The translations under genes and the position numbers were made by a program. Source: an uncultured Gemmatimonadales bacterium (GTDB lineage Bacteria > Gemmatimonadota > Gemmatimonadetes > Gemmatimonadales > GWC2-71-9). From it: a stretch of DNA of 64,000 nt. The notes beneath the pieces were generated by a model. That model did no database searches. It saw only the letters and a program-made list of their open reading frames with translations, and was not told the DNA's origin. The stretch spans positions 256,001 to 320,000 of the forward strand of contig CAWCVB010000006.1 in assembly GCA_963798915.1 (NCBI GenBank), in the 5' to 3' direction. Positions 1 to 64,000 of this stretch are shown piece after piece; the first letter of the stretch is position 1, and each line of letters starts with the position of its first letter.

Positions 1-356
1 GCACCGCCGGCACTCTCATCGAGCAGCGCCGGCAGGCTCCGGTACACATCAGGCCCAGCGACGAGATCCACCCGTGGCACCGCTTCGAGCAGCATCGGTC
101 CGAGTCGCTGGGCCATGCAGCCCACCACTCCGAGTACGTCCCCTGGTCGCTTGTGGCGCTGCAACTCACCGACCCGGCCCACAACGCGCTGTTCGGCATT
201 GTCGCGGACTGCGCACGTATTCACCAGCATCACGTCCGCATCTTCGGGCGACTCGGTCCGTTCGTAGCCGGCGCGGCCCAGCACTCCGAACATCAGTTCG
301 GTGTCGGCCACGTTCATCTGGCAGCCGTACGTTTCGATGTAGACTCGCTTGGTCAT
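1..356 (-). CDS. miaB: tRNA-2-methylthio-N6-dimethylallyladenosine synthase MiaB, N-terminal part (runs off the window)
   Basis: Not in ORF track; my translation from ATG 356: MTKRVYIETYGCQMNVADTE...VNTCAVRDNAEQRV...GVVGCMAQRLG, the UPF0004 domain with three Cys. Confidence 0.93.
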   Translation of the reverse strand, partial: MTKRVYIETYGCQMNVADTELMFGVLGRAGYERTESPEDADVMLVNTCAVRDNAEQRVVGRVGELQRHKRPGDVLGVVGCMAQRLGPMLLEAVPRVDLVAGPDVYRSLPALLDESAGG

Positions 357-358
357 GA

Positions 359-1510
359 TCAAGGTCGCAGGGTGACGCCCGCTGCCAGCAGGACGGCCGA
401 TTCGTGGTATCCGCCCACAGCAGTCCGCCTCACATAGTCCAACGAGAGTGAGACCAGTCCCGTCGGTGATCCGGCAGAGCCCTGCCGCGCAACGACCATC
501 GCCGTACCCAGGGCCAGCCCCATCTCGCGCGGCTGAGCACCGGAGGTGGCCGGAAATGGCAAGGTTCGGTAATGCGCCCCGACTCGAAGCGGCAGGCGAT
601 CGGGGTCGCGGGCACTGCGCAGCCACTCCGCACCGGCGGAGATATCCACCGTGTTCCGCGCACCGGTACCTCCCAGAGCGCGCAGGTCGGAATCGGCCGC
701 ACCCCAGCGCCTCGAACTGACCGTCGCGGCCAGATCCAGTCGCGCCGCCGGACGCCATCGGAGCGATCCGCCGAACGACCAGGGCAGTTCCACGGCACCT
801 ACCCGGCTGCTGTCGCGGTCAACATTCGCGTGCCCATCGAGTCGCACGAAGGCGGCCAGCGCGGCGTGATGGCCAATGGCCCGCAGGAGCCCGGCGGACA
901 CGCCGAGACCAGCATAGGAAATCTCCGCCTTCTGGTTCACCGGCTGATAGAGCGTGTCACCGAAGGCCCGGCTCAAGGAGATACGGGCGCTGCCGGTGAT
1001 AACGTGAAGCCCGGTGCCGAGACTCCATCCCGATTGGCGAATCGCCGCCAGCAGCCCAAGGTCGCTCAGACCGCCGGTCGAGGTCAGCGTGTCGAAGACC
1101 GGAACAGGCGAGCCCCGCAAATCGACCGTATCGGCGGCAGGCAGGAGGAAATCCCGGTCGGTGTAGTTCGCAAAGGTCGCGCCGAGGGCAAGGGACGTTC
1201 CGGGAATGGGACCGCCGACTGCCACGAGCGGAAAACGGGTATCACGCCCAGTCGCCGACTGCTGCGGACCCGACGAGGACCGGTAATTCTGCAGTATCGT
1301 GAAGGAAGCGTTGAATCGCGCATACTCGCGCACGGCTGCGGGATTGACCGCTGAGGTCGGATCGAACAGCCCGAAACTGCCGCCGGTCGCAAGGGCGCGG
1401 GGCGACATCTGGCGGCTGGTGAGCCCGAGGCCGTTGACGCCGAACTGGGAGGACTGGGCCAGCACGGTTCCCGGAATGGCCAGGAGAAAGACCGCAAGGA
1501 GCCGCCGCAC
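359..1510 (-). CDS. Outer-membrane beta-barrel protein (FadL/PorV-like, uncharacterised)
   Basis: Signal peptide, then ALATGG...SAVNPAA N-terminal motif and alternating amphipathic strands. Confidence 0.6.
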   Translation of the reverse strand: MRRLLAVFLLAIPGTVLAQSSQFGVNGLGLTSRQMSPRALATGGSFGLFDPTSAVNPAAVREYARFNASFTILQNYRSSSGPQQSATGRDTRFPLVAVGGPIPGTSLALGATFANYTDRDFLLPAADTVDLRGSPVPVFDTLTSTGGLSDLGLLAAIRQSGWSLGTGLHVITGSARISLSRAFGDTLYQPVNQKAEISYAGLGVSAGLLRAIGHHAALAAFVRLDGHANVDRDSSRVGAVELPWSFGGSLRWRPAARLDLAATVSSRRWGAADSDLRALGGTGARNTVDISAGAEWLRSARDPDRLPLRVGAHYRTLPFPATSGAQPREMGLALGTAMVVARQGSAGSPTGLVSLSLDYVRRTAVGGYHESAVLLAAGVTLRP

Positions 1511-2709
1511 TATTGGACCTCGAAGGGATATGGCAACGCGTAGGTAATCCGGATGGCGGGCCGCGCCCCGGGCGTTCGGCTGGAGCCGAAATGCGCCAGC
1601 CCGAAGGTGGATGCCTCTGGCGTGAGCGCCAGGATCAGCGAGGATGGAATTCCGTCGGCGCTGTTCCAGAGTCGCGCCACGCTCGTGACATCGAGCGCGA
1701 GCGAGTCGCTGTCGCCGGCATGCAGCTCATGCGTGGTGATCAACTCCGCCGCTGTCTGGATCCGCGGGGACTTGGGACCGAGATCCGAGAAGACGCCCTC
1801 GATGTCGAGCAAGGTCGTGTCGCCGGTTATTGCGCGCACCGGCTGCACCGGAACCAGGATCAGCGTGGCACGTACGATCTCGGCCGAATCGGTGATGCGC
1901 TGCGGTACGCTGAAGCGCAGGATGGAGCGGGCGGAGGGCAGCCCGCCCGCGACCAGGGTGTCCGATCCTGGCGGCGCCATCGGCGCGTCGGTCAGCGTGG
2001 CGTTGAACAGCACGATGCGCGGAATTTCCTGCACCACCGTCGTATCCGGCAGCGCGGCGCGCAGCCAGGAGATGAATTCAGGACCCGCGGTTCCTGCACC
2101 AGCCGACCCGATGGCGACGCCACTGGGCGTCGGGCTGTTCAAACGGTACGCCAGGCGCAGCACGTTGCTGTCGGCAGGCGCAAACGCCACCTTCGCCAGG
2201 TCGGCACCGGCAAAGCGCAGTCGCACCGAGCCGGACGTCAGGTCGTCCGGGAGCGCGATGGTTCCCAGCCGATGATCCTCCGTGAGCGCCCCGGCAACAT
2301 CCGCGTAGGTGGTGTTCGAGTCCAGCGCTATCGCCGCTGGGAGCCGGAAGACGTCCAGCGTGAGGCCGGTGGCGGCTGGATCGCGTCCCAGCACGGTGAG
2401 CGATAGAATGACGGAATCCCGTTCCGCCGCCCGTAACGTGTCCTGGTAGGAAATTGAGTCGAGCGCCCGGGCAAAGCGCACCACGCCGATGGACTGCGCG
2501 CCGTCAAAGCCATCCGAGAGCAGCAGCCTGATGCCCTGCGACGAACTCACAAAGCCGGCATAAGTACTGTCGCGCTCGGCGGGGATGACCGTGTCGCGTA
2601 CAAGCAGGTGCTCGGCGGGACAATTGCCCGGACAGTCACCGGGGGCCGTTAACCGTTCGCTGCAGCCCGCCACACCGGCGACGCCCAGCAACAGCAGGAG
2701 TTGCCTCAT
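1510..2709 (-). CDS. Uncharacterised lipoprotein
   Basis: Start re-placed at ATG 2709 (ATGA overlap with cdd stop); MRQLLLLLGVAGVAGC lipobox; beta-rich body. Confidence 0.65.
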   Translation of the reverse strand: MRQLLLLLGVAGVAGCSERLTAPGDCPGNCPAEHLLVRDTVIPAERDSTYAGFVSSSQGIRLLLSDGFDGAQSIGVVRFARALDSISYQDTLRAAERDSVILSLTVLGRDPAATGLTLDVFRLPAAIALDSNTTYADVAGALTEDHRLGTIALPDDLTSGSVRLRFAGADLAKVAFAPADSNVLRLAYRLNSPTPSGVAIGSAGAGTAGPEFISWLRAALPDTTVVQEIPRIVLFNATLTDAPMAPPGSDTLVAGGLPSARSILRFSVPQRITDSAEIVRATLILVPVQPVRAITGDTTLLDIEGVFSDLGPKSPRIQTAAELITTHELHAGDSDSLALDVTSVARLWNSADGIPSSLILALTPEASTFGLAHFGSSRTPGARPAIRITYALPYPFEVQ

Positions 2710-3092
2710 GCCAGCGACTCCGGTCCGAAGGCGGCAGGCAGGAGATCCCGCACGATCCACTGCGTCCGGGTGGACCTGCCAATGCCCTCGACGACCAGGT
2801 CGAGGTTGAATTCGGCCAGCACCTGCCGACAGGCGCCGCATGGTGCCGCCGGCGGATCGGTGTCGCTCACCACCACAACCCGCCGAAAACCACGGGCTCC
2901 CTGGCTGAGCGCCGCCGCGAGGGCCGAGCGCTCAGCACACATCGTAAGGCCGTACGAGGCATTTTCCACATTGCACCCGGCAAAGATGGCTCCATCCTCC
3001 GCCTCGATCGCGGCTCCAACCCGAAAATGTGAATAGGGAGCGTACGCGTGCGCCTGCGCCGCGCGCGCGGCCAGCTCCAGTCCGTCTGTCAC
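2706..3092 (-). CDS. cdd: Cytidine deaminase (homotetrameric type)
   Basis: AYAPYSHFRVGAA, GCNVENASYG, CAE and PCGAC zinc motifs. Confidence 0.96.
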   Translation of the reverse strand: MTDGLELAARAAQAHAYAPYSHFRVGAAIEAEDGAIFAGCNVENASYGLTMCAERSALAAALSQGARGFRRVVVVSDTDPPAAPCGACRQVLAEFNLDLVVEGIGRSTRTQWIVRDLLPAAFGPESLA

Positions 3093-4255
3093 GTCCAGAC
3101 CTCGTTGAGAAATGAGGTGCCCGCGGCGAGCGGGCCGGCCCCCAGAAATTCGGCCACCGTCTGCCCCACATCGGCAAAGGTGGCCCGCCGTCCCAGGGAA
3201 ACAGGCCGCACTCGCGGGCCGGCCACCAGCAGAGGAACCACTTCTCGGGAATGATCCGTGGAAGGGGTCGTGGGATCGTTGCCGTGATCGGCCGTAAAGA
3301 TAATGACGTCGTCGCGCCGAAGCTTCCCGAGCAGCCGCGGCAGCGCCGCATCGAGCTCCTGCAGGCCGCCAAGAAAGCCGGCCACGTCATTGCGGTGACC
3401 CCAGGACTGGTCAAATTCGATCACGTTGGCAAACAGCAAGCCACGCTCCATGCTGGTCAGGGCCTCGTCCAGCAAGGTGTACGCCGCCTCATTGGTCGGC
3501 GCGTGCGTCGCACGGATGTGACGAGAGGCGAACAGGTCGTCAACCTTGCCCACGCCAACCCGCGGAATGCCGCGCTCGGCAAGCGCGTCGAGCAGAGTGC
3601 CGCTGGGCGGCGGCAGGCTGTAATCCCGCCGACCGGCGGTCCGGATCCAGGCGCCGTCCTCACCCCGGAAGGGACGCGCGATGACCCGCGAAACCGCATG
3701 CTCACCGTGGAGCATCGCACGCGCAATCCGGCACGCCGAGTAGAGTTCCTCCAATGGCACCACGGCCTCGTGGGCCGCGACCTGAAAGACGCTGTCGGCG
3801 GAGGTGTAGACAATCCAGTCACCCGTCCGGACATGCTCCTGCGCCAGCTGCTCAAGGATGGCCGTCCCCGACGACGCGCGATTGCCCAGGATCCCTCGGC
3901 CGGTCAACCGGCTGAACTCCTGGACGACGTCTTCCGGAAAGCCAGCGGGATATGTCGGGAACGGTCTGTCCAGAATGACGCCACAGATTTCCCAGTGTCC
4001 CGTGGTGCTGTCCTTGCCCGGGCTGACAGGTTCAGCCGTGCCCCATGCCGCACCCGCCCCCGTCACGGCTGAAATTCCCTCGAGTGGCGCGCAGCGACCG
4101 AGGCCCAGCGCCTCGAGATTGGGCAGCGCCAGTCCGGAACCGGCCAGAACATTCGCGAGCGTATTGCTCCCGCCGTCCCCATACGCAACGGTATCGGGCG
4201 CCGCTCCGATGCCCAGTCCGTCGAGCACGACGATAGCGGCACGGCGCTCGCTCAC
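3089..4255 (-). CDS. deoB: Phosphopentomutase
   Basis: IVVLDGLGIG, GKDSTTGHWE, YTSADSVFQ, GHRND, TADHGNDP, DHSRE; GTG 4255 overlaps alr stop. Confidence 0.96.
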   Translation of the reverse strand: MSERRAAIVVLDGLGIGAAPDTVAYGDGGSNTLANVLAGSGLALPNLEALGLGRCAPLEGISAVTGAGAAWGTAEPVSPGKDSTTGHWEICGVILDRPFPTYPAGFPEDVVQEFSRLTGRGILGNRASSGTAILEQLAQEHVRTGDWIVYTSADSVFQVAAHEAVVPLEELYSACRIARAMLHGEHAVSRVIARPFRGEDGAWIRTAGRRDYSLPPPSGTLLDALAERGIPRVGVGKVDDLFASRHIRATHAPTNEAAYTLLDEALTSMERGLLFANVIEFDQSWGHRNDVAGFLGGLQELDAALPRLLGKLRRDDVIIFTADHGNDPTTPSTDHSREVVPLLVAGPRVRPVSLGRRATFADVGQTVAEFLGAGPLAAGTSFLNEVWT

Positions 4256-5337
4256 GGGGAGCCGGCGTACCGACGCGCGACCCGTGGAGCGAGCGCGGTG
4301 AGCAGTTCGTACGAGATGGTCCCGGCCAGCGATGCCTGTTCGTCCAGCGTCACCAGACCTCCAAAGATGGTGGCGATATCGTCCGGCCGAGTGCCGGCGC
4401 GCGCCTCGACCACCGTCATGTCCATGGTGATCCGGCCGAGAACAGGGACCCGTTTGCCATTGAGTTCCGCCACGCCGCGGCCCGAGGCTGACCGGAGCCA
4501 GCCGTCGCCATAGCCGGCGGCAATGACGGCGACCCGGGTAGCCACCTTGGCGCGCCAGGTGGCGCCATAACTCGCCGTCTGGCCCGGGACGAGTTGCTCC
4601 ACCGCGACGACCCGGGCCTGGAAGCGCGCCACCGGCTCGGGATCCCGCCCTCCGGCACGTCCGCCGTACAGAAAGATGCCTGGCCGCACCAGATCGGCGG
4701 CCCATTCCGGATTTCGCAGCAACGCGGCGCTGTTGGCGGCGTGAACCAGCGGCGGCCGGCCGATCGCATCGACGGCTCGCTGGAAGTCGGCCCATTGCAC
4801 CGGAAGGGTGCCCGGATCCTCGTCGGCGGAGTGGAAGTGCGTCGCGATCCCCTGGTAGCCCGCGGCGTCTCGCAGCAGCGTCCGCAAGGCATCACATTCG
4901 CCAGGTGCACCGGTGGCCTGGAACCCGCCACGCGCCATTCCGGTATCGATCCCGATGTGGAATGGGAGTTCGCCGGTGAGCTGGACCCAGGCGCGCACAG
5001 AGTCGAGGTCGGCCAGCAACGGCGTCAGCCTGTCGTGCGCCAGCGCCGCCAGCCAGCTCGGCGGACACGGGGTGCAGACCAGGATAGGGAGCTCAACACC
5101 TGCCGCCCGCAGTTCCCGTCCCTCTCCCGGGCTCGCCACGCCGAATCCCCACGGATCGAGCGGCAGCAGCGCGCGTGCGACGGCGACGGCACCGAGCCCG
5201 TAGCCGTTAGCTTTGACCATGGGCAGCAGGCGCGCGCCGGTGGCTGACGCCACACAGCGGGCGTTGCGGACCATGGCAGCGAGGTCCACGTCCACCCAGG
5301 CGCGTTCGAGCTGGTCAGGAGGCAGGGCGGTCGTCAC
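4252..5337 (-). CDS. alr: Alanine racemase
   Basis: VKANGYGLG PLP lysine, IDTGMARGG, HAANSAA, VRPGIFLYG, GYGDG, GRITMD; start GTG 5337 (alternative ATG 5352). Confidence 0.95.
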   Translation of the reverse strand: MTTALPPDQLERAWVDVDLAAMVRNARCVASATGARLLPMVKANGYGLGAVAVARALLPLDPWGFGVASPGEGRELRAAGVELPILVCTPCPPSWLAALAHDRLTPLLADLDSVRAWVQLTGELPFHIGIDTGMARGGFQATGAPGECDALRTLLRDAAGYQGIATHFHSADEDPGTLPVQWADFQRAVDAIGRPPLVHAANSAALLRNPEWAADLVRPGIFLYGGRAGGRDPEPVARFQARVVAVEQLVPGQTASYGATWRAKVATRVAVIAAGYGDGWLRSASGRGVAELNGKRVPVLGRITMDMTVVEARAGTRPDDIATIFGGLVTLDEQASLAGTISYELLTALAPRVARRYAGSP

Positions 5338-5347
5338 GGTGGCGCGA

Positions 5348-5377
5348 ATCATATTTCCGACGGGAGAAGCGATGCAA
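5348..5377 (-). promoter_or_regulatory. Putative sigma70 promoter for alr
   Basis: TTGCAT-N18-TATGAT on minus strand, 10 nt before GTG 5337; -35 overlaps the mazG ATG. Confidence 0.5.
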
Positions 5378-6129
5378 GGCAAGCCGGCGTTGCGGAGGGT
5401 GATGGACCTGGTCGCCGACCTTCGAGAGCGCTGTCCCTGGGACCACGCGCAGACCCGTGCAACGCTCCGCCCGTATCTGGTCGAGGAGGTCCTCGAGCTG
5501 GACCATGCCATCGCGAGTGGAGATGCCGACGCCATCCGTGAGGAACTCGGCGACTTCATGCTGCATCTGGCTTGGCAGCTGGTGCTGTCGGAAGCTGAGG
5601 GCAGTATCACTGCGGACGCTCTTGCCGATCAGGTCGTGCGCAAGATGCAGCGGAGGCATCCGCACCTCTTTGATCTCGGGCCGCGCGAGCCGTGGGAATC
5701 GCTCAAGCGGCGCGAGCGCGCTGGCGGCACCCTGGATGGACTTCCCCCTCTCTTCCCGCGCTGCTCATGGCCTTTCGCCTGCAGGAGCGCGCGGCCTCGG
5801 TCGGGTTCGACTGGCCTGATGTCAACGGGCCGCTGGAAAAGGTACGGGAGGAGACGGCGGAGGCGCAGGCGGCCTTGGGCGAAGCCAGCCCCGAGGCCAT
5901 CCAGGACGAGCTGGGCGACCTGCTCTTTGCCGTCGTGAACCTGGCCCGGAAGGCGGGCGTTCAGCCGGAAGCCGCGCTGGAGCGCGCCAACGCCAAGTTC
6001 GCCAGCCGATTTCGCCAGATGGAGCTGATGGCGCGACAGCGCGGCATCACGATGGAGGACGTTGGGCTTGAGCACCTTGACCGGCTCTGGGACGAGGTAA
6101 AGCGGGAAGGTCCGGTCACCGCTCCCTAG
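5372..6129 (+). pseudogene. mazG: Nucleoside triphosphate pyrophosphohydrolase MazG, frameshifted near 5744-5748
   Basis: CPWDHAQT...EEVLEL...EELGD...RRHPHLF in one frame and SLPALLMAFRLQERAASVGFDW...DELGDLLFAVVNLARK in the other; one extra C in the C5 run joins them; GGGAG SD before ATG 5372. Confidence 0.85.
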
Positions 6130-6139
6130 TCGGCCCGGG

Positions 6140-7435
6140 TCAGGGATAGAGCCGGTGCAGCTGACGGGGGAACGCAATGGCCTCGCGGATGTGGGGCAGC
6201 CCGCAAATCCATGCCACGGCACGCTCGACGCCAAGCCCGAATCCCGAGTGCACAAAGCTGCCGTACCTGCGCAGGTCCAGATACCAGCCGTAGGCGTCCG
6301 GGTTGAGCCCCTGCGCCTTGATGCGTGCAAGGAGTCGCTCGTAGTCATCCTCGCGCTGGGATCCGCCGATGATCTCGCCGTACCCCTCAGGGGCCAGGCA
6401 GTCATTGTTCAGTACCGTCCGCGGGTCGGCCGGATTCTCTTTCATGTAGAATGCCTTCACCTCGCGCGGATAATTGAACACGAAGACGGGCCGGTCGTAC
6501 TCCTGGGCAAGCAGCGTCTCATCGTCGCCACCGAGATCGCGCCCCCATTCGATATCCGATCCCAGCTGCCTGAGCCGGGTCACCGCGTCCGTGTAGGAGA
6601 TGCGGTGAAAGGGCGCCTGCACGTGCGCGAGTGGCGCCGTGTCGCGCTCCAGTTCCGCCAGTTCCGCCGAACGGCGATCGAGGACTCGCGCCACGACAAA
6701 GCTGAGGAACTCTTCCTGCAGCCGCATGTTGTCGTCCGAGTCATTGAAGGCGACCTCCGGCTCGACCATCCAGAACTCGGTCAGATGCCGGCGCGTCTTG
6801 CTCTTCTCGGCCCGGAAGGTGGGCCCGAAGCAGTAGACCCGGCCAAGGGCCGCGGCGGCGGCCTCGAGGTACAACTGGCCGGTCTGGGCCAGGTAGGCGG
6901 TGCCCAGGTCGAAATATTCGGTGGCAAACAGGTTGCCGGCCTCTTCCCCGATGGCGCCGGTCAGGATCGGCGTGTCCACCAGGGTGAAGTCGCGCTCGTA
7001 AAAGAAGTCCCGGACGCCCTGAACGAACTCGTGGCGCACGCGGGCGATTGCCGCCTGGCGGCGGCTCCGCAGCCACAGGTGTCTATGTTCGAAGAGGAAA
7101 GGCGTCCCATGCTCTTTAGGAGAGATGGGGAAATTGGGACTTGCTCCGAGAACGTCGATTTGCCGGATACCAAGCTCAACGCCTCCCGGCGATCGCGCGT
7201 CGGGACGCACCTCGCCGGTCAGCGCGACGCTGGTCTCCTGGGTGAGCTCCGTGAAACGCGCCCAGACGTCCTCCTCCACCTCCTTCTGCGAAACGATTCC
7301 CTGAACCACACCGGAGCCGTCCCGAATGACCACAAACGCGATCTTCCCGCTTGAGCGCGTGGTCATCACCCAGCCGCGCACCGTCACCTCCTGGCCGGTG
7401 AGGCTGCCCAGTTCGCTGATTCGTGCCACGGTCAT
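6140..7435 (-). CDS. asnS: Asparagine--tRNA ligase
   Basis: OB fold, HRHLWLRS, AYLAQTGQLY, FRAEKSKTRRHLTEFWMVEPE, EIIGGSQRE, GFGLGVER; start ATG 7435. Confidence 0.96.
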   Translation of the reverse strand: MTVARISELGSLTGQEVTVRGWVMTTRSSGKIAFVVIRDGSGVVQGIVSQKEVEEDVWARFTELTQETSVALTGEVRPDARSPGGVELGIRQIDVLGASPNFPISPKEHGTPFLFEHRHLWLRSRRQAAIARVRHEFVQGVRDFFYERDFTLVDTPILTGAIGEEAGNLFATEYFDLGTAYLAQTGQLYLEAAAAALGRVYCFGPTFRAEKSKTRRHLTEFWMVEPEVAFNDSDDNMRLQEEFLSFVVARVLDRRSAELAELERDTAPLAHVQAPFHRISYTDAVTRLRQLGSDIEWGRDLGGDDETLLAQEYDRPVFVFNYPREVKAFYMKENPADPRTVLNNDCLAPEGYGEIIGGSQREDDYERLLARIKAQGLNPDAYGWYLDLRRYGSFVHSGFGLGVERAVAWICGLPHIREAIAFPRQLHRLYP

Positions 7436-8525
7436 GGGAAAACCATTGAGAAAATGGACATTGCGTGTGGGAGGCTGGAGTCTAGCGGCGCTGGGAATGA
7501 GCGTCAACGCAGCGTGCATCAACTTTCACCCGCCGCCCGAGCCAATTCCGCCAGCGGCGGCTGGCGATGCGCCCGCGGAGGCGTGGGTTGCCAGCACAGC
7601 CCGGGGGGTATCCGCACCCCTGGCCGTCACCGGCCGGATCTTGGTGGCGGCGGCAGCCAACCGCCGGATGGTGGCGCTCTCGACCGATTCAGCGCAGACG
7701 CTCTGGACCGTGCATTTGCCCGGCGAGGCAACCGGTGGAGTGCTCGCGGGGGACGGCCGGCTGTATGTGGGTACTGGCCGCCCGTCCGGTCGCATCGAGG
7801 CCGTGTCGCTGGCCGGGAAGCCCGTCTGGAGCACGCGCACCGGCCAGATCACGTCGCCCTTGACGAGAGTGGGTGACATGATCACGGCCATGAACGACCA
7901 CCAGCAGCTCGTGGCCATCAATGCGACCACCGGCCGGCTGCGTTGGCAACGCCACGCGGGGAGTTCACGAACCGCACCTGCTGACGCAGGCGGAGGATTG
8001 GTCCTGGTCACCACCATGGACTCGCTGCTGCTGTTCGAAACATCGGCAGGGCGCGTGGTTGCTCGCCGGCCCGCGCGGGGCGTGAGTCTGAGCGGCTGGA
8101 CACGGGTTGGGTCATGGCTGGTGAGCGGCACATCCGACTCTGCGGTGGTTGGGCTCGATCCCGGCACGCTCGAGGATGCATGGCGGGTGCACACCGATGC
8201 GCCGGTGCTCGGGCCGGTGGCCGTGAAGGGCGACACCATCTGGGCGGCTTCGCGCATAGGCACCGTGTACGAAATTACCGGCACGAACGCTCCCTCTTCT
8301 CGAGTCGTCGCGCGCCTGGGATGGCCCCTGACATCCGGCGTGGCCGCAATGGGCGACGACCTGGTTGTCGGGGGCGCGGACGGTGTCCTTCGGGGGCTGA
8401 ATCATGATGGGTCGGAGCACTGGCGGGTCCAGGTCTGGCCCGCGGTGGATGTCCCTCCGGTGCCACTTCCGGACGGCTTCCTCGCCATCGGAGGCGCTGG
8501 CGACTTGCACCGGTTCATCCGATGA
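7434..8525 (+). CDS. PQQ-repeat beta-propeller protein (BamB-like), probably exported or lipoprotein; start uncertain (7434/7461/7467)
   Basis: Repeated A(I/L)xxxxGxxxW motifs (AINATTGRLRW, GLDPGTLEDAW, GLNHDGSEHW); N-terminal hydrophobic stretch ending AAC. Confidence 0.75.
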   Translation: MGKPLRKWTLRVGGWSLAALGMSVNAACINFHPPPEPIPPAAAGDAPAEAWVASTARGVSAPLAVTGRILVAAAANRRMVALSTDSAQTLWTVHLPGEATGGVLAGDGRLYVGTGRPSGRIEAVSLAGKPVWSTRTGQITSPLTRVGDMITAMNDHQQLVAINATTGRLRWQRHAGSSRTAPADAGGGLVLVTTMDSLLLFETSAGRVVARRPARGVSLSGWTRVGSWLVSGTSDSAVVGLDPGTLEDAWRVHTDAPVLGPVAVKGDTIWAASRIGTVYEITGTNAPSSRVVARLGWPLTSGVAAMGDDLVVGGADGVLRGLNHDGSEHWRVQVWPAVDVPPVPLPDGFLAIGGAGDLHRFIR

Positions 8526-8977
8526 GACGCTCGCTTTCAGGTGCCGCCCTCCTCCTCATCGTGTGGAGCACCGCCGTCCAGGCCCAGGGCAGCCCGGCGC
8601 TCGTGAAATACGGCAAGTGGCTGCTCGTCTCTGGCGCCATCGGCATGAATGTCGCCGCGGCCCATGCCCACCATGATGCCGACGGGTTCTTCGCTCAGTT
8701 GAATGACCGGTGCGCCGAGGATCCGACGCTCTGCATGGTAGGCTCGGGCGGGGCTTATCTCGACCAGGAGAGTGAGCGGCTCTATCAGGCGTCCGTGGCG
8801 CTCGACCACCGCGCCCGCAACTGGCTGATCGGCGGTGAGGCCGCCGCACTTGGCGCCGCGGTGATGTTTGTCTGGGAATTCGCCCGACCCAAGGGCCCGC
8901 CAGACAATATTCCCTTCGAACCGAAGGTGAGCATCCAGCCCTCCCGGACCGACTTGGGAGTATCCATTCGCTTCTGA
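8522..8977 (+). CDS. Hypothetical exported/membrane protein
   Basis: ATGA overlap with upstream gene, signal peptide, two hydrophobic segments, Cys pair, C-terminal Phe. Confidence 0.65.
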   Translation: MRRSLSGAALLLIVWSTAVQAQGSPALVKYGKWLLVSGAIGMNVAAAHAHHDADGFFAQLNDRCAEDPTLCMVGSGGAYLDQESERLYQASVALDHRARNWLIGGEAAALGAAVMFVWEFARPKGPPDNIPFEPKVSIQPSRTDLGVSIRF

Positions 8978-9032
8978 GCAGCGCATGGGAAGCGCTGTGC
9001 CCACCACACTCACCGCTCGCTGGTTCGCGCAG

Positions 9033-9392
9033 TCACCGCTTTGGGCGATGGGCGACCGCGCCGCCGATCATGCCGGTCACGATGCCCGTCAGGGTGCCGA
9101 TCCCGATCACGTTGCCCGGCACATCATGCAACCCGAACGACACAATCGTCCCCAGGAAGCTGCTCACGCTGGCGGCGATGGCGCCGCCCCGGGCGCTTCC
9201 CATGCGCCCGGCGCGGTGGGACCATTTGCCGAACATGATGCCAGTGGCAAACCCGATCAGCGAGCCGAGAATCGGGAATCCGTTCCTGATCGGCTCCACC
9301 CAATGCCCCAGCACGACCATAGCGACCTGCAGGAGCGTCCCGATGATCGTCGCCCTGGCCAGTGCGCCGCGCGATTCCACTGTCGCATCCAT
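9033..9392 (-). CDS. Small Gly-rich four-helix membrane protein
   Basis: ATG 9392 with GGGAGAG SD; four hydrophobic segments. Confidence 0.65.
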   Translation of the reverse strand: MDATVESRGALARATIIGTLLQVAMVVLGHWVEPIRNGFPILGSLIGFATGIMFGKWSHRAGRMGSARGGAIAASVSSFLGTIVSFGLHDVPGNVIGIGTLTGIVTGMIGGAVAHRPKR

Positions 9393-9429
9393 GGTGCTCT
9401 CCCAGTCTGAGAAAGAACTCCCGCTGGTG

Positions 9430-11521
9430 TCAGCCGGTGCGAAAGAATTCCGCCGCTCGCGGGAAACGCTCCATGATCCTCGCCCGCAGGACCCGGTTGG
9501 CGGAACTGACGAGCGCCGGGTCGTCGTCCAGGATGGCATCGGCGCGAATCCGTGCGATGGCGAGGAGGCCATCATCCTCCGGCACACGGGCAAACCGCAC
9601 GGCAAAGCCGCCTGACTGGCGAGTGCCGATCAGGTCACCCAGCCCGCGCTCCTGCAGGTCCATTTCGGCGATGCGAAAACCATCGTCAGTTGCTGCGAAC
9701 GCCTGAAGTCGTCTGGTCTCGCTCGCCGGAGCCGAGCAGGATGCAGTAACTCTCGGCGCCACCGCGTCCCACCCGTCCACGCAGCTGGTGCAACTGCGCG
9801 AGCCCGAACCGCTCGGGATGGTCAATCACCATGATCGTAGCGTTGGCCACATCGATGCCAACCTCGATCACCGTGGTCGCAACCAGGACACGGATCGCAC
9901 CCGAGCGGAAGCGCCGCATGACCGCATCCCGTTCCTCCGGCTTCAGGCGGCCGTGCACCAGCCCCACCTCGAGATCGGGCCAGTCGGCCGCAAGCTGGCG
10001 AGCCATGGTGCTCGCCGCCCGAAGATCAGCACGCTCCGACTCTTCGATGACCGGAAGCACGATATACGCCTGACCACCGTCGCGACATGCTTCGGCCACA
10101 AACTGGAAGACCCGGCTTCGCTGTTTGGGGCTGCGCACTGCGGTCCGGATGCTCCCTCGACCGGGCGGGCGCTCCCGCAGGATCGACACATCCAGGTCGC
10201 CAAACCGGGTCAGTGCGAGCGAGCGCGGGATCGGCGTAGCCGAGAGCAGCAGCACGTCGGGCGCGTCCCCCTTGCCGATCAGCGCCGCACGTTGCTCGAC
10301 CCCGAACCGGTGCTGTTCGTCGATGACCACCAGGCCCAGCCGGTCAAACGCAACGCCCTCCTGGAACAGGGCGTGGGTGCCAACCACGAGCTGGGCGCTG
10401 CCCGAGGCAAGCCGGTCACGTGCCGCACTCTTGGCGCCAGCCGCAAGCCGCCCCAGGAGCAGTTCCGGCGCCAGCTGCAGCGGCTCGAGCAGGCGCGACA
10501 GGGTGGCGTGGTGCTGCTCGGCCAGGAGTTCGGTCGGCGCCATCAGGGCCGCCTGGCGGCCATTCTCCAGCGCCAGCAGCATGGCAAACAGCGCGACGAT
10601 GGTCTTTCCCGTGCCGACGTCTCCCATCAGCAGCCGATGCATCCGCCGAGGGCTGGTCATGTCCTCCACCACCTCGCCGAGGGCCCGCTTCTGGTCGCCG
10701 GTCAGTTCGTACGGCAGGGCCGAGCGCAATTCCGTGGTCAGGGTGCGCTTGAGCTCGAACTCAAAGCCGCCGGCCCTCTCCCGTCGCGCCAGGCGACGGG
10801 CCCTGCCTAACGTCAATTGGAGGTCAAGCAGCTCGTCGAAGGCGAGCCGCTGCCGGCCCCGCTCAGCTTCATCCGCAGTGGCCGGCCGATGGACCATGCG
10901 AAGGGCCTCGCCGAGCGGTACGACATTCGCCGCTCGGCGCAGCGAGTCGGGCAAGGTGTCGCTCACCAGCGCCAGGAGAGTCTCGAGGTTGCGCTCGATC
11001 AGCGCACGCAACACTCGATGCGACAGACCCTCAGTTGCGGGATACACCGGCAACACCCGGCCCGCGTCGAGCGGGTTTTCGCTCTCATCCTCGGCGAGGA
11101 TCACATACTCGCGCGGCGCCATCTGCCGGCCGTGGTAGAACCGGATCGGGCCAGCGACGAGCAGCGCCTGCCCCTTCGCAATGGTACGGTCGAGGAAGGG
11201 TTGGCCTGGCCAGACGCACTCCAGCACGCCTGAGCCGTCACGGATCACCACACTGAAGATGCGGAGCCCGCGGCGCGTCGGGGTGACCGCTTTGGTGATC
11301 ACCATGCCGACGCAGGCCACGTCGTCGCCCACGCGCGCGCGCGCCACGGGCGTGACGCTCGACGCATCGATATAGCGGTGAGGAATGTGAAACAGCAGGT
11401 CGCCAGCCGTGACGATGCCCAGGCGCCCAAGGGCATCGGCGCGACGTTCGCCGACGCCCTTCAGGAACTTGACCGGCGTGTCCAGCTGCAGACCGGATGC
11501 CGGCCGCTGGCGCGTGGTCAG
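9430..11521 (-). CDS. recG: ATP-dependent DNA helicase RecG (probable CTG start; frameshift near 9705-9725)
   Basis: LKGVGERRADALGRLGI...DLLFHIPHRY N-terminus, GDVGTGKT, DEQHRFG, SATPIPR, QLHQLRGRVGRG; C-terminal TDDGFRIAEMDLQERGLGDLIGTRQSG lies in another frame. Confidence 0.92.
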
Positions 11522-12447
11522 GGCCTGCCGTCCTCGAGCAATGAGGCAGCGAAGGCGTGCGCGTCAAATGGCACGAGATCCGCGAGGCCCTCGCCGGTGC
11601 CAAGAAAGCGAATGGGCATCCCGAGCTCGCGCCGAAGCGCAGCCACCGCCCCGCCCCGGGCGCTGCCGTCGAGCTTGGTCACGATGATTCCGGTGGGTGG
11701 AATGGCCTGGGCAAAGAGTCGTCCCTGCTGGATGGCATTCTGGCCCACTGTTCCGTCCAGTACCAGGAGCGCCTCATGCGGCGCGCCTTCCACCCTCCGG
11801 GCCGCCACTCGCGCCACCTTCCGCAATTCATCCATCAGTCCTTCCTGCGTATGCAGCCGGCCGGCGGTGTCCACCAGCACAGTGTCCGCGCCCCGTGCGA
11901 CGGCGGCATCGACTGCATTGAACACCACCGCGGCGGGATCCCCTCCGGGCGCTCCACTGACGCAGGGCACGCCAAGGCGCTCCGCCCAGATCTGGAGCTG
12001 GGCGATGGCCCCGGCGCGATAGGTGTCGGCCGCAGCCAGCAGCACCCTCCGCTGGTGACTCACCAGCCGATGCGCCAGCTTGGCCACGCTGGTCGTCTTG
12101 CCTACACCGTTGACACCCATCATGAGCACGATGGTGGGCCCCGGACTCGCGGCCACGATCGAGGCCGGCTCGCCCGGGGATACCAGCAATCCCGCCAGCC
12201 GCTCCACCAGCCGGTCGTGCAGGTCGCGGTCGGTCCTGACCTTGCCATCGCGAATCAGGCGCTCAAGTTCGTCCGTCAATTCCAGTGTGGTGGCGACCCC
12301 GAAATCGGCTTCGATCAATATGCGCTCGATCTGCTCGAGGTCGTCCTGCTTCAGCCCGCGCACCAGTGCACCGACGTCGGTCATCGCAAACTGACGAATG
12401 CGCTGCCACACCGACAGCTTGCTGTCGCCGACACGTCCGGCGGTCAT
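11518..12447 (-). CDS. ftsY: Signal recognition particle receptor FtsY (NG domain only)
   Basis: GVNGVGKTTS, DTYRAGA, DTAGRLH, TKLDGSARGG, GTGEG; ATG 12447 with GGGAG SD. Confidence 0.95.
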   Translation of the reverse strand: MTAGRVGDSKLSVWQRIRQFAMTDVGALVRGLKQDDLEQIERILIEADFGVATTLELTDELERLIRDGKVRTDRDLHDRLVERLAGLLVSPGEPASIVAASPGPTIVLMMGVNGVGKTTSVAKLAHRLVSHQRRVLLAAADTYRAGAIAQLQIWAERLGVPCVSGAPGGDPAAVVFNAVDAAVARGADTVLVDTAGRLHTQEGLMDELRKVARVAARRVEGAPHEALLVLDGTVGQNAIQQGRLFAQAIPPTGIIVTKLDGSARGGAVAALRRELGMPIRFLGTGEGLADLVPFDAHAFAASLLEDGRP

Positions 12448-12479
12448 GCTCGCTCCCATCCGCAAGAGTTCATCATGAA

Positions 12480-14279
12480 TTATCGCAATCCCAGACGGCG
12501 GCGCCACCACCATTCCAGTGCAAGCGTGAGGATTGCAAGGCCGAAGAGCCAGCGCCAGTCGCGCGCGGCGGAACGTCCGGTCGGGACCACGCTCCGGGGC
12601 AGTTGGGCCGCGAGCGACTGCGAGCGCGGCAAGAGCTCGTCCGAGTAGCGCTCGACTGCCGCGCGCCCATGACCGCCCCGGTCGAGCCGCCACTCATATT
12701 TGCCGGGCGGCAGCCACAGCTGGGCCCGGCCGGCGGCGTCAAAGCGCAGTGTATCCGTTCCCGAGAGCGAATCGCCCGACCACGCGATGGCCAGATTCGT
12801 GGGGGAAGCGTTGCCGTTCCAGTCGAAGACCAAGGGTGTTCCCTGCTGCACCACTGTCCGCAGCAGTCTGGCGGCGCCCGGCGAGGTATCGGGCGCGGCC
12901 AACAGCCAACTGGTTGCGGCCGCCACCAGATTGCGGTACGCCTGTTCACCCTGCCCGCCCCGGAAATCCCAGCGCCAGAGGCCATCAATCGCAACCGTCA
13001 CCACCCGGCGATTGCCTTGCACTTGCCCCACAACGGCCGGGCGACGGGGACCGCGCCGACGGTCCTGCGCCTCCAGGGCCACCCAGTCTCCTGGCGACGG
13101 CGAAATTGTGGTCAGCCGGGTGGCTGGAGCAAGCGAATCAACAGGCAGCCCGAGAAATGCGCCACTGAGCGGAGTTCCCGACTGGGTCGAGATGTACCAG
13201 TCGCCCGTTGCGGCCGGCGCACCGGCCTGGCCAGAGGGCCAGAGGAGCAAGCCGCGGGCACGCGCGCCTGAGGTGAAGGGACGAGGATTCCCCTTGAGGA
13301 CCAGCAGGTCTGCGCCCCGTGCCGCGCGGGCCACGTCCTCGCTCGGCGCCACCTTCAGATCGCTCATCGAGCGGTATCGGCCCTGGCCCAGTTCGACATA
13401 GCCACGCACCGGGAGTTGGGCCACTTCGCGCAGCGTTCGGAAGAGCGTCCGCGAATCCCAGTCTCCTGGAGTAGCCACGAGGACGACGCCGGGCGTCGGG
13501 GCAACCGACACGGCCAGGATACGTGTGTCGGTGCGTGGCTCGCTGTCGGCATGCTCCAGGCTGAGAGTCAGCAGATGCATGCCTGCACCGAGACCGCGCG
13601 AACTGACCGCAAACCGCACCTGCTCGGCACCACCGGCAGCGAGATGAATCCGGTGCTGGCCCAGCATCCGCTCGCCATCTCGCACAGTGAGCGCCAACTC
13701 GCGCGCAGCGGCGCCGGACATGGCGCGTGCTTCTAAATCAATTGGAATCGAGTCCCCAGCCGTCACCCTGGACGGACCAGCCGCCCGGGACAGGGCGTAG
13801 TCGGGGACGGAGTCCCGCTGGAAGATGACGACGCGAGCACGGTCCCTCAGGTCCGGGGTGAGCTCGGCAGCGTCGTCAAGCTCACCGTCCGTGACGACAA
13901 CAACCGGGCGATCTGAGGCGGCCGCCGCCGTCAATGCCGGGGCCAGCCGCGAATGACCCCGGTTCGGCGCCGTATCAGCCGTGGACCGCTCGTCACCGAA
14001 GAACTGCACGTCGCCGAGCCGCGAAGCCGAGTCACGCGCCTGGGCCCAATGCCCACCAGGGACCTGCATGCTGAGCGACGCATCCAGGAGCACGATGGCG
14101 CGGCGGGACGCGGAGCGGACCGGAAACGAGACATTGAGGACGAGGAGGACGAGCGCTGACCAGGCGACGCCCCGTGCGAGCAGCGGACCCAGCAGCGCCC
14201 GCCCACCGCGCTCGAGAAACAGGTACGTAAGGGTGGCCAGGCCGAAGCCGGCCGCCAGCGCAGCCAGGATGAGGATCAC
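12480..14279 (-). CDS. Membrane-anchored VWA-domain protein
   Basis: Two N-terminal TMs, LLDASLSM MIDAS-like motif, VVVVTDG, Ig-like segment, C-terminal TM ending EWWWRRRLGLR. Confidence 0.75.
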   Translation of the reverse strand: MILILAALAAGFGLATLTYLFLERGGRALLGPLLARGVAWSALVLLVLNVSFPVRSASRRAIVLLDASLSMQVPGGHWAQARDSASRLGDVQFFGDERSTADTAPNRGHSRLAPALTAAAASDRPVVVVTDGELDDAAELTPDLRDRARVVIFQRDSVPDYALSRAAGPSRVTAGDSIPIDLEARAMSGAAARELALTVRDGERMLGQHRIHLAAGGAEQVRFAVSSRGLGAGMHLLTLSLEHADSEPRTDTRILAVSVAPTPGVVLVATPGDWDSRTLFRTLREVAQLPVRGYVELGQGRYRSMSDLKVAPSEDVARAARGADLLVLKGNPRPFTSGARARGLLLWPSGQAGAPAATGDWYISTQSGTPLSGAFLGLPVDSLAPATRLTTISPSPGDWVALEAQDRRRGPRRPAVVGQVQGNRRVVTVAIDGLWRWDFRGGQGEQAYRNLVAAATSWLLAAPDTSPGAARLLRTVVQQGTPLVFDWNGNASPTNLAIAWSGDSLSGTDTLRFDAAGRAQLWLPPGKYEWRLDRGGHGRAAVERYSDELLPRSQSLAAQLPRSVVPTGRSAARDWRWLFGLAILTLALEWWWRRRLGLR

Positions 14280-14285
14280 GGGTAC

Positions 14286-14314
14286 AAGATGCCGCGGTTG
14301 CGGCGGGGATCCAA
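14286..14314 (-). promoter_or_regulatory. Putative leaderless sigma70 promoter
   Basis: TTGGAT-N17-CATCTT, 6 nt before GTG 14279, no SD. Confidence 0.4.
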
Positions 14315-14372
14315 CTCGGGGAAAGCAATCACTGCCACAGCTACGGGCCGGCTGACGGCCCGGTTTCGGACG

Positions 14373-15635
14373 TCAGTTCGTGGCCACCGCGGCCATGATC
14401 TGGATCGGCCCTGACGGGGTCTCGTAGAGCATCGCGGCGAGACGCTCGCGGTCCTGGTCGAATGCCTTCCGCTCCGACTTGGCCACTGGAGCGCCGTTGC
14501 CAAGCTCCACCCGACGGGAATCCTTCGCGACCCCGTTCACCCGGAACTCGTAGTGAAGATGCGGGCCGGTGGCGAGCCCGGTCTGGCCCACCTTGCCGAT
14601 AATCTGTCCCTGGTGAACCTTGGCTCCCCGATGGGTGAGAATCCGACTCAGATGACCGTAGCGGGTCGTGATGCCGTTCCGATGGCGGATCTCAATCAGG
14701 TTCCCGTATCCGCCGGCCCGACCGGCCCGGATCACCGTTCCATCACCAGATGCCATGACCGGCGTTCCGACATTTGCGGCAAAGTCGGTGCCCTCATGCT
14801 TGCGGGTATAGCCAAGCACCGGGTGGAACCGCGCCCGGGTAAATCCGGAGGAAATTCGGCGGAACTCGACCGGCGCGCGCAGGAACGCACGCTTGAGTGA
14901 GTTGCCGTCGGCATCGTAGAAGCTGCTCCCGTCGGCCCCGGCAAAACGGAACGCGGTATACTGCCGGTTGTCCACGGACAGATCGCTCGCCAGGACCCGC
15001 CCGAAGCGAACCTCACCTTCATCAGAGACCAGGCGTTCGAGCACCACGGTGAAGTGGTCACCGGCCCTGATGTCACGGGAGAAGTCCACTTCCCAGGCAA
15101 AGACATCGGCCAGGGCCCAGGCGAGATTCACCCGCTGGCGGTCATCGAGCACGCTATCGGGGATCTGGCGGTCAAGGGCCACGTACAGCGAATTCTGGAT
15201 ATCGCCGGATGCGCGCACCACTTCCGGATGCCAGGCGATGGAATCCACTCCGGCCGACCACTGGTCGGCCTCCCGGCTGAAGAGCACCCGCTGCTCGGGG
15301 CCGGTACGGACGCTGACCCGGTCGGGAACGGAGTCGGTCACTGGGCGACGGAAGTTGAACACCAGCCCGGCGCGAAGCCGGCGCGGGTCAAGCGCATTGG
15401 TGAGGCTCGCCAGGTTGACGCCGACGATCTTGTGTCTGGTGAGCAGCTCGGACAGAGTCTCGCCCGAGTGCAGGGTGTCTACCAGGTGACGGTGGGTTGG
15501 TGCAGCTGGAGTGGTGTCGGCCCCATTTCCGGCGGCCGGTGCTTCGGCGAGCCGGGTCCAGGGCCAGTGTCCTGCTGCCGCGAAATACGCGGCCGCCGTG
15601 AAGACCGCCACGGCGGCCAGATTCCGGAAGCGCAT
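14373..15635 (-). CDS. M23 peptidoglycan DD-endopeptidase (MepM/OapA-like)
   Basis: N-terminal TM, HEGTDFA, GYGN, TRYGHL, ATGPHLHYEF. Confidence 0.92.
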   Translation of the reverse strand: MRFRNLAAVAVFTAAAYFAAAGHWPWTRLAEAPAAGNGADTTPAAPTHRHLVDTLHSGETLSELLTRHKIVGVNLASLTNALDPRRLRAGLVFNFRRPVTDSVPDRVSVRTGPEQRVLFSREADQWSAGVDSIAWHPEVVRASGDIQNSLYVALDRQIPDSVLDDRQRVNLAWALADVFAWEVDFSRDIRAGDHFTVVLERLVSDEGEVRFGRVLASDLSVDNRQYTAFRFAGADGSSFYDADGNSLKRAFLRAPVEFRRISSGFTRARFHPVLGYTRKHEGTDFAANVGTPVMASGDGTVIRAGRAGGYGNLIEIRHRNGITTRYGHLSRILTHRGAKVHQGQIIGKVGQTGLATGPHLHYEFRVNGVAKDSRRVELGNGAPVAKSERKAFDQDRERLAAMLYETPSGPIQIMAAVATN

Positions 15636-15637
15636 GC

Positions 15638-16840
15638 TCAATCCATCTGCCTGCGGATAAAGGTCGGGATTTCCATTTCCGGCATGTCGCCGCTCGAACC
15701 CGCTCCGCTGCCGGAGCTGCCGGCAGCCGGGGCCGGCGGCCGAGGAACTGCTCTGGTCGAACCTGCTGCCGGTGTCTGCATGCCGGCGGAGGCAGCACGC
15801 TTCGTGCCAGCGGCCGGAAACGGCAGCACTGTCGTTCCACCGGCACGCGAGCTGGCGATGCCCTGGTCGGAGCCGGTCACCGCGCGGTCGAAACCGGTGG
15901 CAATGACCGTCACGCGCACTTCGCCGTGCATGGCGGCGTCGCGGCCGGCGCCGAAGATGATTTCCGCCTCGTCACCCACGGCATCGTGGATGATGTCATT
16001 GATCTGGGTCACTTCTCCGAGGGTGAGGTCATCTCCGCCGATGATGTTGATCAGCACGCCGGTGGCGCCGGCAATCGAGACGTTGTCAAGCAAGGGGCTG
16101 GAAATCGCCTGCTGGGCTGCCTCGAGCGCCCGCGTGTCGCCGCGACCGATCCCGGTTCCCATCAGGGCCGCGCCGCCGTTCTGCATCACGGTGCGGACGT
16201 CGGCAAAGTCCACATTGATGATGCCGGTGGCGGTGATCAGGCTGGCGATGCCCTGGGTGGCGTGCAGCAGGACCTCATCGGCCTTCTTGAGCGCATCCTG
16301 GAATGGAATGCCCTTCCCCACGACCGCGAGCAGACGCTCGTTGGGCACGACGATCATCGTATCCACGCTCTTGCGCATCTCGCCGATGCCGTTCTCGGCC
16401 TGCCTCATGCGCTTTCGCCCTTCGAAAAGGAAAGGCTTCGTGACGATGCCGACGGTGAGCGCGCCCGCTTCGCGCGCCAGTTGGGAGATGATGGGAGCGG
16501 CGCCGGTGCCCGTCCCGCCGCCCATGCCGCAGGTGATGAAGACCATGTCCGCCCCCTGCACATGGGGCATGATCTCGTCCCGGTTCTCTTCCATGGCCTG
16601 GCGGCCGATTTCGGGCCGGGCGCCGGCGCCGAGTCCCCGGGTGAGCTTGCGCCCGATCTGCAGTTTCACGTCGGAGCGCGAATTCTCGAGCGCCTGGGCA
16701 TCGGTATTCACCGAAATGAACTCGACGCCCTGCAGTCCCTCTTCGATCATTCGGTTGACCGCATTTCCACCGCCCCCGCCCACGCCGACCACTTTCATCC
16801 GCGCGCTTTGCGCGCCGCTTTCTTCCAGCTCAAAAATCAT
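15638..16840 (-). CDS. ftsZ: Cell division protein FtsZ
   Basis: [30 protein letters not shown]-terminal [14 protein letters not shown] 16840 with GAAGGGG SD. Confidence 0.99.
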
Positions 16841-16861
16841 GGCATCCCCTTCCGGCACGAC

Positions 16862-18112
16862 TCAGAAGAAATCCTGCAACCAGCGCTTGACGGGCGCGAA
16901 ATATCGGTCAACACCGAGCGACCGTCGGCCGCCGGTTCCAAATCCACTCATCAGGGACTGACGCGCGCCATAGAGCACGAGCCCTGCCGGCACGGCAAAG
17001 GCCGGCGATTCGACGCTGTCGGCGAGTCCGCGGAGGTGTTGGCCCGGCACGCCGGTGCGCGCCGGCATGGCGAAGACCTCGCGCGCAAGCTCGACGATGC
17101 CGGGTGCCTGCGCGCCGCCCCCGGTGAGGACCACGCCAGCGGGCAAGTGCTGGCTGAACCCTGCGCGGGTGATTTCGTCACTCGCGTATTCGAGGACTTC
17201 CTGCATGCGCATGTGCATGATATGCGCGAGCACTCGCCGATGCGCATTGCGCGCGCCCTGTCCTGGCGTGCTCGGCAGGTCGAACAGGTCCTGCTCCGGC
17301 ACCAGTGGCTCGTACGCCGCACCGTACCGCTCCTTCAAGCGCTCCGCGTCAAGCTGGGTCACCTGCAGGCCGTGAACAATGTCCCCGGTCACATGTCCGC
17401 CAGCGCAGAGCAGCGAGGCGGTGTGACGAATCTTCCCACCCTGGAAAATCGCGACGTTTGTCGACCCGCCGCCCAGTTCCACGATGGCACAGCCCAGTTC
17501 CCGTTCGTCTGGTGTGAGCACCGCCAGCGAAGCCGCGAGTGGCTCCAGGACGAACTCAGCCACCTGGTGCCCTGCCCGTTCCACGCATTTGCGCAGGTTC
17601 TGCATGGCACTCGACAGCACCGTGACAAGATAGACCTCGGCCTCGAGCCGGGAGCCGGTCATCCCGATCGGATCGGTAATGCCGGCCTGCTGGTCGATCA
17701 GGTAATCCTGCGGAATGGCGTGCAGCAGTTCGTGGTCCCGGCCAAACGAGATGTTGCTCGCCATGTCATTGACTCGCGCAACATCGCCCGTGCGAATCTC
17801 GTCGCCCGTGACGCTGACCATGCCGTGGCTGCTGCGCCCCGCGACATGTTCACCGGCGATGCCGCAATAGACCGTCCCGACCTCGAGGCCCGCCATCCGC
17901 TGCGCATCGCGCATGGCGCGGCCAATGGCCCGGGTCGTCTCCTCGATGTCGCGCACCACCCCGCGCCGGACGCCGGCGCTCCGCTCGACACCGACTCCGA
18001 GAATCTTGGCGCCAGGGGCACGGGCGTCGCCCGTCACTTCAGCGACCAGGCCGATCACCTTGGTGGACCCAATATCGAGGGCGGCGACCAGGCGGTCGGC
18101 CTGGACGCTCAC
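16862..18112 (-). CDS. ftsA: Cell division protein FtsA
   Basis: ALDIGSTKV, GMTGSRLEAEV, ELGGGSTN, GVVLTGGGAQ, C-terminal amphipathic helix. Confidence 0.97.
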   Translation of the reverse strand: MSVQADRLVAALDIGSTKVIGLVAEVTGDARAPGAKILGVGVERSAGVRRGVVRDIEETTRAIGRAMRDAQRMAGLEVGTVYCGIAGEHVAGRSSHGMVSVTGDEIRTGDVARVNDMASNISFGRDHELLHAIPQDYLIDQQAGITDPIGMTGSRLEAEVYLVTVLSSAMQNLRKCVERAGHQVAEFVLEPLAASLAVLTPDERELGCAIVELGGGSTNVAIFQGGKIRHTASLLCAGGHVTGDIVHGLQVTQLDAERLKERYGAAYEPLVPEQDLFDLPSTPGQGARNAHRRVLAHIMHMRMQEVLEYASDEITRAGFSQHLPAGVVLTGGGAQAPGIVELAREVFAMPARTGVPGQHLRGLADSVESPAFAVPAGLVLYGARQSLMSGFGTGGRRSLGVDRYFAPVKRWLQDFF

Positions 18113-18780
18113 GAACCACCCCGGACGACGACATAGCCGGCAAACCGGCCATCCAGTTCGCCGAACGCGTTGCCCTTCCGGGTCAGGTCCGCCGCCACAA
18201 GCATCACTGCACGCATCTCCTCTGCCGATGCATCTGGCCGGAACACGAATTGCCGGCCGTCCACTGTAAGGACCACGTCCGTACCCCGCATGCGGGCGGC
18301 CGTCACCTTCGCATACAGGGCGGGATCTGCCGCTTGCACGGCCTCGAGCAGCCGACCGATCGATCGGGAAGGCTGAGCAGCGATCGGCAGGTCCGGCGCC
18401 GAACGCAGCGGATCAAATGGCAGGATCGCCCCCATGGCGTCCATCAGCCGGAGCAGCCCCTGACGCGGCACCAGCGCCACCGGCCTGGCCTCGCGGACCC
18501 GAACGATCAGCGTCCCTGGCAATCGCCGTCCCACCTCGACCGCCTGCACGCCAGGGATCCGCCCTGCCCTGGCCCGGACCGCATCGAGGTCGTCGAACAC
18601 GCTCAGCGTCTTCGGCAGCGCGAGCGCGGCCAGGGCAGCCTCAGCCGACTGGAACCGAAGCCCGACAAACTCCACCTGGCGTACCCGGAAGAAGCGCATT
18701 CGCCGAGCCAGAGACGGCACGCCCAGCCAGGCGACCGTGGCGATGACCGCCGCTCCGAGCACCAGCCACCGACGCTTCAT
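18109..18780 (-). CDS. ftsQ: Cell division protein FtsQ/DivIB
   Basis: TM plus POTRA (VEVGRRLPGTLIVRVREARPVA), C-terminal ELDGRF; position between murC and ftsA. Confidence 0.88.
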   Translation of the reverse strand: MKRRWLVLGAAVIATVAWLGVPSLARRMRFFRVRQVEFVGLRFQSAEAALAALALPKTLSVFDDLDAVRARAGRIPGVQAVEVGRRLPGTLIVRVREARPVALVPRQGLLRLMDAMGAILPFDPLRSAPDLPIAAQPSRSIGRLLEAVQAADPALYAKVTAARMRGTDVVLTVDGRQFVFRPDASAEEMRAVMLVAADLTRKGNAFGELDGRFAGYVVVRGGS

Positions 18781-20150
18781 CCGGCCGATAGCACCGACAT
18801 CAGCTGGGGCCCGACCCGGGTGATATCGCCCGCGCCAAGCGTCAGGACCAGGTCGCCTGGCCGCGCGGCGGCCCGCACCGCCGCAGCCAGCGCGGCCCGG
18901 TCAGCCTCGTACGTCACGTCGGCGCCGGCCTGGGAGGCGGCCGAGGCCACCAGCTCGCCGGTGACGCCAGGCAGCGGTGACTCACGCGCGCCGTATACAT
19001 CCGCGACAATGACGACATCGGCCGCCGCGAGGGCCTGCCCCATCGCTTCGCCGTGTTGCTGTGTTCGTGAATACAGATGCGGCTGAAATACTGCCACCAG
19101 CCGACGTTCCGGGTACGCCTGCCGCGCCGCCGCGAGCGTCGCGACGAGTTCGGAGGGATGGTGGGCATAGTCATCCACGAAGACTATTCCACCCGCTTCG
19201 CCTAGCTGCTCAAAACGCCGGCCAACGCCGCCAAAGTCGGCGAGTGCTTCCAGCGCTCGTTCCACCGAGCCGCCCAGCGCTGCCACGGCTCCCAAGGCCC
19301 CGGCGGCATTCCGGACGTTATGCATTCCAGGCACTTTCAGCCTCAGCCTGACCCGCCGGCCATCGGGCATGCGGAGCTCGGCACCTGATCCGGTTGCGTC
19401 CTGGCTGACCGGTCCGATTCTCAGATCGGAGTCCGGCGCGGTGCCGAATCGCCACACACGATTGCGGAGGCCAGCCGCGACCCGCCGGGCGCCGGCGTCT
19501 TCGGCACCAATGATCACCGTGTCTGCCCGGTTGGCAAACTCGCCAAACGCCGATTCCAACTGCGCCACCGAACCGTAGCACTCGAGGTGATCCGGCTCCA
19601 CATTGTTGATGATGGCCACCGTGGGGCGCAACGCCAGGAATGCCTGGTCGTACTCGTCGGCTTCAACGACGTACAGGTCAGTGCCACCCAACCGGGTGTT
19701 GCCGTTCCACTGGCCTACCCGGCCACCAGCGAGCCCGGTGGGCGCAAGCCCCGCAGCCTCGAGAGCGGTGGTGGCCATCACGGTTGTGGTGGTCTTCCCG
19801 TGGGTGCCGGCCGCTGCCACCACGGTGGCACCGTTGACCAGGCGACCCAGCGCTTCCTTCCGCGGCACCACGGGTATCCCCGCCTCGCGGGCCTGCGCCA
19901 ACTCGGGATGGCTATCGGGAATCGCGGCCGTCACCACCACGGCACGCGCACCGGTTACATGCGAAGGATCATGCCCCTGCACCACCCGGGCACCATTGGC
20001 GATGACGTCGCTCGCGCCGGCCAGGTCGGTATCACACCCTGTGACCTCGATGCCACGCCGACACGCCAGCAAGGCCAAGGCGCTCATCCCGGCGCCACCG
20101 ACCCCCATGAAATGCACCGGACGCCGGTCGGCGGGGTTGAAAAGGTCCAT
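18777..20150 (-). CDS. murC: UDP-N-acetylmuramate--L-alanine ligase
   Basis: HFMGVGGAGMS, GTHGKTTT, EADEYD, DDYAHHP, FQPHLYSRT. Confidence 0.97.
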   Translation of the reverse strand: MDLFNPADRRPVHFMGVGGAGMSALALLACRRGIEVTGCDTDLAGASDVIANGARVVQGHDPSHVTGARAVVVTAAIPDSHPELAQAREAGIPVVPRKEALGRLVNGATVVAAAGTHGKTTTTVMATTALEAAGLAPTGLAGGRVGQWNGNTRLGGTDLYVVEADEYDQAFLALRPTVAIINNVEPDHLECYGSVAQLESAFGEFANRADTVIIGAEDAGARRVAAGLRNRVWRFGTAPDSDLRIGPVSQDATGSGAELRMPDGRRVRLRLKVPGMHNVRNAAGALGAVAALGGSVERALEALADFGGVGRRFEQLGEAGGIVFVDDYAHHPSELVATLAAARQAYPERRLVAVFQPHLYSRTQQHGEAMGQALAAADVVIVADVYGARESPLPGVTGELVASAASQAGADVTYEADRAALAAAVRAAARPGDLVLTLGAGDITRVGPQLMSVLSAG

Positions 20151-20162
20151 CGTGGTTGCGCT

Positions 20163-20190
20163 AATGTAAAATCCTGCCAGCATTTGCGAA
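20163..20190 (-). promoter_or_regulatory. Putative internal dcw promoter upstream of murC
   Basis: AT-rich gap with TTCGCA-N16-TACATT, 12 nt before ATG 20150. Confidence 0.4.
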
Positions 20191-20196
20191 AGACTA

Positions 20197-21300
20197 TCAG
20201 GATGCGAACAGTGTCGTGAATAATGACACTATGTCGCGAGCGGCGTGCGGCCGACCCCGGGCCAGGGCCCTCGCCGCCATCCCTCGCCTCCCCTCGCCAT
20301 CCGCCATCAGGGGCTCCGCCACGGCCGCAAGACCCTCCTCCGCAAGCCGTGACTGCAAGAACATGCACGTCCCGCCGGCCGACTCCAGTGCGCGGGCATT
20401 ATGCGTCTGGTGGTCGGCCGCCGCCGAGGGTAGCGGGATCAGGACCGAAGGCAGGCCCCAGGCGCAGAGCTCCGCCACTGTCATCATGCCGGCCCGCGAG
20501 ATGACCAGATCCGCGACAGCATACGCGTCCGCCATCGGATCGAGAAAATCGAGAACCCGCACCGCCGGCGGGGCCTCCCACTTGGCGAATTCGGCGTAGG
20601 AAACCCGGCCGGTGATCCAGAGGACCTGCCACCCATCCCCAGGTCCGCGCTGCGTCAGCCAGCTGGCCACTGCCTGGTTGATGGCGCGTGAGCCCTGACT
20701 TCCACCGGTAATCAGCAGCACGGGCCGCTCTGCCGCGAAGCCCAGCCGTTCCATGGCGGCCGGGCGCCGGGTCGGATCGGGCGGCGTAATCGGATTGCCA
20801 GTATCGAAGAATCTCGTGGTGCGTGAATGCTGAAGCAGATGCTCCGCCTCGCTCACGCCGAGGTAGACATGCCGGACCTGGCGTGCCAGCAAACGGCTGG
20901 CGAGGCCCGGGTAGGCGTTCTGCTCCTGGATGGCCGTGGGAATCCCGTGCCGCGCGGCCCACCAGACCACCGGCAAGGATGCGTAGCCGCCCGTGCCGAG
21001 CACTGCCACCGGGGCTTCAGTCCGGAACAACTGCGCCAGGCCGCTTGCGAGCCTTCCCATGACAAACGGCCATCGGGCGTTCCGCCACCAGGCCCGGCGA
21101 TGCAGCGGCTGGCTTGGCAGGAGCGTGAACCGGAAGTCCCGCGAAGGCAGGATCCTCGACTCGACACCGCGCTGGGCGCCCACCAGATAGGGCTCGATTT
21201 CCGGATGCTGCTCCCGCAGCTGGGTGGCGATGGCAAGCGCCGGCATCAGGTGGCCACCAGTTCCACCGCCGGCCACGAAAACCACCGGACGCGAGCTCAT
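20197..21300 (-). CDS. murG: MurG N-acetylglucosaminyltransferase
   Basis: GGGTGGH, GTGGYAS, EQNAYPG, GGSQGS, SRAG, HQTHNA. Confidence 0.97.
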   Translation of the reverse strand: MSSRPVVFVAGGGTGGHLMPALAIATQLREQHPEIEPYLVGAQRGVESRILPSRDFRFTLLPSQPLHRRAWWRNARWPFVMGRLASGLAQLFRTEAPVAVLGTGGYASLPVVWWAARHGIPTAIQEQNAYPGLASRLLARQVRHVYLGVSEAEHLLQHSRTTRFFDTGNPITPPDPTRRPAAMERLGFAAERPVLLITGGSQGSRAINQAVASWLTQRGPGDGWQVLWITGRVSYAEFAKWEAPPAVRVLDFLDPMADAYAVADLVISRAGMMTVAELCAWGLPSVLIPLPSAAADHQTHNARALESAGGTCMFLQSRLAEEGLAAVAEPLMADGEGRRGMAARALARGRPHAARDIVSLFTTLFAS

Positions 21301-22472
21301 CCCTCGGCGGGACGGCGCTCGACCGCCGGTCGGCGGGTCCGCGGCCGGCCGCGCTGGCGGCCGATATTGATGAGGATACCCACGCTCGCGAGCGCGATGA
21401 CCTGGCTGGTGCGGCCATAGGACATGAAGGGCAGGGTGAGGCCAGTCGTCGGCATCATCCCGAGCGTCACGGCCATGTGCATGAACGCCGTCACGCCAAC
21501 GGTGGCGGTCAGGCCCACGGCCAGGAACTGGCCGAACGCATCAGAGGCCGTACGGGCAATTCGGAATCCAAGCCAGCAGAAGGTGGCGTACAGGCCGATG
21601 ACCAAGGCGACGCCGATGAAACCCCATTCCTCGCCAATATGACTGAATAGAAAATCGGAATAGGCGTAAGGCAGGTAGCCCATCTTCTGGGAGCCGTGTC
21701 CCAGCCCGACTCCGAACAGCTGGCCCGAGCCGAAGCCGATGATCGACTGCTGAATCTGAAAGCCCGCATTGCTGGCGCCGCCGCCGTGAAGGTAGGTCTG
21801 CAAGCGCGCCAGGCGATACGGTGTTGACTGGATCCGGTCATAGGCGAGCAGCACACCGCAAACCAGCAGCAGCACAAAATGGCCAACCCGTGCTCCGGCC
21901 GCGAAGAGCACGATGCCGCCCAGGAGTGCGACCAACGTAGCCATCGACAAGTTGGGCTCCAGCAGCACCAGCACGAAGATGAGCCCCAGAATGACCACGA
22001 ACGGAAGGATGCCCTTGCGGAACTGGCGCAGCTGCTCGCCTTTCTTGGTGACGAGCATCGCGCACCAGATCACGACCACCAGCCTCGCGATTTCCGACGG
22101 CTGAAAGCTCAGCGGTCCGACGCGCAGCCAGCGGTTGGCGCCATTGATCGTCGGTGCGACGCGGCCCGTGCCGGGAAGGATCGGCACGAGCAGCAGGCAG
22201 AGCGTCAGGAGCAGCAGTGGCCATGCCATCCGTCGCCAGATGTCATAGTCAAGGCGGGAAAAAAGGATCAGGAGGACGCCGCCAAGCGCGGCACCGGAAA
22301 CCTGCACCAGGGCGTAGTGATACTCGACGACCCGACCACCATGGAGGGGGACGAGGCTCGACGCGCCGTACACGGCGACGATGCCGAAGACGACCAGCGT
22401 CAGGACCACCACCGCGAGCAGCCGCGTCTCCCAGCGCAGCTCGCCAGGATGCCGGATGGCGAGCGGAATCAC
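21297..22472 (-). CDS. ftsW: SEDS peptidoglycan glycosyltransferase FtsW
   Basis: GANRW, FQPSE, YLPYAYSDF, GEEWG, TGLTLPFMSYG. Confidence 0.95.
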   Translation of the reverse strand: MIPLAIRHPGELRWETRLLAVVVLTLVVFGIVAVYGASSLVPLHGGRVVEYHYALVQVSGAALGGVLLILFSRLDYDIWRRMAWPLLLLTLCLLLVPILPGTGRVAPTINGANRWLRVGPLSFQPSEIARLVVVIWCAMLVTKKGEQLRQFRKGILPFVVILGLIFVLVLLEPNLSMATLVALLGGIVLFAAGARVGHFVLLLVCGVLLAYDRIQSTPYRLARLQTYLHGGGASNAGFQIQQSIIGFGSGQLFGVGLGHGSQKMGYLPYAYSDFLFSHIGEEWGFIGVALVIGLYATFCWLGFRIARTASDAFGQFLAVGLTATVGVTAFMHMAVTLGMMPTTGLTLPFMSYGRTSQVIALASVGILINIGRQRGRPRTRRPAVERRPAEG

Positions 22473-23818
22473 TGGGCGTTTACCCAGGCGCGAAAGGCTT
22501 CCCCCCGCGCCTCGTAGTTCTCGAACATGTCGTAGCTGGAGCAGGCTGGAGAAAGGAGCACGGCGTCGCCCGGCTCCGCCGCCGCGCGGGCACGCGTCAG
22601 GACCTCGTCAAACGTGGTCCCCCGCTCCACTCTTACCAGGTGCCCCAGGTCGGTGTGAATCTGCTCACCCGCCTCACCGTAGGCGATGACGAGCCGGCAT
22701 CGATCCCGCAACAGCGTGCCCAGCCGGGTATACGGCTCGCCCTTGTGTCGCCCGCCGAGCAGCAGCACAAACGGTCGGTCCTGAGCCCGGATGGCAACCT
22801 CGGTCGAGGTGACATTGGTGGATTTTGAGTCGTTGATCCAGAGGACACCACCTACTTCCCGGACTGGCTCCACCCGATGGGCAATGGCTCGGAACCGCGC
22901 AAGACCCTCCACGAGGTCCGTCCTCGGTACGCCGATTGCGCGCGCCGCGAGAGCCGCAGCCAAGGCATTGGCGACGTTGTGGTCGCCCAGGAGGGTGAGG
23001 CGATCGCGGGTCATCAACGGGTCGGCACCCAGCATCAGCATCCCAGCCGACCGGTCGTACCAACCCTCCGCCCTGCCCGCAATGGAAAAGTGCTCGATCC
23101 GTCCCGGCCGGCCGGCCAGCATCGCAGCCACGGCCGGATCATCGCCGTTGCCGATCCAGATGGAGTGGCTCGAGGCATTCCGGAACAGTTGCGCCTTGTC
23201 CTGATAATAGGCTTCGAGCGAGCTGTATCGATCGAGGTGATTGGGCGCGAGGTTGGTAAGTACCCCAACCACGGGATCCACGTGCGGCATGTCATGGAGC
23301 TGAAAACTGGACAGCTCGAGGGCGAGCCATTCAGGCGGGTCGGCCTGACGGGCAATTTCGCAGACTGCCGTGCCGATGTTGCCGGCGGTTTCAGCGCTCC
23401 AGCCCGCGGTCCGCAGCACTTCGCCCAGAAGCGAGGTCGTGGTGGTCTTGCCATTGGTGCCCGTGATGGCGACGTAGCGAGTGTCGCGAAGCTCGGTGAG
23501 TCCGAGGTCGGCCTCGGCATGGACCGGCACCGCCGCCTGCCGCGCTGCTTCAATCGGGGGCGCATCCGGAGGGACACCGGGCGCCACGACGGCCGCGACG
23601 GCCCGCTGGATTCGGTCGAGGTCATGGCCGCCGAGCTCCACGGCCGCTCCCGCCGCGCGCAGCATGGCGGCCCACGCCTGCTGGCGCTCCGATATCCCGG
23701 CGTCGCTGGCGTAGACGCGCACGCCGTGCTCCGCGAGCAGCAAGCCGGCCGCGAGGCCGCTCTTGCCCAGCCCGATCACGGCGACCTCTCGACCTTCGCC
23801 TCTCCACGCGCCAAGCAT
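22469..23818 (-). CDS. murD: UDP-MurNAc-L-Ala--D-glutamate ligase
   Basis: GLGKSG, ITGTNGKTTT, ELSSFQL, NDSKSTN, LSPACSSYDMF; TGATG overlap with mraY. Confidence 0.97.
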   Translation of the reverse strand: MLGAWRGEGREVAVIGLGKSGLAAGLLLAEHGVRVYASDAGISERQQAWAAMLRAAGAAVELGGHDLDRIQRAVAAVVAPGVPPDAPPIEAARQAAVPVHAEADLGLTELRDTRYVAITGTNGKTTTTSLLGEVLRTAGWSAETAGNIGTAVCEIARQADPPEWLALELSSFQLHDMPHVDPVVGVLTNLAPNHLDRYSSLEAYYQDKAQLFRNASSHSIWIGNGDDPAVAAMLAGRPGRIEHFSIAGRAEGWYDRSAGMLMLGADPLMTRDRLTLLGDHNVANALAAALAARAIGVPRTDLVEGLARFRAIAHRVEPVREVGGVLWINDSKSTNVTSTEVAIRAQDRPFVLLLGGRHKGEPYTRLGTLLRDRCRLVIAYGEAGEQIHTDLGHLVRVERGTTFDEVLTRARAAAEPGDAVLLSPACSSYDMFENYEARGEAFRAWVNAQ

Positions 23819-24945
23819 CAACGCACCTTCAATGTCGCGAATGCCACGAGGGCACATAAAATGCCGAGAATGTAGAACCGGGTGACGACCGTCGTCTCGG
23901 CCCAGCCAAGTTTCTCGAAATGGTGATGCAGCGGTGCCATGCGAAAGACGCGGTGCGAGTCAGCATATTCCTTCCCCCGGGTGCGCTTGTTCCACTTGTA
24001 TACCGAGGTCTGCAACAGGACCGATACGGCTTCTGCCGCGAACACGCCGCCAATGATCAACAGCAGGAATTCCGCCTTGAGCAGGATCGCGACCGTCCCA
24101 AGCGCGCCACCGATAGCCAGGCTGCCGGTGTCACCCATGAATACCTGCGCCGGATGCGCATTGAACCAGAGAAAGCCCAGACAGGCGCCCATCAGCGCGG
24201 CGCAGAAGATGGCCAGCTCACCCGCGCCGTTGAGGTGATAGAGAAAGAGATAGCTGGTCAGGTCAGTCCGGGCGAGAATGTAGGCAAAGACGGCGAAGGC
24301 GAGCGCCGCCACCGCAGCAAGACCGGTCGCCAATCCGTCGAGTCCGTCCGTCAGGTTCACCGCGTTGCTGCTGCCGGTGATCACCAGGGTGACAAAGAGG
24401 ACATAGACCAGCGGCGCAAAATTGACAACGGCGTACTTGAAGAAGGGCAGCGTCGTGGCCGTTTCCGGCAGGACCGAGGGGAGGACGACGGGCCGGACCA
24501 GCAGCAGCAGGCCCAGGAGCACGCCGAAACCAATCTGGCCGGCGAGCTTCCACCGGGCCACCAACCCTCGCGATTTGCCCTGGATGATCTTCAGGTAATC
24601 GTCGAGAAAGCCGATCGAACCCATCCAGAGCAGCGACAGCAGGGCCACCAGCACGAACCGATTGTCCAGCTGCGCCCAGAGCAGCGTCGGCACCACCGTG
24701 GCAAGCAGGATGATGACGCCACCCATGGTGGGCGTGCCACGCTTGCTCTGATGGCTCGCGGGCCCCTCGGCACGGATGACCTGCCCCACCCGCCGCTCTC
24801 GCAGCCGGCGAATGACCGCCGGACCAATGAAAAAGGCAATGAGCAGTGCCGTGACCACCGCACCGGCCGCTCGAAAGCTGATGTAGTTGAAAAGATTGAA
24901 GAGAATGTGCGTCTTGCCGAGCGGGGCCAGCAGATAGTAGAGCAT
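23818..24945 (-). CDS. mraY: Phospho-N-acetylmuramoyl-pentapeptide transferase
   Basis: GTPTMGG, GFLDDY, NAVNLTDGLDGL, VFMGDTGS, MAPLHHHFE. Confidence 0.98.
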   Translation of the reverse strand: MLYYLLAPLGKTHILFNLFNYISFRAAGAVVTALLIAFFIGPAVIRRLRERRVGQVIRAEGPASHQSKRGTPTMGGVIILLATVVPTLLWAQLDNRFVLVALLSLLWMGSIGFLDDYLKIIQGKSRGLVARWKLAGQIGFGVLLGLLLLVRPVVLPSVLPETATTLPFFKYAVVNFAPLVYVLFVTLVITGSSNAVNLTDGLDGLATGLAAVAALAFAVFAYILARTDLTSYLFLYHLNGAGELAIFCAALMGACLGFLWFNAHPAQVFMGDTGSLAIGGALGTVAILLKAEFLLLIIGGVFAAEAVSVLLQTSVYKWNKRTRGKEYADSHRVFRMAPLHHHFEKLGWAETTVVTRFYILGILCALVAFATLKVR

Positions 24946-26303
24946 CAGGCCTCGGTCGATCGAACGTTGGAAAAAGGCAGCAGCGGAAGTATACGCTCAA
25001 GGGCAACACCACGGGACGCCTTGAGGACCACCAGTTCATTGCCGGTGAGCCGTTCGACCAGGAGCGGGGCAAGGGCCACCGGATCCGCTGCGGTGAGCAG
25101 CCGTTCGCCAAGGGCCGCCCGGTAGGGCTCGACCGACGGCACGAAGCTGCCGACAACCGCCAGCAGATCGGGCTTCAGCAGCACCAGTTGTTCGGCCACC
25201 TGCGCATGCAGCCATTCCGAGTCGGCTCCCAACTCGCGCATGGTGCCGGCAACAAACACCAGCCGGCGCTCGCGCCGCATGGCCTTGGCGGTGGCGATGG
25301 CTGAAAGGAATGACTGGGGATTGGCATTGTAGCAGTCATTCAGGATCGTCAGTCCCCCCTGCTGGATGACCTCACTCCTGCCACCGGGCAACCGCAGCTG
25401 CTCCAGGGCGGCGGCCGCGGCCGGCAGATCCAGGGCCAGTTCCTCAGCCACGGCCCACGCCAGCATGGCATTGTTTGCCAGGTGCCGTCCGGGCAGCGGC
25501 AGGCGTATGCGGTGTTCGCCGGCCAGAAACGATGCCCGCCCGAGTGCATCCAGCTCCACCTCGCGCGCCTTTCGCTCGGCGGCCTGGGCACCTGCGGTCA
25601 CCACCCGCCGAGCCAGGTGCCGGGCGCGCTCCGCCAGAGAAGGAGGCTCCGTCCCGACAATCGCCAGTGGTACATCCCGCAGCAACGAGAGTTTCTCAGC
25701 CAGCACGCCCTCGAGCGAACCAAACCCCTCCAGATGACCCTCAGCCGCGTTGGTGATGATACCAATGGTGGGTGCAATGATCTCCCGGTAGCGCTCGATT
25801 TCGCCCGGGAGATTCGCACCTGCCTCGACCACCAGCGCTTCGGTGTCCCCGGGCGCTTCCAGGATGGTCAGCGGCACACCCACCAGGTTGTTGTAGTTGA
25901 GCCGGGTGGCGTGGGTACGGAATCGGGTTCTGAGTACCGCCGCGACCATCTCCTTGGTGCTCGTCTTCCCGTTGGTGCCGGTGATAGCCACCACCGGGCC
26001 GGCCACGCTCGCCCGGCGTGCGTGCGCCAGGTCCCCGTAGGCGTGCAGAGTGTCGGGAACCTCGATGAGCTCCAGCCCATCGACCGGTGGCGTGCCCTGA
26101 CGCACGATCGCCGCCTTTGCATCGCGGGCACGTGCATCGGCAAGATGTCGGTGGCCGTCGTGCTTCTCGCCGGCGAGTGCCACGAAAAGCGCGCCGGCCG
26201 TCAACGTCCGGGTATCGGTCGAGATCGACGTAAACCCGGTTGCGTTCACCACGCGGTCGGATCCGAGGGCCTCCGCCACCCGTGCGCCAGTCCAGAACGT
26301 CAT
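24945..26303 (-). CDS. murF: UDP-MurNAc-tripeptide--D-Ala-D-Ala ligase
   Basis: ITGTNGKTSTKE, NNLVGVPLT, NDCYNANP, LKASRG. Confidence 0.96.
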   Translation of the reverse strand: MTFWTGARVAEALGSDRVVNATGFTSISTDTRTLTAGALFVALAGEKHDGHRHLADARARDAKAAIVRQGTPPVDGLELIEVPDTLHAYGDLAHARRASVAGPVVAITGTNGKTSTKEMVAAVLRTRFRTHATRLNYNNLVGVPLTILEAPGDTEALVVEAGANLPGEIERYREIIAPTIGIITNAAEGHLEGFGSLEGVLAEKLSLLRDVPLAIVGTEPPSLAERARHLARRVVTAGAQAAERKAREVELDALGRASFLAGEHRIRLPLPGRHLANNAMLAWAVAEELALDLPAAAAALEQLRLPGGRSEVIQQGGLTILNDCYNANPQSFLSAIATAKAMRRERRLVFVAGTMRELGADSEWLHAQVAEQLVLLKPDLLAVVGSFVPSVEPYRAALGERLLTAADPVALAPLLVERLTGNELVVLKASRGVALERILPLLPFSNVRSTEA

Positions 26304-27751
26304 GCCCCGGTGAACTCCCGCACGATCTCGCGCTCGTCGAACGGTAGCTTGTCGGTGCCAATCACTTGATACGTCTCGTGACCCTTGCCGGCCAGCAGCA
26401 CCGTATCCCCGGGGCGGGCGACGGCGAGCGCCTCGCGAATCGCCTCGCGCCGATCGACCATCTGCCGCCTCGGCACGTTACCCATGCCGGCCACGATCTC
26501 GTTGAGAATCTGTTCCGGATCTTCCGTGCGCGGGTTGTCACTCGTGACGATCGCCAGGTCGGAACGCTCAGCCGCAATCCGGCCCATCATCGGTCGCTTG
26601 CCCGGGTCCCGGTCGCCACCGCAGCCGAATACCACGATCAGGCGGCCGGTCGTGAGGGGGCGCAGCGTGTCCAGCGCACGCTCGAGGGAGTCAGGCGTGT
26701 GTGAATAGTCGCGCAGTACCACGGCGGGTGCGTCACTGATCCGCTCCATCCGGCCGGGAACCTGTGGCGCCGTATCCAGCCGCGCGGCGACCGCGCGGAG
26801 GGGGAGGCCGAGCGCCAATGCGCAGGCCGCGGCGCCGAGAGCATTGGACAGATTGAAGTCCCCCAGCAGGGGCAGGTTGACATCCGCGCTGCCAAAGACC
26901 CCCTCGAGGCGAAAACGGCATCCGCCGGCATCAAGAGAAATGCCTGTGGCATGCACATCCCCCGCTGCGTGGCGCCCGAACGTGATCCGGCGTACGTCAC
27001 GCCGCATGGAGCGCCACGCCGTATCCTCGGCGTTGATCACTGCGACGCCGTCATTGGTCAGGAGGGTCGCCAGCCGCAACTTGGACGCGAGGTACGCTTC
27101 CATCGTCCCATGGTAGTCGAGATGGTCGCGAGTAAGGTTGGTGAAGACACCGGCACGAAAGGCCAGCCCGTCGAGGCGCCCCTGCTGAAGCGCATGGCTC
27201 GAGGCCTCCATGGCAACGCTGCGGCATCCGCGGTCGCGCAGCACAGCCAGCGTTGCCTGTATGTCGACAGGCCCGGGGGTAGTGAGAGAGCCAGCGGTGG
27301 ATTCCACGGAGTTGCCCTCGCCGTCAAACGCTCCCAGCGTCCCGATGCTGCCGGCTGCGCCGGCCTGGTCCAGCAAGTGACGCAGCAGGCTGACCGTCGT
27401 GGTCTTGCCGTTGGTCCCGGTGACGCCGATCAACGTCAACGCATCGCCTGGATTGCCGTACCAGGTGCGCGCCAGCGCCTGTGCCGCCAGCCGACCGCTG
27501 GTGACAATGATCTCGGGTACGCCGCTCCCGCTGGGACGCTCCGCTACCACCAAGACAGCGCCCCGTGTCACAGCGTCCGTGATAAAATCATGGCCATCCG
27601 CCTGGCTCCCCTGCACGGCGAGGTAGGCGTAGCCGGGATGTACAGTTCGCGAATCTGCCGACAGGCCGCTGATGGCGGGCAGAGCCGCGGGCATCTGCAG
27701 CAGCAGGCCGTCGCGCGCGAGAGCGTCCACGAGCAGGGAAAATTCCTTCAT
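26300..27751 (-). CDS. murE: UDP-MurNAc-dipeptide--meso-diaminopimelate ligase
   Basis: GTNGKTT, LTTP, MEASSH, DHLDYH, DNPR (mDAP-type), AGKGHE; ATG 27751. Confidence 0.97.
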   Translation of the reverse strand: MKEFSLLVDALARDGLLLQMPAALPAISGLSADSRTVHPGYAYLAVQGSQADGHDFITDAVTRGAVLVVAERPSGSGVPEIIVTSGRLAAQALARTWYGNPGDALTLIGVTGTNGKTTTVSLLRHLLDQAGAAGSIGTLGAFDGEGNSVESTAGSLTTPGPVDIQATLAVLRDRGCRSVAMEASSHALQQGRLDGLAFRAGVFTNLTRDHLDYHGTMEAYLASKLRLATLLTNDGVAVINAEDTAWRSMRRDVRRITFGRHAAGDVHATGISLDAGGCRFRLEGVFGSADVNLPLLGDFNLSNALGAAACALALGLPLRAVAARLDTAPQVPGRMERISDAPAVVLRDYSHTPDSLERALDTLRPLTTGRLIVVFGCGGDRDPGKRPMMGRIAAERSDLAIVTSDNPRTEDPEQILNEIVAGMGNVPRRQMVDRREAIREALAVARPGDTVLLAGKGHETYQVIGTDKLPFDEREIVREFTGA

Positions 27752-29739
27752 GGAGTGCGTGTCACCTGGCCTGACGTGTGAAGAGTGACGGTGGCTCCGC
27801 GCAGGAGGCTGCTTCCGTCCGCCGGCTCGGTGCTGGTCACACGTCCCGGCCCGTCGGCCAGCCGAACGCGCAGGCCCGCCTTGAACATGAGCACAGCAGC
27901 GGCGCGTGTGTCGCGGCCTACCACGTCCGGAACGCGGGCCGTGTCCGGTGCGCTGGTTGGCTGTGCCTGGGCCGGCCACCGGGCTCGCACCATTGGCGCC
28001 TCCGGTGCTTGCGCCGAAGCTTGTTCGAACGGCGACGGCGACGATGGTGTCGAGGGCGACGCCAGTTCAGTGGTCCGCAGCGCGCGATTCTGGGAGGCCA
28101 GCGCCTCCTCGAGCATCGCGCGCGTCAGCGGAGCGGCAGTCTGCGCCGCGTAATACGCGACCCTGGGACGATCGATCTTCACCACGGCGACGATCTGCGG
28201 ATGGTCCGCCGGCCAGATCGCCGCAAACGAAGCCACGTACTGCCCTGCCCCGTAGCTCCCGTCGACCGCGATCTTGGCCGTCCCGGTCTTGCCGACCAGT
28301 TCGTAGTTCTGGATCTGGCCGCGTTCTCCGGTGCCACCGGCGCCGACTGCGCCCTTGAGATATCTTCGCAGCACGGCAGCAATCTCCTCCGGAAGCACCC
28401 GCCGCACTGGTTCCGGTGCGTGGCGGTACAGGACAGCGCCGTCAGGCGCGCGCACTTCCTTGACGAGGGTTGGAGCGTACAGTACGCCGCCGTTGGCGAT
28501 CACAGCATATGCGGCGGCAAGCTGGATGGCGGTTACCGACAGGTTGTAGCCTCGAGACAAGCTCTCCAGCGTGTAGTCCCTTGTCCATTCCGGCGGCTCT
28601 GGGCGCGGCAGTTGACCACGCGACTCGCCCGGGAAACCTACGCCGGTGTAGGAGCCAAAGCCGAACGCCCGAAGGGTTTCGTAGAGCTGCTCATTGGTCA
28701 GCCGTCGGGCAAACTTCGCCATCGCAATGTTGCTTGAGACTTCAATCGCCTGGGCCAGCGTCAGTCCGCCGTGCGTCTTATGGTCGTCACGAATGTGGTA
28801 CGGCCGGCCGTAGGTAGTCGGCACCAGCCAGTCACCATCTTCTCCACTCACGGTATCGCTGCTGTCCACCGCGTGATGCAGCAGGAGCGCGGCCGCGGTA
28901 AACAGCTTGGCGGTGGATCCCGGCTCGTAGGGCGTGGCAAAGGCGGAGGCGCTCGATTGCTCCCCGCTCACCCGCGATGCCACCGCCAGCAGTTCGCCGG
29001 TGGACGGGTCGAGGAACACCACATCGCCACTGCTGGCCTCAAGGGAGTCGAGCGCCGCGTCCAGCCCGCGCTCGGCAATTTCCTGCAGCCTGGCGTCGAG
29101 CGTGAGCACCACGCTGTTGCCCGCCACGGGAGCTCGCACCAGGCGTGACGGGGAGTCAAAGCGCCTGCCAAGATGATCCCGGAGCTGCACGGTTTCGCCA
29201 GGGATTCCGGTCAGGAGCGAATCCAGGGCGCCCTCCAGGCCGCTGGCGCCAACCGCGGTATCGGGCTCCAGCGTTCCGAGGGTCCGATCCGCCAGGTCCC
29301 CCATGGGATGAACGCGACGCAGGAACGACTCGAGGTGTACGCCGTCCAACGAACGAATCGACTGGACGTCCAGTGCGGTATAGGGACCGAAGAAGTACAC
29401 CGAACGGGCGCCGGAGCCGAGACGGCTGCCAATCTCGCGGCTGTCCTCATGCAGCGCCCGCCCGACGATCCGCGCCAGGGCGGCACGGTCCGTCACTTGC
29501 TCCGGCGCCAGGGAGACGTGATACACCTCCTGCGTCTCGGCCAGCGGTAGCATGCCACGGTCGTACAGCGCGCCCCGCCGTGCGGGCAGCGGCTCGGTCA
29601 CGGTGCGCCCGCGCTCGGCGCGCTCGGCATACTCGCCGCCCCGCACCAGCTGAAGCTGCGCTGCCCGGGCCACCACGGCCAGGATCCCCGCTGACAGGCA
29701 GAAGCGGATGAAGCCGAGGCGCGCCGCCGCCTTGGACAC
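27748..29739 (-). CDS. ftsI: Class B PBP FtsI with C-terminal PASTA domain
   Basis: RRGALYDR, EPGSTAK (SxxK), SSN, GKTGT; VPDVVG PASTA. Confidence 0.93.
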   Translation of the reverse strand: MSKAAARLGFIRFCLSAGILAVVARAAQLQLVRGGEYAERAERGRTVTEPLPARRGALYDRGMLPLAETQEVYHVSLAPEQVTDRAALARIVGRALHEDSREIGSRLGSGARSVYFFGPYTALDVQSIRSLDGVHLESFLRRVHPMGDLADRTLGTLEPDTAVGASGLEGALDSLLTGIPGETVQLRDHLGRRFDSPSRLVRAPVAGNSVVLTLDARLQEIAERGLDAALDSLEASSGDVVFLDPSTGELLAVASRVSGEQSSASAFATPYEPGSTAKLFTAAALLLHHAVDSSDTVSGEDGDWLVPTTYGRPYHIRDDHKTHGGLTLAQAIEVSSNIAMAKFARRLTNEQLYETLRAFGFGSYTGVGFPGESRGQLPRPEPPEWTRDYTLESLSRGYNLSVTAIQLAAAYAVIANGGVLYAPTLVKEVRAPDGAVLYRHAPEPVRRVLPEEIAAVLRRYLKGAVGAGGTGERGQIQNYELVGKTGTAKIAVDGSYGAGQYVASFAAIWPADHPQIVAVVKIDRPRVAYYAAQTAAPLTRAMLEEALASQNRALRTTELASPSTPSSPSPFEQASAQAPEAPMVRARWPAQAQPTSAPDTARVPDVVGRDTRAAAVLMFKAGLRVRLADGPGRVTSTEPADGSSLLRGATVTLHTSGQVTRTP

Positions 29740-30024
29740 TCAGTGCTCCTCGGCGGGTATGGGGAAAATGACGATTTCACCGCCGCTGGCCACGCGCATG
29801 CCCATGGCTGTGGCCTTCCGCCCGATCACCTCACGGCTGGACTCATGCTGGATGGCGCGAGTGAGCTCCGCCATTTCAGCCTCCAGCACCCGGCGCCGCT
29901 CGCGGACCTCCCGCAGCTGGCCTGCCACCAGGTGCGCTCGCGTCTGGCGGGCGATGACCATGGTGGCCACGCCCAGGAAGGCGATGAGCCAGAGGATGAG
30001 CCAGTGCCTCCCCCTAAGCTTCAT
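29740..30024 (-). CDS. ftsL: Cell division protein FtsL-like
   Basis: TM plus coiled coil, between rsmH and ftsI. Confidence 0.75.
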   Translation of the reverse strand: MKLRGRHWLILWLIAFLGVATMVIARQTRAHLVAGQLREVRERRRVLEAEMAELTRAIQHESSREVIGRKATAMGMRVASGGEIVIFPIPAEEH

Positions 30025-30925
30025 GAGCTTTCCGGAATACGCGGAGGCGGGCGCTTCGCGCCCGCGGATTTTCCGCGATTTCAGCGTCGTCGGCCATGAT
30101 GGCTTTGTGCGGTTCGGTGTGGCCGGACGGCCGGCGTCCGCAGGTGCAGACCGGCTGCCGGGGAGGACAGATGCAGCCGCGCTCCCACTCCCGGAACGCG
30201 CGCTTGACCAGTCGGTCCTCGCCGGAATGATAGCTGATCACCGCGAGCCCGCCTCCCGGCACGAGCGATTCCAGGAAACGGGGCAGCGCCGCGCCCAATC
30301 CCGCAAGCTCGTCGTTGGTGGCAATGCGAACTGCCTGGAAAAGCCGGGCAAAATCGCCCGGACCTGCGCGCGCCCCGAGCACCGCGCGAATGGCGTTCAC
30401 CAGATCATCGCTGGTGCTGAAGATCTGTCGTTCACGCCGGCGCACGATCTCGCGCGCGAGGGCGCGGGCGCGGCGCTCGTCCCCGAACTCCCGGAACCAG
30501 TGCTCGAGCTCCACTGGCTCAGCACGCTGCAGGAGTTCGCCGGCCGAAGGACCGCCCGGGCCCATTCGCATGTCCAGCCTGGCGCCAGGCCGAAAGCTGA
30601 AGCCGCGGGCATCCTCATCAAGTTGCCGGGACGAGACGCCCAGATCGAGCAGGATGAAGTCGGGGCGAAACCGGCGGACCGCCTCCAGCGCTTCGGCAGC
30701 AGCGTATGCAGCGGTGAGGTACGACATTCCCGTGGCGCCGAGCCGCTCGCGGGCCCGCGCGATGGCAGCGGGGTCCCGGTCGATGCCCAGCACCTCAGCT
30801 CCCCGGCCGAGGAATGCCGCCGCGTGGCCGCCGTCGCCGAGGGTGCCATCGACGATTCGGTGGGCCTCGCCGGCAGCGGCAAGGACGGCGTCCAGCAGCA
30901 CGGGTGTATGATAGGCGAAGGACAT
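30014..30925 (-). CDS. rsmH: 16S rRNA m4C1402 methyltransferase
   Basis: HTPVLL, DGTLGDGGH, DLGVSS, RGFSF, SYHSGEDR, NPRARSARLR. Confidence 0.97.
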   Translation of the reverse strand: MSFAYHTPVLLDAVLAAAGEAHRIVDGTLGDGGHAAAFLGRGAEVLGIDRDPAAIARARERLGATGMSYLTAAYAAAEALEAVRRFRPDFILLDLGVSSRQLDEDARGFSFRPGARLDMRMGPGGPSAGELLQRAEPVELEHWFREFGDERRARALAREIVRRRERQIFSTSDDLVNAIRAVLGARAGPGDFARLFQAVRIATNDELAGLGAALPRFLESLVPGGGLAVISYHSGEDRLVKRAFREWERGCICPPRQPVCTCGRRPSGHTEPHKAIMADDAEIAENPRARSARLRVFRKAHEA

Positions 30926-30938
30926 GGGTCTGGGATCC

Positions 30939-30979
30939 AAAAACAACACCCCGTTCTCTCTGATGGGAACGGGGTGTTG
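30939..30979 (-). terminator. Intrinsic terminator after tRNA-Asp
   Basis: Perfect 13-bp inverted repeat (30944-30956 / 30967-30979) followed by TTTTT on the minus strand. Confidence 0.8.
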
Positions 30980-30995
30980 CGCTCACCAGCGCGAG

Positions 30996-31070
30996 CGGGG
31001 CTGACGGGGCTCGAACCCGCGACCTCCGCAGTGACAGTGCGGCACTCTAACCAAGCTGAGCTACAGCCCC
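30996..31070 (-). tRNA. tRNA-Asp(GTC), CCA not encoded
   Basis: GGGGCTG/CAGCCCC acceptor stem, CCGCA-CTGTCAC-TGCGG anticodon arm, GTTCGAG T-loop, discriminator G. Confidence 0.97.
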
Positions 31071-31125
31071 CGGTGCAGAGCGCCGCAATGTAACCGGCCA
31101 GCCGGGGCGGCGGTAGGCCCGCTGC

Positions 31126-32865
31126 TTACTTGCAGTACGCCTTGATCATGCCCCGGGTGCGGTCACGATACTGACTAACGTTGTCAAGCAGCTTCGAAGC
31201 CTCCTCGGGGCGGAACGACTTTCCTTTCTCGAGCGCGGGCGCTGCCTCCACGAGCAGGCTATCCATCTTCTGCGCGCCTTGGCACGACTTGGCTGACTCA
31301 GTTGCCTTGTCCATGGCGCTCGTGAGCTGGAGGTCGGACAGGCCCAGCAGGTAATTCATGGTGCCCACGAATGAAGCGTTGGGCGCAAGGACGACCGCCT
31401 GGCGGAGCATGATGGCCGCCGTGTCATATCGCGCCGGGGTAGCCTGCAACAGCGGGACCGCCCCATTGACCAGGAGCCCCGCGGCCTGCGCCTTGGAGTT
31501 GTCGTCTCCGTGCTGCTCCACAAAGCTGAAGAACTCGGCCGCGTCGGGATAGCGGTTTGCTTTCATCAGCGCCTGCGCCGCCGCCAGGGCTGGGGTGACG
31601 TCGCTGCTGTCGGCCGCAAGGATCTTGCGCGTCACGATCAGACTGCTGTCGACCTGGCCCTGGATCGAGTACGCCTTATTGACGTTCTTCAGGAGCGTCA
31701 GGTTCTGGGGGAAGCGGCTGGCGCCGATCCGGGCCCACTTCACGAAGACCGCTGTATCAGCCGCGGTGGCCAGCTCCGGTGGAGTCGTGTCCGACAGTTG
31801 CTGCTCGGCCGCCACCTGGACCTTGGCGAAGAACAGCGTGTCGGCCCGGGTGGAGTCGGTCGCGTAGGCCTGCTCAAGCGCCTGCACTGCGCACCGGAAA
31901 TCGGAGGCGAAGAGGCATGCATTGCTCTTCAGGTCCCAGAGGTCCCAGTTAGTCGGATCGAGCTTGAGGCCTTCGTCCGCGACCTCGATGGCAGCCTGGG
32001 CCCGGCCCACCTGCAAGAAGTAGCGGAAGGCCCGCTGCCGGAGTTCCTGATCCGTGGGTGCGGCGCGCAGCATCTGCTGCAGCATGGCCACCGTCTGCGC
32101 GGTGTCCGCCTTGGCTTCATACAGGGCCGCCAGTTCGGTCATCGCCTTGATACTGAGGGAATCGCCCTTCACCGCCGCGGAAAGTTCCTTGATTTTGGTC
32201 GCAGGGTCGCTGGAGAGCTGCGCCAGACAATAGTGCGCGAGGCCGTTCTCGGGCATGCCCTTGAGGACGTCTTCGGCCTTCTTGCGTGCGTCGGCTGGCT
32301 TGGAAACCCGCTGGTTCATGCATTCGCGAGCATCACTCAGGACCTCGAGTCCCTGCTTCAGCGAATCCACGGCAGCGACACCCATTGACGGAACCTGCCC
32401 GCTCTGGTTGACGTGAACCGTGACACCGGCGTCGTCATTGACGCCGGCAAGGCGCGAAACCATCGACCAGCGGCCAGCCGGACCCTTGGCCATCTGCGAC
32501 GTGATCAACACCCGGCCCGACAAAGCCTGGGCCAATTTGCGGGCCGGGTCCTGGCTCAGGATCGCGTCTGGCGCATAGCCGAACGAGAGCAGAGCTCGAT
32601 TCATCATGGAATCGGGAATGACGCTGTAGTCGGATCGGGACGCGACGCGCACCAGGCGATCCCGCATGGCCTGACCCACGGCCACCGCCGTGGCCGAGTC
32701 GGCGCTGGTAAAGACGTACGGATTGGCGACCATGATCCTGGTGGCCGCAACCGCTGCACCACGCGATATATGGGCTCCGCGCGGAATACCCTGAGCCGCC
32801 AGCGGAGCCTGGACCATGGCCGTCATCGCCGCGCCCACGAAGATCAGAACTCGCCTCAGGTGCAT
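31126..32865 (-). CDS. Secreted TPR-repeat protein
   Basis: ATG 32865 with GGAGA SD; signal peptide ending LAAQ; several TPR-like helical pairs; Cys residues. Confidence 0.8.
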   Translation of the reverse strand: MHLRRVLIFVGAAMTAMVQAPLAAQGIPRGAHISRGAAVAATRIMVANPYVFTSADSATAVAVGQAMRDRLVRVASRSDYSVIPDSMMNRALLSFGYAPDAILSQDPARKLAQALSGRVLITSQMAKGPAGRWSMVSRLAGVNDDAGVTVHVNQSGQVPSMGVAAVDSLKQGLEVLSDARECMNQRVSKPADARKKAEDVLKGMPENGLAHYCLAQLSSDPATKIKELSAAVKGDSLSIKAMTELAALYEAKADTAQTVAMLQQMLRAAPTDQELRQRAFRYFLQVGRAQAAIEVADEGLKLDPTNWDLWDLKSNACLFASDFRCAVQALEQAYATDSTRADTLFFAKVQVAAEQQLSDTTPPELATAADTAVFVKWARIGASRFPQNLTLLKNVNKAYSIQGQVDSSLIVTRKILAADSSDVTPALAAAQALMKANRYPDAAEFFSFVEQHGDDNSKAQAAGLLVNGAVPLLQATPARYDTAAIMLRQAVVLAPNASFVGTMNYLLGLSDLQLTSAMDKATESAKSCQGAQKMDSLLVEAAPALEKGKSFRPEEASKLLDNVSQYRDRTRGMIKAYCK

Positions 32866-32932
32866 TCGTATCTCCGAAAGTGGGATCTTGAATCGACACA
32901 TGGCGGGAGTGAAGCCGCCAAAAGCCGCGCAG

Positions 32933-33007
32933 TGGGCGAAGAGGGATTCGAACCCCCGACATCCTGCGTGTAAGGCAGGCGCTCTGGACCAGCTGAGCTA
33001 TTCGCCC
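32933..33007 (-). tRNA. tRNA-Val(TAC), CCA not encoded
   Basis: GGGCGAA/TTCGCCC acceptor stem, CCTGC-CTTACAC-GCAGG anticodon arm, GTTCGAAT T-loop, discriminator A. Confidence 0.97.
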
Positions 33008-33076
33008 GAACAGATCGGCCGGCCCGCTCCATCATGCCCCAGATGCAGGGACCGTGCCGTGGCGTGCGTCACCGCG

Positions 33077-33268
33077 TCACAGTGCTATTCCAAGTGGAAA
33101 CAAGACGCAGTAACCGGCCACGAGCAACACAGCGGCGGCAGTTGGATGGCCGGCGGACAGCACGGCGTACCCGGCGATGAGTGTCAGAACGGCAGCCGCG
33201 AGGAAGAAGATATTCCTGCGGGCCAGCAAGCGCTGCGGGGCCATTGCACCAGCCTGCGGTTTGGTCAT
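33077..33268 (-). CDS. Small two-TM membrane protein (DUF3098-like)
   Basis: RRNIFFL...AGY and a second TM; own promoter upstream. Confidence 0.65.
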   Translation of the reverse strand: MTKPQAGAMAPQRLLARRNIFFLAAAVLTLIAGYAVLSAGHPTAAAVLLVAGYCVLFPLGIAL

Positions 33269-33277
33269 AAGCGGTTG

Positions 33278-33306
33278 ACGCTAAACACTGTGGCCCGGCT
33301 GGTCAA
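33278..33306 (-). promoter_or_regulatory. Putative sigma70 promoter (near-leaderless)
   Basis: TTGACC-N17-TAGCGT, 9 nt before ATG 33268. Confidence 0.55.
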
Positions 33307-34174
33307 GTTCATCGTCGTCTGGAGGCGCTGGCCAGCCGATATCAAGGGCGGCGCGCCGAGGCCCATCCAGGACCCGGCGGATCCACGAGGCGATGACAAC
33401 CGCCACGGCAACCAGCAACCAGAGGCCGCCCAGCGTCAGCCATCCCAGCACGCCGTAGCGACGGCGCACGTCCCGCTGCCAAGCCACTCCGAACTGGCCC
33501 GGCGTGAGTCCGGTCGTCCGCCGGAGCGCCGTATCGAACGGCTCCCCGGAGGCCAGCAAGGTCAACAATGGCTCCAGCGAGTGCTCCGGGTGACGCCGGG
33601 CCAGGTCCATCACAGCGGTCATGGCCAGTCCATAGGCAAGCGATGCGTCGGCCTCGGTTCCCTGCAGGCCGCGGTTCAGGTTGTCGAGGTCCGGGATGCG
33701 CCCGCGCAGGACGGCGAGGTTGATGCCAACCGCATCCATTCGGCTCCACTCACCAGCCGCGTAGGCGGCGTAGCCTTCGTCGAACCAGCGGGGAACGCTC
33801 GAATGGATGGCGCGGCGCAGCGCCAGGTGCGCCAGCTCGTGTCTCAGCGTGGCTTCCGTCTGGCCCGCGTCGGCGCGGATCAGAATGGTGCGGCTGGATG
33901 GCAGCGCGACACCCGCGCCCCACGACGGTGCACGCCCGCTGGTATAGCGCTGCATGGTCGACTGGTCCGGCACCACGATCAGGCGGATCGGTCCCGGGTC
34001 GCGCCTGCCCAGGCCGGGCCAGGTGTGGACATGATCCGCCTCGTCGCCAAGCTGGAGGGCCAGCGGCATCTCGCGCGCCGTCGCGACCACCGTGACCTGA
34101 CCGACCTGTGCTGCCTGGGGCTGAGGCGGCGCCTGAACGAACGGGCGAAGAGCGATGAGCGCGAGTGCGCTCAG
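33281..34174 (-). CDS. Membrane-anchored gluzincin (peptidase MA-like) metalloprotease; start uncertain (CTG 34174 proposed)
   Basis: HELAH followed by PRWFDEGYA; C-terminal TM; N-terminal hydrophobic stretch starts at a CTGA overlap. Confidence 0.8.
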   Translation of the reverse strand: MSALALIALRPFVQAPPQPQAAQVGQVTVVATAREMPLALQLGDEADHVHTWPGLGRRDPGPIRLIVVPDQSTMQRYTSGRAPSWGAGVALPSSRTILIRADAGQTEATLRHELAHLALRRAIHSSVPRWFDEGYAAYAAGEWSRMDAVGINLAVLRGRIPDLDNLNRGLQGTEADASLAYGLAMTAVMDLARRHPEHSLEPLLTLLASGEPFDTALRRTTGLTPGQFGVAWQRDVRRRYGVLGWLTLGGLWLLVAVAVVIASWIRRVLDGPRRAALDIGWPAPPDDDELDQPGHSV

Positions 34175-35055
34175 GAACGCGCGGAACGCGGGATGGTCCC
34201 TCCGGCAGCGGCGGTGTCCAGCATGTCCTTGCACCGCTTGCCCCACTGATTGAATCGGTTGGCGCGATGGCCCTCGGTCCACGACTCGGTGGCGCCCTCG
34301 CGATCGCCGGAAAGCCACTGCGCGCGTCCCAGCTCGTACCACGCCTCGATCAGGTTGGGTCCCAACTGGAGGGTCTTGCGGAAGAAGGCCTGGGCGTCCT
34401 CGAACATCTCGCGCTCGAGATAGACCAGGCCCAGGTAGTAGTGGGCGTAGAGCGTGGCCTTCCGGTCGTTGTTCAGCCGAATGGCCTTGGAAAGATGTTC
34501 GATGGCTTCGCCGAAGATCCGCTTCTTGAGGCAGATGTACCCGACATTGATCCGGGCCAGCGCATTGGCAGGTTCTGCCATCAGCACCCGCGAGAATGTC
34601 GCCAGCGCCTCGTCATAGCGCTCGTCGAGCATCTCGGCCCAGCCCAGGAGGGACTGCGCCTGCGTGTCACCCGGTGCGAGTTCCAGGGCACGCTCGAGCG
34701 CCTGCACGGCGCCGGCATGGTCCCCCAGCGAAATCAGGCTCCAGCCCTTTTCAATAAACGTCGACGCACCGATATGATCCGAGTGCACCGCGGGCCTGGC
34801 TCCCGAGAACTGCGGTGGTTGTGCCCCATCCTCCGTCGCGCCTGAGGCGACCTGTTTGTAGCGCTCAACCAGCGCGCGGAGGTCGTCCTTCAGCCGGCTG
34901 AGCTCGCCCAGGGCCGCGTCAACCTCTCGGTACAGCGAAATAATGTCGCGCTTGAGGCGCTCGCGAGTGTCCACCCCGCCAGCCTCGCCAAGCCGCGCCT
35001 CCACCTCGCGATAGCGGTCACGATACATCGCGGCCGGGCCAGGTCGATCGGTCAC
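34171..35055 (-). CDS. Coiled-coil plus TPR protein
   Basis: N-terminal heptad helix, then about five TPRs (ALELAPGD, VLMAEPAN, TLQLGPNL). Confidence 0.85.
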   Translation of the reverse strand: MTDRPGPAAMYRDRYREVEARLGEAGGVDTRERLKRDIISLYREVDAALGELSRLKDDLRALVERYKQVASGATEDGAQPPQFSGARPAVHSDHIGASTFIEKGWSLISLGDHAGAVQALERALELAPGDTQAQSLLGWAEMLDERYDEALATFSRVLMAEPANALARINVGYICLKKRIFGEAIEHLSKAIRLNNDRKATLYAHYYLGLVYLEREMFEDAQAFFRKTLQLGPNLIEAWYELGRAQWLSGDREGATESWTEGHRANRFNQWGKRCKDMLDTAAAGGTIPRSARS

Positions 35056-35513
35056 GTTCCGGCCCGCTGCAAGGTGACGCGTTCGTCGCCGCTGAAGAGC
35101 CGACGGGCGTTGAGCAGCACGACGGTCTGCTCTCCGATATGCGCAACCCCGCTGATGTACTCGGCGGCGAGGCCGCGCACCAGCGGCGGCGGCGCCGCAA
35201 TCACTGATGCGTCCACCCGCACGACCTCCCGCACCTGATCGACCACCACGCCAATTCGATCGCGCTCGACTGTGATCACGATGACGCGGGTGTCCTCGCC
35301 CAGCTCCGCCGGTACGTCGAGGCGCTTGCGCAGGTCCACCACCGGAATGACCCCGTCTTCGAAGGGGAGGACACCCTCGAGAAAGGGAGGGGCCTTTGGC
35401 ACGGTCGAGGGCCGCTCGTATCGAAGGATCCGCTCGACCTGCAGGATGTCAAACCCGAAGTCCTGCTCACCGACACGGAAAGTCACCAGTTGCACGTCAT
35501 CGCCGGAGATCAT
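35052..35513 (-). CDS. cheW: Chemotaxis adaptor CheW
   Basis: LVTFRVGEQDFGFDILQVERI, VPKAPPFLEGV, IPVVDLRKRL, IGVVVDQV. Confidence 0.93.
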   Translation of the reverse strand: MISGDDVQLVTFRVGEQDFGFDILQVERILRYERPSTVPKAPPFLEGVLPFEDGVIPVVDLRKRLDVPAELGEDTRVIVITVERDRIGVVVDQVREVVRVDASVIAAPPPLVRGLAAEYISGVAHIGEQTVVLLNARRLFSGDERVTLQRAGT

Positions 35514-35932
35514 AGCCGACCCATTTCAAAGAGGCGCGCGCTCAACGCCGCAAGATCGAGCAGGGGGAGCAATTCCTTGCCATGGCGAACCAACGCCGCC
35601 GCCCACGGTACGGCTCGATCAGGGGGCACGGGTAGCGACTCGCCACGCTGTACGACTTCGGCATCATCGACTTCGAGGCACAGGCGCCTGCCCTCGACAG
35701 TCACCACAATGGCGGTGGAGGCCACGTCGGCAGGACACCGCTGCCCCGCCAGCAATGCCGCCAGATGAACCACGGGCAGGACCGCGCCCCGCATGGTCGC
35801 GACTCCGCGCACCGCCGGCTCGAGGCTGGGGACCGCAGCAACCGCACCCGGCACGGTCACCGCTTCCAGATGCTCCACCGGAAGCCCGATGGCGCGACCG
35901 CCAGCGTGCACCACCAGGAACTGCGTCATCAT
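35510..35932 (-). CDS. cheW: CheW-like adaptor (divergent)
   Basis: [36 protein letters not shown]. Confidence 0.85.
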
Positions 35933-37005
35933 GAAGCCAGGCGGGTGAGACTGGCGTCGAGGACGGCCGCAATCCGCTCCACCGCAAGCACGTAATCCGC
36001 GCCACCGCTCAACCGCGCCGCATTGGGCATGCCATCAATGACAGCGCTGGCCCTGTCCTGCGCAATCCCGATACCGCCCGCGTCATGAATGGCCCGCAAG
36101 CCTGCAGCGCCGTCCCGCCCCAGCCCGGTCAGCACGACGCCAATCGCAGCGGGGCCGAAATACTCCGCCAGCGTGGTGAAGAGCGGATCGGCCGCCGGTC
36201 GCACGCCCCAGACGGTGGGCGACTGATCGAGGGCAATGACCGGACCACCGTCTCCACTGCGCACCAGCATATGGTAGTCGCCCGGCGCCACATACGCCGT
36301 ATCCTCCAGCACCGGGCTTCCCTGCTCGGCTTCGACCACGGTGTAGCGGCTCTGTGTGGCGAGGCGCTCGGCCAGACTGCGCGTGAACTTGGGCGGCATG
36401 TGCTGCACGATCAGGATGGCCGCGTGACGGCCTCGAGTCAGGCGCGGGACGATCTCCGCCAATGCTCGTGGCCCGCCGGTGGAGGCGGCGATGCCCACGG
36501 CACATCGGGCCCGACCGGGCAGGGTGGTCATCGTCGACGGAGGCATCGCCGGTCGTATCGGGCGAGCCAGCATCGGCAGGCGGAGGATCTCAGCTTCGCG
36601 GGCCGCATAGAGGGCCGCAAGCACCCGCCGGCCGAATCGGCCGATGGCCTCCTGGCCTCGGTCCTCGTCCTTCGCGACAAGATCCACTGCACCGAGTTCG
36701 AGCGCTCGAATGGCCGCCGCGGTGCCGGCGCCGGCGTACGCGCTGACGACAACGATGGGCCGGGGCGACTCGGACATGATGTAGCCGATGGCGCCCAATC
36801 CATCGAGTTCCGGCATCTCCAGGTCCATCAGCACGCAGTCGGGTTCGAGGGCATGGACCTTCTCAAGCGCATCCAACCCGTTCCGCGCCGTTCCGCAGAC
36901 CCGGAACGCTTCTGATCCATTGACCACATCGGTCAGCAGCCGCCGAAAAAACGGGCTATCGTCCGCAATGAGGACGCTGGCCGGTTCAGAGTTGCGTGGT
37001 GCCAT
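35929..37005 (-). CDS. cheB: Protein-glutamate methylesterase CheB (REC plus esterase)
   Basis: [37 protein letters not shown]. Confidence 0.96.
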
Positions 37006-37471
37006 GTGACACCGAGGTGATTTCCACCCGGCCATCAGCCGCCCAGACACGCACCGTCCGGCCGTAGTCGCCCCCGACCGCTTCACCGATCAGCGGGATA
37101 CCATGCTGGGCCAGGACCTGGCGCGACGCCACCACGTTCCGTTCCCCCATCTGGATGGTGCCGGGCGCCGTCAATGACGCGAACATGCTCGCACCGCCCA
37201 CCAGGCGACCTCCAACACGCCCGGACCGGGCCCCGAGCGATGCCATCCCGCTGAGCAGCGCCGGCACCGCCTTCTGGGGCACCTTGCCAGGGCGGTCATC
37301 GCTTGGTCGCACGAGCGCCGGCGACGGCAGGAGCACGTGCGCGAGCCCGGCCACGTGGGCCACCGGATCGTACAGGATGATGGCGACACAGCTGCCCAGT
37401 CCGATGGTGACGAGCTCGTCATCGAGTCGGCCCACGCGCAGGTCGGCGACCCGCACCACGATGTCGCTCAT
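36986..37471 (-). CDS. cheD: Chemoreceptor glutamine deamidase CheD
   Basis: [33 protein letters not shown]. Confidence 0.96.
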
Positions 37472-38283
37472 TCCCGCCGCCGGTAGATGCGTTCACGGAT
37501 GTCCACCAGGTCGACCAGCTCACGGGCCGGGCCCAGCAGCGTCTCCACCTTGCCGAGCACCAGGATGCCATGTGGTGCAAGGCGCTCCACGAACAGCGAG
37601 AAGACCTGTTCCTGCAGGGGACGATCGAAGTAGATCACCACGTTCCGGCAAACAATCAGCTGATAGGCGGTGGCCAATGGGGTGGCCCGGCTCAGGTCCA
37701 GCTCTGCTACCGTAACGCGTTCGCGAATGGCAGGAACCACCGCGCGACCTGCCGCGTCAGGCACCGTATACCGATCCTGCAAATCCGCCGGCAGATCCTG
37801 GAACGCCTCCACACGGTAGACGCCCGCCCGCGCGCGCTCCATGGATGCGCGATCGACATCGGTCGCATGAATGGCTGCGCGACTGCTCCACTCCGGCCGG
37901 CCAGCGAGACGGCACTGTTCGGCGAACAGCATTGCCATCGTATACGGTTCATCGCCGGAGGCGCAGCCGGCACTCCACGCCAGCAGTCGCCCGGCATTCG
38001 CCTCCCACAGCGCCGGCAGAAACCGGCCCGCGAGTGCACTCCAGGTCTCGGGATTCCGGTAGAAGCGCGTCACATTGATGGTGAGCGCGTCCTTGAGGCG
38101 ATCCAACTCCTCCGGCTCACGCTCGACCAGCGCCCGATATTCGTCGTAGTCGCGGCTGCCACACGCGCGCATCCGCACCGCCACCCGGCGACGGATGCAC
38201 TTGTCCTTATAGGCATCGAGGGTCATCCCCACGGCTGATGAAACGGACCCAAGCAGCCGGGCGAAGGCCGCGTCGTCGGTCAT
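37468..38283 (-). CDS. cheR: Chemotaxis methyltransferase CheR
   Basis: TINVTRFYRN, WSAGCASGDEPYT, ATDVD, CRNVVIYF, LGKVETL. Confidence 0.96.
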   Translation of the reverse strand: MTDDAAFARLLGSVSSAVGMTLDAYKDKCIRRRVAVRMRACGSRDYDEYRALVEREPEELDRLKDALTINVTRFYRNPETWSALAGRFLPALWEANAGRLLAWSAGCASGDEPYTMAMLFAEQCRLAGRPEWSSRAAIHATDVDRASMERARAGVYRVEAFQDLPADLQDRYTVPDAAGRAVVPAIRERVTVAELDLSRATPLATAYQLIVCRNVVIYFDRPLQEQVFSLFVERLAPHGILVLGKVETLLGPARELVDLVDIRERIYRRRE

Positions 38284-39902
38284 CACGAGGCAGCATCCAG
38301 CATGTCGAGGTTGGCCCGGGCGAGCTGATGCCCCGGATTGAGTTCCGCCGCACGTTGCCAGCAGCTGCGAGCCTGGTCGGTTTCGCGCCGCTTGAAGGCG
38401 ATGTTCCCCAGCTTGAAATAGAGGTCATCGCCGAGCTGGGGATCGAGCTTGGCCGCACGCTCATACATGCTCGCGGCCTCGTCGTAGCGGCCTGAGCGGT
38501 AGCACAAGTCACCCAGGTTCTTGGAAATCTGCGGCACGCCAGGCTCATCGGATAACGCTGCCCGGAGCAGCAGTTCCGCGCCGGCTACATCGCCATCGTG
38601 CTCCAGCATGACGGCGAGGTTGTTGCGCAGGATGGCGCTCGCGGGATGGGTCCGAACCCCTTCCTGGGCCACACTGAGGGCTGCGTCGGCACGATCGGCC
38701 GCGGCTGCAGCAAGCGACTGCGCCCAGTACCAGATCGCCGGCACGATGCCGTCCTTCAGCAACTCACGGGCGCGCGCCAGCCGGCTCTGGGCGGCTTCGG
38801 TGTCGCCGCGCCGCAATGCCAATACGCCCCAGCCCAGCTGGATCCGTGCATCTTCGCGGGCCCGCCCCGCCGCGTCCGCGAACACGCGCTCGGCCTCATC
38901 GAGCTGTCCGAGCTGCTCGAGTGCGATGGCCAGATCATGGAGCACCACCGGCCGGGGGCCGCCCTTCTCCAGGCAGTCGCGGAACGCCTGGGCGGCCTCG
39001 CTCCAGCGCGCCTGCCGCGACGCGATGAGTCCCAGGTGAAAGGGTGCCGCCGCCTCGGCCGGTCGCAGGTCGGCGACGCGCCGAAACTCACGCTCCGCTT
39101 CATCGAGCATTCCGGTCCGAAAGAACGCGACGCCCAGGTTGCGGTGCTCTTCCACCCGCGAGTCACTCGCGCGAGGCGCTGCGGCGGCACGCGACGAACC
39201 GGTGCGATGGGCGAAGCCGGCAGCGAGCAGGCCATAAATGGCCTTGCCGACCTGGAATTCCACCAGGCCGGATTCCTCCATGACCTGCTGCACATCACGG
39301 GTGCCGTCGAGAAGCGGCACGATCCGTTCCTGCTCGGCGCTGAGCGTCACATCGCTGTCGGCCACTCGCGATGGGTCAGCACTGAAGATGAGATCGAAGG
39401 TGGGAATCTTCTTCGCGATGAGACTCCACTCATCCACCCGTCGTGCCCCCTCGAGCAGGAGGCTCTCGGGATTGATGGAGACCAGGACATCCTGTTCCTC
39501 CGGACGCTCACCGGCCTCGAAGTTGAAGGTGCCGCTGCTCCAGGTGAACAGGAAATACACCGCTTCCTCGATTTGCAGCGCCACGAACTCCCGAAGCGCG
39601 TCCGGCGTGATGGCGCCGAGTTCGAGCAGTATCTGGCCAATGCGACGTTCCGGGCTGGCCGCCTGCTGGTCGATGGCTTGCTGCAGCACGTCCGCTGAGA
39701 GCCTGCCGTTGCGGACCAGCAGGTCCCCAAGCCGGTCACGCCGATTGACGATCGAGGCGAAGACGATGCGGCCGTCCTCGAAGTAGATGTAGCCGAAGTT
39801 CTGCCGGTCAGCCACGGCCAGGCAGCCGGAGCGTCGACCCAGCGCGAGCAGCTGGATGACATCCGGAAGACTCGCCTCGGACAGGCTTCCCTTGATGGCC
39901 AT
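38283..39902 (-). CDS. DUF4388 (PATAN-like) protein with MshEN-like motifs, wHTH-like segment and TPRs
   Basis: KGSLSEASLPDVIQLL...SGCL...IYFEDGRIVFA, tandem RLG/RIG 24-mers, WSSGTFNF, LLLEGARRVDEW, then TPRs. Confidence 0.85.
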   Translation of the reverse strand: MAIKGSLSEASLPDVIQLLALGRRSGCLAVADRQNFGYIYFEDGRIVFASIVNRRDRLGDLLVRNGRLSADVLQQAIDQQAASPERRIGQILLELGAITPDALREFVALQIEEAVYFLFTWSSGTFNFEAGERPEEQDVLVSINPESLLLEGARRVDEWSLIAKKIPTFDLIFSADPSRVADSDVTLSAEQERIVPLLDGTRDVQQVMEESGLVEFQVGKAIYGLLAAGFAHRTGSSRAAAAPRASDSRVEEHRNLGVAFFRTGMLDEAEREFRRVADLRPAEAAAPFHLGLIASRQARWSEAAQAFRDCLEKGGPRPVVLHDLAIALEQLGQLDEAERVFADAAGRAREDARIQLGWGVLALRRGDTEAAQSRLARARELLKDGIVPAIWYWAQSLAAAAADRADAALSVAQEGVRTHPASAILRNNLAVMLEHDGDVAGAELLLRAALSDEPGVPQISKNLGDLCYRSGRYDEAASMYERAAKLDPQLGDDLYFKLGNIAFKRRETDQARSCWQRAAELNPGHQLARANLDMLDAAS

Positions 39903-41875
39903 CAGCGCCAGTCCTCGATCAACCGTGACGCGGGATCAGGCCAGTCCCCGATCATCTTCTCGCGATTCTGGGCAATCCCGGCCCCGCCATGGACCACGCC
40001 GCTGGATCGCACCATGGTCGAGCGGCGGCTGGATCCGCGTGTGCTCCCTCCCTCCAGCGCTTCGCGCGCAAGCAGCGCCGTCGGAGGCACACCGCGACTC
40101 TCAGCTGCGTGCAGCACCCGCTGCACCAGCCCCAGCGTGCTGCGCATCGAGTCGGCGGGGCGAGCCGCCACATAGGCCGCCAGTTCCGGATCCACCGCGT
40201 CGAGCTTGGCAGCCAGCAGACGTTCGACAGCGCGCTGCCTGAGCTCCCGGTCGGGTGAAGGCAGGTCAGCCACCAGCCCTCCCTCGAAGCGCGTCAGCAG
40301 GCGTGGTTCGATCCCGGACAGGTGGGCCGGCTGCACCCCGGCTGAAAAGACCATCTGACGGCCCTGCTCCTGGAATTCGTTGAACAACAGGAAGAGCTCT
40401 TCCTGGGACCGCTCCTTCCCTGCAAGGAACTGGATGTCATCCAGCAGCAGGGCATCGGCCCGCCGCCACCGGGCGCGCCAGCGCGGAACCGATTCCTGCT
40501 CGATGGCCGCGATCAATTCGTCCACGAACACCTGTGTGCTGGCGCACGCAACCCGCCGGCCACCCGCCGCGATCGCGTTGCCAACAGCATGCAAGAAGTG
40601 GGTCTTGCCATTCCCGCTCGGGCCGGCGATAACCAGCGGATTGTAGCGGGTGCCCGGTTCCTCGATGATGGCGCGAGCTGCCTGTACCGCCATGCGATTG
40701 CCCTGGCCCTCGAGGAAGGTGTCCAGGTTCCAGTGCGGGGAGGGCCCGGGTGGCGGCTCAGCCGCAGCCGCGGCGCGCTCCCGCAGCGCTTCCGCTGCCG
40801 CCAGCTGGTCCGGATTGCGGAGCACGGCGTCGCTGGCCAGGTCCGGTGCGAGATCCGCAACGTCGGCGTGGAGCACCCTGAGCCGTGCGACGTCACGTTC
40901 GAACGCAGCCAGTTCGGACGCCGGGTCCTCGGCCAGTTCCTGGTCGAGCAGCGCCGCCAGCCGGTCAACTCGATAGCCCTCTCCTTCCCAACGCAGCATC
41001 GCCTCGCCTATCCGGCGGCGCCATGACTCAACCTGCTCGGTGACCGTGGCCATGACGTCCTGAAGGAAGTCGGTGAACTCGTCTACCGGACCGGCGCCGA
41101 ACATCTCTCCGGCGACCGCGGGTACCGGCGCGCGCACAGGGCGCCGACCTGCGCTGCTCAGCTGCGCCGACGCCTCGCGGGCTTCCTCCGCGGTGATGGG
41201 AGCATCGCTCACGGCCTGCATCGCCGCGACGCGGTTCAGCGCGCCGAGCAGCTCGCGAACGCTCTCCGGCTCTGGCTCGGCGATGCCCTCCAGCACCGCG
41301 GCGGCCAGCTCCAACTGGCGCTGACCGGCGCGACGATGGAGGATCGCGACGCGCGTCTCGTAGTCGGGTATCCCGATGTCCACGACCAGTCCGCCCCCCA
41401 GCCGCCGCGCCAGGCGTTCATCCAGCGAGGGGATGTCGCCGGGCGGTCGGTCGCTGGCCAGGACCAGCTGGCGGCCGGCGGCGGCCATGGCATCGGTCAC
41501 CCGCAGGAGTTCGGCCTGCATTTCCCTCCGCCCGGCGAGGAACTGCACGTCGTCGAGCAGGAGCAGGTTCACTTCAAGCAATCGCCGGCGGTAGGCATCC
41601 CCACCACCGGACGCGATGGCCGCATGGAACGCCTCCAGGAACTCGTCGAGGGTCAGGTACTCCACCACCAGCTGGGCATTGATGGCGCGCGCGGCGTGGC
41701 CGATGGCGCCAAGGAGATGCGTCTTGCCGAGGCCGGGGCGCGCGTAGACGAACAGGGGGTTGTAGACCGCGCCGGGCGACTCGGCCACGGCGCGTGCCGC
41801 TGTGACGGCGAGCCGGTTCGCGCTGCCGACGACCAGCTCCTCGAACCGGAACTGCGGGGGAAGCTCGGCTGTCAT
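39902..41875 (-). CDS. Protein of two DnaA-type AAA+ domains (no DnaA domain I or IV)
   Basis: Two copies of N-R-x-A...YNPL...GxGKTH...LLLDD[VI]QFLAG...R[LF]xGGLV...[VM]R. Confidence 0.9.
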
Positions 41876-42474
41876 CCCACGGCGCTTCCGGCTGCCAGCC
41901 GCCGCAAGACCTGCTCGGATATTCCCTTGAGCGTCTCGAACACCCCGCTGCCGTGAAGTGCGTCCGCCGGATAGCTGAGCACGTCGCGAAAATTCAGGGC
42001 TTCGTCCAGCGCCTCGCGAGACAGCACGAGGTCGGCCGGCAGATCCTGCTTGTTGTATTGCAGCACGACCGGCAGCGCCCGGATGTCCACGCCCTGCTCC
42101 AGGAGATTCTCCTGAAGGTTCTGCAGGCTCTCGAGGTTCTCGTCGAAGCGCGCAGCCTGGCTGTCCGCGACGAAGACCACACCGTCCGAGCCCTGCAGCA
42201 CCAGCTTTCTGGTGGAGTTGTAATAGGTCTGGCCCGGCACCGTGTAGAGCTGGAACCGGGTGGTAAAACCGCTGATCGAGCCAAGATCGATCGGGAGAAA
42301 GTCGAAGAAGAGGGTGCGATCGCCGTGGGTGGCAAGCGACACCATGCGCCCCCGCCGCCCCTCAGGCACCCGACCGAAGACGTACTGCAGGTTGGTCGTC
42401 TTGCCGGACCGTCCCGGTCCGTAATAGACAATCTTGCAGGTGATTTCGCGGGTCGTAAAATTGACGAGCGACAT
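41872..42474 (-). CDS. mglA: MglA-family small GTPase
   Basis: [52 protein letters not shown]. Confidence 0.96.
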
Positions 42475-42476
42475 GA

Positions 42477-42938
42477 TCAGCGTCCGAACAGCGCGTGCAG
42501 GCTGGCGTTGAGGTCATGTTCAAAATTTTCCGCCAGCACCGGTCCCTGGGGCGTCTCACGGGGCGCGGCGGCGGCGAGTTCCCGACAAAGGCGGCCGAAG
42601 AAGAGCTGCACCAGCCCGACACTGGTGTCATCACCGAATACGACGAGCCCGATCCAGCGTCCGCGCGGAGTGTCGAAAGCGGAGATGAACAGTCCATGCT
42701 CGGTGCCCTGGTGCACCAGTGCGCCAAAACCCGGCTCGCCCATGAGCCGCGCCACTTCAGACGTGGAGGCGACAATGCCGGCTCCGAGGGCCGACGCCGC
42801 CATGACATCGAGCGAGCGCGAAAAACCGTGTTGTGCCACCACCTGGCCCGCGGAGGTCATGAGCAGCACCAGTCGGGCCGAGGACTCGGACAGAAATGCG
42901 TCGAGCGGCTCTGCAACCCAGGGTTCGAGCGTGCGCAT
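42477..42938 (-). CDS. mglB: MglB-family roadblock protein (MglA GAP)
   Basis: ATG 42938 (TGATG); [47 protein letters not shown]-terminal helix; adjacent to mglA. Confidence 0.88.
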
Positions 42939-43285
42939 CAGCCGAGGCCTCGCGCTACCTCGAGCATCTCCAACCGCGCGAGGCCCAGGTTGGCATCGCG
43001 TGACGTCACCGCCACCACCAGGATCTCGGCGCCAGCCGGCACCGCCAGCACGGAGCCGAATTCGGCGCGAAGGTGCACCAGCTCCGGAGCCGGCATGCCG
43101 GCGGCCCGCGTGGCTCGGCCCAGCCGCCCGACGAGGCTCGACGCCAGTGCGGCGATGGCCTGGCCGTCTATGCCGTCCATGAGGGAGTCGGCGACGACCA
43201 GCCCGTCGGGCGCGGAGACGAGCATCGCGCCTCGCACGCCGCGGATCCCGCTCACTCGATCGAGGGTCGCGGTGAGGTCGTTCAC
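42938..43285 (-). CDS. Roadblock/LC7 protein (MglC-like paralogue)
   Basis: GTG 43285 (GTGA); IRGVRGAMLVSAPDGLVV, AIAALA, ANLGLARLEM. Confidence 0.85.
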   Translation of the reverse strand: MNDLTATLDRVSGIRGVRGAMLVSAPDGLVVADSLMDGIDGQAIAALASSLVGRLGRATRAAGMPAPELVHLRAEFGSVLAVPAGAEILVVAVTSRDANLGLARLEMLEVARGLG

Positions 43286-44142
43286 GGCAATCGCTCCAGC
43301 CATCGACGCGCGGCTGCGGCTGCCCGTTCGGCGATGACCGCGAGCCGTCCGGCGGGCACGCTGGCATCGCGCTTCAGCAGCAGGACAGTCGAGTCCGATG
43401 GGGCGCTGAGATGAAGATTGCCGCTCCCGCATTCGGCCACGACGCTCTGCCACGCCCCGAGGCCCAGCAGCCGGGCGGTGCGCGCCGCCTCACGCTGCAC
43501 CCCTGCCAGATGCGCGGCCACCGCATCGCTCACGTCATGATTGGCGACGTCCCGAAGCCCGCCGCCCAGCCGCAGACCGCTCTGGTCCAGCAGGAGCAGT
43601 CCGTCCTGTGCACCGTCGAAGCCCTTGAAGAGCTCGTCCTCCGCGACGTGGCCGGCCGTCGGGGAATCGTCCTCCTCCAGTGAGAAGGGCACCGACGCCT
43701 GTTGGGTGGCCACCGTCGGCGTGCTGGCACCCGCCTCTTTCTGCGCCATGGCATCGCGCACCCGCTCGATGGCGCGGTCGAGTCCGGCCGACCCATGCTG
43801 CTCATGCGCCAGCTCCAGGTGCCGCAGCGCCCTCGGCAGATCATCGGCCCGGAAATACAGGAAGCCGAGTCCCTTGTGGGCGCCGAGATGCCCGGGATCG
43901 CTCTGCAAGGCATCCATCCATGCGTCGAACGCCGCTTCGCCATTGCCCAGATCGCTGTGGATGCGCGCAAGCAGGTCGTGCGCATCGGCCAGTGCTGGAT
44001 AGCGCTGGACACCCGCCACGGCCACCTTGAGCGCTGCAGCCGCCTGGCCGCGACGCCGGAGAGCCTCGCCCAATTCGAGGAAGATCAGGCTGCCGGGATC
44101 GGACGCCAGTTCGGCAGTCATGGCCCGCACTTCGTCAGCCAT
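43282..44142 (-). CDS. TPR-roadblock fusion protein
   Basis: DPGSLIFLELGEALRRRG TPRs, acidic linker, then roadblock-like GLLLLDQSGL...VAAHLAG...PAGRL. Confidence 0.8.
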   Translation of the reverse strand: MADEVRAMTAELASDPGSLIFLELGEALRRRGQAAAALKVAVAGVQRYPALADAHDLLARIHSDLGNGEAAFDAWMDALQSDPGHLGAHKGLGFLYFRADDLPRALRHLELAHEQHGSAGLDRAIERVRDAMAQKEAGASTPTVATQQASVPFSLEEDDSPTAGHVAEDELFKGFDGAQDGLLLLDQSGLRLGGGLRDVANHDVSDAVAAHLAGVQREAARTARLLGLGAWQSVVAECGSGNLHLSAPSDSTVLLLKRDASVPAGRLAVIAERAAAAARRWLERLP

Positions 44143-45289
44143 GTACCATCCTCGTCGCCTGGCTCAGCAGCCTGGCAGCCTCGCGCATCCTGTTCACCCA
44201 GCCCCCTTGCGCATCTTCATCGGGTGGACGCGCCGGCAGCCTGCTCCATGCGTCCCACGTCTCAATCGCCTCCTCGAAACGGCCATCTCCCGCCAAGGCC
44301 ACACCCAGCAGCCGTCTCGCGGCGGCGTCGGCCGGATCCAGGTCGGCCGCCTGGCGAAAAATGTCCACCGCATCCATGGGCCGCCCGAGTGCCAGCAGGG
44401 CCCGCCCGTGCATCACCAACGTTGCCACCTGCACGCCAGGGGAAGCCTGCCTGGCCTCTTCCACCGCCGCGAGCGCGGCTCGGGCATTGCCGGCGATCAG
44501 ATAGGCGTCGGCTCGCGCCAGCAGTTCGGCGATCTCGCCGCCGACCGCGTCCGGCACCTTTCCCTGTTGCGGATCCTGAAGCAGGATGACTCCTGCCGTG
44601 GCAAGGCCAAACAACGTCCGGGCCACGTCGAAGTCGGACCGGCGAACGGCAGCTGCGAGGTCGCGCACGTTCCGGGTTCCATCCACCGCCGCGAGTACTT
44701 CCCATTCCGCCGGATGGAGATCCATCGGTCCAGCATCGCCTCCCTCAGGCACGACGAGAGAGGGCACCACGTCGAGATGCGGGATCCTGGATTCGATCCG
44801 GCTCCACTCGTCGATGCGGCGTGCGGCTTCCATGAGCAGCGCTTCCGTCGGGATGCGCACCGTCGCCTGCGCCGGCACCGCCTCAAGCGGTGCTTCTGAG
44901 AATGAGAAATACCCCTCGGACCAGCCCATCAGCTCAAAAATGACTTCTTCGACCTGCACCCGCATCTGCCGCTCCAACTCGCGACGCGTGATGGCACCGA
45001 TCTCGACCAGCACGTCTCCGAGGCGCCGTTCATCCCCTGCCTGCTGCATGTCACGTGCGCGATGCAGGTCGGCTTCGGCCAGCTTCCCCATCCGGACCAG
45101 CACCCGTCCCAAGGGGTGGGGATTGCTCTGAATCTCCGCCGCAACGACAGCACCCTTGTCGAAGTAGACCGTCCCGCCATTCTGGCGAAGCTCGGATGTG
45201 ACGCGCAGCATGCCGGTCTTGCGGGCCAGGTCAAGCAGCTGGAACACATCGTGGATCCCGAGCTCGCGCAGCGGGCCTTCAATTGGCAT
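44135..45289 (-). CDS. Second DUF4388 protein with MshEN-like motifs and TPRs
   Basis: EGPLRELGIHDVFQLL...TGML...VYFDKG, PLG/RLG 24-mers, WSEGYFSF, LLMEAARRIDEW. Confidence 0.85.
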   Translation of the reverse strand: MPIEGPLRELGIHDVFQLLDLARKTGMLRVTSELRQNGGTVYFDKGAVVAAEIQSNPHPLGRVLVRMGKLAEADLHRARDMQQAGDERRLGDVLVEIGAITRRELERQMRVQVEEVIFELMGWSEGYFSFSEAPLEAVPAQATVRIPTEALLMEAARRIDEWSRIESRIPHLDVVPSLVVPEGGDAGPMDLHPAEWEVLAAVDGTRNVRDLAAAVRRSDFDVARTLFGLATAGVILLQDPQQGKVPDAVGGEIAELLARADAYLIAGNARAALAAVEEARQASPGVQVATLVMHGRALLALGRPMDAVDIFRQAADLDPADAAARRLLGVALAGDGRFEEAIETWDAWSRLPARPPDEDAQGGWVNRMREAARLLSQATRMVHG

Positions 45290-47975
45290 GGTCAGCGCCT
45301 CCCGCGGTCAGGATATGCTGGAGGTCACGGGCGGATCGCGCCCGGCTCCGCGCAATCGTGGCCAGCTCGGTGGAGGGCCCGAGCTGCACCACGCGCTCCC
45401 ACGCATCCACCGCAGCCGTGAACTGTCGTTCCCGCGCCAACGCGACGCCGCGATAGAAGAGCGCCTCCGTTTGCTCGGGCAGGAAACGAAGGATGCGGGC
45501 AAACGCCTCCAGCCCTTGAGCCGTCCGGCCATCATCGAGGAGGGCCCGCCCCAGCAGCAGCAATGCGTCAAATTCGTAGGGGTCCGCCGAGAGCATGTCG
45601 ACCAGCAGGGCCACGGCGGCCCTGGGCGATTCGGTGCGCCGCGCGAGGTCGGCCCGCCCCAGGGCCGCAACGGTGAACGTTGGCAGCAGATCCAATGCGC
45701 GGCCATAGGCGGCGTTCGCTGCCGTCCAGTTCTCGCGCTGCTCTTCCAAACGGGCCAGCTCCAGCCATACCTGCACCAGTCCCGCATCGACACGGAGGGC
45801 TAACCGGCATGCGTCGAGCGCAGCATCCACGTCACCCAGCTGAGAGCAGATGACAGCCTGCAGCTGGTAGAGTTCCGGTTGACCAGGCGAGACCGCCAGC
45901 GCACTGCGAACGGCCTGCAACGCGCCCTCGAGGTCGTCGCCCGCGAGCCGGGCCTTGCCGAGGGCCGTGAGCACTTCCCCGTCGTCGGCTCGGGCACGCG
46001 CGAGCGACTCCGCAACCGGAATCGCCTCTGCGCCGCGTCCGAGCGCCACCAGCGCACGGACCTCACCCAGCGTTGCGCGCCAATCGTCCAGCCGGACCGA
46101 GCGTGCCTGGCGAAACTGCTCCAGTGCTTCGCCGTGGAGGCCCCGGCGCGCATGGATTTCACCCAGCAAGGCGGCCACGGCGCCGGCGTCGGCGCCTCGA
46201 GCGCGGGCGCGGCCCACCTCGGCATTGGCCAACTCGAGCAATCCCTTGGTCGCGTAGTCCCGCGCCAAGGCAAGTGGATCCTCCTCGGCCGCCAGCTCGG
46301 GTTCGTACGGGACGGTGGTCGTCAATTCGGCGAACAGGTTATCCAGGGTGCCCGACTCGAAATCGAACTCGCCCGCGAGCAATTCCCCACCCACATCGCT
46401 GGTGAGTGGGGGCGCAATGGCAATCGTCGGGTCTTCGTACTGGAGGTCGAGCGCCAGCGTGTACTTCTGGGGGACATAGAACGGCTCCAGCTCGAGCGCG
46501 CGCTTGGTCTCGCGCAGCGCACCGTCGAAATCCCCAAGCTGGCTCATCGTAAAGCTCAGGTTGTAGTGCGCTGACGCCAGCGAATCCTCAGCTTCCACCG
46601 CACGTTGAAACGCCGTGCGGGCTTCGCCATACCGCTTCAGTTCCATCAGGACCAGTCCGACGCCATTCCATGCGATGGCGTTGCGCGGCTCCTCGGCCAG
46701 GGCCGAGCGATAACCTTCCAAGGCGGGCTGCAACTCATGCCGCTGGAAGTGGAGCAATGCCAGATTGAGCCGCACCGTAATGGGAACGTGCGGGCCCCGT
46801 GCGGCGCGCCGGAAGGTTGCGAGCGTCGCCTCCGCGGCCGGATCCTGAGCACGCAGCACGCCGAGATTGTTCCACGCGATCACATAGTCGGGATCGAGGT
46901 CGACGGCACGAAGATACGAAGCCTCAGCGACGTCGCGGTGGCCCAGCTGCTGCAGGCAGACGCCACGCTCGGACCACAGCTTGGGTGACTCGGGAAACTC
47001 GTTCACGAGCTGGTCGTAGAGCTGCAGCGCCGCTGCGAGTTCTCGCCGAAGCAGCTCCACCTCGGCCATGGCCTGCAAGGCGAGGCGCCGATCCTCGCCG
47101 GCATCCAGCGCCAGCCGGTACTCGCGCAGGGCCTCGCTGAAATAGCCCTTCTGGCGAAAGGCCAGGCCGAGATTGAAGTGCGCCAGCGCGGCGTCGGTCA
47201 CCGGTTGCGGCACCGCGCGCGCCTGGCCGCCCGCGCCGTTTCCGCTCGCCCCGTTGCGCTGCAACATGAGGTTGGTCTGCGCGCGCGCCAGCGCCGGATT
47301 CAATTCAATGGCCCGCTTGGCCGCCTGCCGCGCCAGGCCATGCTGGCCCATGTCGCCGTGGACGAAGGCGAGCAGGTAGTGCGCGTCAGCATACTCCGGA
47401 TTCCGGGCCACGGCGCCCTGGAGGGCAGCCAGGGCCGGCTCGTTCAATCCGCGGTTGTAAAGCGTCTCGCCGTAATAGAACAGGGCCACCGAACTGTCGG
47501 GATCGCGGCGACACGCCTCGGCGAACCATTCGGTGGCCTCCTCGACCCGACCCCGCGCCCGCTCGCTGAGCCCCAGTTGCACCAGCACGGCCACATCGTG
47601 CGGGTGCCGCGCGAGCAGCGCCTGAAACTCGTCGGCAGCAGCATCATGCTGGCCCAGCGAGGCGTAGGCGCGGCCGAGCTCCCAGCGCGCGTCTCGCTCG
47701 TCTGGATTGTTCCGGAGGCGACCCTGCAGTTCGGCGACCCGATGGTCGTAATGGCCACTGTCGCGATAGGCAATTTCGAGATTGGTCTGCGCGATGGTCA
47801 TGCGCGAGTCCAGCTCGAGCGCCCGCTGGAAGGCCGCCACCGCTTCGGGAATCAGTCCTTTGTGGTAGTAGAGCACGCCGAGGTTGTTGTGCGCCCCGGC
47901 ATCGGCGGGATCGATGCGCCGCGCGAACGACCGCAGTGCCGACAGGTCGTGTTCGGACAGTACGGGCGCAGGCAT
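45279..47975 (-). CDS. Large cytoplasmic multi-TPR protein (898 aa)
   Basis: Many canonical TPRs (AHNNLGVLY, AHFNLGLAF, AWNNLGVL, AWNGVGLVL, AHYNLSF); no signal peptide or catalytic domain seen. Confidence 0.9.
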   Translation of the reverse strand: MPAPVLSEHDLSALRSFARRIDPADAGAHNNLGVLYYHKGLIPEAVAAFQRALELDSRMTIAQTNLEIAYRDSGHYDHRVAELQGRLRNNPDERDARWELGRAYASLGQHDAAADEFQALLARHPHDVAVLVQLGLSERARGRVEEATEWFAEACRRDPDSSVALFYYGETLYNRGLNEPALAALQGAVARNPEYADAHYLLAFVHGDMGQHGLARQAAKRAIELNPALARAQTNLMLQRNGASGNGAGGQARAVPQPVTDAALAHFNLGLAFRQKGYFSEALREYRLALDAGEDRRLALQAMAEVELLRRELAAALQLYDQLVNEFPESPKLWSERGVCLQQLGHRDVAEASYLRAVDLDPDYVIAWNNLGVLRAQDPAAEATLATFRRAARGPHVPITVRLNLALLHFQRHELQPALEGYRSALAEEPRNAIAWNGVGLVLMELKRYGEARTAFQRAVEAEDSLASAHYNLSFTMSQLGDFDGALRETKRALELEPFYVPQKYTLALDLQYEDPTIAIAPPLTSDVGGELLAGEFDFESGTLDNLFAELTTTVPYEPELAAEEDPLALARDYATKGLLELANAEVGRARARGADAGAVAALLGEIHARRGLHGEALEQFRQARSVRLDDWRATLGEVRALVALGRGAEAIPVAESLARARADDGEVLTALGKARLAGDDLEGALQAVRSALAVSPGQPELYQLQAVICSQLGDVDAALDACRLALRVDAGLVQVWLELARLEEQRENWTAANAAYGRALDLLPTFTVAALGRADLARRTESPRAAVALLVDMLSADPYEFDALLLLGRALLDDGRTAQGLEAFARILRFLPEQTEALFYRGVALARERQFTAAVDAWERVVQLGPSTELATIARSRARSARDLQHILTAGGADHAN

Positions 47976-47984
47976 CTCGACGTC

Positions 47985-48605
47985 CTACGGCAGGCGGATA
48001 GCGTCGAAAATGGCGCGGAGCGAAGGCATGTCCGGCAGGAGGAGGAAGTGCCCGTTGAGGCGCTCGCGCTCCTTCCCGACCTGGAAGGAGGTTTCGACGC
48101 AGAAGACGAACTCGCGTTCCTGGCCAAAATTCAGATAGGTGCTGGTGATGACCGCGGCGCTCTGGTCCACCACCAGGCCCGGCACCGACGGGACCAGCAT
48201 CATGCCCATGAAGTCACTCAGCGCATTCAGGTAGGCGCTGACCAGGATGTTGCCAACCTCCTTGAGGCCGCTCTGCTCCATTTCATGGAATTTGGTGGTG
48301 GCGCCTTCCGCACGGTTGAACAGGATGTCACACAAGCGGCGCGCGGCGTCGTCCGGAAACAGGATGAGCGTCCGGCCCGTGAGGTCACCCATCATCTGCA
48401 TCAGCACGGCGGCCACCACGGCATCGGGAGCGCCGAGCAGGTCGGCCACCTCCTCGAGGGGCCGAACGTTGACCTCCGGTACGCTGATCATGATCGTGCG
48501 GTTGGTCATCTGCGAGAGCGCCGTCGCGGCGTGACCCGCCCCGATGTTGGCAACCTCGCGCAGCGCATCCAGCTGCAGATCCTTGAGCCCGCGGGCGTCT
48601 TCCAT
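47985..48605 (-). CDS. cheC: CheY-P phosphatase CheC
   Basis: DALREVANIGAGHAATALS and SGLKEVGNIL (two ExxN sites). Confidence 0.95.
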   Translation of the reverse strand: MEDARGLKDLQLDALREVANIGAGHAATALSQMTNRTIMISVPEVNVRPLEEVADLLGAPDAVVAAVLMQMMGDLTGRTLILFPDDAARRLCDILFNRAEGATTKFHEMEQSGLKEVGNILVSAYLNALSDFMGMMLVPSVPGLVVDQSAAVITSTYLNFGQEREFVFCVETSFQVGKERERLNGHFLLLPDMPSLRAIFDAIRLP

Positions 48606-48617
48606 GCGGTCCTCGAG

Positions 48618-50459
48618 TCAGACGATCGCAGCGGCGTCGAGAATCAGCGCCGGCGACCCATCTGCCAGAATGGTGGCCCCTCCGAAGAACGTCGGCATCC
48701 CGCGGGGTGCCTCGAAGGGTTCGACAACGATGTCCTGCTGGCCCAGCAGGCGGTCCACGATCAAGGCGGCCCGCCGGTCCCCGACTTCGAGGATGATGCC
48801 CGGCCGCCGTCCGGGCGCCTCACCGCCGACGCGCACCAGCTCGCGGAGATGCACGGTCGGGATGGCGCGGTCGCGCACCACCAGTGCCTGGCGATCGCGC
48901 ACTGCGGTGACGCTCTTCAGGTCGAAATCAACCGTCTCGGCCACATAGGCGATCGGCACCGCATAGCGCTCGTCGCCGACACCGGCGAGCAGCGCACGGA
49001 CAATGGCGAGCGTCAGCGGAACGCGGAGCGCGAAAGTGACACCCGCCCCCTCGCGGGCGCTCACCGAGAGAGTACCACCCAAGGAACGCGCCCGCGTTGC
49101 GGCCACATCCACGCCGACGCCGCGACCTGAGACTCCGCTCACGGCGCCGGCCGTGCTGAACCCAGGCCGGGCAAGCACGCGCAGCAGCAGGTCGTCACTG
49201 AGTTCCTGGACCGCGGAGTCGATCACGCCGTCACGCTTGCCGCGCTGCAACATGGCATCCCGCTCGATGCCCCGGCCATCGTCCATCACCCGGATCACCA
49301 CCGTATTCCGCTCCCGGGCGGCGCTCACCACCACCCGGCCCTCGGCCGGCTTGCCCCGTGCCACTCGTTCGGCCGGCGACTCGAGACCATGGTCCACCGC
49401 ATTCCGGATCAGGTGCAGCAGCGGATCGCCGATTTCGTCGAGCACCGCACGATCCAGCTCTATGCCGCCGCCCTCGCTCTCGAAGCGCGCCTGCTTGCCG
49501 AGATCGCGCGCCAGGTCCCGGACCACCCGGGGAAATCGATCGAAGACCTCGGAGACCGGGCTCATGCGCGCCTGCAACACCTCGGCCTGCAGCTCACCCA
49601 CGAGCCGCGAGACCCGGTCGGCGACTGCCGCCAGTGGCATGTCGTCGCGCCCGGCAGCCAGATCGGCCAGGCGATTGCGGGCCACGACAAGCTCGCCGAC
49701 CTGCTTCATGAGCGCATCGAGGCGGCCGAGGTCGATCCGGATCTGGCGAGGCACCGCCGCCGCTCCAGCCGAGCCGTCGGCCAAACCGTTGCCGACCCGC
49801 ACCTCACTGATATCACCCGCACTCCGGATAGCGGCCTCGACCACGCTCAGATCGGCTCCGCCCCCAATCCGGAACGAGAAGTGGCCGTCGAAGTCGTCCC
49901 GCTCAAAGGCGGCAATACCGGGCCGGATGTCCGACACCGCACCCAGTGCCTCGGCCCGCCGCAGCGCCAGCATCGCCCGCCCACCGCGCAGCGGTGCATC
50001 AGGTCGGACGGCAACGAATACGCGTTGCGAAACAGGCTCCGTCGAGGCGCGCTCGGCAGGGGCGACCTCGCGCCACGCCGCCTGCGCCGCTCGATCCAGG
50101 GCGGCGGCGAGCTCGGCGTCATCGGCGCCGCTGCTCTCGCCACCGGCGCCAGCGCGGCCGACCGCCGCGGTAATGCCATCAACGGCCCCGAACAGAAGCT
50201 GAATGAGGGCCGGTGTAACCGCCACTCGGCCACCGCGGACGGCGTCCAACAGGTTCTCGGTGCGATGGGCCAGTCCTGACACACCCTCGTACCCCATGGT
50301 CGCCGCCATGCCCTTGATCGTGTGGATGGCGCGAAAAAGGCCAGCCACGGGTTCCACGGCTGCCGGATCGCGCTCCCATTCAAGCAGGTACTGATTGCAG
50401 GAGGTGAGATGCTCGCGACTCTCGGCAAGGAAGAGTGCCGCGTACTTGGACAGGTCCAT
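48618..50459 (-). CDS. cheA: Chemotaxis histidine kinase CheA (P1-P2-P3-P4-P5)
   Basis: FRAIHTIKGMAATMG, LLHLIRNAVDHG, DDGRGI, PGFST, SGRGVGVD, PLTLAI, GATILADG; ATG 50459. Confidence 0.97.
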   Translation of the reverse strand: MDLSKYAALFLAESREHLTSCNQYLLEWERDPAAVEPVAGLFRAIHTIKGMAATMGYEGVSGLAHRTENLLDAVRGGRVAVTPALIQLLFGAVDGITAAVGRAGAGGESSGADDAELAAALDRAAQAAWREVAPAERASTEPVSQRVFVAVRPDAPLRGGRAMLALRRAEALGAVSDIRPGIAAFERDDFDGHFSFRIGGGADLSVVEAAIRSAGDISEVRVGNGLADGSAGAAAVPRQIRIDLGRLDALMKQVGELVVARNRLADLAAGRDDMPLAAVADRVSRLVGELQAEVLQARMSPVSEVFDRFPRVVRDLARDLGKQARFESEGGGIELDRAVLDEIGDPLLHLIRNAVDHGLESPAERVARGKPAEGRVVVSAARERNTVVIRVMDDGRGIERDAMLQRGKRDGVIDSAVQELSDDLLLRVLARPGFSTAGAVSGVSGRGVGVDVAATRARSLGGTLSVSAREGAGVTFALRVPLTLAIVRALLAGVGDERYAVPIAYVAETVDFDLKSVTAVRDRQALVVRDRAIPTVHLRELVRVGGEAPGRRPGIILEVGDRRAALIVDRLLGQQDIVVEPFEAPRGMPTFFGGATILADGSPALILDAAAIV

Positions 50460-50463
50460 GGCG

Positions 50464-50826
50464 TCAGCCGAGGACGCGCTGTACGGCCTCGAGGACGCGG
50501 GACGGTTGAAATGGCTTGACCACAAAATCCTTGGCGCCGGCCTGGATCGCCTCCACCACGAGCGCCTGCTGCCCCATGGCGCTGCACATCAGGATCTTGG
50601 CGTCGGGGTCAACCTTGCAGATGGCCCGCACCGCGTCAATTCCACCCATGTCCGGCATGACGATATCCATCGTGACCAGGTCCGGCTTGAGCTGATGGTA
50701 CTTGTCCACCGCCTGCACGCCGCTCTCGGCTTCGCCGACAACCTCGAAGCCCGCCTGGGTCAGGATGTCGCTGATCATGGTACGCATGAAGATGGCATCA
50801 TCGCAGACCAGCACAGTATGACCCAC
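50464..50826 (-). CDS. cheY: Response regulator CheY (Bacillus/Thermotoga-like)
   Basis: VCDDAIFMR, MDIVMP, CSAMGQQALV, FVVKPF. Confidence 0.95.
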   Translation of the reverse strand: MGHTVLVCDDAIFMRTMISDILTQAGFEVVGEAESGVQAVDKYHQLKPDLVTMDIVMPDMGGIDAVRAICKVDPDAKILMCSAMGQQALVVEAIQAGAKDFVVKPFQPSRVLEAVQRVLG

Positions 50827-50857
50827 GCACCACCTCCGTAACGGTCAGATATCTGCG

Positions 50858-51313
50858 TCAGCTCGACGCCACGCGCTCGGATGACAGGACCGGACCGCAC
50901 AGCGCGTCCAGATCAAGAATGACGAAGTGCTCGCCTTCATGCCGCGCGACGGCCCGGACCATCACTGGATCGACGCCTGGCAACTGTTCTCGTGCGGCGA
51001 CTGACGACTCCGGGAGGGAAAAGAAGTCTCGCACCTCACCAACCTCGAGCCCGATCAGTCGCCCCACGACCTGCACGACCAGGATGGCGCCCTCGTCGCC
51101 CTCGCCACGGGGCTGCTGCAGCAACCGGTGCGCGTCCAGCACGGTCAGCAGGCCTCCCCGTACATTGACGAGGCCCGAAACCGCTGATGCCACCCCCGGG
51201 ATCCTCGTTGCCTGAAGGCTCGGGAGGATCTCCCGCACAATCCCTGCCGAGGCCCCGCAAATCAGGGTCCCGACTCGAAACACGACGGCGTGCAATACCG
51301 GAGAGTCAGGCAT
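50858..51313 (-). CDS. cheW: Chemotaxis adaptor CheW
   Basis: VREIL, TRIPGV...GLVNVRGGLLTVLD, IGLEVGEV, ILDL; ATG 51313 overlaps the rluD end. Confidence 0.9.
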   Translation of the reverse strand: MPDSPVLHAVVFRVGTLICGASAGIVREILPSLQATRIPGVASAVSGLVNVRGGLLTVLDAHRLLQQPRGEGDEGAILVVQVVGRLIGLEVGEVRDFFSLPESSVAAREQLPGVDPVMVRAVARHEGEHFVILDLDALCGPVLSSERVASS

Positions 51314-52310
51314 CTCTATTGAAGAACCGAAGATACCGAAGCGGCGCATCCTGAGCAACAAGTTCTGTGTCAGCTGCGAGCCTCAGGGCCGGCATCAGGT
51401 CCGCGGGCCAATCCGCCTGTAGTACGAGCGGTTTACCGCTGGCCGGATGGCGAAATGCCAGAGCGGCCGCATGCAGCGCCTGACGTGGCGTGGCCCGTTC
51501 GATCCGTTCTGCGAGCGGCCGCGCCGCCCCGCTGATCCTCCGGCTCCCCCCTGCCCCGTAGGTGGCATCGCCGACGACCGGATGCCCAATGTGTTCCAGA
51601 TGCACACGAATCTGGTGAGTCCGGCCCGTCTCGAGGTCGATCCGGAGCAGTTCGCAGACCTCGAAGCGACCGATCACCTGAATTTCCGATGCTGCTGCGC
51701 GGCCGTGGGGCGAGACCGCCATTCGCTTCCGGTCAGCCAGTGCCCGGGCGATCGGCTGCTCGATGCGCACGGGCGACTGGGGCAGGTGGCCCCACGCGAG
51801 CGCAGCGTAGGTGCGATGCACCTGTCGCGCAGCAATGGCGCGACTGAGTCGGCGGTGTGACTCGTCAGTTTTTGCGACGATCATGAGCCCGGATGTATCG
51901 CGGTCGAGCCGATGGACGATGCCCGGCCGTCCGGCCGCGCCGCCCGCCAGGGTCAGGCCTCGGGCCACCAGAGCGTTGACCAGCGTGTCATCCCAATGCC
52001 CTGGGGCCGGATGCACCACGAGGCCGGCGGGCTTATTGACCACCGCGAGTGCCTCATCCTCGTATACGATATCGAGTGGAATGTCGGCCGGCGTGAGCCG
52101 GCGCGGCGGCTCAGCATCAGGAAGATCGAGTTCGACGAGATCGCGCCGCTCGAGCACGCGCGACGCGCGCACGGTGGCTCCGTTGACCCGAACCCGCTGC
52201 CCGGCGAGCAGCCGGGCGACCTGGGTTCGGGAAAGCTGCAGCTGGTCGGCCAGGAAGCGGTCGATGCGCTCCGTCACCTCGACCAGAACGCAGAGACCGA
52301 TGGCCGGCAC
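51306..52310 (-). CDS. rluD: 23S rRNA pseudouridine synthase RluD family
   Basis: S4 domain RIDRFLA, VNKPAGLVVHP, HRLDRDTSG, TGRTHQIRVH, QALHA. Confidence 0.93.
   Translation of the reverse strand: MPAIGLCVLVEVTERIDRFLADQLQLSRTQVARLLAGQRVRVNGATVRASRVLERRDLVELDLPDAEPPRRLTPADIPLDIVYEDEALAVVNKPAGLVVHPAPGHWDDTLVNALVARGLTLAGGAAGRPGIVHRLDRDTSGLMIVAKTDESHRRLSRAIAARQVHRTYAALAWGHLPQSPVRIEQPIARALADRKRMAVSPHGRAAASEIQVIGRFEVCELLRIDLETGRTHQIRVHLEHIGHPVVGDATYGAGGSRRISGAARPLAERIERATPRQALHAAALAFRHPASGKPLVLQADWPADLMPALRLAADTELVAQDAPLRYLRFFNRDA
51330..51358 (-). promoter_or_regulatory. Putative sigma70 promoter of the che/mgl operon, inside the rluD 3' end
   Basis: TTGCTC-N17-TATCTT, 16 nt before cheW ATG 51313. 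Confidence 0.5.
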
Positions 52311-52320
52311 AGGTGACGGT

Positions 52321-52839
52321 TCAGGAGGTCGGCGGAGCGGGCGCGGGAGCCGACGCGGCGCGACGCGCGTCCTCACGCCAGAGCGAAAGCGCCAGCGCGA
52401 TTGCGCCGCACGTCACACCAGAGTCCGCCACATTGAACGTGGGCCATCGGTGCATCCCGATGCCGACATCCAGGAAGTCGGTCACCCCGTGCGCAGTGCG
52501 GATCCGGTCCACCAGGTTGCCCGCCGCACCGCCAGCCACCAGTCCCAGCGCCAGTTGCCGCACCCAGTCCCCGGGCGGCGTGTTGCGGGAGAACCGGAAC
52601 AGGAGCACCACGGCCAGAATGGCAATGGCCATGAAGATCCACCGGGAGTAGGCGCCGAGGTGCAGCCCGAAGGCGGCCCCCTGGTTGAAGACCAGGTGCA
52701 GGCGCACCCAGTCCCCGAGAAGGGAGACCGTGCGACCGTCCCCCAGGAACGACTCGGCCAGATACTTCGTGACAGCGTCGAGCGCCAGAACCAGCGCCGC
52801 CGCGGCCGCGAAGACCTGCCGGTCACTTCCGTTTCGCAT
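52321..52839 (-). CDS. lspA: Lipoprotein signal peptidase II
   Basis: DAVTK, NQGAAFG, GGAAGNLVDR, VTDFL, WPTFNVADS. Confidence 0.95.
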   Translation of the reverse strand: MRNGSDRQVFAAAAALVLALDAVTKYLAESFLGDGRTVSLLGDWVRLHLVFNQGAAFGLHLGAYSRWIFMAIAILAVVLLFRFSRNTPPGDWVRQLALGLVAGGAAGNLVDRIRTAHGVTDFLDVGIGMHRWPTFNVADSGVTCGAIALALSLWREDARRAASAPAPAPPTS

Positions 52840-53206
52840 CCTCTTCCTTCTCCTTGCACGAGATGCAGAGCCGCGCGTGGGGCAGCGCGTCAAGCCGCTC
52901 GAAATTGATTTCCTGTCCGCAGGTGTGGCAGCGCCCAAACTTCTCGGGACTGGAGTACATGCGGCGGAGCGCCTCATTCACGTGCCAGAGGTAGCGCCCT
53001 TCCTGGGAGGCGAAAAGAAATTGCTTCTCGCGCTCCATGGCATCGGTGCCCTGGTCGGCCATGTGAAACGAATAGGAGGACAGGTCGCCGTCACCGCCCT
53101 GCAGCGAGGCGTTGAATGACTCGTCGTAGTAGCCCAGTTCCTTCATGACCCGGGCGCGCTCCTCGAGGAGTCGCTTCTCGAGGTGTGCCAGCTGCTTCTT
53201 GTTCAT
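52823..53206 (-). CDS. DksA/TraR C4 zinc-finger protein
   Basis: Coiled coil with HMADQGTD tip; CHTC...ERLDALPHARLCISC. Confidence 0.9.
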   Translation of the reverse strand: MNKKQLAHLEKRLLEERARVMKELGYYDESFNASLQGGDGDLSSYSFHMADQGTDAMEREKQFLFASQEGRYLWHVNEALRRMYSSPEKFGRCHTCGQEINFERLDALPHARLCISCKEKEEDAKRK

Positions 53207-56200
53207 GCTGCATCCACTGGTTGAGGGTCTGAGCGATCATCCGGCTGCTCATGCCGCGTGAGTCCTACCAGGAGCGTCGCACCGTCGAGCTCCACGCGTT
53301 GCTCCCACTCGGGCTTCGGCGCGCGAGCCCCGAAGTCCAGCCGCCGCGCCAGCGTTTCCTCGCCGATGGTGCCGGCGTGCGGGCGCAGCGCATCCAGGAC
53401 GGCGGGGTCGCCGTCCACGTACAGCGCGATCCGTGACGTGTACTCCAGGCCGGCATCCTTGCGAAGACGCTGGACCCGGTTCACCATCTCACGTGCGAGC
53501 CCTTCGGCCCGGAGCTCGGCATCCAGCGCCGGATCAAGGGCCGCCACGTAGGGCCCGGCACTCCGTACCAGCCAGTCACTCGCCACTGCACGCTCCACGG
53601 TGACGTCCTCGGGCTGCAGCATCAGCCGCTCGCCGTCGGTCGCCACTTCGACCGTCCCGCCCGCTTCCAGGGTTCGCAAGTCGTCAGCCGACAGCGCCGC
53701 GGCGACCCGCGCCACCTCCGGCGTGCGCTTGCCGAACCGCTTGCCCAGCGATCGGAAGTTGGGTCGAGCCCGGAGTTCCACGAGTTCCGCATCGGATTCG
53801 GCCACGGTGACCGACTTGACGTTCACCTCCGACGCGAGGAGACCAAGCAAGGCGTCGAAATCCGGACCGCGCACCTGGGCCGGAACGGCGACCTGCAGTC
53901 GGGCGAGAGGCTGCCGCACCCGGAGGCCGGCGTCCTCACGGCCCGAGCGAGCCAGCGTGGCCAGGCGACGGACGGCATCCATGGCTCGCTCCAGCGGTTC
54001 GTCGCGATCTCCGGCCTCGGGAAATGCCGCGAGATGTACCGAGGTGTCCGTGAGCGACCGGTGCATCCAATCGGGGGCAAACGGGGCGACCGGCGCCAGC
54101 AACCGGGCGACCGTCACCAGCGCCTCGTGCAGAGCCCAGACGGCTGCCGGATCGGCCGCGCGGTCGGGCGCCCAGAAGCGGGCGCGGTTGGTGCGCACGT
54201 ACCAGTTGCTCAGATCGTCAACGACGAAATCCATCACCGCGCGTGTGCCCGTGGTGACATCGTAAGCGCTCCACGCCGCCGTTACACTCGCCACCGTTGC
54301 CGCCAGCCGGCTGCGCAACCAGCGATCGGCCCGAGTCGGCTCGCCCGGCTCGGCCGGCAGTGCCTCGCCGGCGTACCGCCGGAAGAACTCATAGGTGTTG
54401 CGCAGGGTATTCTGAAAGCCGCCGACCAGTTCGGGAATGCCCCGGGCGTCGAACCGCTTGGGCAGCCACACTTGGCTGGCGGCCAGCAGATAGAGCCGAA
54501 CGGCGTCGGCGCCGTAGGCGTCGATGACTGCCCACGGCTCGACAATATTGCCCCGGGTCTTGGACATCTTCTGCCCATCCGGGTCCAGCACAAGTTCGTT
54601 GACGATCACATGGCGATAGGCCGGCGCATCGAAGGCGGCAGTGGCAATGGCAAGCAGCGAATAGAACCAGCCACGGGTCTGATCCACGCCTTCGCAGATG
54701 AAGTCGGCCGGAAAGTGACGCTCAAATTCGGCCTGGTGCTCGAATGGGTAATGCCACTGGGCATAGGGCATCGATCCGGAGTCGAACCAGGTATCCACGA
54801 CTTCGGGCGTCCGGCGCATGGTACCGCCGCAGGCACATGGCCACGTGTAGTCATCCACCGCGGGCTTGTGCGGATCGAAGTCCTCCGGCAACACCGAGCC
54901 GTGCCGCTCCGCGAGTGAGGCAAAGGAGCCGATCACCTCGACATGCGCATCATCCAGGTCGCAGACCCAGACCGGCAACGGCGTGCCCCAGTAGCGGTCA
55001 CGGGACAGGGCCCAGTCCACGTTGTTCTCGAGCCACTCGCCGAAGCGGCCGGCGCCCAATTCGGGCGGATGCCAATCAACCTGACGGTTGAATTCCAGCA
55101 TCCGCGCCTTGACGGTCGAAGTTCGCACGAACCAGCTGTCCCTCGCGTAGTAAATCAGCGGACTGCGGCAACGCCAGCAATGGGGATAGCTATGCTGGTA
55201 CGGCACGCTCAGGTGCCAGCGACCCGCCTGCTTGAGCCGCTGGACAATGAGCTCGTTGGTCTCACGGGCCGTGACAAGCCGCCCCTCGATCTCGGGCCAC
55301 CGCGTGCCTTCGAAGGTGCCGTCGGCCGCCACCGGCCGCACCAGCGCCAGGCCGTGCTCCCGGCCGGCCGCGTGATCATCCGCCCCGAACGCCGGCGCCA
55401 TATGCACCAGCCCGGACCCATCGTCGCCACTCACGAAGTCGGCCGGCACGACCACACACGATTCGCGGTCGTCTGGCAGCGCCACCTCGTCGATCGGCCT
55501 GGCGTAGCGAAGTCCCACCAGTTTCCGGCCCGGAAAGGTCCGCTCGGGTCCCAGATCCTGGAACGCCGGCGCCCCCTTGGCGGCACTGCTGGGCAGGGCA
55601 TCGCGCGCCACCGCAAGGATCAGCACGCGATCACCCACCCGATACTCGCCATACTCCAGCGCCGGGTTCACTGCCACGGCAACATTGGACAGCAATGTCC
55701 ACGGAGTCGTGGTCCAGACCAGCAACTCACGGCCAGTCCCATCCGCCAGCGGGAAGGTGACGTAGATGGAGTTGGTCGTGACGTCCTCGTACCCCTGCGC
55801 GAGCTCGTGACTCGAGAGCACCGTCCCGCAGCGCGGGCAATACGGCAGGACGCGATGACCCCGATACAGGAGCTTGCGCTGGTGCAGCCGGTGGAGGAGC
55901 CACCAGACCGTCTCCACGTAGTCACGCGAATACGTAACGTAGGGATGCTCGTAGTCGAGCCAGTAGCCGATCCGGTCGCTCAGCGACTCCCAGTCCTCCT
56001 TGTAGCGGAAGACGGAAGCTCGGGCACGCTGATTGAATTGGGCGACCCCATACGATTCAATGTCCTTCTTGCCCGACAGCTGCAGTTCCTTCTCAACCTC
56101 GATCTCCACCGGCAGACCGTGCGTGTCCCAACCCGCGATGCGCGTAACCGAGCGCCCCTGCATGGTCTGGAACCGGCAGATCAGGTCCTTGATGCTGCGC

Positions 56201-56382
56201 GAGAAGACGTGGTGAATGCCAGGACGACCATTGGCAGTCGGTGGACCTTCGAAGAAGACAAATGGTTCACCAGCTCGCGTGGCCTCGAGCGTCTTTCGGA
56301 ACAGGCCTTCGGCCCGCCAGCGTTCGAGCAGGTCCTGCTCGAGCTGGGTGGCTGGTCCTTCAGGCCAGGGCCGAAATGCCAT
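53203..56382 (-). CDS. ileS: Isoleucine--tRNA ligase, type 2, with GIHH signature
   Basis: EGPPTANGRPGIHH, GWDTHGLPVE, WTTTPWTL, DWALSRDRYWGTP, EGVDQTRGWF, KMSKT; no C-terminal Zn finger. Confidence 0.97.
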   Translation of the reverse strand: MAFRPWPEGPATQLEQDLLERWRAEGLFRKTLEATRAGEPFVFFEGPPTANGRPGIHHVFSRSIKDLICRFQTMQGRSVTRIAGWDTHGLPVEIEVEKELQLSGKKDIESYGVAQFNQRARASVFRYKEDWESLSDRIGYWLDYEHPYVTYSRDYVETVWWLLHRLHQRKLLYRGHRVLPYCPRCGTVLSSHELAQGYEDVTTNSIYVTFPLADGTGRELLVWTTTPWTLLSNVAVAVNPALEYGEYRVGDRVLILAVARDALPSSAAKGAPAFQDLGPERTFPGRKLVGLRYARPIDEVALPDDRESCVVVPADFVSGDDGSGLVHMAPAFGADDHAAGREHGLALVRPVAADGTFEGTRWPEIEGRLVTARETNELIVQRLKQAGRWHLSVPYQHSYPHCWRCRSPLIYYARDSWFVRTSTVKARMLEFNRQVDWHPPELGAGRFGEWLENNVDWALSRDRYWGTPLPVWVCDLDDAHVEVIGSFASLAERHGSVLPEDFDPHKPAVDDYTWPCACGGTMRRTPEVVDTWFDSGSMPYAQWHYPFEHQAEFERHFPADFICEGVDQTRGWFYSLLAIATAAFDAPAYRHVIVNELVLDPDGQKMSKTRGNIVEPWAVIDAYGADAVRLYLLAASQVWLPKRFDARGIPELVGGFQNTLRNTYEFFRRYAGEALPAEPGEPTRADRWLRSRLAATVASVTAAWSAYDVTTGTRAVMDFVVDDLSNWYVRTNRARFWAPDRAADPAAVWALHEALVTVARLLAPVAPFAPDWMHRSLTDTSVHLAAFPEAGDRDEPLERAMDAVRRLATLARSGREDAGLRVRQPLARLQVAVPAQVRGPDFDALLGLLASEVNVKSVTVAESDAELVELRARPNFRSLGKRFGKRTPEVARVAAALSADDLRTLEAGGTVEVATDGERLMLQPEDVTVERAVASDWLVRSAGPYVAALDPALDAELRAEGLAREMVNRVQRLRKDAGLEYTSRIALYVDGDPAVLDALRPHAGTIGEETLARRLDFGARAPKPEWEQRVELDGATLLVGLTRHEQPDDRSDPQPVDAA

Positions 56383-56428
56383 CGTCGCACCAACTCCGGT
56401 CTTGCGGTTCGAACAGCGCCCGGCGGCC

Positions 56429-57109
56429 TTACGGGCGAGCGCCGAAGAGCACGGTGCCGAGACGCAGCATGGTCGCGCCCTCGGCCACGGCCGCCGGATA
56501 ATCGCCTGACATGCCCATCGACAGTTCCGGCAGGTAGTGCCCCGCCGCCCGAGCGCGGTCGCGCAGCGCGCGCAACCGGGCAAAGGTCTGTCGCTGGACG
56601 GCCTCGCCGGCATCGGCAGCTGCCATGGTCATCAAGCCACGCATCTCGATTCCCGGGAGGCCTCGCGCCTGATCCAGCAGCGTCTCCAGTGCGTCAGGCG
56701 CAACGCCGCCCTTCTGCGGCTCGTCCGAGCAATTCACCTGGATCAGCACCGCCTGCGGCGACGAACCCGCGCGCTGGCTGATCTGCGCCGCCAGCTCGAT
56801 ACGGTCCACCGAGTGAATCAGGGCGAACGCCCCGGTGGCGCTTCGGACCTTGTTCCGCTGGAGGGTGCCGACCAGGTGCCACTCGACTGCGAGGCCCGCG
56901 AGCACTTCCTGCTTGGCGAGCGCCTCCTGCACGCGGTTTTCCCCCACCGCATCGAGCCCTTCGCGCACCGCGGCGGCGACCGCCTCGGGTCCGAAGGTCT
57001 TGGTGATCGCGACGATGCGCACCGGATGGGACCACCCGCCCTGCCCCTGCCGGACGGCAATCTCCTCCCGCACCAGCCGGAGGCGCTCGCCGAGAGGCTC
57101 GAAATACAT
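56429..57109 (-). CDS. yggS: PLP homeostasis protein (YggS/PLPBP)
   Basis: VAITKT, GENRVQE, WHLVGTLQRNK, IHSVD, GLMTM, LSMGMSGD, RLGTVLFG. Confidence 0.96.
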   Translation of the reverse strand: MYFEPLGERLRLVREEIAVRQGQGGWSHPVRIVAITKTFGPEAVAAAVREGLDAVGENRVQEALAKQEVLAGLAVEWHLVGTLQRNKVRSATGAFALIHSVDRIELAAQISQRAGSSPQAVLIQVNCSDEPQKGGVAPDALETLLDQARGLPGIEMRGLMTMAAADAGEAVQRQTFARLRALRDRARAAGHYLPELSMGMSGDYPAAVAEGATMLRLGTVLFGARP

Positions 57110-57117
57110 AGCCTTCA

Positions 57118-57123
57118 AATTTA
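57118..57123 (-). promoter_or_regulatory. Putative -10 element of a leaderless yggS transcript
   Basis: TAAATT 8 nt before ATG 57109. Confidence 0.35.
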
Positions 57124-57155
57124 GCGGAACTGAGGTCTGGAGAGAAGGTTGCGCG

Positions 57156-59543
57156 TCAGGGCGAGGTGGAGTCGCGAGCGTCCGGAGCGCCCTCGAAACG
57201 CCGAGCACGCAGCTCGTCATACGCCGCCTGCACGGCCGGATCATTCGCGAGCTGGACGGCCCGTTGCAGGTTGGCCAGTGCCCGCTCAACATCGCCTCGC
57301 TCTGCATAGGCGAAGCCCAGCGCCGTGAGCGGATAGGAGAGCGCTCGCGCCTGCACCTGGACGGATGGATCCAGCTCAGTCGGTTCGCCCTCGAGCAGGC
57401 GGGCATAGCGATAGGTATGCCAGGCGAGCGAGTCCGTCATTGCCAGATCCACCGGCCATTGCCCCAGCACGCCGGTCAGGATACCTGGCGCGCTGGTATC
57501 CGGCGGGACCGGAAGGATGCGGTAGCCGAGCCCGCGCTGCAGCACGCGGTCGCCCAACCCGCCGAACGAGCGCCCCGCCGTGATGGACCAGACAATCGGA
57601 CGGCGTCCCAGGTTCTGCTGCAGCATGCGAATGACAAGCACGTCGTTGGGATAGAAGATCGTGCCCGGCGGATACACATGGGTGAAGCTCCCGAAATTGA
57701 CCGACAGCGCTTCGGACAACTGGACCGGCGCACCGGCTTGCTCGATTTGCGCGTCCGTCATCGTGTGCAACGGCCAGGTGGGGCGCACGGCAGGCGTATC
57801 ACGCCAGATGAGCGGCAATGCTTGCCGGTTGAGATTGCGGATCGGATTGTCGCGAAGTTGCCGCATGTACCAATTGGTCTGGCTGAGCGCCAGGCAGACC
57901 ACGGTGACATCCTGGCGAATTCCCTCCACTTCCTGCGCCCACCAGAGCGGGAACGTATCGTTGTCGCCGTAGGTCACCAGGATCCCGTATGGCGGCGCCG
58001 TGTTGAGCAGGTCATAGGCAAAGTCCGCGGCCAGCCGGGCGTCCGGGCCATGCCGGCGCGAAGCTGATGTCCAGTTGAGCGCCAGCGGGACCAGGGCGAT
58101 GGCAAGCACCGCGCCGCCGGCCGTGCGCGACCAGCCGGCGCCTCGTTCCCAGACCTGTCGCGCGAGGACCGTGAGGCCGACGCCGGCCCAGAGGGCCCAG
58201 ACCACGAAACTCACCACGAAGAAATAGTCGCGCTCCCGCACCTCATGATTCTCGGAGCCAGGAAATGCTCCGTAGCCCAGGCTGAAGCCAGGCTTGAAAT
58301 TCATGTATGCCACGAGGCCGAGGCCGGTCACGAGGAAGAGGGTGAACAGGAGCCACCAGGCTGGACGGTTGGCCCGTCGCTGGTGCACCCAACCCGTCCA
58401 CCCGAACCAGAGAAATGCGATCGTCACGAACGAGCGTAGCGGGATGCTGAGCAGACGCGCCCCAAGGCTTCGGGCAAACTGCCAATCGAAATACTGCACA
58501 TAGTTGAGGAGCTGCAGGCCGACGATCTGCAGTGACCGACCCGGATTGTCGGGACCGTGGAACACCGTGGGATCGTCGAACGGGGTTCGCACCGGATACT
58601 GCGCGCGGCGAATGACCGCGAGCAGCGCGTTCCAGGTCTCCGGCGCGGCCTCGTTCAGCATGGGGTGCTGGGCCGATCGGATGTAGAGATAGAGATAGGG
58701 CGTGACGCCAATGGCGGCGACGAACAGCGCCACCAGGCCGAAGGACAGCGCACCGGCGCCGGCCGCAAACGCGAGCGCCGCCACGAAGCAGATGAGCCCA
58801 AGAACGGTGAGGGTGACGTTGCCCAGCCCGGACCCCACCAGCAGCGCCCAGATGCCGGTGACGATGGCCAGTTCAGCCCACTCACGCTTCTGTTGCTGGG
58901 GATCGGCCGCAGGCTCGGCCCGCAAGGTCGCCCACATGAACACCATGACCGCCGGACCGGCCAGCAGCGCGAGGAGGTGATTGCTGATCGAGACGCCGCC
59001 AAGGTAGACGATCAGCAGCAGAACGCGCCGCGCGGTACCGGTCCCTCGCCGATGCCGCCAGACGTGGCAGAGCCATGCGATGGCCCCAATCGTCATCGTG
59101 GCCACGGCATAGACTTCGGTTTCGTTGGAGTTCTGCCAGTTGGTGAACGTGAACGCGCCAGCACACGCTGCTGCCGCAGCCCCCGCCAGCGCCAGCATGC
59201 GGCGTTCGCCCGCCGGCATCCCGTGCAGAACGCCCCGCAGCGACTCGTGGACAACCAGGAAAAAGAACCCCGCTCCGGCCGCACTGAGCAGTGCACTCAA
59301 CATGTTGGTCCGGAAGGCAAACTCACCGATCGGCACCAGCAGACCCCAGACATGGGCGATCAGCACGAACAGGGGAGTGCCCGGCGGGTGCGGGATGCCG
59401 AGAATCCTCGCGGCCGCGATGAACTCGCCCGCGTCCCAGAAGGTCACGGTCGGCGCCAGCGTCAACAGGTACACGGCGAATATGGCGGCAGTAACCGCAA
59501 TGGCGGCGCGGTACGGCGGAGGGCTCTCGTCCGGTGTTGTCAT
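57156..59543 (-). CDS. DUF2723 (TMEM260-like) GT-C-type membrane protein
   Basis: TLAPTVTFWDAGEF, GIPHPPGTPLF, ETEVY, EVRERDYFF, GDNDTFPLW; many TMs. Confidence 0.9.
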   Translation of the reverse strand: MTTPDESPPPYRAAIAVTAAIFAVYLLTLAPTVTFWDAGEFIAAARILGIPHPPGTPLFVLIAHVWGLLVPIGEFAFRTNMLSALLSAAGAGFFFLVVHESLRGVLHGMPAGERRMLALAGAAAAACAGAFTFTNWQNSNETEVYAVATMTIGAIAWLCHVWRHRRGTGTARRVLLLIVYLGGVSISNHLLALLAGPAVMVFMWATLRAEPAADPQQQKREWAELAIVTGIWALLVGSGLGNVTLTVLGLICFVAALAFAAGAGALSFGLVALFVAAIGVTPYLYLYIRSAQHPMLNEAAPETWNALLAVIRRAQYPVRTPFDDPTVFHGPDNPGRSLQIVGLQLLNYVQYFDWQFARSLGARLLSIPLRSFVTIAFLWFGWTGWVHQRRANRPAWWLLFTLFLVTGLGLVAYMNFKPGFSLGYGAFPGSENHEVRERDYFFVVSFVVWALWAGVGLTVLARQVWERGAGWSRTAGGAVLAIALVPLALNWTSASRRHGPDARLAADFAYDLLNTAPPYGILVTYGDNDTFPLWWAQEVEGIRQDVTVVCLALSQTNWYMRQLRDNPIRNLNRQALPLIWRDTPAVRPTWPLHTMTDAQIEQAGAPVQLSEALSVNFGSFTHVYPPGTIFYPNDVLVIRMLQQNLGRRPIVWSITAGRSFGGLGDRVLQRGLGYRILPVPPDTSAPGILTGVLGQWPVDLAMTDSLAWHTYRYARLLEGEPTELDPSVQVQARALSYPLTALGFAYAERGDVERALANLQRAVQLANDPAVQAAYDELRARRFEGAPDARDSTSP

Positions 59544-60721
59544 CCGTTGAAGTCCTGACCCCCGAAGTCCCGGGCAAACCGCAGGGCGTGGCAGGTAGTG
59601 GCGACGTCATGCACCCGGAAGAGCCGCGCGCCGCGCTCGTAGCAGAGCGCGCAGCAGACGGCGGTCACCGCATCCCGCAGGACGAGCGGAGCGTCCGGCG
59701 CCACCCCGAGAAATCGCTTTCGTGACGGACCGACCAGCACGGGATAGCCTGGCGCTACGAGGGTCCTCAGCTGATCGGCGATCAAGATATTCTGCTCCGG
59801 CCGCTTGGAGAAGCCAAGACCTGGATCGAGCACCAGTCGATCGAAGCTCACACCCGCCTCCAGCGCCGACGCCGCGGACGCGAGCAACTCGCGGCGTACC
59901 TCGCCGATCAGGTCCCCGTACGACGCATGTACGTAGGAAGCGAGCTCGAGCGGAGTGCCGCGCGAGTGCATCAGCACCAGCCCGGCGCCAGCGTCGGCCA
60001 CGATCCTGGCCAGGGCGGGCTCGTGTCGGAGCGCGGTAACATCATTGATTGCGTGCGCCCCTTCGGCGAGCACGGCGTACGCCACATCAGCCTTCATCGT
60101 ATCCACCGAGATCGTCACGTCGGGAAGGCGCCGGACGATGCCGCGGAGGATCGGCAGGAGGCGCGCGAGTTCTTCAGCCGCCCCTACCGTCGTCTCCCGA
60201 CCTGGACGGGTGCTCTCGCCACCAAGGTCCAGCACCTCGGCGCCCTCGCTCACAAGGCGCTCGGCATGCGCCAGGGCCGCCGCCGGCGTCCGGTGCAGGC
60301 CGCCATCCGAGAAACTGTCGGGCGTGACGTTCAGGATGCCGACCACGACGGGCGCATCCAGGGAAACGGTGTGCCCGCGAACCCGCCATACGCGGGCTGG
60401 CGCGGCCGGGAGTGCCGCCGCCACTGCGGTCGCCAGGTCCGCCAGCTGCGGCGGTACCGTCCAGGGACGTGCGAGGGCGCCGAGTCGCGATGTGCCCCCG
60501 GCCACGACGACCCAGTCCGATCCTGTGACCACTTCCAGGCCCATCGGTCCCGCGAACGGCACGAGGGCCTCGATCGCCTGAGCGTCGAGACCCTCGATAT
60601 GTACTGCCACCGGCGACAGACCGGCGGCGGCGTCCGCCGCCAGGGCCGGGTCCCATCCGTGTCGTACAAGGACGTCCCGCACCGCGCGGCCGGACCGCGC
60701 GTCGAGCGGGGTGGCGATCAC
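59540..60721 (-). CDS. folP: Dihydropteroate synthase with N-terminal extension
   Basis: GILNVTPDSFSDGG, DLGGESTRPG, SVDT, INDV, DPGLGF, SRKRF, RVHDV. Confidence 0.95.
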   Translation of the reverse strand: MIATPLDARSGRAVRDVLVRHGWDPALAADAAAGLSPVAVHIEGLDAQAIEALVPFAGPMGLEVVTGSDWVVVAGGTSRLGALARPWTVPPQLADLATAVAAALPAAPARVWRVRGHTVSLDAPVVVGILNVTPDSFSDGGLHRTPAAALAHAERLVSEGAEVLDLGGESTRPGRETTVGAAEELARLLPILRGIVRRLPDVTISVDTMKADVAYAVLAEGAHAINDVTALRHEPALARIVADAGAGLVLMHSRGTPLELASYVHASYGDLIGEVRRELLASAASALEAGVSFDRLVLDPGLGFSKRPEQNILIADQLRTLVAPGYPVLVGPSRKRFLGVAPDAPLVLRDAVTAVCCALCYERGARLFRVHDVATTCHALRFARDFGGQDFNG

Positions 60722-62700
60722 GCGCCGGCAGGCTCGGCGGGTGGAATGCCGAGAATGGGCGCCCGACCAGGCGCACCATCGGGCCGAGGCGTGGGAGCGA
60801 GCCGGGCTGGCTCGGGTGTCTCCGGTGGTCGCGGTGGCAGCGTCCCGCCCCGGAAGAGCGTCATCACGGCTTCGTGATCGATGGTCTCGCGTTCCAGAAG
60901 CGCATCAGCCACCCGGTTCAGGAGATCCCGCCGATCGGTCAGGATGGTGTGGGCGCACTGGTAGGCAGCATCCAGCAGCGCCTTTACTTCCTCGTCGACG
61001 ATCCGGGCCGTGTGCTCTGAGATTTCACGCCGCTGGGCAAAATCGCGGCCCAGGAAGACTTCCTGCTCACGCTCGCCCACCGCCATCAGGCCGACGCGAT
61101 TGCTCATGCCGAATGTGGTGACCATCTGCCTGGCAATATTGGTGGCGATCTGGATGTCACTCCCCGCACCAGTGGTAACCTTGGAAGGCCCGAAGACCAG
61201 TTCCTCGGCCACCCGTCCGCCAAAACTGATGGCGAGTCGGCCCACCAGAAATTCCCGCGTGTGGCCATAACGGTCGCGCTCGGGGAGCGAATGCATGACG
61301 CCAAGCGCCCGCCCGCGTGGAACAATGGTGACCTTGTGCACCGGGTCCGCGCCAGGCGTGTACAGCGAGACCACCGTGTGGCCGGCCTCGTGGAAGGCGG
61401 TGAGGCGACGATCCTCCTCCGAGAGCACGAGGCTCCGCCGCTCCAGGCCAAGGGTGACCTTGTCCTTGGCATCCTCGAAGTCGGCCATGCCCACGAGGGA
61501 CTTGTTGCGCCGGGCCGCCAGGACAGCCGCTTCGTTCACCAGATTGGCCAGGTCCGCGCCAGCCATGCCGGGGGTACCCTTGGCAACCACGTCGAGCTTC
61601 ACGTCACTGGCGAGGGGAATCTTCCGGGTGTGAACGCGCAGGATGCCCTCCCTGCCCTTCACGTCGGGCGCGTCGACCACGATCTGCCGGTCAAAGCGTC
61701 CTGGCCGCAGCAGCGCCGGATCGAGCACATCGGGCCGGTTGGTCGCCGCCAGCAGGATGACTCCGTCATTCGATTCGAAACCATCCATTTCCACCAGCAG
61801 CTGGTTGAGCGTCTGCTCCCGCTCGTCATGACCGCCACCCAGCCCGGCTCCCCGATGCCGGCCCACCGCGTCAATCTCATCGATGAAAATGATGCAGGGC
61901 GCGTGGGCCTTCCCCTGCTCGAAGAGGTCACGAACGCGCGAGGCGCCAACACCAACAAACATTTCGACAAAGTCGGATCCGGACATGGAAAAGAACGGAC
62001 GTCCGGCCTCGCCGGCCACCGCGCGGGCGAGCAGGGTCTTGCCCGTACCGGGCGGGCCCACCAGCAAGGCCCCCTTGGGCAATCGCCCTCCAAGGCGCGT
62101 GAACTTCTGCGGGTCCTTGAGGAACTCGATGATTTCCTGCAGTTCAACCTTGGCCTCATCCGCACCGGCGACGTCCGCGAAGGTCACCTTGGGCGTGTCA
62201 CCGGCCAGCAGCTTGGCCTTCGATTTCCCGAACGCGAACGCGCGGCTGCCGCCCGCCTGCAGTTGCCGCATCAGGAAGATCCAGAGCGCGATGATCACGA
62301 CCCACGGAAGCGCCGCAATGAGAATGGCCGCCAGGGCTCCTCGCTGCTCCTTGGCCTTGATGATGACACCCGCGTCCTCCAGCCGCTTGACGAAGGCCTC
62401 GCTATCGGCCACGGGGAGGAGCACCTTGAAGCTCTTCACCGCGTGCCCGCTCACGGTCACCGGCGCCCGGAAGTCTCCCTCGATGTACTTGCCATCGAAG
62501 ATCTCGACGCTCGAGACATTGTGGGCCTCCAGCTGCTGACTGAATTGCGTGTAGGAGAGCTCCTGCGATGCGGCCCGCTGGCTGTTGATGTACTGAAACG
62601 CAGCGAGCGCCACGAGGCCGAAGAGCACCCACAACGCGAGATTCTTGCTCAAATTGCCCCAGCTGCCCTTGGGAGGGCGGGGCGGCAGTCGTTCCGCCAT
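60718..62700 (-). CDS. ftsH: ATP-dependent zinc metalloprotease FtsH
   Basis: Two TMs, [30 protein letters not shown]. Confidence 0.99.
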
Positions 62701-63267
62701 CTAGTCGTCCGACTCCAGATCCCCGATAAACGGGAGATGTCTAAAGTTCTCCGCGTGGTCCAGGCCGTAACCGACCAGGAACGCGGGAGGTGCATCAAAG
62801 CCGACGAAGCGCAGCCCCGGCGGCGTGCGAGGCGCCACATGCTTGTCCAGCAGGGCGCAAATAGAAATGCTCTGCGGATTGCGGTTGCAGAGGATTTCCA
62901 TGAGGCGCACCAGGGTGCGCCCCGAATCGATTATGTCCTCGACCAGCAGAATGTGCTTGCCGGCCAGCTCGGTTTCCGGATCATAGAGCAGCCGGACCGT
63001 CCCGCTGGAGACTGTTCCGCGCCCATACGAGCTGGCAACGAGGAAGTCCACGTGAATGGGCCGCTCGATACGCCGCACCAGGTCGCTGAGGAAGATGAAA
63101 CTGCCCTTCAGCAGGCCGAGCACGAGCAACTCGCCATCCGGATAGGCGGCCGTGATTTCAGCCCCAAGTTCCGCAACCCGGCGCGCGATCGTTGCCTCGT
63201 CAAAGACGATTGAGCGCATCCGCCGGCCGCCGGTGCGGCGCAGGACATCAGGGCTGGATAGCGTCAA
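62701..63267 (-). CDS. hpt: Hypoxanthine phosphoribosyltransferase (start TTG 63267 or ATG 63219)
   Basis: GLLKGSFIF, SSYG, LLVEDIIDSGRT, FLVGYGLD. Confidence 0.96.
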   Translation of the reverse strand: MTLSSPDVLRRTGGRRMRSIVFDEATIARRVAELGAEITAAYPDGELLVLGLLKGSFIFLSDLVRRIERPIHVDFLVASSYGRGTVSSGTVRLLYDPETELAGKHILLVEDIIDSGRTLVRLMEILCNRNPQSISICALLDKHVAPRTPPGLRFVGFDAPPAFLVGYGLDHAENFRHLPFIGDLESDD

Positions 63268-64000
63268 TCCTCAGGGCCTCCGTTCCGGGTTCCGGCAGAT
63301 CTGCCTGGCTTCGGCACACTCCGGGCAGCCAGAGTGCGCTGCCCTCCAGCTCGATCACCGGCCACCGGCGCCGCTGACTTGACGGGATCCGCGCCTCCTG
63401 GAGAAGGCGCACCAATGGCCGATGCCCAAGGCTCCCCAGCGGTTGCATTCGCTCGCCCGTGCGGGGCGGACGCACCGCCATCCCGGCAACGCCAAACCAG
63501 GCGACCGCGCCCCGGCGTTCCTGGCGCGCAGGCGCCTCGTCAGGAGTGACATGCAGCCTCCAGCCGCCCCACCGGAACTCACTTTCTCCGGCCGTGAGCT
63601 GAAGGCGCTCTGGTACCGGCTCCGGACGCTCCAGGCGCAGGCGCCCGAAGGCGCTGGCCGCGCTCCACCCCTGACCCAGCGGCACCCAACGCCCACTTCC
63701 ACCGCTCCTAGCGAGCCCCAATGCACGTTCCGCACCGACCCTGCTGAGTACCAGTCCGACGCGTCGGGCAAGTGCCTCCAGCACGGCCAACGACACTTGG
63801 GAAGAATACCCCCCCAGCGTCCCCCCAGCAACGGAAATACCGTCGCTCTCACCGACCACATCGAGGTTCGGCAGCAGGTCCAGCACTGCATCCCACGCAT
63901 CCCGCCGCTCGGCTGATCGCGTCGCAACCCGGTCCAGCGTCTCGGTGACGCGCGGCCAGCGACCTTCGAGCAGCGGCATCATCCGATGGCGAATCCATGC
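63248..64000 (-). CDS. tilS: tRNA(Ile)-lysidine synthase, C-terminal part (starts upstream of the window)
   Basis: WIRHRMMP, TilS_C motif RPPRTGERM...LLQEARIP...RRRWPV; tilS-hpt-ftsH synteny. Confidence 0.88.
   Translation of the reverse strand, partial: AWIRHRMMPLLEGRWPRVTETLDRVATRSAERRDAWDAVLDLLPNLDVVGESDGISVAGGTLGGYSSQVSLAVLEALARRVGLVLSRVGAERALGLARSGGSGRWVPLGQGWSAASAFGRLRLERPEPVPERLQLTAGESEFRWGGWRLHVTPDEAPARQERRGAVAWFGVAGMAVRPPRTGERMQPLGSLGHRPLVRLLQEARIPSSQRRRWPVIELEGSALWLPGVCRSQADLPEPGTEALRIDAIQP

Follow-up and report, generated by a model that had tools for sequence, protein, structure and literature searches.

A conserved gene string at the rluD site

Members of the Gemmatimonadales, a group of soil bacteria, hold chemotaxis-type genes, a spare MglA switch and a two-headed relative of DnaA in one conserved string. 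In the window (the whole 64 000-nt stretch of DNA analysed), the string comprises 19 ORFs, all on the minus strand, from 33281 to 51313 or 51361 (Table 1). The order and domains given in the earlier note were recovered, and we judge the ORFs to be real and coupled. The tight junctions that it described also held, although the exact joins depend on start choice: with the starts chosen here, 13 of the 18 are overlaps and the five gaps measure 2, 4, 9, 12 and, at most, 31 nt. The candidate promoter at the 5' end was not supported. A scan of 32800–52600 returned no sigma-70-like site (shuffle mean 1.6), and the rluD stop overlaps the likely cheW1 start by 8 nt, so that the string may be transcribed from upstream.

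Table 1. Features of the gene string, in order along the minus strand
Feature	Position in window	Strand	Remarks
cheW1	50858..51313	-	PF01584; start overlaps rluD stop
cheY	50464..50826	-	PF00072; stand-alone receiver; D54 intact
cheA	48618..50459	-	Hpt-P2-dimer-HATPase-CheW
cheC phosphatase	47985..48605	-	PF04509; both E-x-x-N sites present
898-aa all-TPR protein	45279..47975	-	presumed cytoplasmic scaffold
PATANa	44135..45289	-	PF14332 (DUF4388), partly degenerate MshEN insert, short TPR tail
TPR-Roadblock protein	43282..44142	-	TPR + weak PF03259
small Roadblock/LC7 protein	42938..43285	-	PF03259
MglB-like Roadblock	42477..42938	-	conserved amphipathic C-terminal helix
MglA Group 1 GTPase	41872..42474	-	R53 + TVPGQ intact
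DnaA2	39902..41875	-	two DnaA-type AAA+ domains (aa 5-235, 379-606), helical linker domain between
DnaA2 motif 1, EFxxFxxD helix	41027..41083	-	aa 265-283; kept in mini-proteins
DnaA2 helical linker domain	40763..41041	-	aa 279-371
DnaA2 motif 2, EKxxWxWP...RxIEE	39905..39967	-	aa 637-657; kept in mini-proteins
PATANb	38283..39902	-	PATAN core, tandem MshEN insert, winged helix, TPR
PATANb MshEN insert	39573..39734	-	aa 57-110; 6-residue spacer between motifs
cheR	37468..38283	-	PF01739, PF03705
cheD	36986..37471	-	PF03975; catalytic Cys + His intact
cheB	35929..37005	-	receiver + methylesterase; catalytic Ser/His/Asp intact
cheW2	35510..35932	-	PF01584
cheW3	35052..35513	-	PF01584
coiled-coil/TPR protein (ccTPR)	34171..35055	-	in 47/53 loci
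HExxH (MA clan) membrane peptidase	33281..34174	-	PF13485; HExxH in 46/46
63-aa hydrophobic ORF	33077..33268	-	tblastn E<0.01 in 41/53 loci

As noted earlier, housekeeping genes lie on both sides: ileS, a dksA/traR-like gene, lspA and rluD upstream, and tRNA-Val, a TPR gene, tRNA-Asp and the dcw cluster, beginning ~2.3 kb from the string, downstream. GC content is flat across the window (0.645–0.696 per 2 kb), and the reported absence of integrases and transposases held for the ORFs scanned, a subset of those in the window. The operon contains no MCP gene. Comparison of gene neighbourhoods found the order kept in 53 loci from several families, which argues against a chance arrangement. The full cheY-to-PATANb core is present in 40 of these loci and rearranged in none; the sole order violation is one non-orthologous REC match. 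PATANb is the most widely kept gene, and cheR, cheD, cheB and cheW are often lost. The cluster is present in 109 of 151 genomes of the phylum. The string behaves as a single conserved unit, inherited vertically at the rluD site, in line with the ancestral appearance first ascribed to it.

At the 3' end, the peptidase had been counted as a member of the system. Its gene follows rluD in two loci (L131, L132) where the rest of the cluster is absent, and it is more probably an old neighbour than part of the system. Its start is uncertain, the only ATG/GTG/TTG candidate lying 171 nt inside the preceding gene. The earlier note missed a conserved 20th ORF of 63 aa after the string; a Pfam search gave no match, and it too is probably a neighbour.

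Chemosensory, GTPase and PATAN proteins

CheA retains H46 and the N, G1, F and G2 boxes and has no receiver domain. Its best NCBIfam match is CheA_Halo (415 bits vs 292 for PRK10547, both below cut-off), that of CheC is NF041093 (also below cut-off), and the nearest models or structures of CheA, CheC and CheD are of Halobacteria/Thermotoga type. The F1 chemosensory class is marked by a P2-bearing CheA with CheC, CheD, CheR and CheB, a complement found entire in the operon, and its receptors are 44H; the receptor on C2, the one tested of three receptor loci, aligns with 2CH7 at equal length (260–558 vs 8–306) and is thus 44H-like. CheY, with a median identity of 85% to its relatives, carries all five primary specificity residues of DifD (F13, M14, M17, D20, I21) and matches V56, V90 and I94 of the secondary set. 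In Frz systems the kinase is a hybrid of CheA and a receiver domain, and the operon also encodes a cytoplasmic MCP; with neither present here, a Frz-type assignment was rejected. The Che proteins resemble the F1/Dif type, not the Frz type.

CheA kinases can persist without the receptor-coupling domain. One genome (G060; 99% complete, five contigs) keeps cheY-cheA-cheC with an intact kinase core in a CheA without P5, and no MCP, CheW, CheD or FliG was found in it. The same CheA truncation occurs in G116, from a different family.

The MglA matches Myxococcus xanthus MglA (E 5.7e-70) and is the genome's second paralogue, the canonical mglBA pair being located elsewhere. Group 1 MglA proteins have an intrinsic Arg next to the G2 Thr and a G3 motif TVPGQ (PMC4316618), and the window protein, with R53, T54 and TVPGQ, fits; among homologues, the Arg is found in 47 of 53 rows and the Gln in 50 of 53, with degeneration in genus g27. 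A further mark of Group 1 is GTP hydrolysis that the coupled MglB stimulates. Actinobacterial conservons, in which CvnA is the membrane histidine kinase and the GTPase belongs to Group 2 and has no intrinsic Arg (PMC4316618), were rejected because here the Arg is present and the kinase is CheA. The MglB-like Roadblock adjoining mglA is 38% identical to the genome's canonical MglB and scores 40 bits against NF052242 (cut-off 200). The 898-aa TPR protein has no hydrophobic segment.

The MshEN c-di-GMP receptor consists of two tandem 24-residue RLG...Q motifs (PMC5013675). The c-di-GMP input suggested earlier is supported by a motif in PATANb, the second DUF4388 protein, whose insert passes the curated cut-off (NF053729, 48.5 vs 38), has R57 in 51 of 53 rows and superposes on 5HTL at 1.5 Å over 56 columns; PATANb is a probable c-di-GMP sensor. 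This input is not universal, since the insert is missing from PATANb in five of the six genomes with a DnaA2 mini-protein (below). In PATANa the first Arg is missing and the score is 36.4 bits (cut-off 38). Genome G000 has nine GGDEF matches. A PatA-type regulator was rejected as an identity for PATANb, which is PATAN-MshEN-winged helix-TPR with no REC.

DnaA2 and the natural deletions

DnaA2 matches the fold of Bacillus subtilis DnaA domain III (TM 0.92, rmsd 1.7 Å), and Walker A/B and arginine positions are kept in both AAA+ domains in most of 51 aligned rows. Domain 2 also keeps positions equivalent to I190, R202 and K222, which have an ssDNA role in B. subtilis DnaA. DnaA2 exceeds the TIGR00362 cut-off (441.6 vs 343.9) over two matched stretches, and public records name it 'DnaA/Hda family protein'. 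The domain III fold and nucleotide motifs are common to the DnaA/Hda initiator clade, but DnaA2 differs in having two AAA+ domains and a new linker domain and in being reducible to a motif-only mini-protein. Neither PF11638 (domain I) nor PF08299 (domain IV) was found, the first AAA+ domain starting at residue 5, and the domain IV helix-turn-helix motif and an Hda-type N-terminal clamp-binding motif were found in none of 50 homologues. We therefore rejected both an initiator, with domain III present twice but domains I and IV absent, and Hda, with no clamp motif and a TIGR03420 score of 169 bits (cut-off 195). The canonical dnaA sits on another contig. DnaA2, an ATPase of DnaA fold, probably acts outside replication; it is of a kind routinely annotated as DnaA or Hda.

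The linker domain, for which Pfam gave no match, is also found repeated in tandem within other large proteins, making it a shared repeat domain without annotation. Elsewhere, DnaA-type AAA+ domains are fused to MshEN (P0204–P0211) or to a pilus-type ATPase (P0220, named Thermoplasmata); in a quick tree DnaA2 did not join these fused forms, so the fusions may be independent recruitments.

The Che, Mgl, receptor and ATPase parts have each been lost separately across genomes, and PATANb persists alongside two short DnaA2 motifs whichever arm is lost. In six genomes from three genera, DnaA2 is reduced to these motifs in a 60–75-aa mini-protein; all six belong to one family and may not be independent. 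One genome retains only dnaA2-PATANb(-peptidase) (G132), another mglA-mini-PATANb-cheR-ccTPR without cheA or cheY (G131), and in two (G089, G091) the Mgl arm of the operon is missing and the Che core-mini-PATANb remains. Some viable lineages have lost one AAA+ domain or both, and others have lost the entire cluster. Motif 1 has low confidence in the lone structure model, and the last EE codons of motif 2 also serve as the PATANb ribosome-binding site, so that the conservation of these codons may be inflated.

Some lineages do without MglA and the AAA+ domains, whereas PATANb and the two motifs persist, so the GTPase is an arm rather than the centre. The earlier note had proposed one unit in which a Che pathway and c-di-GMP feed a GTPase switch with an AAA+ component; the conserved unit and intact Che and MglA catalytic residues agree with this, but the losses do not agree with a GTPase at its centre. 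The deletions suggest for DnaA2 chiefly an adaptor role on a probable c-di-GMP sensor; what it helps to steer is most likely surface pili and not flagella or DNA replication. The minimal core defined by the deletions, PATANb plus a ~70-aa peptide, is directly testable.

Proposed mechanism and alternatives

We give about an even chance to a model in which CheY~P, c-di-GMP and MglA converge on a hub of PATANb and the DnaA2 motifs that controls type IV pili or polarity. The whole would be a cytoplasmic signal-integration machine, its hub being PATANb bound to the two motifs. An F1/Dif-like pathway, whose domains and residues are present, would set CheY~P, with CheC resetting it; a handful of orphan receptors of the 44H type would feed it, and in some lineages none would. 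The PATANb MshEN insert, in which the motif is observed, would read c-di-GMP. DnaA2 would dock on PATANb via motifs 1 and 2, as their co-retention suggests, and its AAA+ domains could add an optional nucleotide-dependent oligomerisation. The second MglA, three Roadblock partners and TPR scaffolds may add a GTP/GDP spatial switch. By analogy, the PATAN domain would contact the type IVa pilus motor (PilB/PilC) and set the pole or timing of pilus extension: a preprint reports that in cyanobacteria the PATAN domain by itself is enough to bind PilB1 and PilC and to reverse motility (bioRxiv 2021.06.11.447907).

The polarity, surface motility or cell-cycle role proposed in the earlier note fits in so far as the system is not tied to flagella in most carriers; the cell-cycle role now stands only as a rival. 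G000 has pilB-pilT-pilC and pilM, the operon's Che system is its only one, and FliG was not found in this genome (84.8% complete). PilM is found in 105 of 109 carriers, but 37 of 42 genomes that lack the operon have it as well, and its profile therefore does not point to pili specifically. In favour of the pilus link, G063 has lost the operon and shows neither a PilM nor a PilT orthologue; against it, G168 (94% complete, 240 contigs) has the operon, yet neither orthologue was found there.

That the Che genes serve flagella where these are present and are repurposed or decaying elsewhere, the Mgl/PATAN/DnaA2 block being a separate insert, we regard as improbable. The Halobacteria/Thermotoga-type matches, the 44H-like receptor, the frequent loss of cheR, cheD, cheB and cheW and the lack of a second CheA (E<=1e-30) in 9 of 23 flagellated carriers would fit; yet the other 14 have another CheA, FliG, part of the supposed target, is present in only 29 of 109 carriers (absent from 80) while CheY stays so highly conserved, and G060 keeps its kinase core with neither receptors nor flagella. 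A Dif-like pathway that reads pilus or surface state and controls EPS, biofilm or development, not pilus position, is unlikely. The DifD residues, the c-di-GMP motif, a CheC homologue in Dif itself and the W-Y-A-C gene order, which matches difC-D-E-G, speak for it, but such residues are general to Bacillus/Thermotoga-type CheY, the operon has no DifA-like receptor, no EPS gene was seen in the loci, and MglA, the Roadblocks and DnaA2 are left unexplained.

Equally, we think it unlikely that DnaA2 co-oligomerises with the true initiator or binds ssDNA, so that replication or division would be coupled to cell polarity and to the state of the chemosensory pathway. The nucleotide motifs and fold, the kept domain 2 positions, the PATANb winged helix and the nearby dcw cluster could be so read; the missing helix-turn-helix and clamp motifs, the separate location of dnaA and the loss of the AAA+ domains, or even of the whole cluster, in viable lineages argue otherwise. 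Least plausible is a co-regulated string of two or three modules joined only by ileS-lspA-rluD read-through. Coupling to housekeeping genes, the separate loss of each arm and the passenger-like peptidase are consistent with this, but in several families the che genes flank the insert on both sides in an unvarying order, and the motif-only remnant stays beside PATANb. A broader form of the hub model remains tentative: as an undescribed class of chemosensory output, the DnaA AAA+ module might have been recruited as a signalling ATPase and adaptor both in bacteria and, in a separate or a shared event, in archaeal-type proteins. On a single PATAN hub it might here couple F1-type CheY~P and c-di-GMP with a Ras-like GTPase, might run with a CheA that has no receptor, and could link pole identity or the assembly of pili to the cell cycle via true DnaA.

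The M. xanthus Frz-MglA/MglB system is similar in that a cell with pili has both a chemosensory pathway and a Group 1 MglA accompanied by Roadblock proteins. Here, by contrast, CheA stands alone without a receiver, CheC and CheD are present, there is no operon MCP, the MglA is the genome's second paralogue, nothing in Frz corresponds to DnaA2 and all genes lie in one string; in characterised Group 1 systems mglA is not near the genes of its partners (PMC4316618). The chemosensory route to an MglA switch and pilus motor is known in part, from scattered Myxococcus genes, and an abundant, little-studied soil lineage encodes a candidate for this chain in one string. Dif shares CheW, CheY, CheA, a CheC phosphatase and the five primary DifD residues, but the operon adds CheR, CheB, CheD and the Mgl/PATAN/DnaA2 insert and has no DifA-like MCP; one source places Dif, with its CheC homologue, downstream of pili in EPS control (PMC4671073). 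Cyanobacterial PatA-type (PATAN-REC) proteins likewise have a DUF4388/PATAN domain with a helical insert and are encoded with chemosensory genes, but in PATANb the PATAN is fused to a winged helix and TPR, CheY is separate and the insert passes the c-di-GMP motif cut-off.

Our literature search for the operon matched only one supplementary-table row of Wuichet and Sogaard-Andersen, which lists Gemmatimonas aurantiaca GAU_1409 as 'PATAN>MglA>-PATAN>', with a separate MglB>MglA pair and the gene between MglA and PATAN unnamed (PMC4316618); 'DnaA', 'TPR', 'CheA' and 'chemota' are absent from the main text. In archaea, according to one source, CheY reaches the archaellum motor through the adaptor CheF instead of FliM (PMC9126983). 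The operon's CheY is of similar type, and the PATANb winged helix aligns with the CheF tail in 7OD9 (Z 5.5, rmsd 2.9 Å, 57 residues), a lead only, as this match ties with dozens of generic winged helices.

Structure and history of the operon

An ORF and domain check of the window found all 19 ORFs (19/19) on the minus strand with the expected domains. Overlaps occur at 13 of the 18 gene junctions and the widest spacing is 31 nt, in agreement with the earlier note, which had claimed co-oriented, tightly joined genes with no larger gap. Its candidate promoter at the 5' end was not recovered: a scan of window positions 32800-52600 gave 0 sigma-70 sites, and rluD overlaps the first gene, cheW, by 8 nt, so that there is no clean operon start at cheW. 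Upstream of rluD, ileS, a dksA/traR-like gene and lspA overlap one another; the peptidase gene at the other end is followed by a conserved 63-aa ORF and tRNA-Val. A dcw cluster begins ~2.3 kb downstream of the operon, beyond tRNA-Val, a gene for a 591-aa TPR protein and tRNA-Asp.

The nearest named relatives are Gemmatimonadales MAGs. We surveyed 150 evenly sampled genomes of the phylum, each at least 90% complete, together with the window's own genome, G000 (n=151). DnaA2, the protein with two DnaA-type AAA+ domains, was matched (E<=1e-60) in 100/151 genomes and in 72/74 of its own family. The profile of PATANb, the second DUF4388/PATAN protein, matched in 112/151; removal of three weak matches (~1e-44, family f12) left 109 carriers. 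The tallies include two genomes flagged as unpublished (G076 and G114), and no claim is made on these two alone. The gene neighbourhood described previously is retained within Gemmatimonadota: in 53 loci, which were fetched by hits and so are not an unbiased sample, tblastn detected the whole 11-gene core from cheY to PATANb in 40 and all 19 genes in 13, with short divergent genes under-detected and a few loci stopping at contig ends, and the gene order was never rearranged. A genome-collection scan with a single protein returned only Gemmatimonadota-labelled contigs, canonical dnaA and one 6-kb contig, 75% identical and likely misbinned, from a bin with the label Limnocylindria.

Because genomes lacking the cluster bear scars at rluD, the cluster looks old at that site and lost by deletion. 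The scars comprise an rluD-cheY-TPR fragment (G063), rluD-cheW fragment-peptidase (G102) and rluD-peptidase (G080); two more distant genomes have rluD and none of the cluster genes. A mobile island was rejected on the grounds of the flat GC, the fixed site at rluD and these deletion scars, in keeping with the earlier view of an ancestral, non-mobile locus. The peptidase had been counted as a member of the system, and was rejected as a core part: it also adjoins rluD in cluster-less G080 and, with only a cheW fragment, in G102. Since it is left beside rluD in such genomes, it looks like a neighbour of the cluster.

Features located in the window and in fetched loci
Feature	Position	Observation
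dcw cluster	window 9686-31070	same strand as the operon; rsmH, ftsI, ftsW, murG, ftsQ, then ftsA and ftsZ (last two recognised by eye)
Remnant in G063	L130:4635-6205	rluD, intact cheY (76% identity), 45-aa TPR fragment; remaining operon absent
Stand-alone PATAN-MshEN genes	L127:8858-9547; L129:531-1220	some relatives have these in addition, away from the operon
Split receptor gene	L123 (G000:C1 about 51900-53200)	one of three; split by a frameshift inside the signalling domain; pseudogene or assembly error
Two receptor genes	L118:720-3593; L119:121-2202	one preceded by a periplasmic binding-protein gene, the other with multiple membrane segments plus a GAF domain; candidate inputs
Fused CheB-CheR-type signalling protein	G000:C2 about 200600-203400	~940 aa; next to a gene for a Ser/Thr kinase-like protein, away from the operon
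Canonical mglB-mglA	L122 (G000:C6:456260-457447)	adjacent to recR-like and ybaB-like genes (identified by eye); MglA with ~25-aa insertion, 48% identity to operon MglA

DnaA2, PATANb and their reduced versions

DnaA2 consists of two domain-III-like AAA+ units (structure model pLDDT 88.6). Compared with 8BV3, its AAA+ gave a TM of 0.92, and a structure search gave a Z of 31. The residues that we take to be the Walker A Lys and the first Walker B Asp are each present in 50/51 rows for unit 1 and 47/51 for unit 2; the presumed sensor-I-type Asp is found in 47/51 and 17/51, respectively. Domain IV and the clamp motif are absent from the 50 DnaA2 homologues examined, and G000 has a canonical dnaA besides DnaA2; we rejected DnaA2 as a true second initiator. 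The two short motifs of DnaA2 (motif 1, an EFxxFxxD helix; motif 2, EKxxWxWP...RxIEE) sit in or beside low-confidence segments of the model.

Among relatives, DnaA2 forms a reduction series of two AAA+ units, one unit (loci L031 and L105) or none. Six genomes from three genera (G025, G029, G071, G089, G091 and G131) carry, directly before PATANb, a mini-ORF of about 60-75 aa that holds just motifs 1 and 2 (motif 2 by HMM in 6/6; motif 1 by HMM in 4/6 and visually in the other 2). One such mini-protein lies at L102:10427-10648. G132 has lost che and mgl and retains dnaA2-PATANb. PATANb plus the two motifs is what every version seen has in common, and we infer that the motifs may bind PATANb. 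The last EE codons of motif 2 form the ribosome-binding site of PATANb; E639 and W645 lie outside it. A DnaA2-PATAN fusion (P0218) that lacks a contig and has its ends deleted was left unused as a probable misassembly.

PATANb itself comprises a PATAN core, a tandem MshEN (score over the cut-off), a winged helix and TPR. The MshEN superposed on 5HTL at 1.5 A; the motif was taken from the consulted part of PMC5013675. This insert is missing in 5/6 of the mini-protein genomes, and G000 has nine GGDEF matches. According to an excerpt of PMC9126983, the tail of archaeal CheF binds CheY. Against this tail the PATANb winged helix scored a Z of 5.5, equalled by generic winged helices, and we treat a CheF-like winged helix as a CheY docking site as a lead, not evidence. 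The PATAN core and the DnaA2 linker, both compared only very sparsely, gave no clear structural match.

The Che and Mgl arms and the possible output

In G000 (84.8% complete) the operon is the sole Che system, and all three receptor loci lie outside it. Alignment of the loci revealed conserved catalytic residues in CheA, CheY, CheC, CheB and CheD. The best models were CheA_Halo, CheC_Thtogales and a Firmicutes/Thermotoga-type CheD, every score being below its cut-off; we take the system to be F1-like, and one G000 receptor, which aligns to 2CH7 at equal length, is presumably 44H. CheY has a median identity of 85% over 50 locus hits, one of these a non-orthologous receiver, and has all five primary DifD specificity residues as defined in the portion of PMC4671073 consulted. 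Membership of the Che system in Frz was rejected.

Receptor-side Che genes are frequently missing among the loci, and CheA is without P5 in G060 and G116. In L048 and L113, from two families, the ATP-binding domain is the last of CheA (no P5), and the catalytic boxes are intact; other trimmed cheA loci have lost P2 instead. Because G060 (99% complete, 5 contigs), where no MCP, CheW, CheD or FliG was found, retains cheY-cheA-cheC and the entire Mgl/PATAN/DnaA2 block, the phosphorelay would seem to serve that block.

The operon MglA belongs to Group 1 and has three Roadblock neighbours; loci L033-L035 and L042 gave no Roadblock match. Two MglA matches per genome are usual among the relatives, and G000 has a canonical mglBA pair as well. 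The operon copy is missing in G071, G089 and G091 and degenerate in genus g27. In the g27 loci (L107-L112), R53 and the G3 motif are gone from operon MglA in the three rows displayed; cheR, cheD, cheB and two cheW are also lost, with DnaA2 and PATANb intact. The canonical pair could stand in for a lost operon Mgl arm.

Both flagella and pili were considered as outputs. G000 has pilB-pilT-pilC and pilM, and no FliG. Because FliG, by cross-count, is in 29/109 carriers, and PilM in both carriers (105/109) and non-carriers (37/42), flagella are, judged by gene content, not an obligatory output, and pili are compatible without being singled out. Among the flagellated genomes examined (25 of 39), operon CheA is present in 23/25; another CheA accompanies it in 14/23, with none at E<=1e-30 in 9/23. 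G168 (94% complete, 240 contigs) counts against the pilus reading, as it has the operon and neither PilM nor a PilT orthologue was detected in it; in G063, PilM and PilT are lost and so is the operon. A Synechocystis PATAN domain binds PilB1 and PilC, according to the part of bioRxiv 2021.06.11.447907 consulted. We regard as evenly poised a mechanism in which PATANb, bound to the DnaA2 motifs, would act as a hub joining CheY~P, c-di-GMP and MglA, with pili or polarity as the output.

Prior descriptions and wider relatives of DnaA2

The earlier note knew of no publication of the locus, and a full-text literature search, with most subscription journals outside its reach, likewise found no description of the operon. 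It gave one table row, GAU_1409 as PATAN>MglA>-PATAN>, in supplement file 3 of PMC4316618, the consulted part of which places PATAN genes near some mglA; the excerpts of PMC11580455 and PMC12448109 mention PATAN merely in passing. The operon is real and conserved, and as a system it is apparently undescribed. Its parts are of known kinds; what is new is one protein family at the proposed hub.

A profile of the DnaA2 linker gave 501 matches among 1.84 billion representatives, some with many tandem copies. Searches with the linker gave no usable match in the ESM Atlas and no match among plasmids. In the linker-repeat proteins the copies stand by themselves or are combined with DUF835, a KaiC-like ATPase, or a DnaA-type AAA+ plus zinc ribbon (at the end in some); these proteins make up an unannotated family of repeats that is perhaps archaeal. 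Fetched proteins P0039-P0094 and P0189-P0219 are large, with up to 24 matched linker copies at a spacing of ~98 aa. For the repeat-DnaA family, one metagenome scan was empty and a second gave 80 loci, in none of which a linker, PATAN, Mgl, CheC or CheD was matched; the idea that its N-terminus is a PATAN was dropped because a profile comparison with PATANb gave a probability of 0.2%.

Elsewhere, DnaA-type AAA+ domains are found in fusion with MshEN, as in P0204-P0211 (MshEN-DnaA-coiled coil-DnaA, ~1900 aa), and with a pilus-type ATPase, as in P0220 (Thermoplasmata-named). In a quick tree of 68 domains each DnaA2 unit formed its own clade (SH-aLRT 98); with its deep branches poorly settled, the tree is neutral on a common origin of the DnaA2 units and the fused forms. 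P0172 and P0176 carry the linker domain with a different N-terminal domain, which in P0172 has a weak Fe-hydrogenase-like Pfam match; a motif-2-like stretch was seen by eye in P0176, and both proteins may use the same docking site as DnaA2.

What the first reader, a model, noticed from the sequence alone, without database searches (positions are those of the whole stretch)
33281..51358. Candidate undescribed polarity/signalling system: chemosensory operon with an embedded MglAB GTPase, MshEN-TPR and tandem DnaA-like AAA+ module
Seen: 19 co-oriented genes, mostly joined by ATGA/GTGA/TGATG or short overlaps (largest gap 31 nt), with a candidate promoter at the 5' end. Order: cheW-cheY-cheA-cheC, 898-aa TPR, DUF4388/TPR, TPR-roadblock, roadblock, mglB, mglA, double DnaA-AAA+, DUF4388/TPR, cheR-cheD-cheB-cheW-cheW, coiled-coil/TPR, HExxH peptidase. 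Known: in Myxococcus xanthus the Frz chemosensory pathway switches MglA/MglB polarity, and TPR proteins (SgmX; Bd2492 in Bdellovibrio) partner MglA, but frz and mgl are separate loci. Inference: one unit in which a CheC/CheD-type pathway and c-di-GMP feed a GTPase switch with an AAA+ component, controlling pole identity, surface motility or the cell cycle. It sits between housekeeping blocks with no integrase or transposase, so it looks ancestral. I know of no description of this architecture but could not search.
Basis: partly seen in the sequence, partly recalled or inferred. Interest (0 to 1): 0.92.

Follow-up and report, generated by a model that had tools for sequence, protein, structure and literature searches.

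The report
Chemotaxis operon enclosing MglA polarity switch
A Gemmatimonadales bacterium carries one tightly packed, conserved gene string in which a complete chemotaxis-type signalling set encloses a Ras-like polarity switch (MglA/MglB), several adaptor proteins and an unusual double DnaA-like ATPase, a layout for which I found no published description.

Summary
The 19 genes are real, lie on the minus strand (51313 to 33281) and have the stated order and domains. The GTPase is a true MglA orthologue (E 6e-70 to M. xanthus MglA) beside MglB. The "double DnaA" has two DnaA domain-III AAA+ modules and no DNA-binding domain. It defines a roughly 650-aa family seen almost only in Gemmatimonadota.

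Gene order is colinear in 16 of 16 related loci, all metagenome-assembled genomes (MAGs), as far as the contigs reach. Four of them hold all 19 genes.

Not confirmed: a 5' promoter. cheW overlaps the stop of rluD, and no sigma-70-like site was found. Only weakly supported: c-di-GMP input.

Caveats: tight overlaps and conserved synteny also hold for the housekeeping flanks, no receptor gene lies in the window, and the che set is F1-like, the flagellar type.

Best reading (about 0.45): a Che pathway coupled to an MglA/MglB pole switch. This is a new variant of a known kind (Frz-MglA, the actinobacterial conservon) with a new AAA+ component.

The parts
50858..51313 (-). cheW1 (151 aa). The start overlaps the rluD stop; alternative starts lie at 51349 and 51361.
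   Evidence: Pfam CheW 1.4e-19; sequence at the junction.
50464..50826 (-). cheY, a single-domain response regulator (120 aa).
   Evidence: Pfam Response_reg 1.2e-30. Best NCBIfam model is CheY_Halo, 5e-38, below its cut-off. It is the most conserved gene of the block, with a median of 92% identity in the far relatives.
48618..50459 (-). cheA (613 aa; P1-P2-P3-P4-P5, no receiver domain).
   Evidence: Pfam Hpt, P2, H-kinase_dim, HATPase_c and CheW. NCBIfam CheA_Halo 5e-124, below its cut-off.
47985..48605 (-). cheC, a CheY-P phosphatase (206 aa).
   Evidence: Pfam CheC 1.2e-21. NCBIfam CheC_Thtogales 1e-51, below its cut-off.
45279..47975 (-). 898-aa all-TPR protein, a candidate MglA effector or scaffold.
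   Evidence: Pfam TPR_2 1.9e-65 and many other TPR models. Conserved in 7 loci. The analogy to SgmX comes from PMC11580455.
44135..45289 (-). PATAN (DUF4388) + TPR protein 1 (384 aa).
   Evidence: Pfam DUF4388 7.9e-32 (residues 4-163) and TPR_16 6.6e-11. One relaxed MshEN-like motif at residue 89.
43282..44142 (-). TPR + C-terminal Roadblock-like fusion (286 aa).
   Evidence: Robl_LC7 5.4e-4, below the cut-off, in the window copy. 9 of 10 orthologues match it, best 1.2e-7. hhalign against the neighbouring Roadblock profile is weak (E 0.071).
42938..43303 (-). Stand-alone Roadblock/LC7 protein (121 aa).
   Evidence: Pfam Robl_LC7 2.5e-9. PDB 7f8m Robl_LC7 protein 1.6e-7.
42477..42938 (-). mglB (153 aa), a Roadblock-type GAP homologue.
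   Evidence: PDB MglB 6h5b_B 2.5e-10 and 1j3w 1.3e-7. NCBIfam MglB model 3.8e-10, below its cut-off.
41872..42474 (-). mglA (200 aa), a Ras-like GTPase.
   Evidence: PDB M. xanthus MglA 5ymx_A 5.7e-70 over 1-197, and T. thermophilus MglA 3t12_A 2.7e-67. The P-loop, the DRTLFFDF stretch and TVPGQ are invariant in 13 orthologues.
39902..41875 (-). Tandem DnaA-domain-III AAA+ protein (657 aa): module 1 about residues 5-235, a conserved linker about 263-378, module 2 about 379-600, a variable stretch, then a conserved C-terminal tail.
   Evidence: Pfam Bac_DnaA, 2 stretches, with no DnaA_N or Bac_DnaA_C. PDB DnaA 8btg 1.1e-50 (residues 5-260) and 2z4r 4.2e-36 (379-595). The two halves are 36% identical to each other.
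38283..39902 (-). PATAN (DUF4388) + TPR protein 2 (539 aa).
   Evidence: Pfam DUF4388 3.1e-38 (residues 4-160) and TPRs at 250-530. MshEN-like repeats at residues 57 and 87.
37468..38286 (-). cheR (272 aa, no TPR domain).
   Evidence: Pfam CheR 2.7e-44 and CheR_N 2.6e-9.
36986..37471 (-). cheD (161 aa).
   Evidence: Pfam CheD 1e-21. NCBIfam CheD models to 2e-33, below their cut-offs.
35929..37005 (-). cheB (358 aa, REC + methylesterase).
   Evidence: Pfam CheB_methylest 5.6e-60 and Response_reg 1.4e-21.
35510..35932 (-). cheW2 (140 aa).
   Evidence: Pfam CheW 2.4e-18.
35052..35513 (-). cheW3 (153 aa).
   Evidence: Pfam CheW 5.9e-32. NCBIfam CheW 1.3e-22, below its cut-off.
34171..35055 (-). 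294-aa TPR protein.
   Evidence: Pfam TPR_2 1e-25. Present in 6 loci.
33281..34105 (-). Peptidase_MA_2 (HExxH) protein. The start is uncertain (34105 to 34342). It is probably exported and has a C-terminal hydrophobic helix, so its membership of the signalling unit is doubtful.
   Evidence: Pfam Peptidase_MA_2 9.8e-12. A hydrophobic N-terminal stretch is conserved upstream of 34105 in orthologues.

Best explanation
The block is one vertically inherited, probably co-transcribed unit of Gemmatimonadales. It has three layers.

(a) A full CheA/CheW/CheY/CheC/CheD/CheR/CheB chemosensory core, whose receptors are encoded elsewhere.

(b) An MglA/MglB Ras-like GTPase/GAP switch with two extra Roadblock proteins and four TPR or PATAN-TPR adaptors.

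(c) A lineage-specific ATPase made of two DnaA-type AAA+ modules without DNA-binding domains.

Proposed working, all inferred: receptor arrays set CheA activity. CheY~P, reset by CheC and adapted through CheR/CheB/CheD, acts on the PATAN-TPR or TPR-Roadblock adaptors. These bias MglB GAP activity or MglA-GTP localisation, so that MglA-GTP with the 898-aa TPR protein marks one pole for a polar machine, by analogy with Frz to MglA to SgmX to type IV pili in Myxococcus. The tandem AAA+ protein is translationally coupled to mglA and carries a conserved C-terminal docking-like tail. It would add an ATP-dependent assembly or reset step.

Shown here: gene identities, order, conservation and motif integrity. 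Inferred: every protein-protein link and the output.
For: - All domains and the order are confirmed.
- MglA orthology: E 5.7e-70, full length. MglB.
- The 8-gene insert sits between the two halves of a single che set (W-Y-A-C ... R-D-B-W-W). The che-to-insert junctions are as tight as the internal ones and are conserved: cheC to TPR898 is -4 to +11 nt in 7 of 7 loci, PATAN2 to cheR is -4 in 8 of 8, and mglA to the AAA+ gene is -4 in 10 of 10.
- Order is colinear in 16 of 16 related loci, with AAA+ identity down to 53% and CheW1 down to 36%.
- CheY and MglA are the two most constrained genes, with medians of 92% and 79% in far relatives where most others are 40-60%.
- Both AAA+ modules keep Walker A, Walker B, the box VII arginines and the sensor II arginine across 110 family members.
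- Published parallels: MglA binds the 14-TPR protein SgmX, and PATAN proteins co-occur with SgmX (PMC11580455, passages). mglA and mglB lie near PATAN genes (PMC4316618, passages). PATAN-REC regulators in cyanobacterial che operons contact the pilus motor (bioRxiv 10.1101/2021.06.11.447907, passages).
- PADLOC gave only two marginal hits (about 1e-6) to AAA and TPR segments among 10 proteins, with no defence-system match.
Against:
- The che set is CheC/CheD-type, with best models from Halobacteria and Thermotogales. That composition marks the flagellar F1 class (PMC10746217). CheY is single-domain and CheR lacks a TPR, unlike Frz-type or ACF systems (PMC3447774).
- No chemoreceptor, pilus, gliding or flagellar gene is in the 64-kb window.
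- The rluD and TPR591/rsmH flanks are just as syntenic, and housekeeping neighbours overlap just as tightly. Conserved order and overlaps therefore do not single out this block.
- 15 of the 16 relatives carry Gemmatimonad* labels, 10 of them Gemmatimonadales, so they sample one phylum and largely one order.
- The co-varying distances (r 0.96-0.98) are what any genes in the same genomes would show.
Confidence: 0.45

Rival explanations
1. Two independent systems share a transcript. On this reading an ordinary F1-type flagellar chemotaxis pathway and a separate MglA/MglB polarity module, with its adaptors and AAA+ protein, are merely interleaved in a long, densely packed gene string. They stay together through general synteny conservation in this order, with no signalling between them.
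For: - F1-like composition, with CheC and CheD, which PMC10746217 links to flagellar control.
- A single-domain CheY and a plain CheR.
- The string continues without a gap from rluD, and unrelated housekeeping genes also overlap by 4 nt.
- The flanks are equally syntenic.
Against: - The insert splits one che set into two halves, neither of which is a working pathway alone. That arrangement has survived to about 50% protein identity in 16 of 16 loci.
- PATAN and TPR proteins are recurrent companions of both che clusters and MglA in other phyla.
Confidence: 0.3
2. A cell-cycle or division-site module. On this reading the tandem DnaA-like ATPase acts on the replication initiator DnaA, Hda-like, through AAA+ to AAA+ contact, or otherwise reports replication state. 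MglA/MglB and the adaptors give pole identity. Together they place division planes or the polar spherical appendages typical of the phylum. The che genes supply an environmental input or are bystanders.
For: - Both modules are DnaA domain III, with intact nucleotide and arginine-finger motifs. The C-half also matches Hda models (TIGR03420 9.8e-50, below its cut-off; PDB Hda 4e-6).
- The block lies directly upstream of the dcw division cluster on the same strand, and this is conserved in 3 loci that reach far enough.
- Gemmatimonadota make unexplained polar appendages and divide symmetrically or asymmetrically (PMC11271474, abstract and passages).
Against: - There is no evidence of contact with DnaA, and no DNA-binding or clamp-binding feature was tested.
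- Adjacency to the dcw cluster is interrupted by two tRNA genes and a TPR gene.
- In the systems described in the papers read here, MglA acts on motility, polarity or predation rather than on replication.
Confidence: 0.12

Closest known systems
Myxococcus xanthus Frz chemosensory system acting on the MglA/MglB polarity module (with RomR/RomX, MglC, and SgmX as TPR effector)
   Same: A Che-type pathway plus an MglA orthologue (E 5.7e-70), MglB, extra Roadblock paralogues, a large TPR protein and PATAN proteins. In Myxococcus, MglA recruits the 14-TPR protein SgmX, and PATAN proteins co-occur with it (PMC11580455).
   Different: In Myxococcus the frz and mgl genes are at separate loci (PMC4316618). 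Here they form one string. The che set here is CheC/CheD-type with a plain CheA, a single-domain CheY and a plain CheR. There is no FrzE-like CheA-REC and no FrzF-like CheR-TPR. No RomR-like gene was seen in the window. The tandem DnaA-like ATPase has no counterpart in the Myxococcus module as described in the papers read here.
Actinobacterial conservon (CvnA histidine kinase, CvnB Roadblock, CvnC, CvnD MglA-like GTPase)
   Same: A phosphorelay kinase, a Roadblock protein and an MglA-family GTPase are encoded together in one conserved operon (PMC4316618, passages).
   Different: The conservon has four genes, a membrane sensor kinase rather than a CheA/receptor array, and a Group 2 GTPase. It has no PATAN, TPR or AAA+ components.
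Cyanobacterial Tax/Pix chemotaxis-like operons with PatA-type (PATAN-REC) regulators
   Same: PATAN (DUF4388) proteins are encoded inside che-type operons. They are proposed to position the type IV pilus motor (bioRxiv 10.1101/2021.06.11.447907).
   Different: Here PATAN is fused to TPR repeats rather than to a receiver domain. The receiver is a separate CheY, and MglA/MglB and an AAA+ protein are present.
DnaA / Hda family AAA+ proteins
   Same: Both halves match DnaA domain III (PDB 8btg 1.1e-50 and 2z4r 4.2e-36), with Walker A, Walker B, box VII and sensor II conserved.
   Different: There are two modules in one chain, with no domain I and no domain IV. The family has its own linker and C-terminal tail, and its gene context is mglA and PATAN rather than the replication origin. 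It still scores above the NCBIfam DnaA equivalog cut-off (441.6 against 343.9 bits), and sources name relatives 'chromosomal replication initiator'. That annotation is probably wrong.

Membership tests
MglA family small GTPase (Group 1 type) | Full-length similarity to experimentally characterised MglA proteins. | tested here: met
   5ymx_A 5.7e-70 over residues 1-197, and 3t12_A 2.7e-67.
MglA family small GTPase (Group 1 type) | P-loop, the switch-1 arginine in DRTLFFDF and the catalytic glutamine in PGQ. The residue roles are recalled, not taken from a call. | tested here: met
   Identical to M. xanthus MglA in the printed alignment and invariant in 13 orthologues.
MglA family small GTPase (Group 1 type) | A cognate Roadblock-type MglB encoded beside it. 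| tested here: met
   The adjacent gene matches MglB structures at 2.5e-10. The gap is 2 nt.
Frz-type chemosensory system | A CheA-receiver fusion (FrzE), a CheR-TPR fusion (FrzF), a dual-receiver FrzZ and a cytoplasmic receptor FrzCD. FrzF is described in PMC3447774; the other three are recalled. | tested here: not met
   CheA has no REC domain, CheR has no TPR, there is only one single-domain CheY, and no receptor is present.
F1 chemosensory class (Wuichet and Zhulin scheme) | Presence of the auxiliary proteins CheC and CheD. | tested here: met
   Pfam CheC 1.2e-21 and CheD 1e-21. The defining statement is in PMC10746217.
F1 chemosensory class (Wuichet and Zhulin scheme) | Class-specific profile assignment of CheA/CheW/CheB/CheR, and cognate 44H receptors. 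| not testable with these tools
   The class models are not in the libraries, and no receptor gene lies in the window. Only indirect support: the best NCBIfam models are halobacterial and Thermotogales ones.
DnaA (replication initiator) | AAA+ domain III. | tested here: met
   Two copies.
DnaA (replication initiator) | C-terminal DNA-binding domain IV and N-terminal domain I. | tested here: not met
   No Bac_DnaA_C or DnaA_N match at E <= 0.01. The PDB alignments cover only domain III.
Hda (regulatory inactivator of DnaA) | A single short AAA+ module (the Hda chains matched in the PDB are 225 and 242 aa) with a clamp-binding N-terminus. The clamp-binding feature is recalled. | tested here: not met
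   The protein is 657 aa and tandem. The Hda model scores 169 bits against a cut-off of 194.8. The clamp motif was not examined.
PatA-type response regulator | A PATAN (DUF4388) domain followed by a receiver domain. | tested here: not met
   DUF4388 is present (7.9e-32 and 3.1e-38) but is followed by TPR repeats, not REC.
MshEN c-di-GMP receptor | [quoted passage not shown] | tested here: inconclusive
   There are 0 strict matches and 1 relaxed match in each PATAN protein. PATAN2 has a second near-match, and the spacer is 6 residues. Repeat 1 of PATAN1 starts with Pro in 7 of 7 sequences. In PATAN2 the turn Gly is replaced in one or both repeats in 7 of 11 sequences.

The most novel reading that the evidence does not exclude
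A phylum-specific pole-identity machine in which a dimer-in-one-chain DnaA-like AAA+ ATPase couples ATP or replication state to the MglA/MglB GTPase switch under chemosensory control. Three Roadblock proteins would regulate both NTPases. The ATPase's conserved C-terminal tail (...EKMVWxWPDxxDRxIEEW-COOH) would dock on one of the operon's TPR proteins. The output would be the choice of pole for pili, for the enigmatic polar spherical appendages, or for asymmetric division in Gemmatimonadota.
Probability: 0.12. Interest if true: 0.85.

Novelty: new variant of a known kind. Interest (0 to 1): 0.6.

Why it matters
In Myxococcus, the link between a chemosensory pathway and the MglA polarity switch was worked out genetically between unlinked loci. 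Here the two are written into one conserved gene string in a barely studied phylum. That gives an independent, genome-encoded parts list of candidate connectors (PATAN-TPR, TPR-Roadblock, a large TPR protein). It also names a new player, a tandem DnaA-type ATPase that sources label as the replication initiator, probably wrongly. If the parts do work together, this is a compact system for asking how phosphorelay output is converted into a GTPase polarity decision. It may also bear on the unexplained polar appendages and asymmetric divisions of Gemmatimonadota.

Tried and rejected
- Defence island: PADLOC gave only two marginal hits (about 1e-6) to AAA and TPR segments among 10 proteins. Rejected.
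- Mobile or recently acquired island: GC is uniform at 0.645-0.696, the flanks are housekeeping genes and no integrase was seen. Rejected.
- 5' promoter and terminators: 0 promoter-like sites, and 8 terminator-like sites against 8.5 expected. Uninformative.
- The Roadblock domain of the TPR fusion compared with the neighbouring Roadblock profile by hhalign: E 0.071. Weak, so I relied on Pfam hits in 9 of 10 orthologues instead.
- ESM Atlas on the AAA+ linker (residues 236-380): no usable hit.
- PDB sequence search with PATAN2: TPR matches only, nothing for the PATAN domain.
- Complex prediction of MglA with the tandem ATPase never entered the queue, and the tool was finally declared unavailable. 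No verdict.
- Supplementary Table S2 of PMC4316618, which lists the gene neighbourhoods of all mglA genes including a Gemmatimonadetes genome, could not be searched. The PATAN paper (PubMed 16543275) is not held. Either could mention this neighbourhood.
- The single genome-contig scan used six exact peptide patterns. It returned 16 true relatives, all MAGs, plus 36 ordinary DnaA loci that I dropped. Cultured Gemmatimonadota and other phyla were therefore not really sampled.
- One literature search was badly built and returned nothing relevant.

Full report
**What is there**

The finding lies on the minus strand. Nineteen open reading frames run from 51313 down to 33281.

- CheW, then CheY.
- CheA, with Hpt, P2, dimerisation, HATPase and CheW-like domains.
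- CheC.
- An 898-aa TPR protein.
- DUF4388+TPR.
- TPR with a C-terminal Roadblock-like domain.
- A 121-aa Roadblock protein.
- A 153-aa Roadblock protein.
- A 200-aa small GTPase.
- A 657-aa protein with two Bac_DnaA stretches (E 1.2e-91).
- A second DUF4388+TPR protein.
- CheR, CheD, CheB, CheW, CheW.
- A 294-aa TPR protein.
- A Peptidase_MA_2 protein.

The Roadblock call in the TPR fusion is sub-threshold in the window copy (20.1 bits against a cut-off of 23). It is met by 9 of 10 orthologues, best E 1.2e-7. A profile-profile comparison with the neighbouring Roadblock protein was weak (E 0.071).

**Identity of the key parts**

The GTPase is a genuine MglA. It aligns end to end with M. xanthus MglA (5ymx_A, E 5.7e-70) and T. 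thermophilus MglA (3t12_A, 2.7e-67). The P-loop, the DRTLFFDF stretch and the PGQ stretch are identical and invariant in 13 orthologues.

The gene before it matches MglB structures (6h5b_B, 2.5e-10).

DUF4388 is the PATAN domain (bioRxiv 10.1101/2021.06.11.447907, passages).

The che genes find their best NCBIfam models among halobacterial CheA and CheY and Thermotogales CheC and CheD, all below the cut-offs. Having both CheC and CheD is the hallmark of the F1 class, which directs flagella and has no fixed gene order (PMC10746217, passages). I could not run the formal class assignment.

No chemoreceptor gene, and no pilus, gliding or flagellar gene, was found among the window ORFs scanned.

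**The tandem ATPase**

Residues 5-260 match DnaA domain III of PDB 8btg (1.1e-50), and residues 379-595 match that of 2z4r (4.2e-36). The Hda matches are weak (4e-6). There is no DnaA_N or Bac_DnaA_C hit. The two halves are 36% identical to each other (E 1e-33).

In an alignment of 110 family members:
- Both halves keep Walker A (GxGKT) and Walker B (DD).
- Both keep the paired box VII arginines (R154/R158 and R529/R533) and the sensor II arginine (R207, R578). The motif names and roles are from my recall of DnaA work.
- The C-half has lost the SDRPP stretch.

Between the modules lies a family-specific linker (DEFxDFL, WRxR, RWEGEGxRTxRLExLL, FRDPD). After a variable stretch the chain ends in a conserved tail...EKMVWxWPDxxDRxIEEW. 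The ESM Atlas found no look-alike for the linker outside Bac_DnaA clusters.

Full-length, colinear members of about 650 aa extend down to 32-35% identity.

The family appears centred on Gemmatimonadota:
- 8 of 9 organism-bearing source names are Gemmatimonad*, and one is 'Bacillota bacterium'.
- 5 of 5 organism-bearing names are Gemmatimonad*.
- The six Atlas rows for clusters of 593-663 aa are all 'commonest Gemmatimonadota'.

The protein exceeds the NCBIfam DnaA equivalog cut-off (441.6 against 343.9 bits), and sources call relatives 'chromosomal replication initiator'. That is probably a mis-annotation.

**Conservation**

It returned 52 loci. Sixteen (L001-L016) encode the tandem protein at 53-76% identity. 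I dropped the other 36, which are ordinary single-module DnaA genes of unrelated taxa. Fifteen of the 16 record titles are Gemmatimonad*, and one is 'Limnocylindria'.

I ran tblastn with 24 window proteins against these loci:
- Order and orientation are colinear in 16 of 16 loci as far as each contig reaches.
- All 19 genes are present in L006, L007, L013 and L015.
- rluD lies upstream in L006, L013 and L015.
- The 591-aa TPR gene lies downstream in L005, L007 and L015, with rsmH after it in L005 and L007.

Junction lengths are conserved too:
- mglA to the ATPase: -4 nt in 10 of 10 loci.
- ATPase to PATAN2: -1 or 0 in 8 of 8.
- PATAN2 to cheR: -4 in 8 of 8.
- cheC to TPR898: -4 to +11 in 7 of 7.

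CheY (median 92%) and MglA (79%) are by far the most constrained genes in the distant relatives. CheW1 (39%), CheW2 (40%) and the peptidase (43%) are the least.

Distance matrices of the 5' che genes, the insert and the 3' che genes co-vary (r 0.96-0.98 over six taxa). That fits co-inheritance, but it is also expected for any genes in the same genomes.

**Boundaries and transcription**

- 5' end. The cheW1 ATG at 51313 overlaps the rluD stop (ATGCCTGA). rluD, lspA, a dksA-like gene and ileS continue upstream on the same strand. The sigma-70 scan found no site in 32600-52500 (0 against 1.5 expected), and terminator-like sites were at the chance level. The claimed 5' promoter is therefore not supported, and the block is not delimited at its 5' end.
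- 3' end. A 379-nt gap holds tRNA-Val (32932-33007). The 591-aa TPR gene follows, then tRNA-Asp, then the dcw cluster from rsmH to ftsZ.
- Packing. Four-base overlaps are common among unrelated housekeeping genes in this window (ftsH/folP, ileS/dksA-like, murE/murF). Overlaps alone therefore do not argue for a shared function. What does argue for one unit is that the eight-gene insert splits a single che set into two incomplete halves, and that this arrangement is retained.
- The peptidase. Orthologues share a hydrophobic, signal-peptide-like stretch upstream of my start at 34105. The protein is probably exported, and it may not belong to the cytoplasmic system.

**c-di-GMP**

The published MshEN motif is two 24-residue repeats joined by a 5-residue spacer (PMC5013675, abstract and passages).

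- The two PATAN proteins give no strict match. Each gives one relaxed match. PATAN2 has a second near-match, and the spacer is 6 residues.
- Repeat 1 of PATAN1 begins with Pro in 7 of 7 sequences. In PATAN2 the turn glycine is replaced in one or both repeats in 7 of 11 sequences.
- Nucleotide input is therefore a lead, not a result.

**Literature**

PMC4316618 (passages) states the following:
- In the studied organisms, mglA is not near its signalling partners.
- Group 1 and Group 5 mglA genes lie only 'occasionally' near PATAN genes.
- Gemmatimonadetes have a Group 1 MglA.
- The actinobacterial conservon joins a kinase, a Roadblock protein and an MglA-like GTPase in one operon.

Its neighbourhood table could not be searched.

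PMC11580455 (passages) shows that MglA recruits the 14-TPR protein SgmX, and that PATAN proteins co-occur with SgmX. PMC3447774 (passages) links TPR domains to non-flagellar che clusters. PMC11271474 (abstract and passages) describes polar appendages and asymmetric fission in the phylum, and contains no occurrence of the search terms motil-, chemotaxis, pili or DnaA.

Searches found no paper describing a che operon that encloses mglAB and a DnaA-like ATPase.

**Interpretation**

The best-supported reading (about 0.45) is a chemosensory pathway coupled to an MglA/MglB pole switch through PATAN-TPR, TPR and Roadblock adaptors. A lineage-specific tandem AAA+ protein, translationally coupled to mglA, would be an added component.

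The main rival (about 0.3) is simple co-location of a flagellar F1 pathway and an independent polarity module. A cell-cycle or division role for the DnaA-like protein gets about 0.12.

No interaction was tested.

The case is a new variant of a known kind: Che-controlled or kinase-linked MglA-type switches, with a new protein family inside.

Noticed in passing
window 32932-33007 (-) and 30995-31070 (-): tRNA-Val and tRNA-Asp genes bracket the 591-aa TPR gene (31126-32901). This gene sits between the operon and the dcw cluster, where mraZ is usually expected, and no mraZ was seen.
   Followed up: partly
window 15638-30949 (-): A complete dcw division and cell-wall cluster (rsmH, a short ftsL-sized ORF, ftsI, murE, murF, mraY, murD, ftsW, murG, murC, ftsQ, ftsA, ftsZ) lies directly downstream on the same strand.
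   Followed up: partly
window 39902-41875 (-): The tandem ATPase scores above the NCBIfam DnaA equivalog cut-off (441.6 against 343.9 bits), and sources name relatives 'chromosomal replication initiator protein DnaA'. It lacks DnaA domains I and IV, so the annotation is probably wrong across the whole family.
   Followed up: yes
window 39902-40030 (-), the C-terminus of the tandem ATPase: A conserved extreme C-terminal tail (...EKMVWxWPDxxDRxIEEW) follows a variable Gly/Ser/Arg-rich stretch in 18 family members printed, down to 30% identity. It looks like a docking peptide, and five TPR proteins are encoded in the same string.
   Followed up: partly
L003 (whole locus); P0071: A contig labelled Candidatus Limnocylindria carries this locus at 74-95% protein identity to the window. 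One family member is labelled 'Bacillota bacterium'. Both look like binning errors rather than transfer.
   Followed up: no
L009:6607-8208, L010:5708-7042, L013:6604-7944: In three related loci the PATAN1 reading frame runs 200-461 nt past the homologous stop, into the TPR-Roadblock gene. This could be a real C-terminal extension or an assembly error.
   Followed up: no
window 33281-34342 (-): The start of the peptidase is uncertain. Orthologues share a hydrophobic signal-peptide-like segment upstream of the GTG at 34105, and the protein ends in a hydrophobic helix, so it is probably extracytoplasmic.
   Followed up: partly
window 57156-59543 (-): A 795-aa protein with a TMEM260-like O-mannosyltransferase domain (1.5e-41) lies between folP and yggS.
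   Followed up: no
window 12480-14279 (-), 1510-2841 (-), 7526-9605 (-): Several sizeable ORFs (599, 443, 252, 158 and 190 aa) have no Pfam or NCBIfam match. I did not check whether they are real genes.
   Followed up: no

What the first reader, a model, noticed from the sequence alone, without database searches (positions are those of the whole stretch)
39902..41875. Protein of two DnaA-type AAA+ domains with no DNA-binding domain, coupled to mglA
Seen: domain A has [16 protein letters not shown] (Walker A with first G to A), [27 protein letters not shown] and SVRELLGAL. Domain B has [36 protein letters not shown] and SMR, with the sensor-I Asp replaced (SAGVQP). A ~150-aa helical/acidic linker joins them and the protein ends in a Trp tail ([15 protein letters not shown]). 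There is no domain I, no domain IV HTH and no Hda clamp motif (QL[SP]LPL). The ATG overlaps the mglA stop. Known: DnaA domain III oligomerises on ATP through an arginine finger, and Hda uses this fold to trigger DnaA-ATP hydrolysis. Inference: either an Hda-like regulator linking a polarity GTPase to replication initiation, or a repurposed filament/scaffold ATPase. It is not the replicative dnaA.
Basis: partly seen in the sequence, partly recalled or inferred. Interest (0 to 1): 0.85.

Follow-up and report, generated by a model that had tools for sequence, protein, structure and literature searches.

The report
Tandem DnaA-like ATPase in MglA operon
This gene encodes a protein built from two copies of the ATPase core of the replication initiator DnaA, with no DNA-recognition domain, and it always sits inside a chemotaxis-plus-polarity-GTPase operon of Gemmatimonadota, so it is probably a repurposed ATP switch for cell polarity and not a replication protein.

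Summary
ORF 39902-41875 (-) encodes 657 aa with two Bac_DnaA AAA+ domains (E 1.2e-91), no DnaA_N, no Bac_DnaA_C HTH and no clamp motif. Its ATG overlaps the mglA stop (ATGA), and its own stop overlaps the start of a PATAN-TPR gene.

It is not an assembly artefact. More than 120 full-length relatives exist, and nearly all named ones are Gemmatimonadota. In 16 related genome loci, mglA lies directly upstream in 14 of 14 assessable cases and PATAN-TPR directly downstream in 14 of 14.

The gene sits in a conserved 18-gene operon: CheW-CheY-CheA-CheC-TPR-PATAN/TPR-TPR/Roadblock-Roadblock-MglB-MglA-X-PATAN/TPR-CheR-CheD-CheB-CheW-CheW-TPR.

A domain tree indicates one ancient duplication. Domain A keeps all ATPase motifs. 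Domain B lost sensor I only in this sub-lineage.

Two parts are family-specific: a helical middle domain with no Pfam or PDB match, and a tethered C-terminal W-x-W-P...EEWR motif.

A fold with MglA-GTP gave only weak support (0.40, controls 0.00).

Best reading: a non-replicative, ATP-gated oligomeric switch or scaffold of an MglA/PATAN polarity module, probably for type IV pili. The Hda-like replication link is less likely. I found no publication on it. The function is inferred, not shown.

The parts
39902..41875 (-). Whole gene for the tandem DnaA-type AAA+ protein (657 aa plus stop)
   Evidence: ORF list and translation. Pfam Bac_DnaA x2, E 1.2e-91. More than 120 full-length relatives.
41156..41875 (-). 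Domain A (residues 1-240): a complete DnaA domain III-like AAA+ with lid. It carries Walker A GLGKTH, Walker B D108 D109, sensor I S141 D142 R143, box VII R154 and R158, and sensor II R207.
   Evidence: These residues are invariant in the 26-sequence alignment A1. phmmer gives E 1.1e-50 to DnaA chain 8btg_A. Foldseek places 8bv3_A (B. subtilis DnaA domain III) top, TMt 0.91, 42% identity. Two helices between strands 71-75 and 104-108 are consistent with the initiator-specific motif (interpretation inferred).
41084..41149 (-). Variable, disordered spacer (residues 243-264)
   Evidence: pLDDT is below 50. Mean pairwise identity is 0.17 and length is variable in A1.
40760..41083 (-). Family-specific helical middle domain (residues 265-372). 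Invariant residues include D265 E266 F267 F270 L271 W285 W296 G298 E299 G300.
   Evidence: A1 conservation. AF2 of this part alone gives pLDDT 87.6 and pTM 0.70. No Pfam family reaches its cutoff; the best whole-protein E is 0.0043. Foldseek against PDB gives 0 hits at E<=0.001, best 3.2. The Atlas gave no usable hit.
40040..40750 (-). Domain B (residues 376-612): a second DnaA-type AAA+. It keeps Walker A G421 G423 K424 T425 H426, Walker B D479 D480, box VII R525 and R529, and sensor II R578. The sensor I SDR motif is replaced by AGV.
   Evidence: phmmer gives E 4.2e-36 to Thermotoga DnaA domain III 2z4r_A over residues 379-595.
39905..40039 (-). C-terminal tail (residues 613-657): a low-confidence R/S-rich tether, then the conserved motif REKM.W.WP....R.IEEWR at the C-terminus (motif at 39905-39964)
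   Evidence: pLDDT is below 50 for residues 610-646 and a short helix spans 648-656. E639 K640 W645 P646 E654 R657 are invariant in A1. 'WP' occurs in the last 30 residues of 26 of 37 diverse family members.
41872..42474 (-). mglA (200 aa), with its stop overlapping the start of the tandem-AAA+ gene
   Evidence: E 5.7e-70 to MglA 5ymx_A and 2.7e-67 to 3t12_A. It is 79-96% identical across related loci. ATGA overlap.
42477..42938 (-). mglB-like Roadblock gene (about 153 aa; the start was chosen at the ATG that abuts the preceding stop)
   Evidence: E 2.5e-10 to MglB 6h5b_B. Pfam Robl_LC7 and NCBIfam MglB both score below their cutoffs. Conserved position.
38283..39902 (-). PATAN(DUF4388)-TPR gene. 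Its start overlaps the stop of the tandem-AAA+ gene. Residues 57-110 (39573-39734) carry an MshE-type c-di-GMP motif pair.
   Evidence: Pfam DUF4388 E 3.1e-38 plus TPRs. NCBIfam NF053729 scores 48.5 bits, above the cutoff of 38. TGATG overlap. Directly downstream in 14 of 14 assessable loci.
34171..51361 (-). The whole conserved operon, in order of transcription: CheW, CheY, CheA, CheC, TPR (898 aa), PATAN-TPR, TPR-Roadblock, Roadblock, MglB, MglA, tandem AAA+, PATAN-TPR, CheR, CheD, CheB, CheW, CheW, TPR (294 aa)
   Evidence: Pfam. The same order is found in every related locus as far as its flanks reach.

Best explanation
The gene encodes a Gemmatimonadota-specific, non-replicative ATPase made of two DnaA domain III AAA+ modules. 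It is a fixed component of a chemosensory-controlled MglA/MglB-PATAN-TPR polarity module. By homology of MglA/MglB and PATAN, that module most likely steers type IV pilus or surface motility.

Proposed mechanism (inferred). ATP binding drives arginine-finger-mediated head-to-tail association of the AAA+ modules. This could occur within one chain (A with B) or between chains as an open spiral, as in DnaA. The result would be a nucleotide-gated platform.

In this lineage domain A is the fully equipped hydrolytic site. Domain B binds ATP and keeps its arginine finger but has lost sensor I, so it would act as a slow, regulatory site.

The platform would engage MglA. The family-specific helical middle domain and the tethered C-terminal W-x-W-P...EEWR peptide would engage the neighbouring PATAN-TPR or TPR proteins, possibly under c-di-GMP control.

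Shown: architecture, motif conservation, phylum-wide conservation, operon membership and translational coupling. Inferred: oligomerisation, partners, the polarity or pilus output, and the absence of a role at the origin.
For: 1. Architecture. Two Bac_DnaA domains, no DnaA_N and no Bac_DnaA_C. Both fold as DnaA domain III.

2. Real and conserved. More than 120 full-length relatives at 58-76% identity. Full-length relatives reach down to 32-38% identity among the representative clusters. Named hits are Gemmatimonadota in three protein searches, and Gemmatimonadota is the commonest phylum in the Atlas clusters.

3. Context. In 16 family loci the gene order is identical. mglA is directly upstream in 14 of 14 assessable loci and PATAN-TPR directly downstream in 14 of 14. 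Overlapping stop and start codons lie on both sides. The operon holds CheA, CheY, three CheW, CheR, CheB, CheC and CheD.

4. Neighbours elsewhere. Table S2 of Wuichet & Sogaard-Andersen 2014 (PMC4316618) lists MglB>MglA>PATAN with no gene in between in Chloroflexi and MglA>PATAN in Aquificae. For Gemmatimonas aurantiaca GAU_1409 it lists 'PATAN>MglA>-PATAN>', apparently with one unclassified gene in exactly this position.

5. PATAN function. PATAN domains bind the pilus motor proteins PilB1 and PilC in Synechocystis (abstract and one passage of bioRxiv 10.1101/2021.06.11.447907).

6. Selection pattern. The ATPase motifs of A and most of B are invariant in A1, and the tail motif is as conserved (0.70) as domain A (0.71).

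7. One origin. All d1 domains form one clade (SH-aLRT 95) and all d2 domains one split (87), with congruent sub-clades.

8. Domain-fusion hint. Unrelated giant proteins P0187 and P0222 fuse an MshEN c-di-GMP domain to two DnaA-type AAA+ domains. Here the adjacent PATAN-TPR protein carries the MshE-type motif pair, which aligns to the P0187 N-terminus at E 5e-09.

9. Fold with MglA, GTP and Mg: weak support only. Score 0.40, best of 3 controls 0.00. The mark was reached by 116 of 157 solved complexes and 2 of 215 mismatched pairs. At 0.60 or under it was reached by only 18 of those 157 and by both mismatches that passed. Runs agree in at least 59% of contacts and the partner pLDDT is at least 80. 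My own alignments and a riding ligand were used, so the counts hold only roughly.
Against: There is no experiment on any member, and gene order is the main functional evidence. The MglA fold result is weak, and by the tool's own calibration such a pass is more often wrong than right unless binding was already likely.

No pilus genes lie in the window, and no MCP was found among the 54 window ORF translations scanned. The pilus output therefore rests on homology alone.

All characterised relatives of this AAA+ clade (DnaA, Hda, DnaC/DnaI, IstB) act on DNA or on DnaA (established knowledge), so a DNA-free role would be a departure.

The whole-protein AF2 model has pTM 0.49, so the A-B arrangement is not defined. 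The MshE-type motif is only partly kept in orthologues of the downstream PATAN-TPR. By my regex both halves are present in 4 of 15, one half in 7 and neither in 4.

Basal family members differ in the middle region, and 5 of 37 sampled lack the tail motif. Their gene context could not be examined.
Confidence: 0.5

Rival explanations
1. An Hda-like regulator. One or both AAA+ modules dock onto the cell's DnaA-ATP oligomer through the shared AAA+ interface and use their arginine finger to trigger or block DnaA-ATP hydrolysis. This would couple replication initiation to the chemosensory and MglA polarity state.
For: Domain A is 41-42% identical to B. subtilis DnaA domain III and keeps the box VII arginines R154 and R158 and sensor II. 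Both domains score on the Hda model (169.2 bits over 2 stretches). The operon lies directly upstream of the dcw cell-division cluster (mraW to ftsZ), and that placement is conserved where flanks reach.
Against: The Hda model score is below its cutoff (169.2 against 194.8). There is no clamp-binding motif and no DnaA domain I. In domain A the DnaA-conserved Arg of alignment column 120 and the F-H-T-F-N helix are replaced. Several lineages (P0128, P0131, P0152, P0158, P0170, P0188, P0146) have lost the domain-A box VII arginines yet keep the tail motif, or a WSWH variant of it in P0188. The tightest couplings are to mglA and PATAN-TPR, not to replication genes. Adjacency to dcw may simply be inherited synteny.
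Confidence: 0.12
2. A DNA- or nucleoid-bound positioning ATPase. Like other initiator-clade AAA+ proteins it assembles on DNA in the ATP state. It would use the chromosome as a matrix to place or segregate the chemosensory array or the MglA polarity complex. This is the job that ParA-type ATPases encoded in some che operons do (recalled: PpfA of Rhodobacter, ParC of Vibrio).
For: The fold and motifs are those of the DNA-binding initiator clade. Both domains show the two-helix insertion. The basic residue aligned to B. subtilis DnaA K222 is kept: R116 is invariant and K487 is at least 90% conserved. The role of K222 in ssDNA binding is recalled. Domain B keeps the DnaA-type helix F..LFN. An ATPase of otherwise unclear role inside a che operon fits the positioning-ATPase precedent.
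Against: There is no domain IV or any other recognisable DNA-binding domain. The residue aligned to the hydrophobic ssDNA contact (B. subtilis I190; role recalled) is H84 and varies among H, T, G, N and A in relatives. The pore-helix of domain A is remodelled. No DNA-binding test was possible.
Confidence: 0.15
3. An assembly or annotation artefact, or a decaying dnaA duplicate without function.
For: Automatic annotation calls relatives 'chromosomal replication initiator protein DnaA'. The TIGR00362 score exceeds its cutoff only because two domains add up.
Against: There are more than 120 full-length relatives on independent contigs and 16 syntenic genome loci. Catalytic residues and the family-specific tail are invariant. 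Codon-position GC is typical of the real genes in this window (GC3 0.82).
Confidence: 0.01

Closest known systems
DnaA domain III (for example B. subtilis DnaA, PDB 8bv3/8btg; Thermotoga 2z4r; Aquifex 1l8q/2hcb/3r8f)
   Same: Same AAA+ fold with lid (TMt 0.91 to 8bv3_A). Same Walker A and B, box VII arginines and sensor II in both halves, and sensor I SDR in domain A.
   Different: Two copies in one chain. No domain I, no domain II-type linker and no domain IV HTH. A new helical middle domain and a C-terminal peptide motif. Encoded in a che-mglA operon and not shown to be near dnaN or an origin.
Hda / HdaA (DnaA-related inactivator of DnaA)
   Same: A DnaA-type AAA+ protein without a DNA-binding domain. 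Both domains hit the Hda model.
   Different: Hda has a single domain of about 230 aa with an N-terminal clamp-binding motif. Here the score is below the cutoff (169.2 against 194.8), there is no clamp motif, the architecture is tandem, and the genomic context differs.
IstB / DnaC / DnaI helper ATPases of the same AAA+ clade
   Same: Pfam IstB_IS21 hits both halves (60.5 bits). These are also ATP-gated assembly factors and not unfoldases (established knowledge).
   Different: NCBIfam IS21 helper scores 92.9 bits against a cutoff of 200, and the DnaC and DnaI models are far below cutoff. No transposase or helicase neighbour is present.
MglA/MglB polarity module with PATAN neighbours (Myxococcus, Thermus, Chloroflexi, Aquificae)
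   Same: True MglA and MglB with PATAN proteins next to them, as listed for many phyla in Table S2 of PMC4316618.
   Different: In the Chloroflexi rows (and MglA>PATAN in Aquificae) of that table MglA is directly followed by PATAN. In this family's loci the tandem AAA+ gene is inserted between them, and the whole module is embedded in a che operon.
Uncharacterised MshEN-(DnaA AAA+)-long helical repeat-(DnaA AAA+) giant proteins (P0187 of 1990 aa, P0222 of 1876 aa; origin unknown)
   Same: Two DnaA-type AAA+ heads are joined by a helical spacer, and they are associated with an MshE-type c-di-GMP module.
   Different: Their duplication is independent, because their d1 and d2 group with each other (SH-aLRT 92). 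The spacer is about 1300 aa of A/E-rich helix. The c-di-GMP domain is fused and not encoded next door.

Membership tests
DnaA, chromosomal replication initiator (TIGR00362 / Pfam DnaA_N + Bac_DnaA + Bac_DnaA_C) | AAA+ domain III (Bac_DnaA) | tested here: met
   Present twice, E 1.2e-91. Structural match to DnaA domain III.
DnaA, chromosomal replication initiator (TIGR00362 / Pfam DnaA_N + Bac_DnaA + Bac_DnaA_C) | C-terminal domain IV helix-turn-helix that reads DnaA boxes (Bac_DnaA_C) | tested here: not met
   No Bac_DnaA_C hit at E<=0.01. The TIGR00362 alignment stops at model position 341 of 437. The C-terminus is a disordered tail plus one short helix.
DnaA, chromosomal replication initiator (TIGR00362 / Pfam DnaA_N + Bac_DnaA + Bac_DnaA_C) | N-terminal domain I (DnaA_N) | tested here: not met
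   No DnaA_N hit. The protein starts at the equivalent of DnaA residue ~111. Controls P0204 and P0211 do show DnaA_N and Bac_DnaA_C.
DnaA, chromosomal replication initiator (TIGR00362 / Pfam DnaA_N + Bac_DnaA + Bac_DnaA_C) | Curated whole-protein score cutoff | tested here: inconclusive
   441.6 bits against a cutoff of 343.9, but summed over two partial stretches of the model. The pass is an artefact of the duplication.
Hda / HdaA (TIGR03420, NF006571, NF005982) | Score above the curated cutoff | tested here: not met
   169.2 against 194.8, 62.1 against 297 and 58.4 against 268.
Hda / HdaA (TIGR03420, NF006571, NF005982) | N-terminal beta-clamp-binding motif (QL[SP]LPL type; pattern taken from the finding and from recall) | tested here: not met
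   Four regex variants found no match anywhere in the protein.
Hda / HdaA (TIGR03420, NF006571, NF005982) | Stimulates DnaA-ATP hydrolysis through its arginine finger | not testable with these tools
   The arginines are present (R158, R529). The activity needs biochemistry.
IstB / DnaC / DnaI helper ATPases | Score above the curated cutoff, and a partner gene (transposase or helicase) nearby | tested here: not met
   NF038214 scores 92.9 against 200, DnaI 43.3 against 228 and DnaC 29.9 against 357. No such neighbour is present.
Type II (double-ring) AAA+ unfoldases such as p97, NSF and Rix7 | Two stacked classical-clade AAA domains superposable as a unit | tested here: not met
   Matches to p97 and Rix7 span both domains only at rmsd 18.6-28.2 A, TMq 0.26-0.30 and 13-17% identity. 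Each domain individually matches DnaA far better.
MglA/MglB polarity system (context, not the protein itself) | MglA GTPase with cognate Roadblock GAP MglB encoded together | tested here: met
   MglA E 5.7e-70. MglB E 2.5e-10. They are adjacent in all loci with flank.
Chemosensory (Che) pathway (context) | CheA, CheW and CheY plus adaptation enzymes CheR and CheB; a receptor (MCP) | tested here: inconclusive
   CheA, CheY, three CheW, CheR, CheB, CheC and CheD are all present. No MCP signalling domain was found among the 54 window ORF translations scanned, and that scan was not exhaustive.

The most novel reading that the evidence does not exclude
An initiator-clade (DnaA-type) AAA+ module has been taken out of DNA replication and turned into a component of a small-GTPase polarity switch. 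A tandem ATPase binds MglA-GTP and a c-di-GMP-sensing PATAN-TPR partner, so that one complex under chemosensory control integrates ATP, GTP and c-di-GMP states to set the polarity of the motility machinery. This would be the first DnaA-family protein with a DNA-independent cell-polarity function. The independent MshEN-fused tandem forms suggest a wider, unrecognised class of 'two DnaA heads on a helical spacer' signalling ATPases.
Probability: 0.3. Interest if true: 0.8.

Novelty: new variant of a known kind. Interest (0 to 1): 0.62.

Why it matters
DnaA-type AAA+ modules are known only from origin firing, its control (Hda), helicase loading and transposition helpers, all of which act on DNA. 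A phylum-wide family that duplicates this module, drops every DNA-recognition domain and is translationally coupled to the polarity GTPase MglA would widen what this ATPase clade is used for.

It would also add a new, testable component to the MglA/MglB/PATAN systems, whose effectors outside Myxococcus are largely unknown.

In practice, annotation pipelines call many of these proteins 'chromosomal replication initiator protein DnaA'. The NCBIfam equivalog score passes its cutoff only because two domains add up. Origin and dnaA calls in Gemmatimonadota genomes can therefore be misled.

Tried and rejected
Source names of those clusters stayed unseen. Taxonomy was instead read from names, locus titles and Atlas clusters.

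2. Middle domain. Pfam gave no family at its cutoff. The Atlas gave no usable hit. Foldseek against PDB gave 0 hits at E<=0.001. No fold assignment was possible.

3. PADLOC gave only weak P-loop-level hits: DrmD E 6.8e-06 and mad8 E 3.3e-04, with 0 stretches passing. It is not a known defence protein.

4. Literature. Eight full-text searches found no paper on a DnaA-like protein linked to MglA, PATAN or che genes, or on this protein in Gemmatimonadota. A ninth search was made only for the MshEN motif. Subscription journals are not covered.

5. A C-terminal CheR/CheB-docking pentapeptide was considered, as on some chemoreceptors (xWxxF type, recalled). It was rejected as a match because the tail motif is W-x-W-P...EEWR. 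Only the 'tether plus aromatic C-terminal peptide' layout is similar.

6. A third tail regex was badly designed (3 of 37 hits) and is not used.

7. The genome scan used peptide patterns specific to this sub-lineage. 36 of its 52 loci were ordinary DnaA genes of other phyla and were used only as outgroups. Gemmatimonadaceae-type relatives (P0157, P0399 and similar) and G. aurantiaca itself were not retrieved, so their gene context is unchecked.

9. Model coordinates and PAE were not available, so whether A and B pair head-to-tail within one chain could not be examined.

Full report
**1. What is in the sequence**

The ORF at 39902-41875 on the minus strand encodes 657 aa.

Pfam finds Bac_DnaA in two stretches (E 1.2e-91). 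It finds neither DnaA_N nor Bac_DnaA_C. NCBIfam's DnaA equivalog TIGR00362 scores 441.6 bits, above its cutoff of 343.9. That score is summed over two partial stretches that end at model position 341 of 437, before domain IV. The Hda model stays below its cutoff (169.2 against 194.8).

Against solved structures, residues 5-260 match DnaA chain 8btg_A (E 1.1e-50). Residues 379-595 match Thermotoga DnaA domain III 2z4r_A (E 4.2e-36). The two halves are 36% identical to each other (E 5e-34). Four regex variants found no clamp-binding motif.

The junctions read GGATGACAG and CGCTGATGG. The first gives a 4-nt overlap of the mglA stop with this start. The second gives a 1-nt overlap of this stop with the next start.

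The upstream gene is a genuine MglA (E 5.7e-70 to 5ymx_A). It is preceded by an MglB-like Roadblock gene (E 2.5e-10 to 6h5b_B).

**2. Anatomy**

An AF2 model built on a 26-sequence family alignment (A1) has mean pLDDT 82.4 and pTM 0.49. It shows:
- Two confident AAA+-plus-lid units, residues 1-242 and about 376-608.
- A disordered, variable spacer (243-264).
- A confident helical middle domain (265-371).
- A low-confidence R/S-rich tether (610-646).
- A short terminal helix (648-656).

Foldseek puts DnaA domain III structures on top: 8bv3_A at TMt 0.91, then 2z4r, 3r8f, 1l8q and 2hcb. Double-ring AAA proteins such as p97 and Rix7 align across both domains only at rmsd 18.6-28.2 A.

Each AAA+ core has two helices between the second and third strands. 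I read this as the initiator-specific insertion that makes DnaA-clade proteins form open spirals and not flat rings. That reading is an inference from established knowledge.

Invariant residues in A1:
- Domain A: GLGKTH, D108 D109, S141 D142 R143, R154, R158, R207.
- Domain B: G421 G423 K424 T425 H426, D479 D480, R525, R529, S576, R578.
- Middle domain: D265 E266 F267 F270 L271 W285 W296 G298 E299 G300.
- Tail: E639 K640 W645 P646 E654 R657.

Mean pairwise identity in A1 by region:

| Region | Identity |
|---|---|
| Domain A | 0.71 |
| Disordered spacer | 0.17 |
| Middle domain | 0.59 |
| Domain B | 0.62 |
| Tail motif | 0.70 |

The middle domain folded alone gives pLDDT 87.6 and pTM 0.70. It has no Pfam family at cutoff, no PDB fold match (0 hits at E<=0.001) and no Atlas hit.

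**3. It is a conserved family, not an artefact**

The first protein search returned at least 120 full-length relatives of 645-680 aa at 58-76% identity and 100% coverage. Named ones were 'DnaA/Hda family protein' or 'DnaA ATPase domain-containing protein' from Gemmatimonadales or Gemmatimonadota. One was labelled Bacillota (P0071).

An exhaustive HMMER search of 1.84 billion cluster representatives found 19,008 proteins at E<=0.001. Among the best 150 were many full-length, single-stretch relatives down to 32-38% identity.

Searches started from two divergent members (P0170, P0157) again gave only Gemmatimonadota names, including Gemmatimonadaceae. In all six full-length (590-663 aa) ESM Atlas clusters listed, of 64-151 members each, the commonest phylum is Gemmatimonadota.

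**4. Context**

Sixteen (L001-L016) hold the family. All are Gemmatimonadota MAGs by title except L003, which is titled Limnocylindria. The other 36 are ordinary dnaA genes of other phyla.

tblastn with the window's operon proteins shows the same gene order in every family locus as far as its flanks reach:
- mglA is directly upstream in 14 of 14 assessable loci. L012 and L016 begin inside the gene.
- PATAN-TPR is directly downstream in 14 of 14 assessable loci. L001 and L014 end inside the gene.

With the two extra CheW genes confirmed by Pfam, the operon reads: CheW, CheY, CheA, CheC, TPR (898 aa), PATAN-TPR, TPR-Roadblock, Roadblock, MglB, MglA, tandem AAA+, PATAN-TPR, CheR, CheD, CheB, CheW, CheW, TPR (294 aa).

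No MCP domain appeared among the 54 window ORF translations I scanned. That scan was not exhaustive.

The operon lies between rluD and a Peptidase_MA gene, a TPR gene and the dcw cluster, which runs mraW, ftsI, murE, murF, mraY, murD, ftsW, murG, murC, ftsQ, ftsA, ftsZ. This wider order recurs where flanks reach: L005 and L007 extend to mraW, and L006, L013 and L015 extend part of the way.

No other DnaA-like gene is in the window. The true dnaA could not be looked for elsewhere.

**5. Literature context**

Table S2 of Wuichet & Sogaard-Andersen 2014 (PMC4316618; I saw passages and supplement rows) lists MglB>MglA>PATAN or its mirror for Chloroflexus, Herpetosiphon and Roseiflexus, and MglA>PATAN for Aquificae. 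Neither has a gene in between.

For Gemmatimonas aurantiaca GAU_1409 it lists 'PATAN>MglA>-PATAN>', apparently with one unclassified gene in exactly this slot. I could not fetch that genome, so the identity of that gene is inferred.

Han et al. (bioRxiv 10.1101/2021.06.11.447907; abstract and one passage seen) show that PATAN domains bind the pilus motor proteins PilB1 and PilC. They note that MglA and MglB homologues are often encoded near PATAN proteins.

Eight full-text searches found no paper on this protein or on any DnaA-like partner of MglA, PATAN or Che. A ninth search was made only for the MshEN motif.

**6. Evolution of the two domains**

I built a quick IQ-TREE (SH-aLRT only) of 106 domain sequences that I selected. 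They came from 37 tandem family proteins, 26 single-domain DnaA-type proteins and 3 other tandem proteins.

All 37 first domains fall in one clade (95) and all 37 second domains on one side of a branch (87). The two sets show the same sub-clades. This indicates one ancient duplication or fusion followed by co-divergence.

A tandem DnaA that keeps the HTH (P0208) and the giants P0187 and P0222 duplicated independently (98 and 92).

A motif table across the 37 proteins shows three patterns:
- Basal, Gemmatimonadaceae-type members keep SDR sensor I and RLRSRFEGGL in both domains.
- The window's lineage lost sensor I in domain B only.
- Several divergent lineages lost the box VII arginines of domain A.

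The tail motif persists: 'WP' is in the last 30 residues of 26 of 37, and W.WP in 20 of 37.

I also compared columns conserved in canonical DnaA. Domain A has replaced the Arg of column 120 and the F-H-T-F-N helix but keeps SDR. Domain B keeps R471, K487 and F..LFN but lost SDR. This is complementary degeneration.

The residue aligned to B. subtilis I190 is H84 and is variable. The residue aligned to K222 is R116 and is invariant. The ssDNA-binding roles of I190 and K222 are recalled, not tested.

**7. A c-di-GMP thread**

The downstream PATAN-TPR protein hits NCBIfam NF053729, 'cyclic di-GMP-binding domain, MshE-related', at residues 57-110 (48.5 bits, cutoff 38). The upstream PATAN-TPR scores just below the cutoff (36.4).

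The two 24-residue halves fit the motif published for MshEN (PMC5013675; abstract and passages seen).

The giants P0187 and P0222 carry a full MshEN domain fused to two DnaA-type AAA+ domains, separated by about 1300 aa of A/E-rich helix. The window's PATAN insertion aligns to the P0187 N-terminus (E 5e-09).

So the fusion in one lineage matches adjacency in another, which hints that the tandem AAA+ and the c-di-GMP-motif protein work together.

The motif is only partly kept in orthologues. By my regex both halves are present in 4 of 15, one half in 7 and neither in 4.

**8. Test of MglA binding**

One complex prediction was run with A1, an MglA alignment (A2), GTP and Mg. The verdict was weak support:
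- Scores were 0.40, 0.38 and 0.40, and the best of 3 controls was 0.00.
- The mark was reached by 116 of 157 solved complexes and 2 of 215 mismatched pairs.
- At 0.60 or under it was reached by only 18 of those 157 and by both mismatches that passed.
- Runs agree in at least 59% of contacts, and the partner pLDDT is at least 80.
- My own alignments and a riding ligand mean the counts hold only roughly.
- No interface was reported.

This raises the odds of MglA binding a little. It does not establish binding.

**9. Interpretation**

Shown: a phylum-wide tandem DnaA-domain-III protein without DNA-recognition domains. It has conserved ATPase sites, a novel middle domain and a conserved tethered C-terminal motif. 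It is fixed between mglA and a PATAN-TPR gene inside a che operon.

Inferred: it acts as an ATP-gated oligomeric switch or scaffold in the MglA/PATAN polarity module, with domain A hydrolytic and domain B regulatory in this lineage. The middle domain and tail would be the partner-binding elements.

Rivals are an Hda-like link to replication and a DNA-bound positioning ATPase. Neither is excluded. The decay of the domain-A arginine finger in some lineages, the missing clamp motif and the operon context weigh against the first. The variable hydrophobic ssDNA contact and the lack of any DNA-binding domain weigh against the second.

**10. Verdict**

The protein is a new variant of a known kind (the DnaA/Hda AAA+ family) and is uncharacterised in the searchable literature. 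It is of real interest to people working on bacterial polarity and on AAA+ evolution. All functional claims rest on comparative genomics and modelling.

Noticed in passing
window 34171-51361 (-): An 18-gene che operon with three CheW genes (50858-51361, 35510-35932, 35052-35513), CheC and CheD, three Roadblock-domain genes, two PATAN-TPR genes and three further TPR genes. No MCP was found among the ORFs scanned in the window.
   Followed up: partly
window 15638-30949 (-): A complete dcw cell-division and cell-wall cluster (mraW, ftsI, murE, murF, mraY, murD, ftsW, murG, murC, ftsQ, ftsA, ftsZ) lies just downstream of the che-mgl operon. The order rluD / operon / Peptidase_MA / TPR / mraW recurs in L005 and L007, and in part in L006, L013 and L015. 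Whether this adjacency has functional meaning is unknown.
   Followed up: partly
window 39573-39734 (-) and the upstream PATAN-TPR gene 44135-45289 (-): The helical insertion of both PATAN domains looks like the tandem MshE-type c-di-GMP-binding motif. NF053729 scores 48.5 bits, above the cutoff of 38, for the downstream protein and 36.4, just below it, for the upstream one. Conservation in orthologues is partial by regex.
   Followed up: partly
proteins P0187 (1990 aa) and P0222 (1876 aa), from the representative library, origin unknown: Giant proteins with an N-terminal MshEN domain, a DnaA-type AAA+ domain, about 1300 aa of A/E-rich helical repeats, a second DnaA-type AAA+ domain and an E-rich tail. 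This is an independent 'two DnaA heads on a helical spacer' design.
   Followed up: partly
proteins P0208 (673 aa) and P0195 (490 aa), origin unknown: P0208 is a DnaA with a duplicated domain III that keeps the Bac_DnaA_C HTH. P0195 has a DnaA AAA+ domain followed by zinc ribbons where domain IV would be. DnaA domain III has therefore been rearranged several times.
   Followed up: no
P0001 against NCBIfam TIGR00362; source names: The DnaA equivalog model passes its cutoff (441.6 against 343.9) only because two domains add up. Many relatives are named 'chromosomal replication initiator protein DnaA' by one source. This is a likely systematic misannotation in Gemmatimonadota.
   Followed up: yes
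L003 (titled Candidatus Limnocylindria) and P0071 (named Bacillota bacterium): These two relatives have non-Gemmatimonadota labels. They are 75% and 61% identical to the window protein, and L003 has the same gene order. The labels probably reflect mis-binned MAG contigs, not gene transfer.
   Followed up: no
window 42938-43453 (-) against 43282-44142 (-): The longest ORF of the middle Roadblock gene overlaps the 3' end of the TPR-Roadblock gene by 172 nt. Alignments in distant loci start only at residues 30-60 of that ORF, so its true start is probably further downstream.
   Followed up: no
window 33281-34342 (-): The Peptidase_MA-type HExxH protein directly after the operon has a weak, sub-cutoff resemblance to flagellinolysin (34.3 bits against a cutoff of 205). 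It is conserved in this position in related loci.
   Followed up: no
family alignment, 37 diverse members: Catalytic motifs decay in a mosaic pattern. Some lineages lose the domain-A box VII arginines or Walker residues, and others lose domain-B sensor I. Five of the 37 (P0157, P0388, P0389, P0206, P0174) lack the C-terminal W-x-W-P motif.
   Followed up: partly
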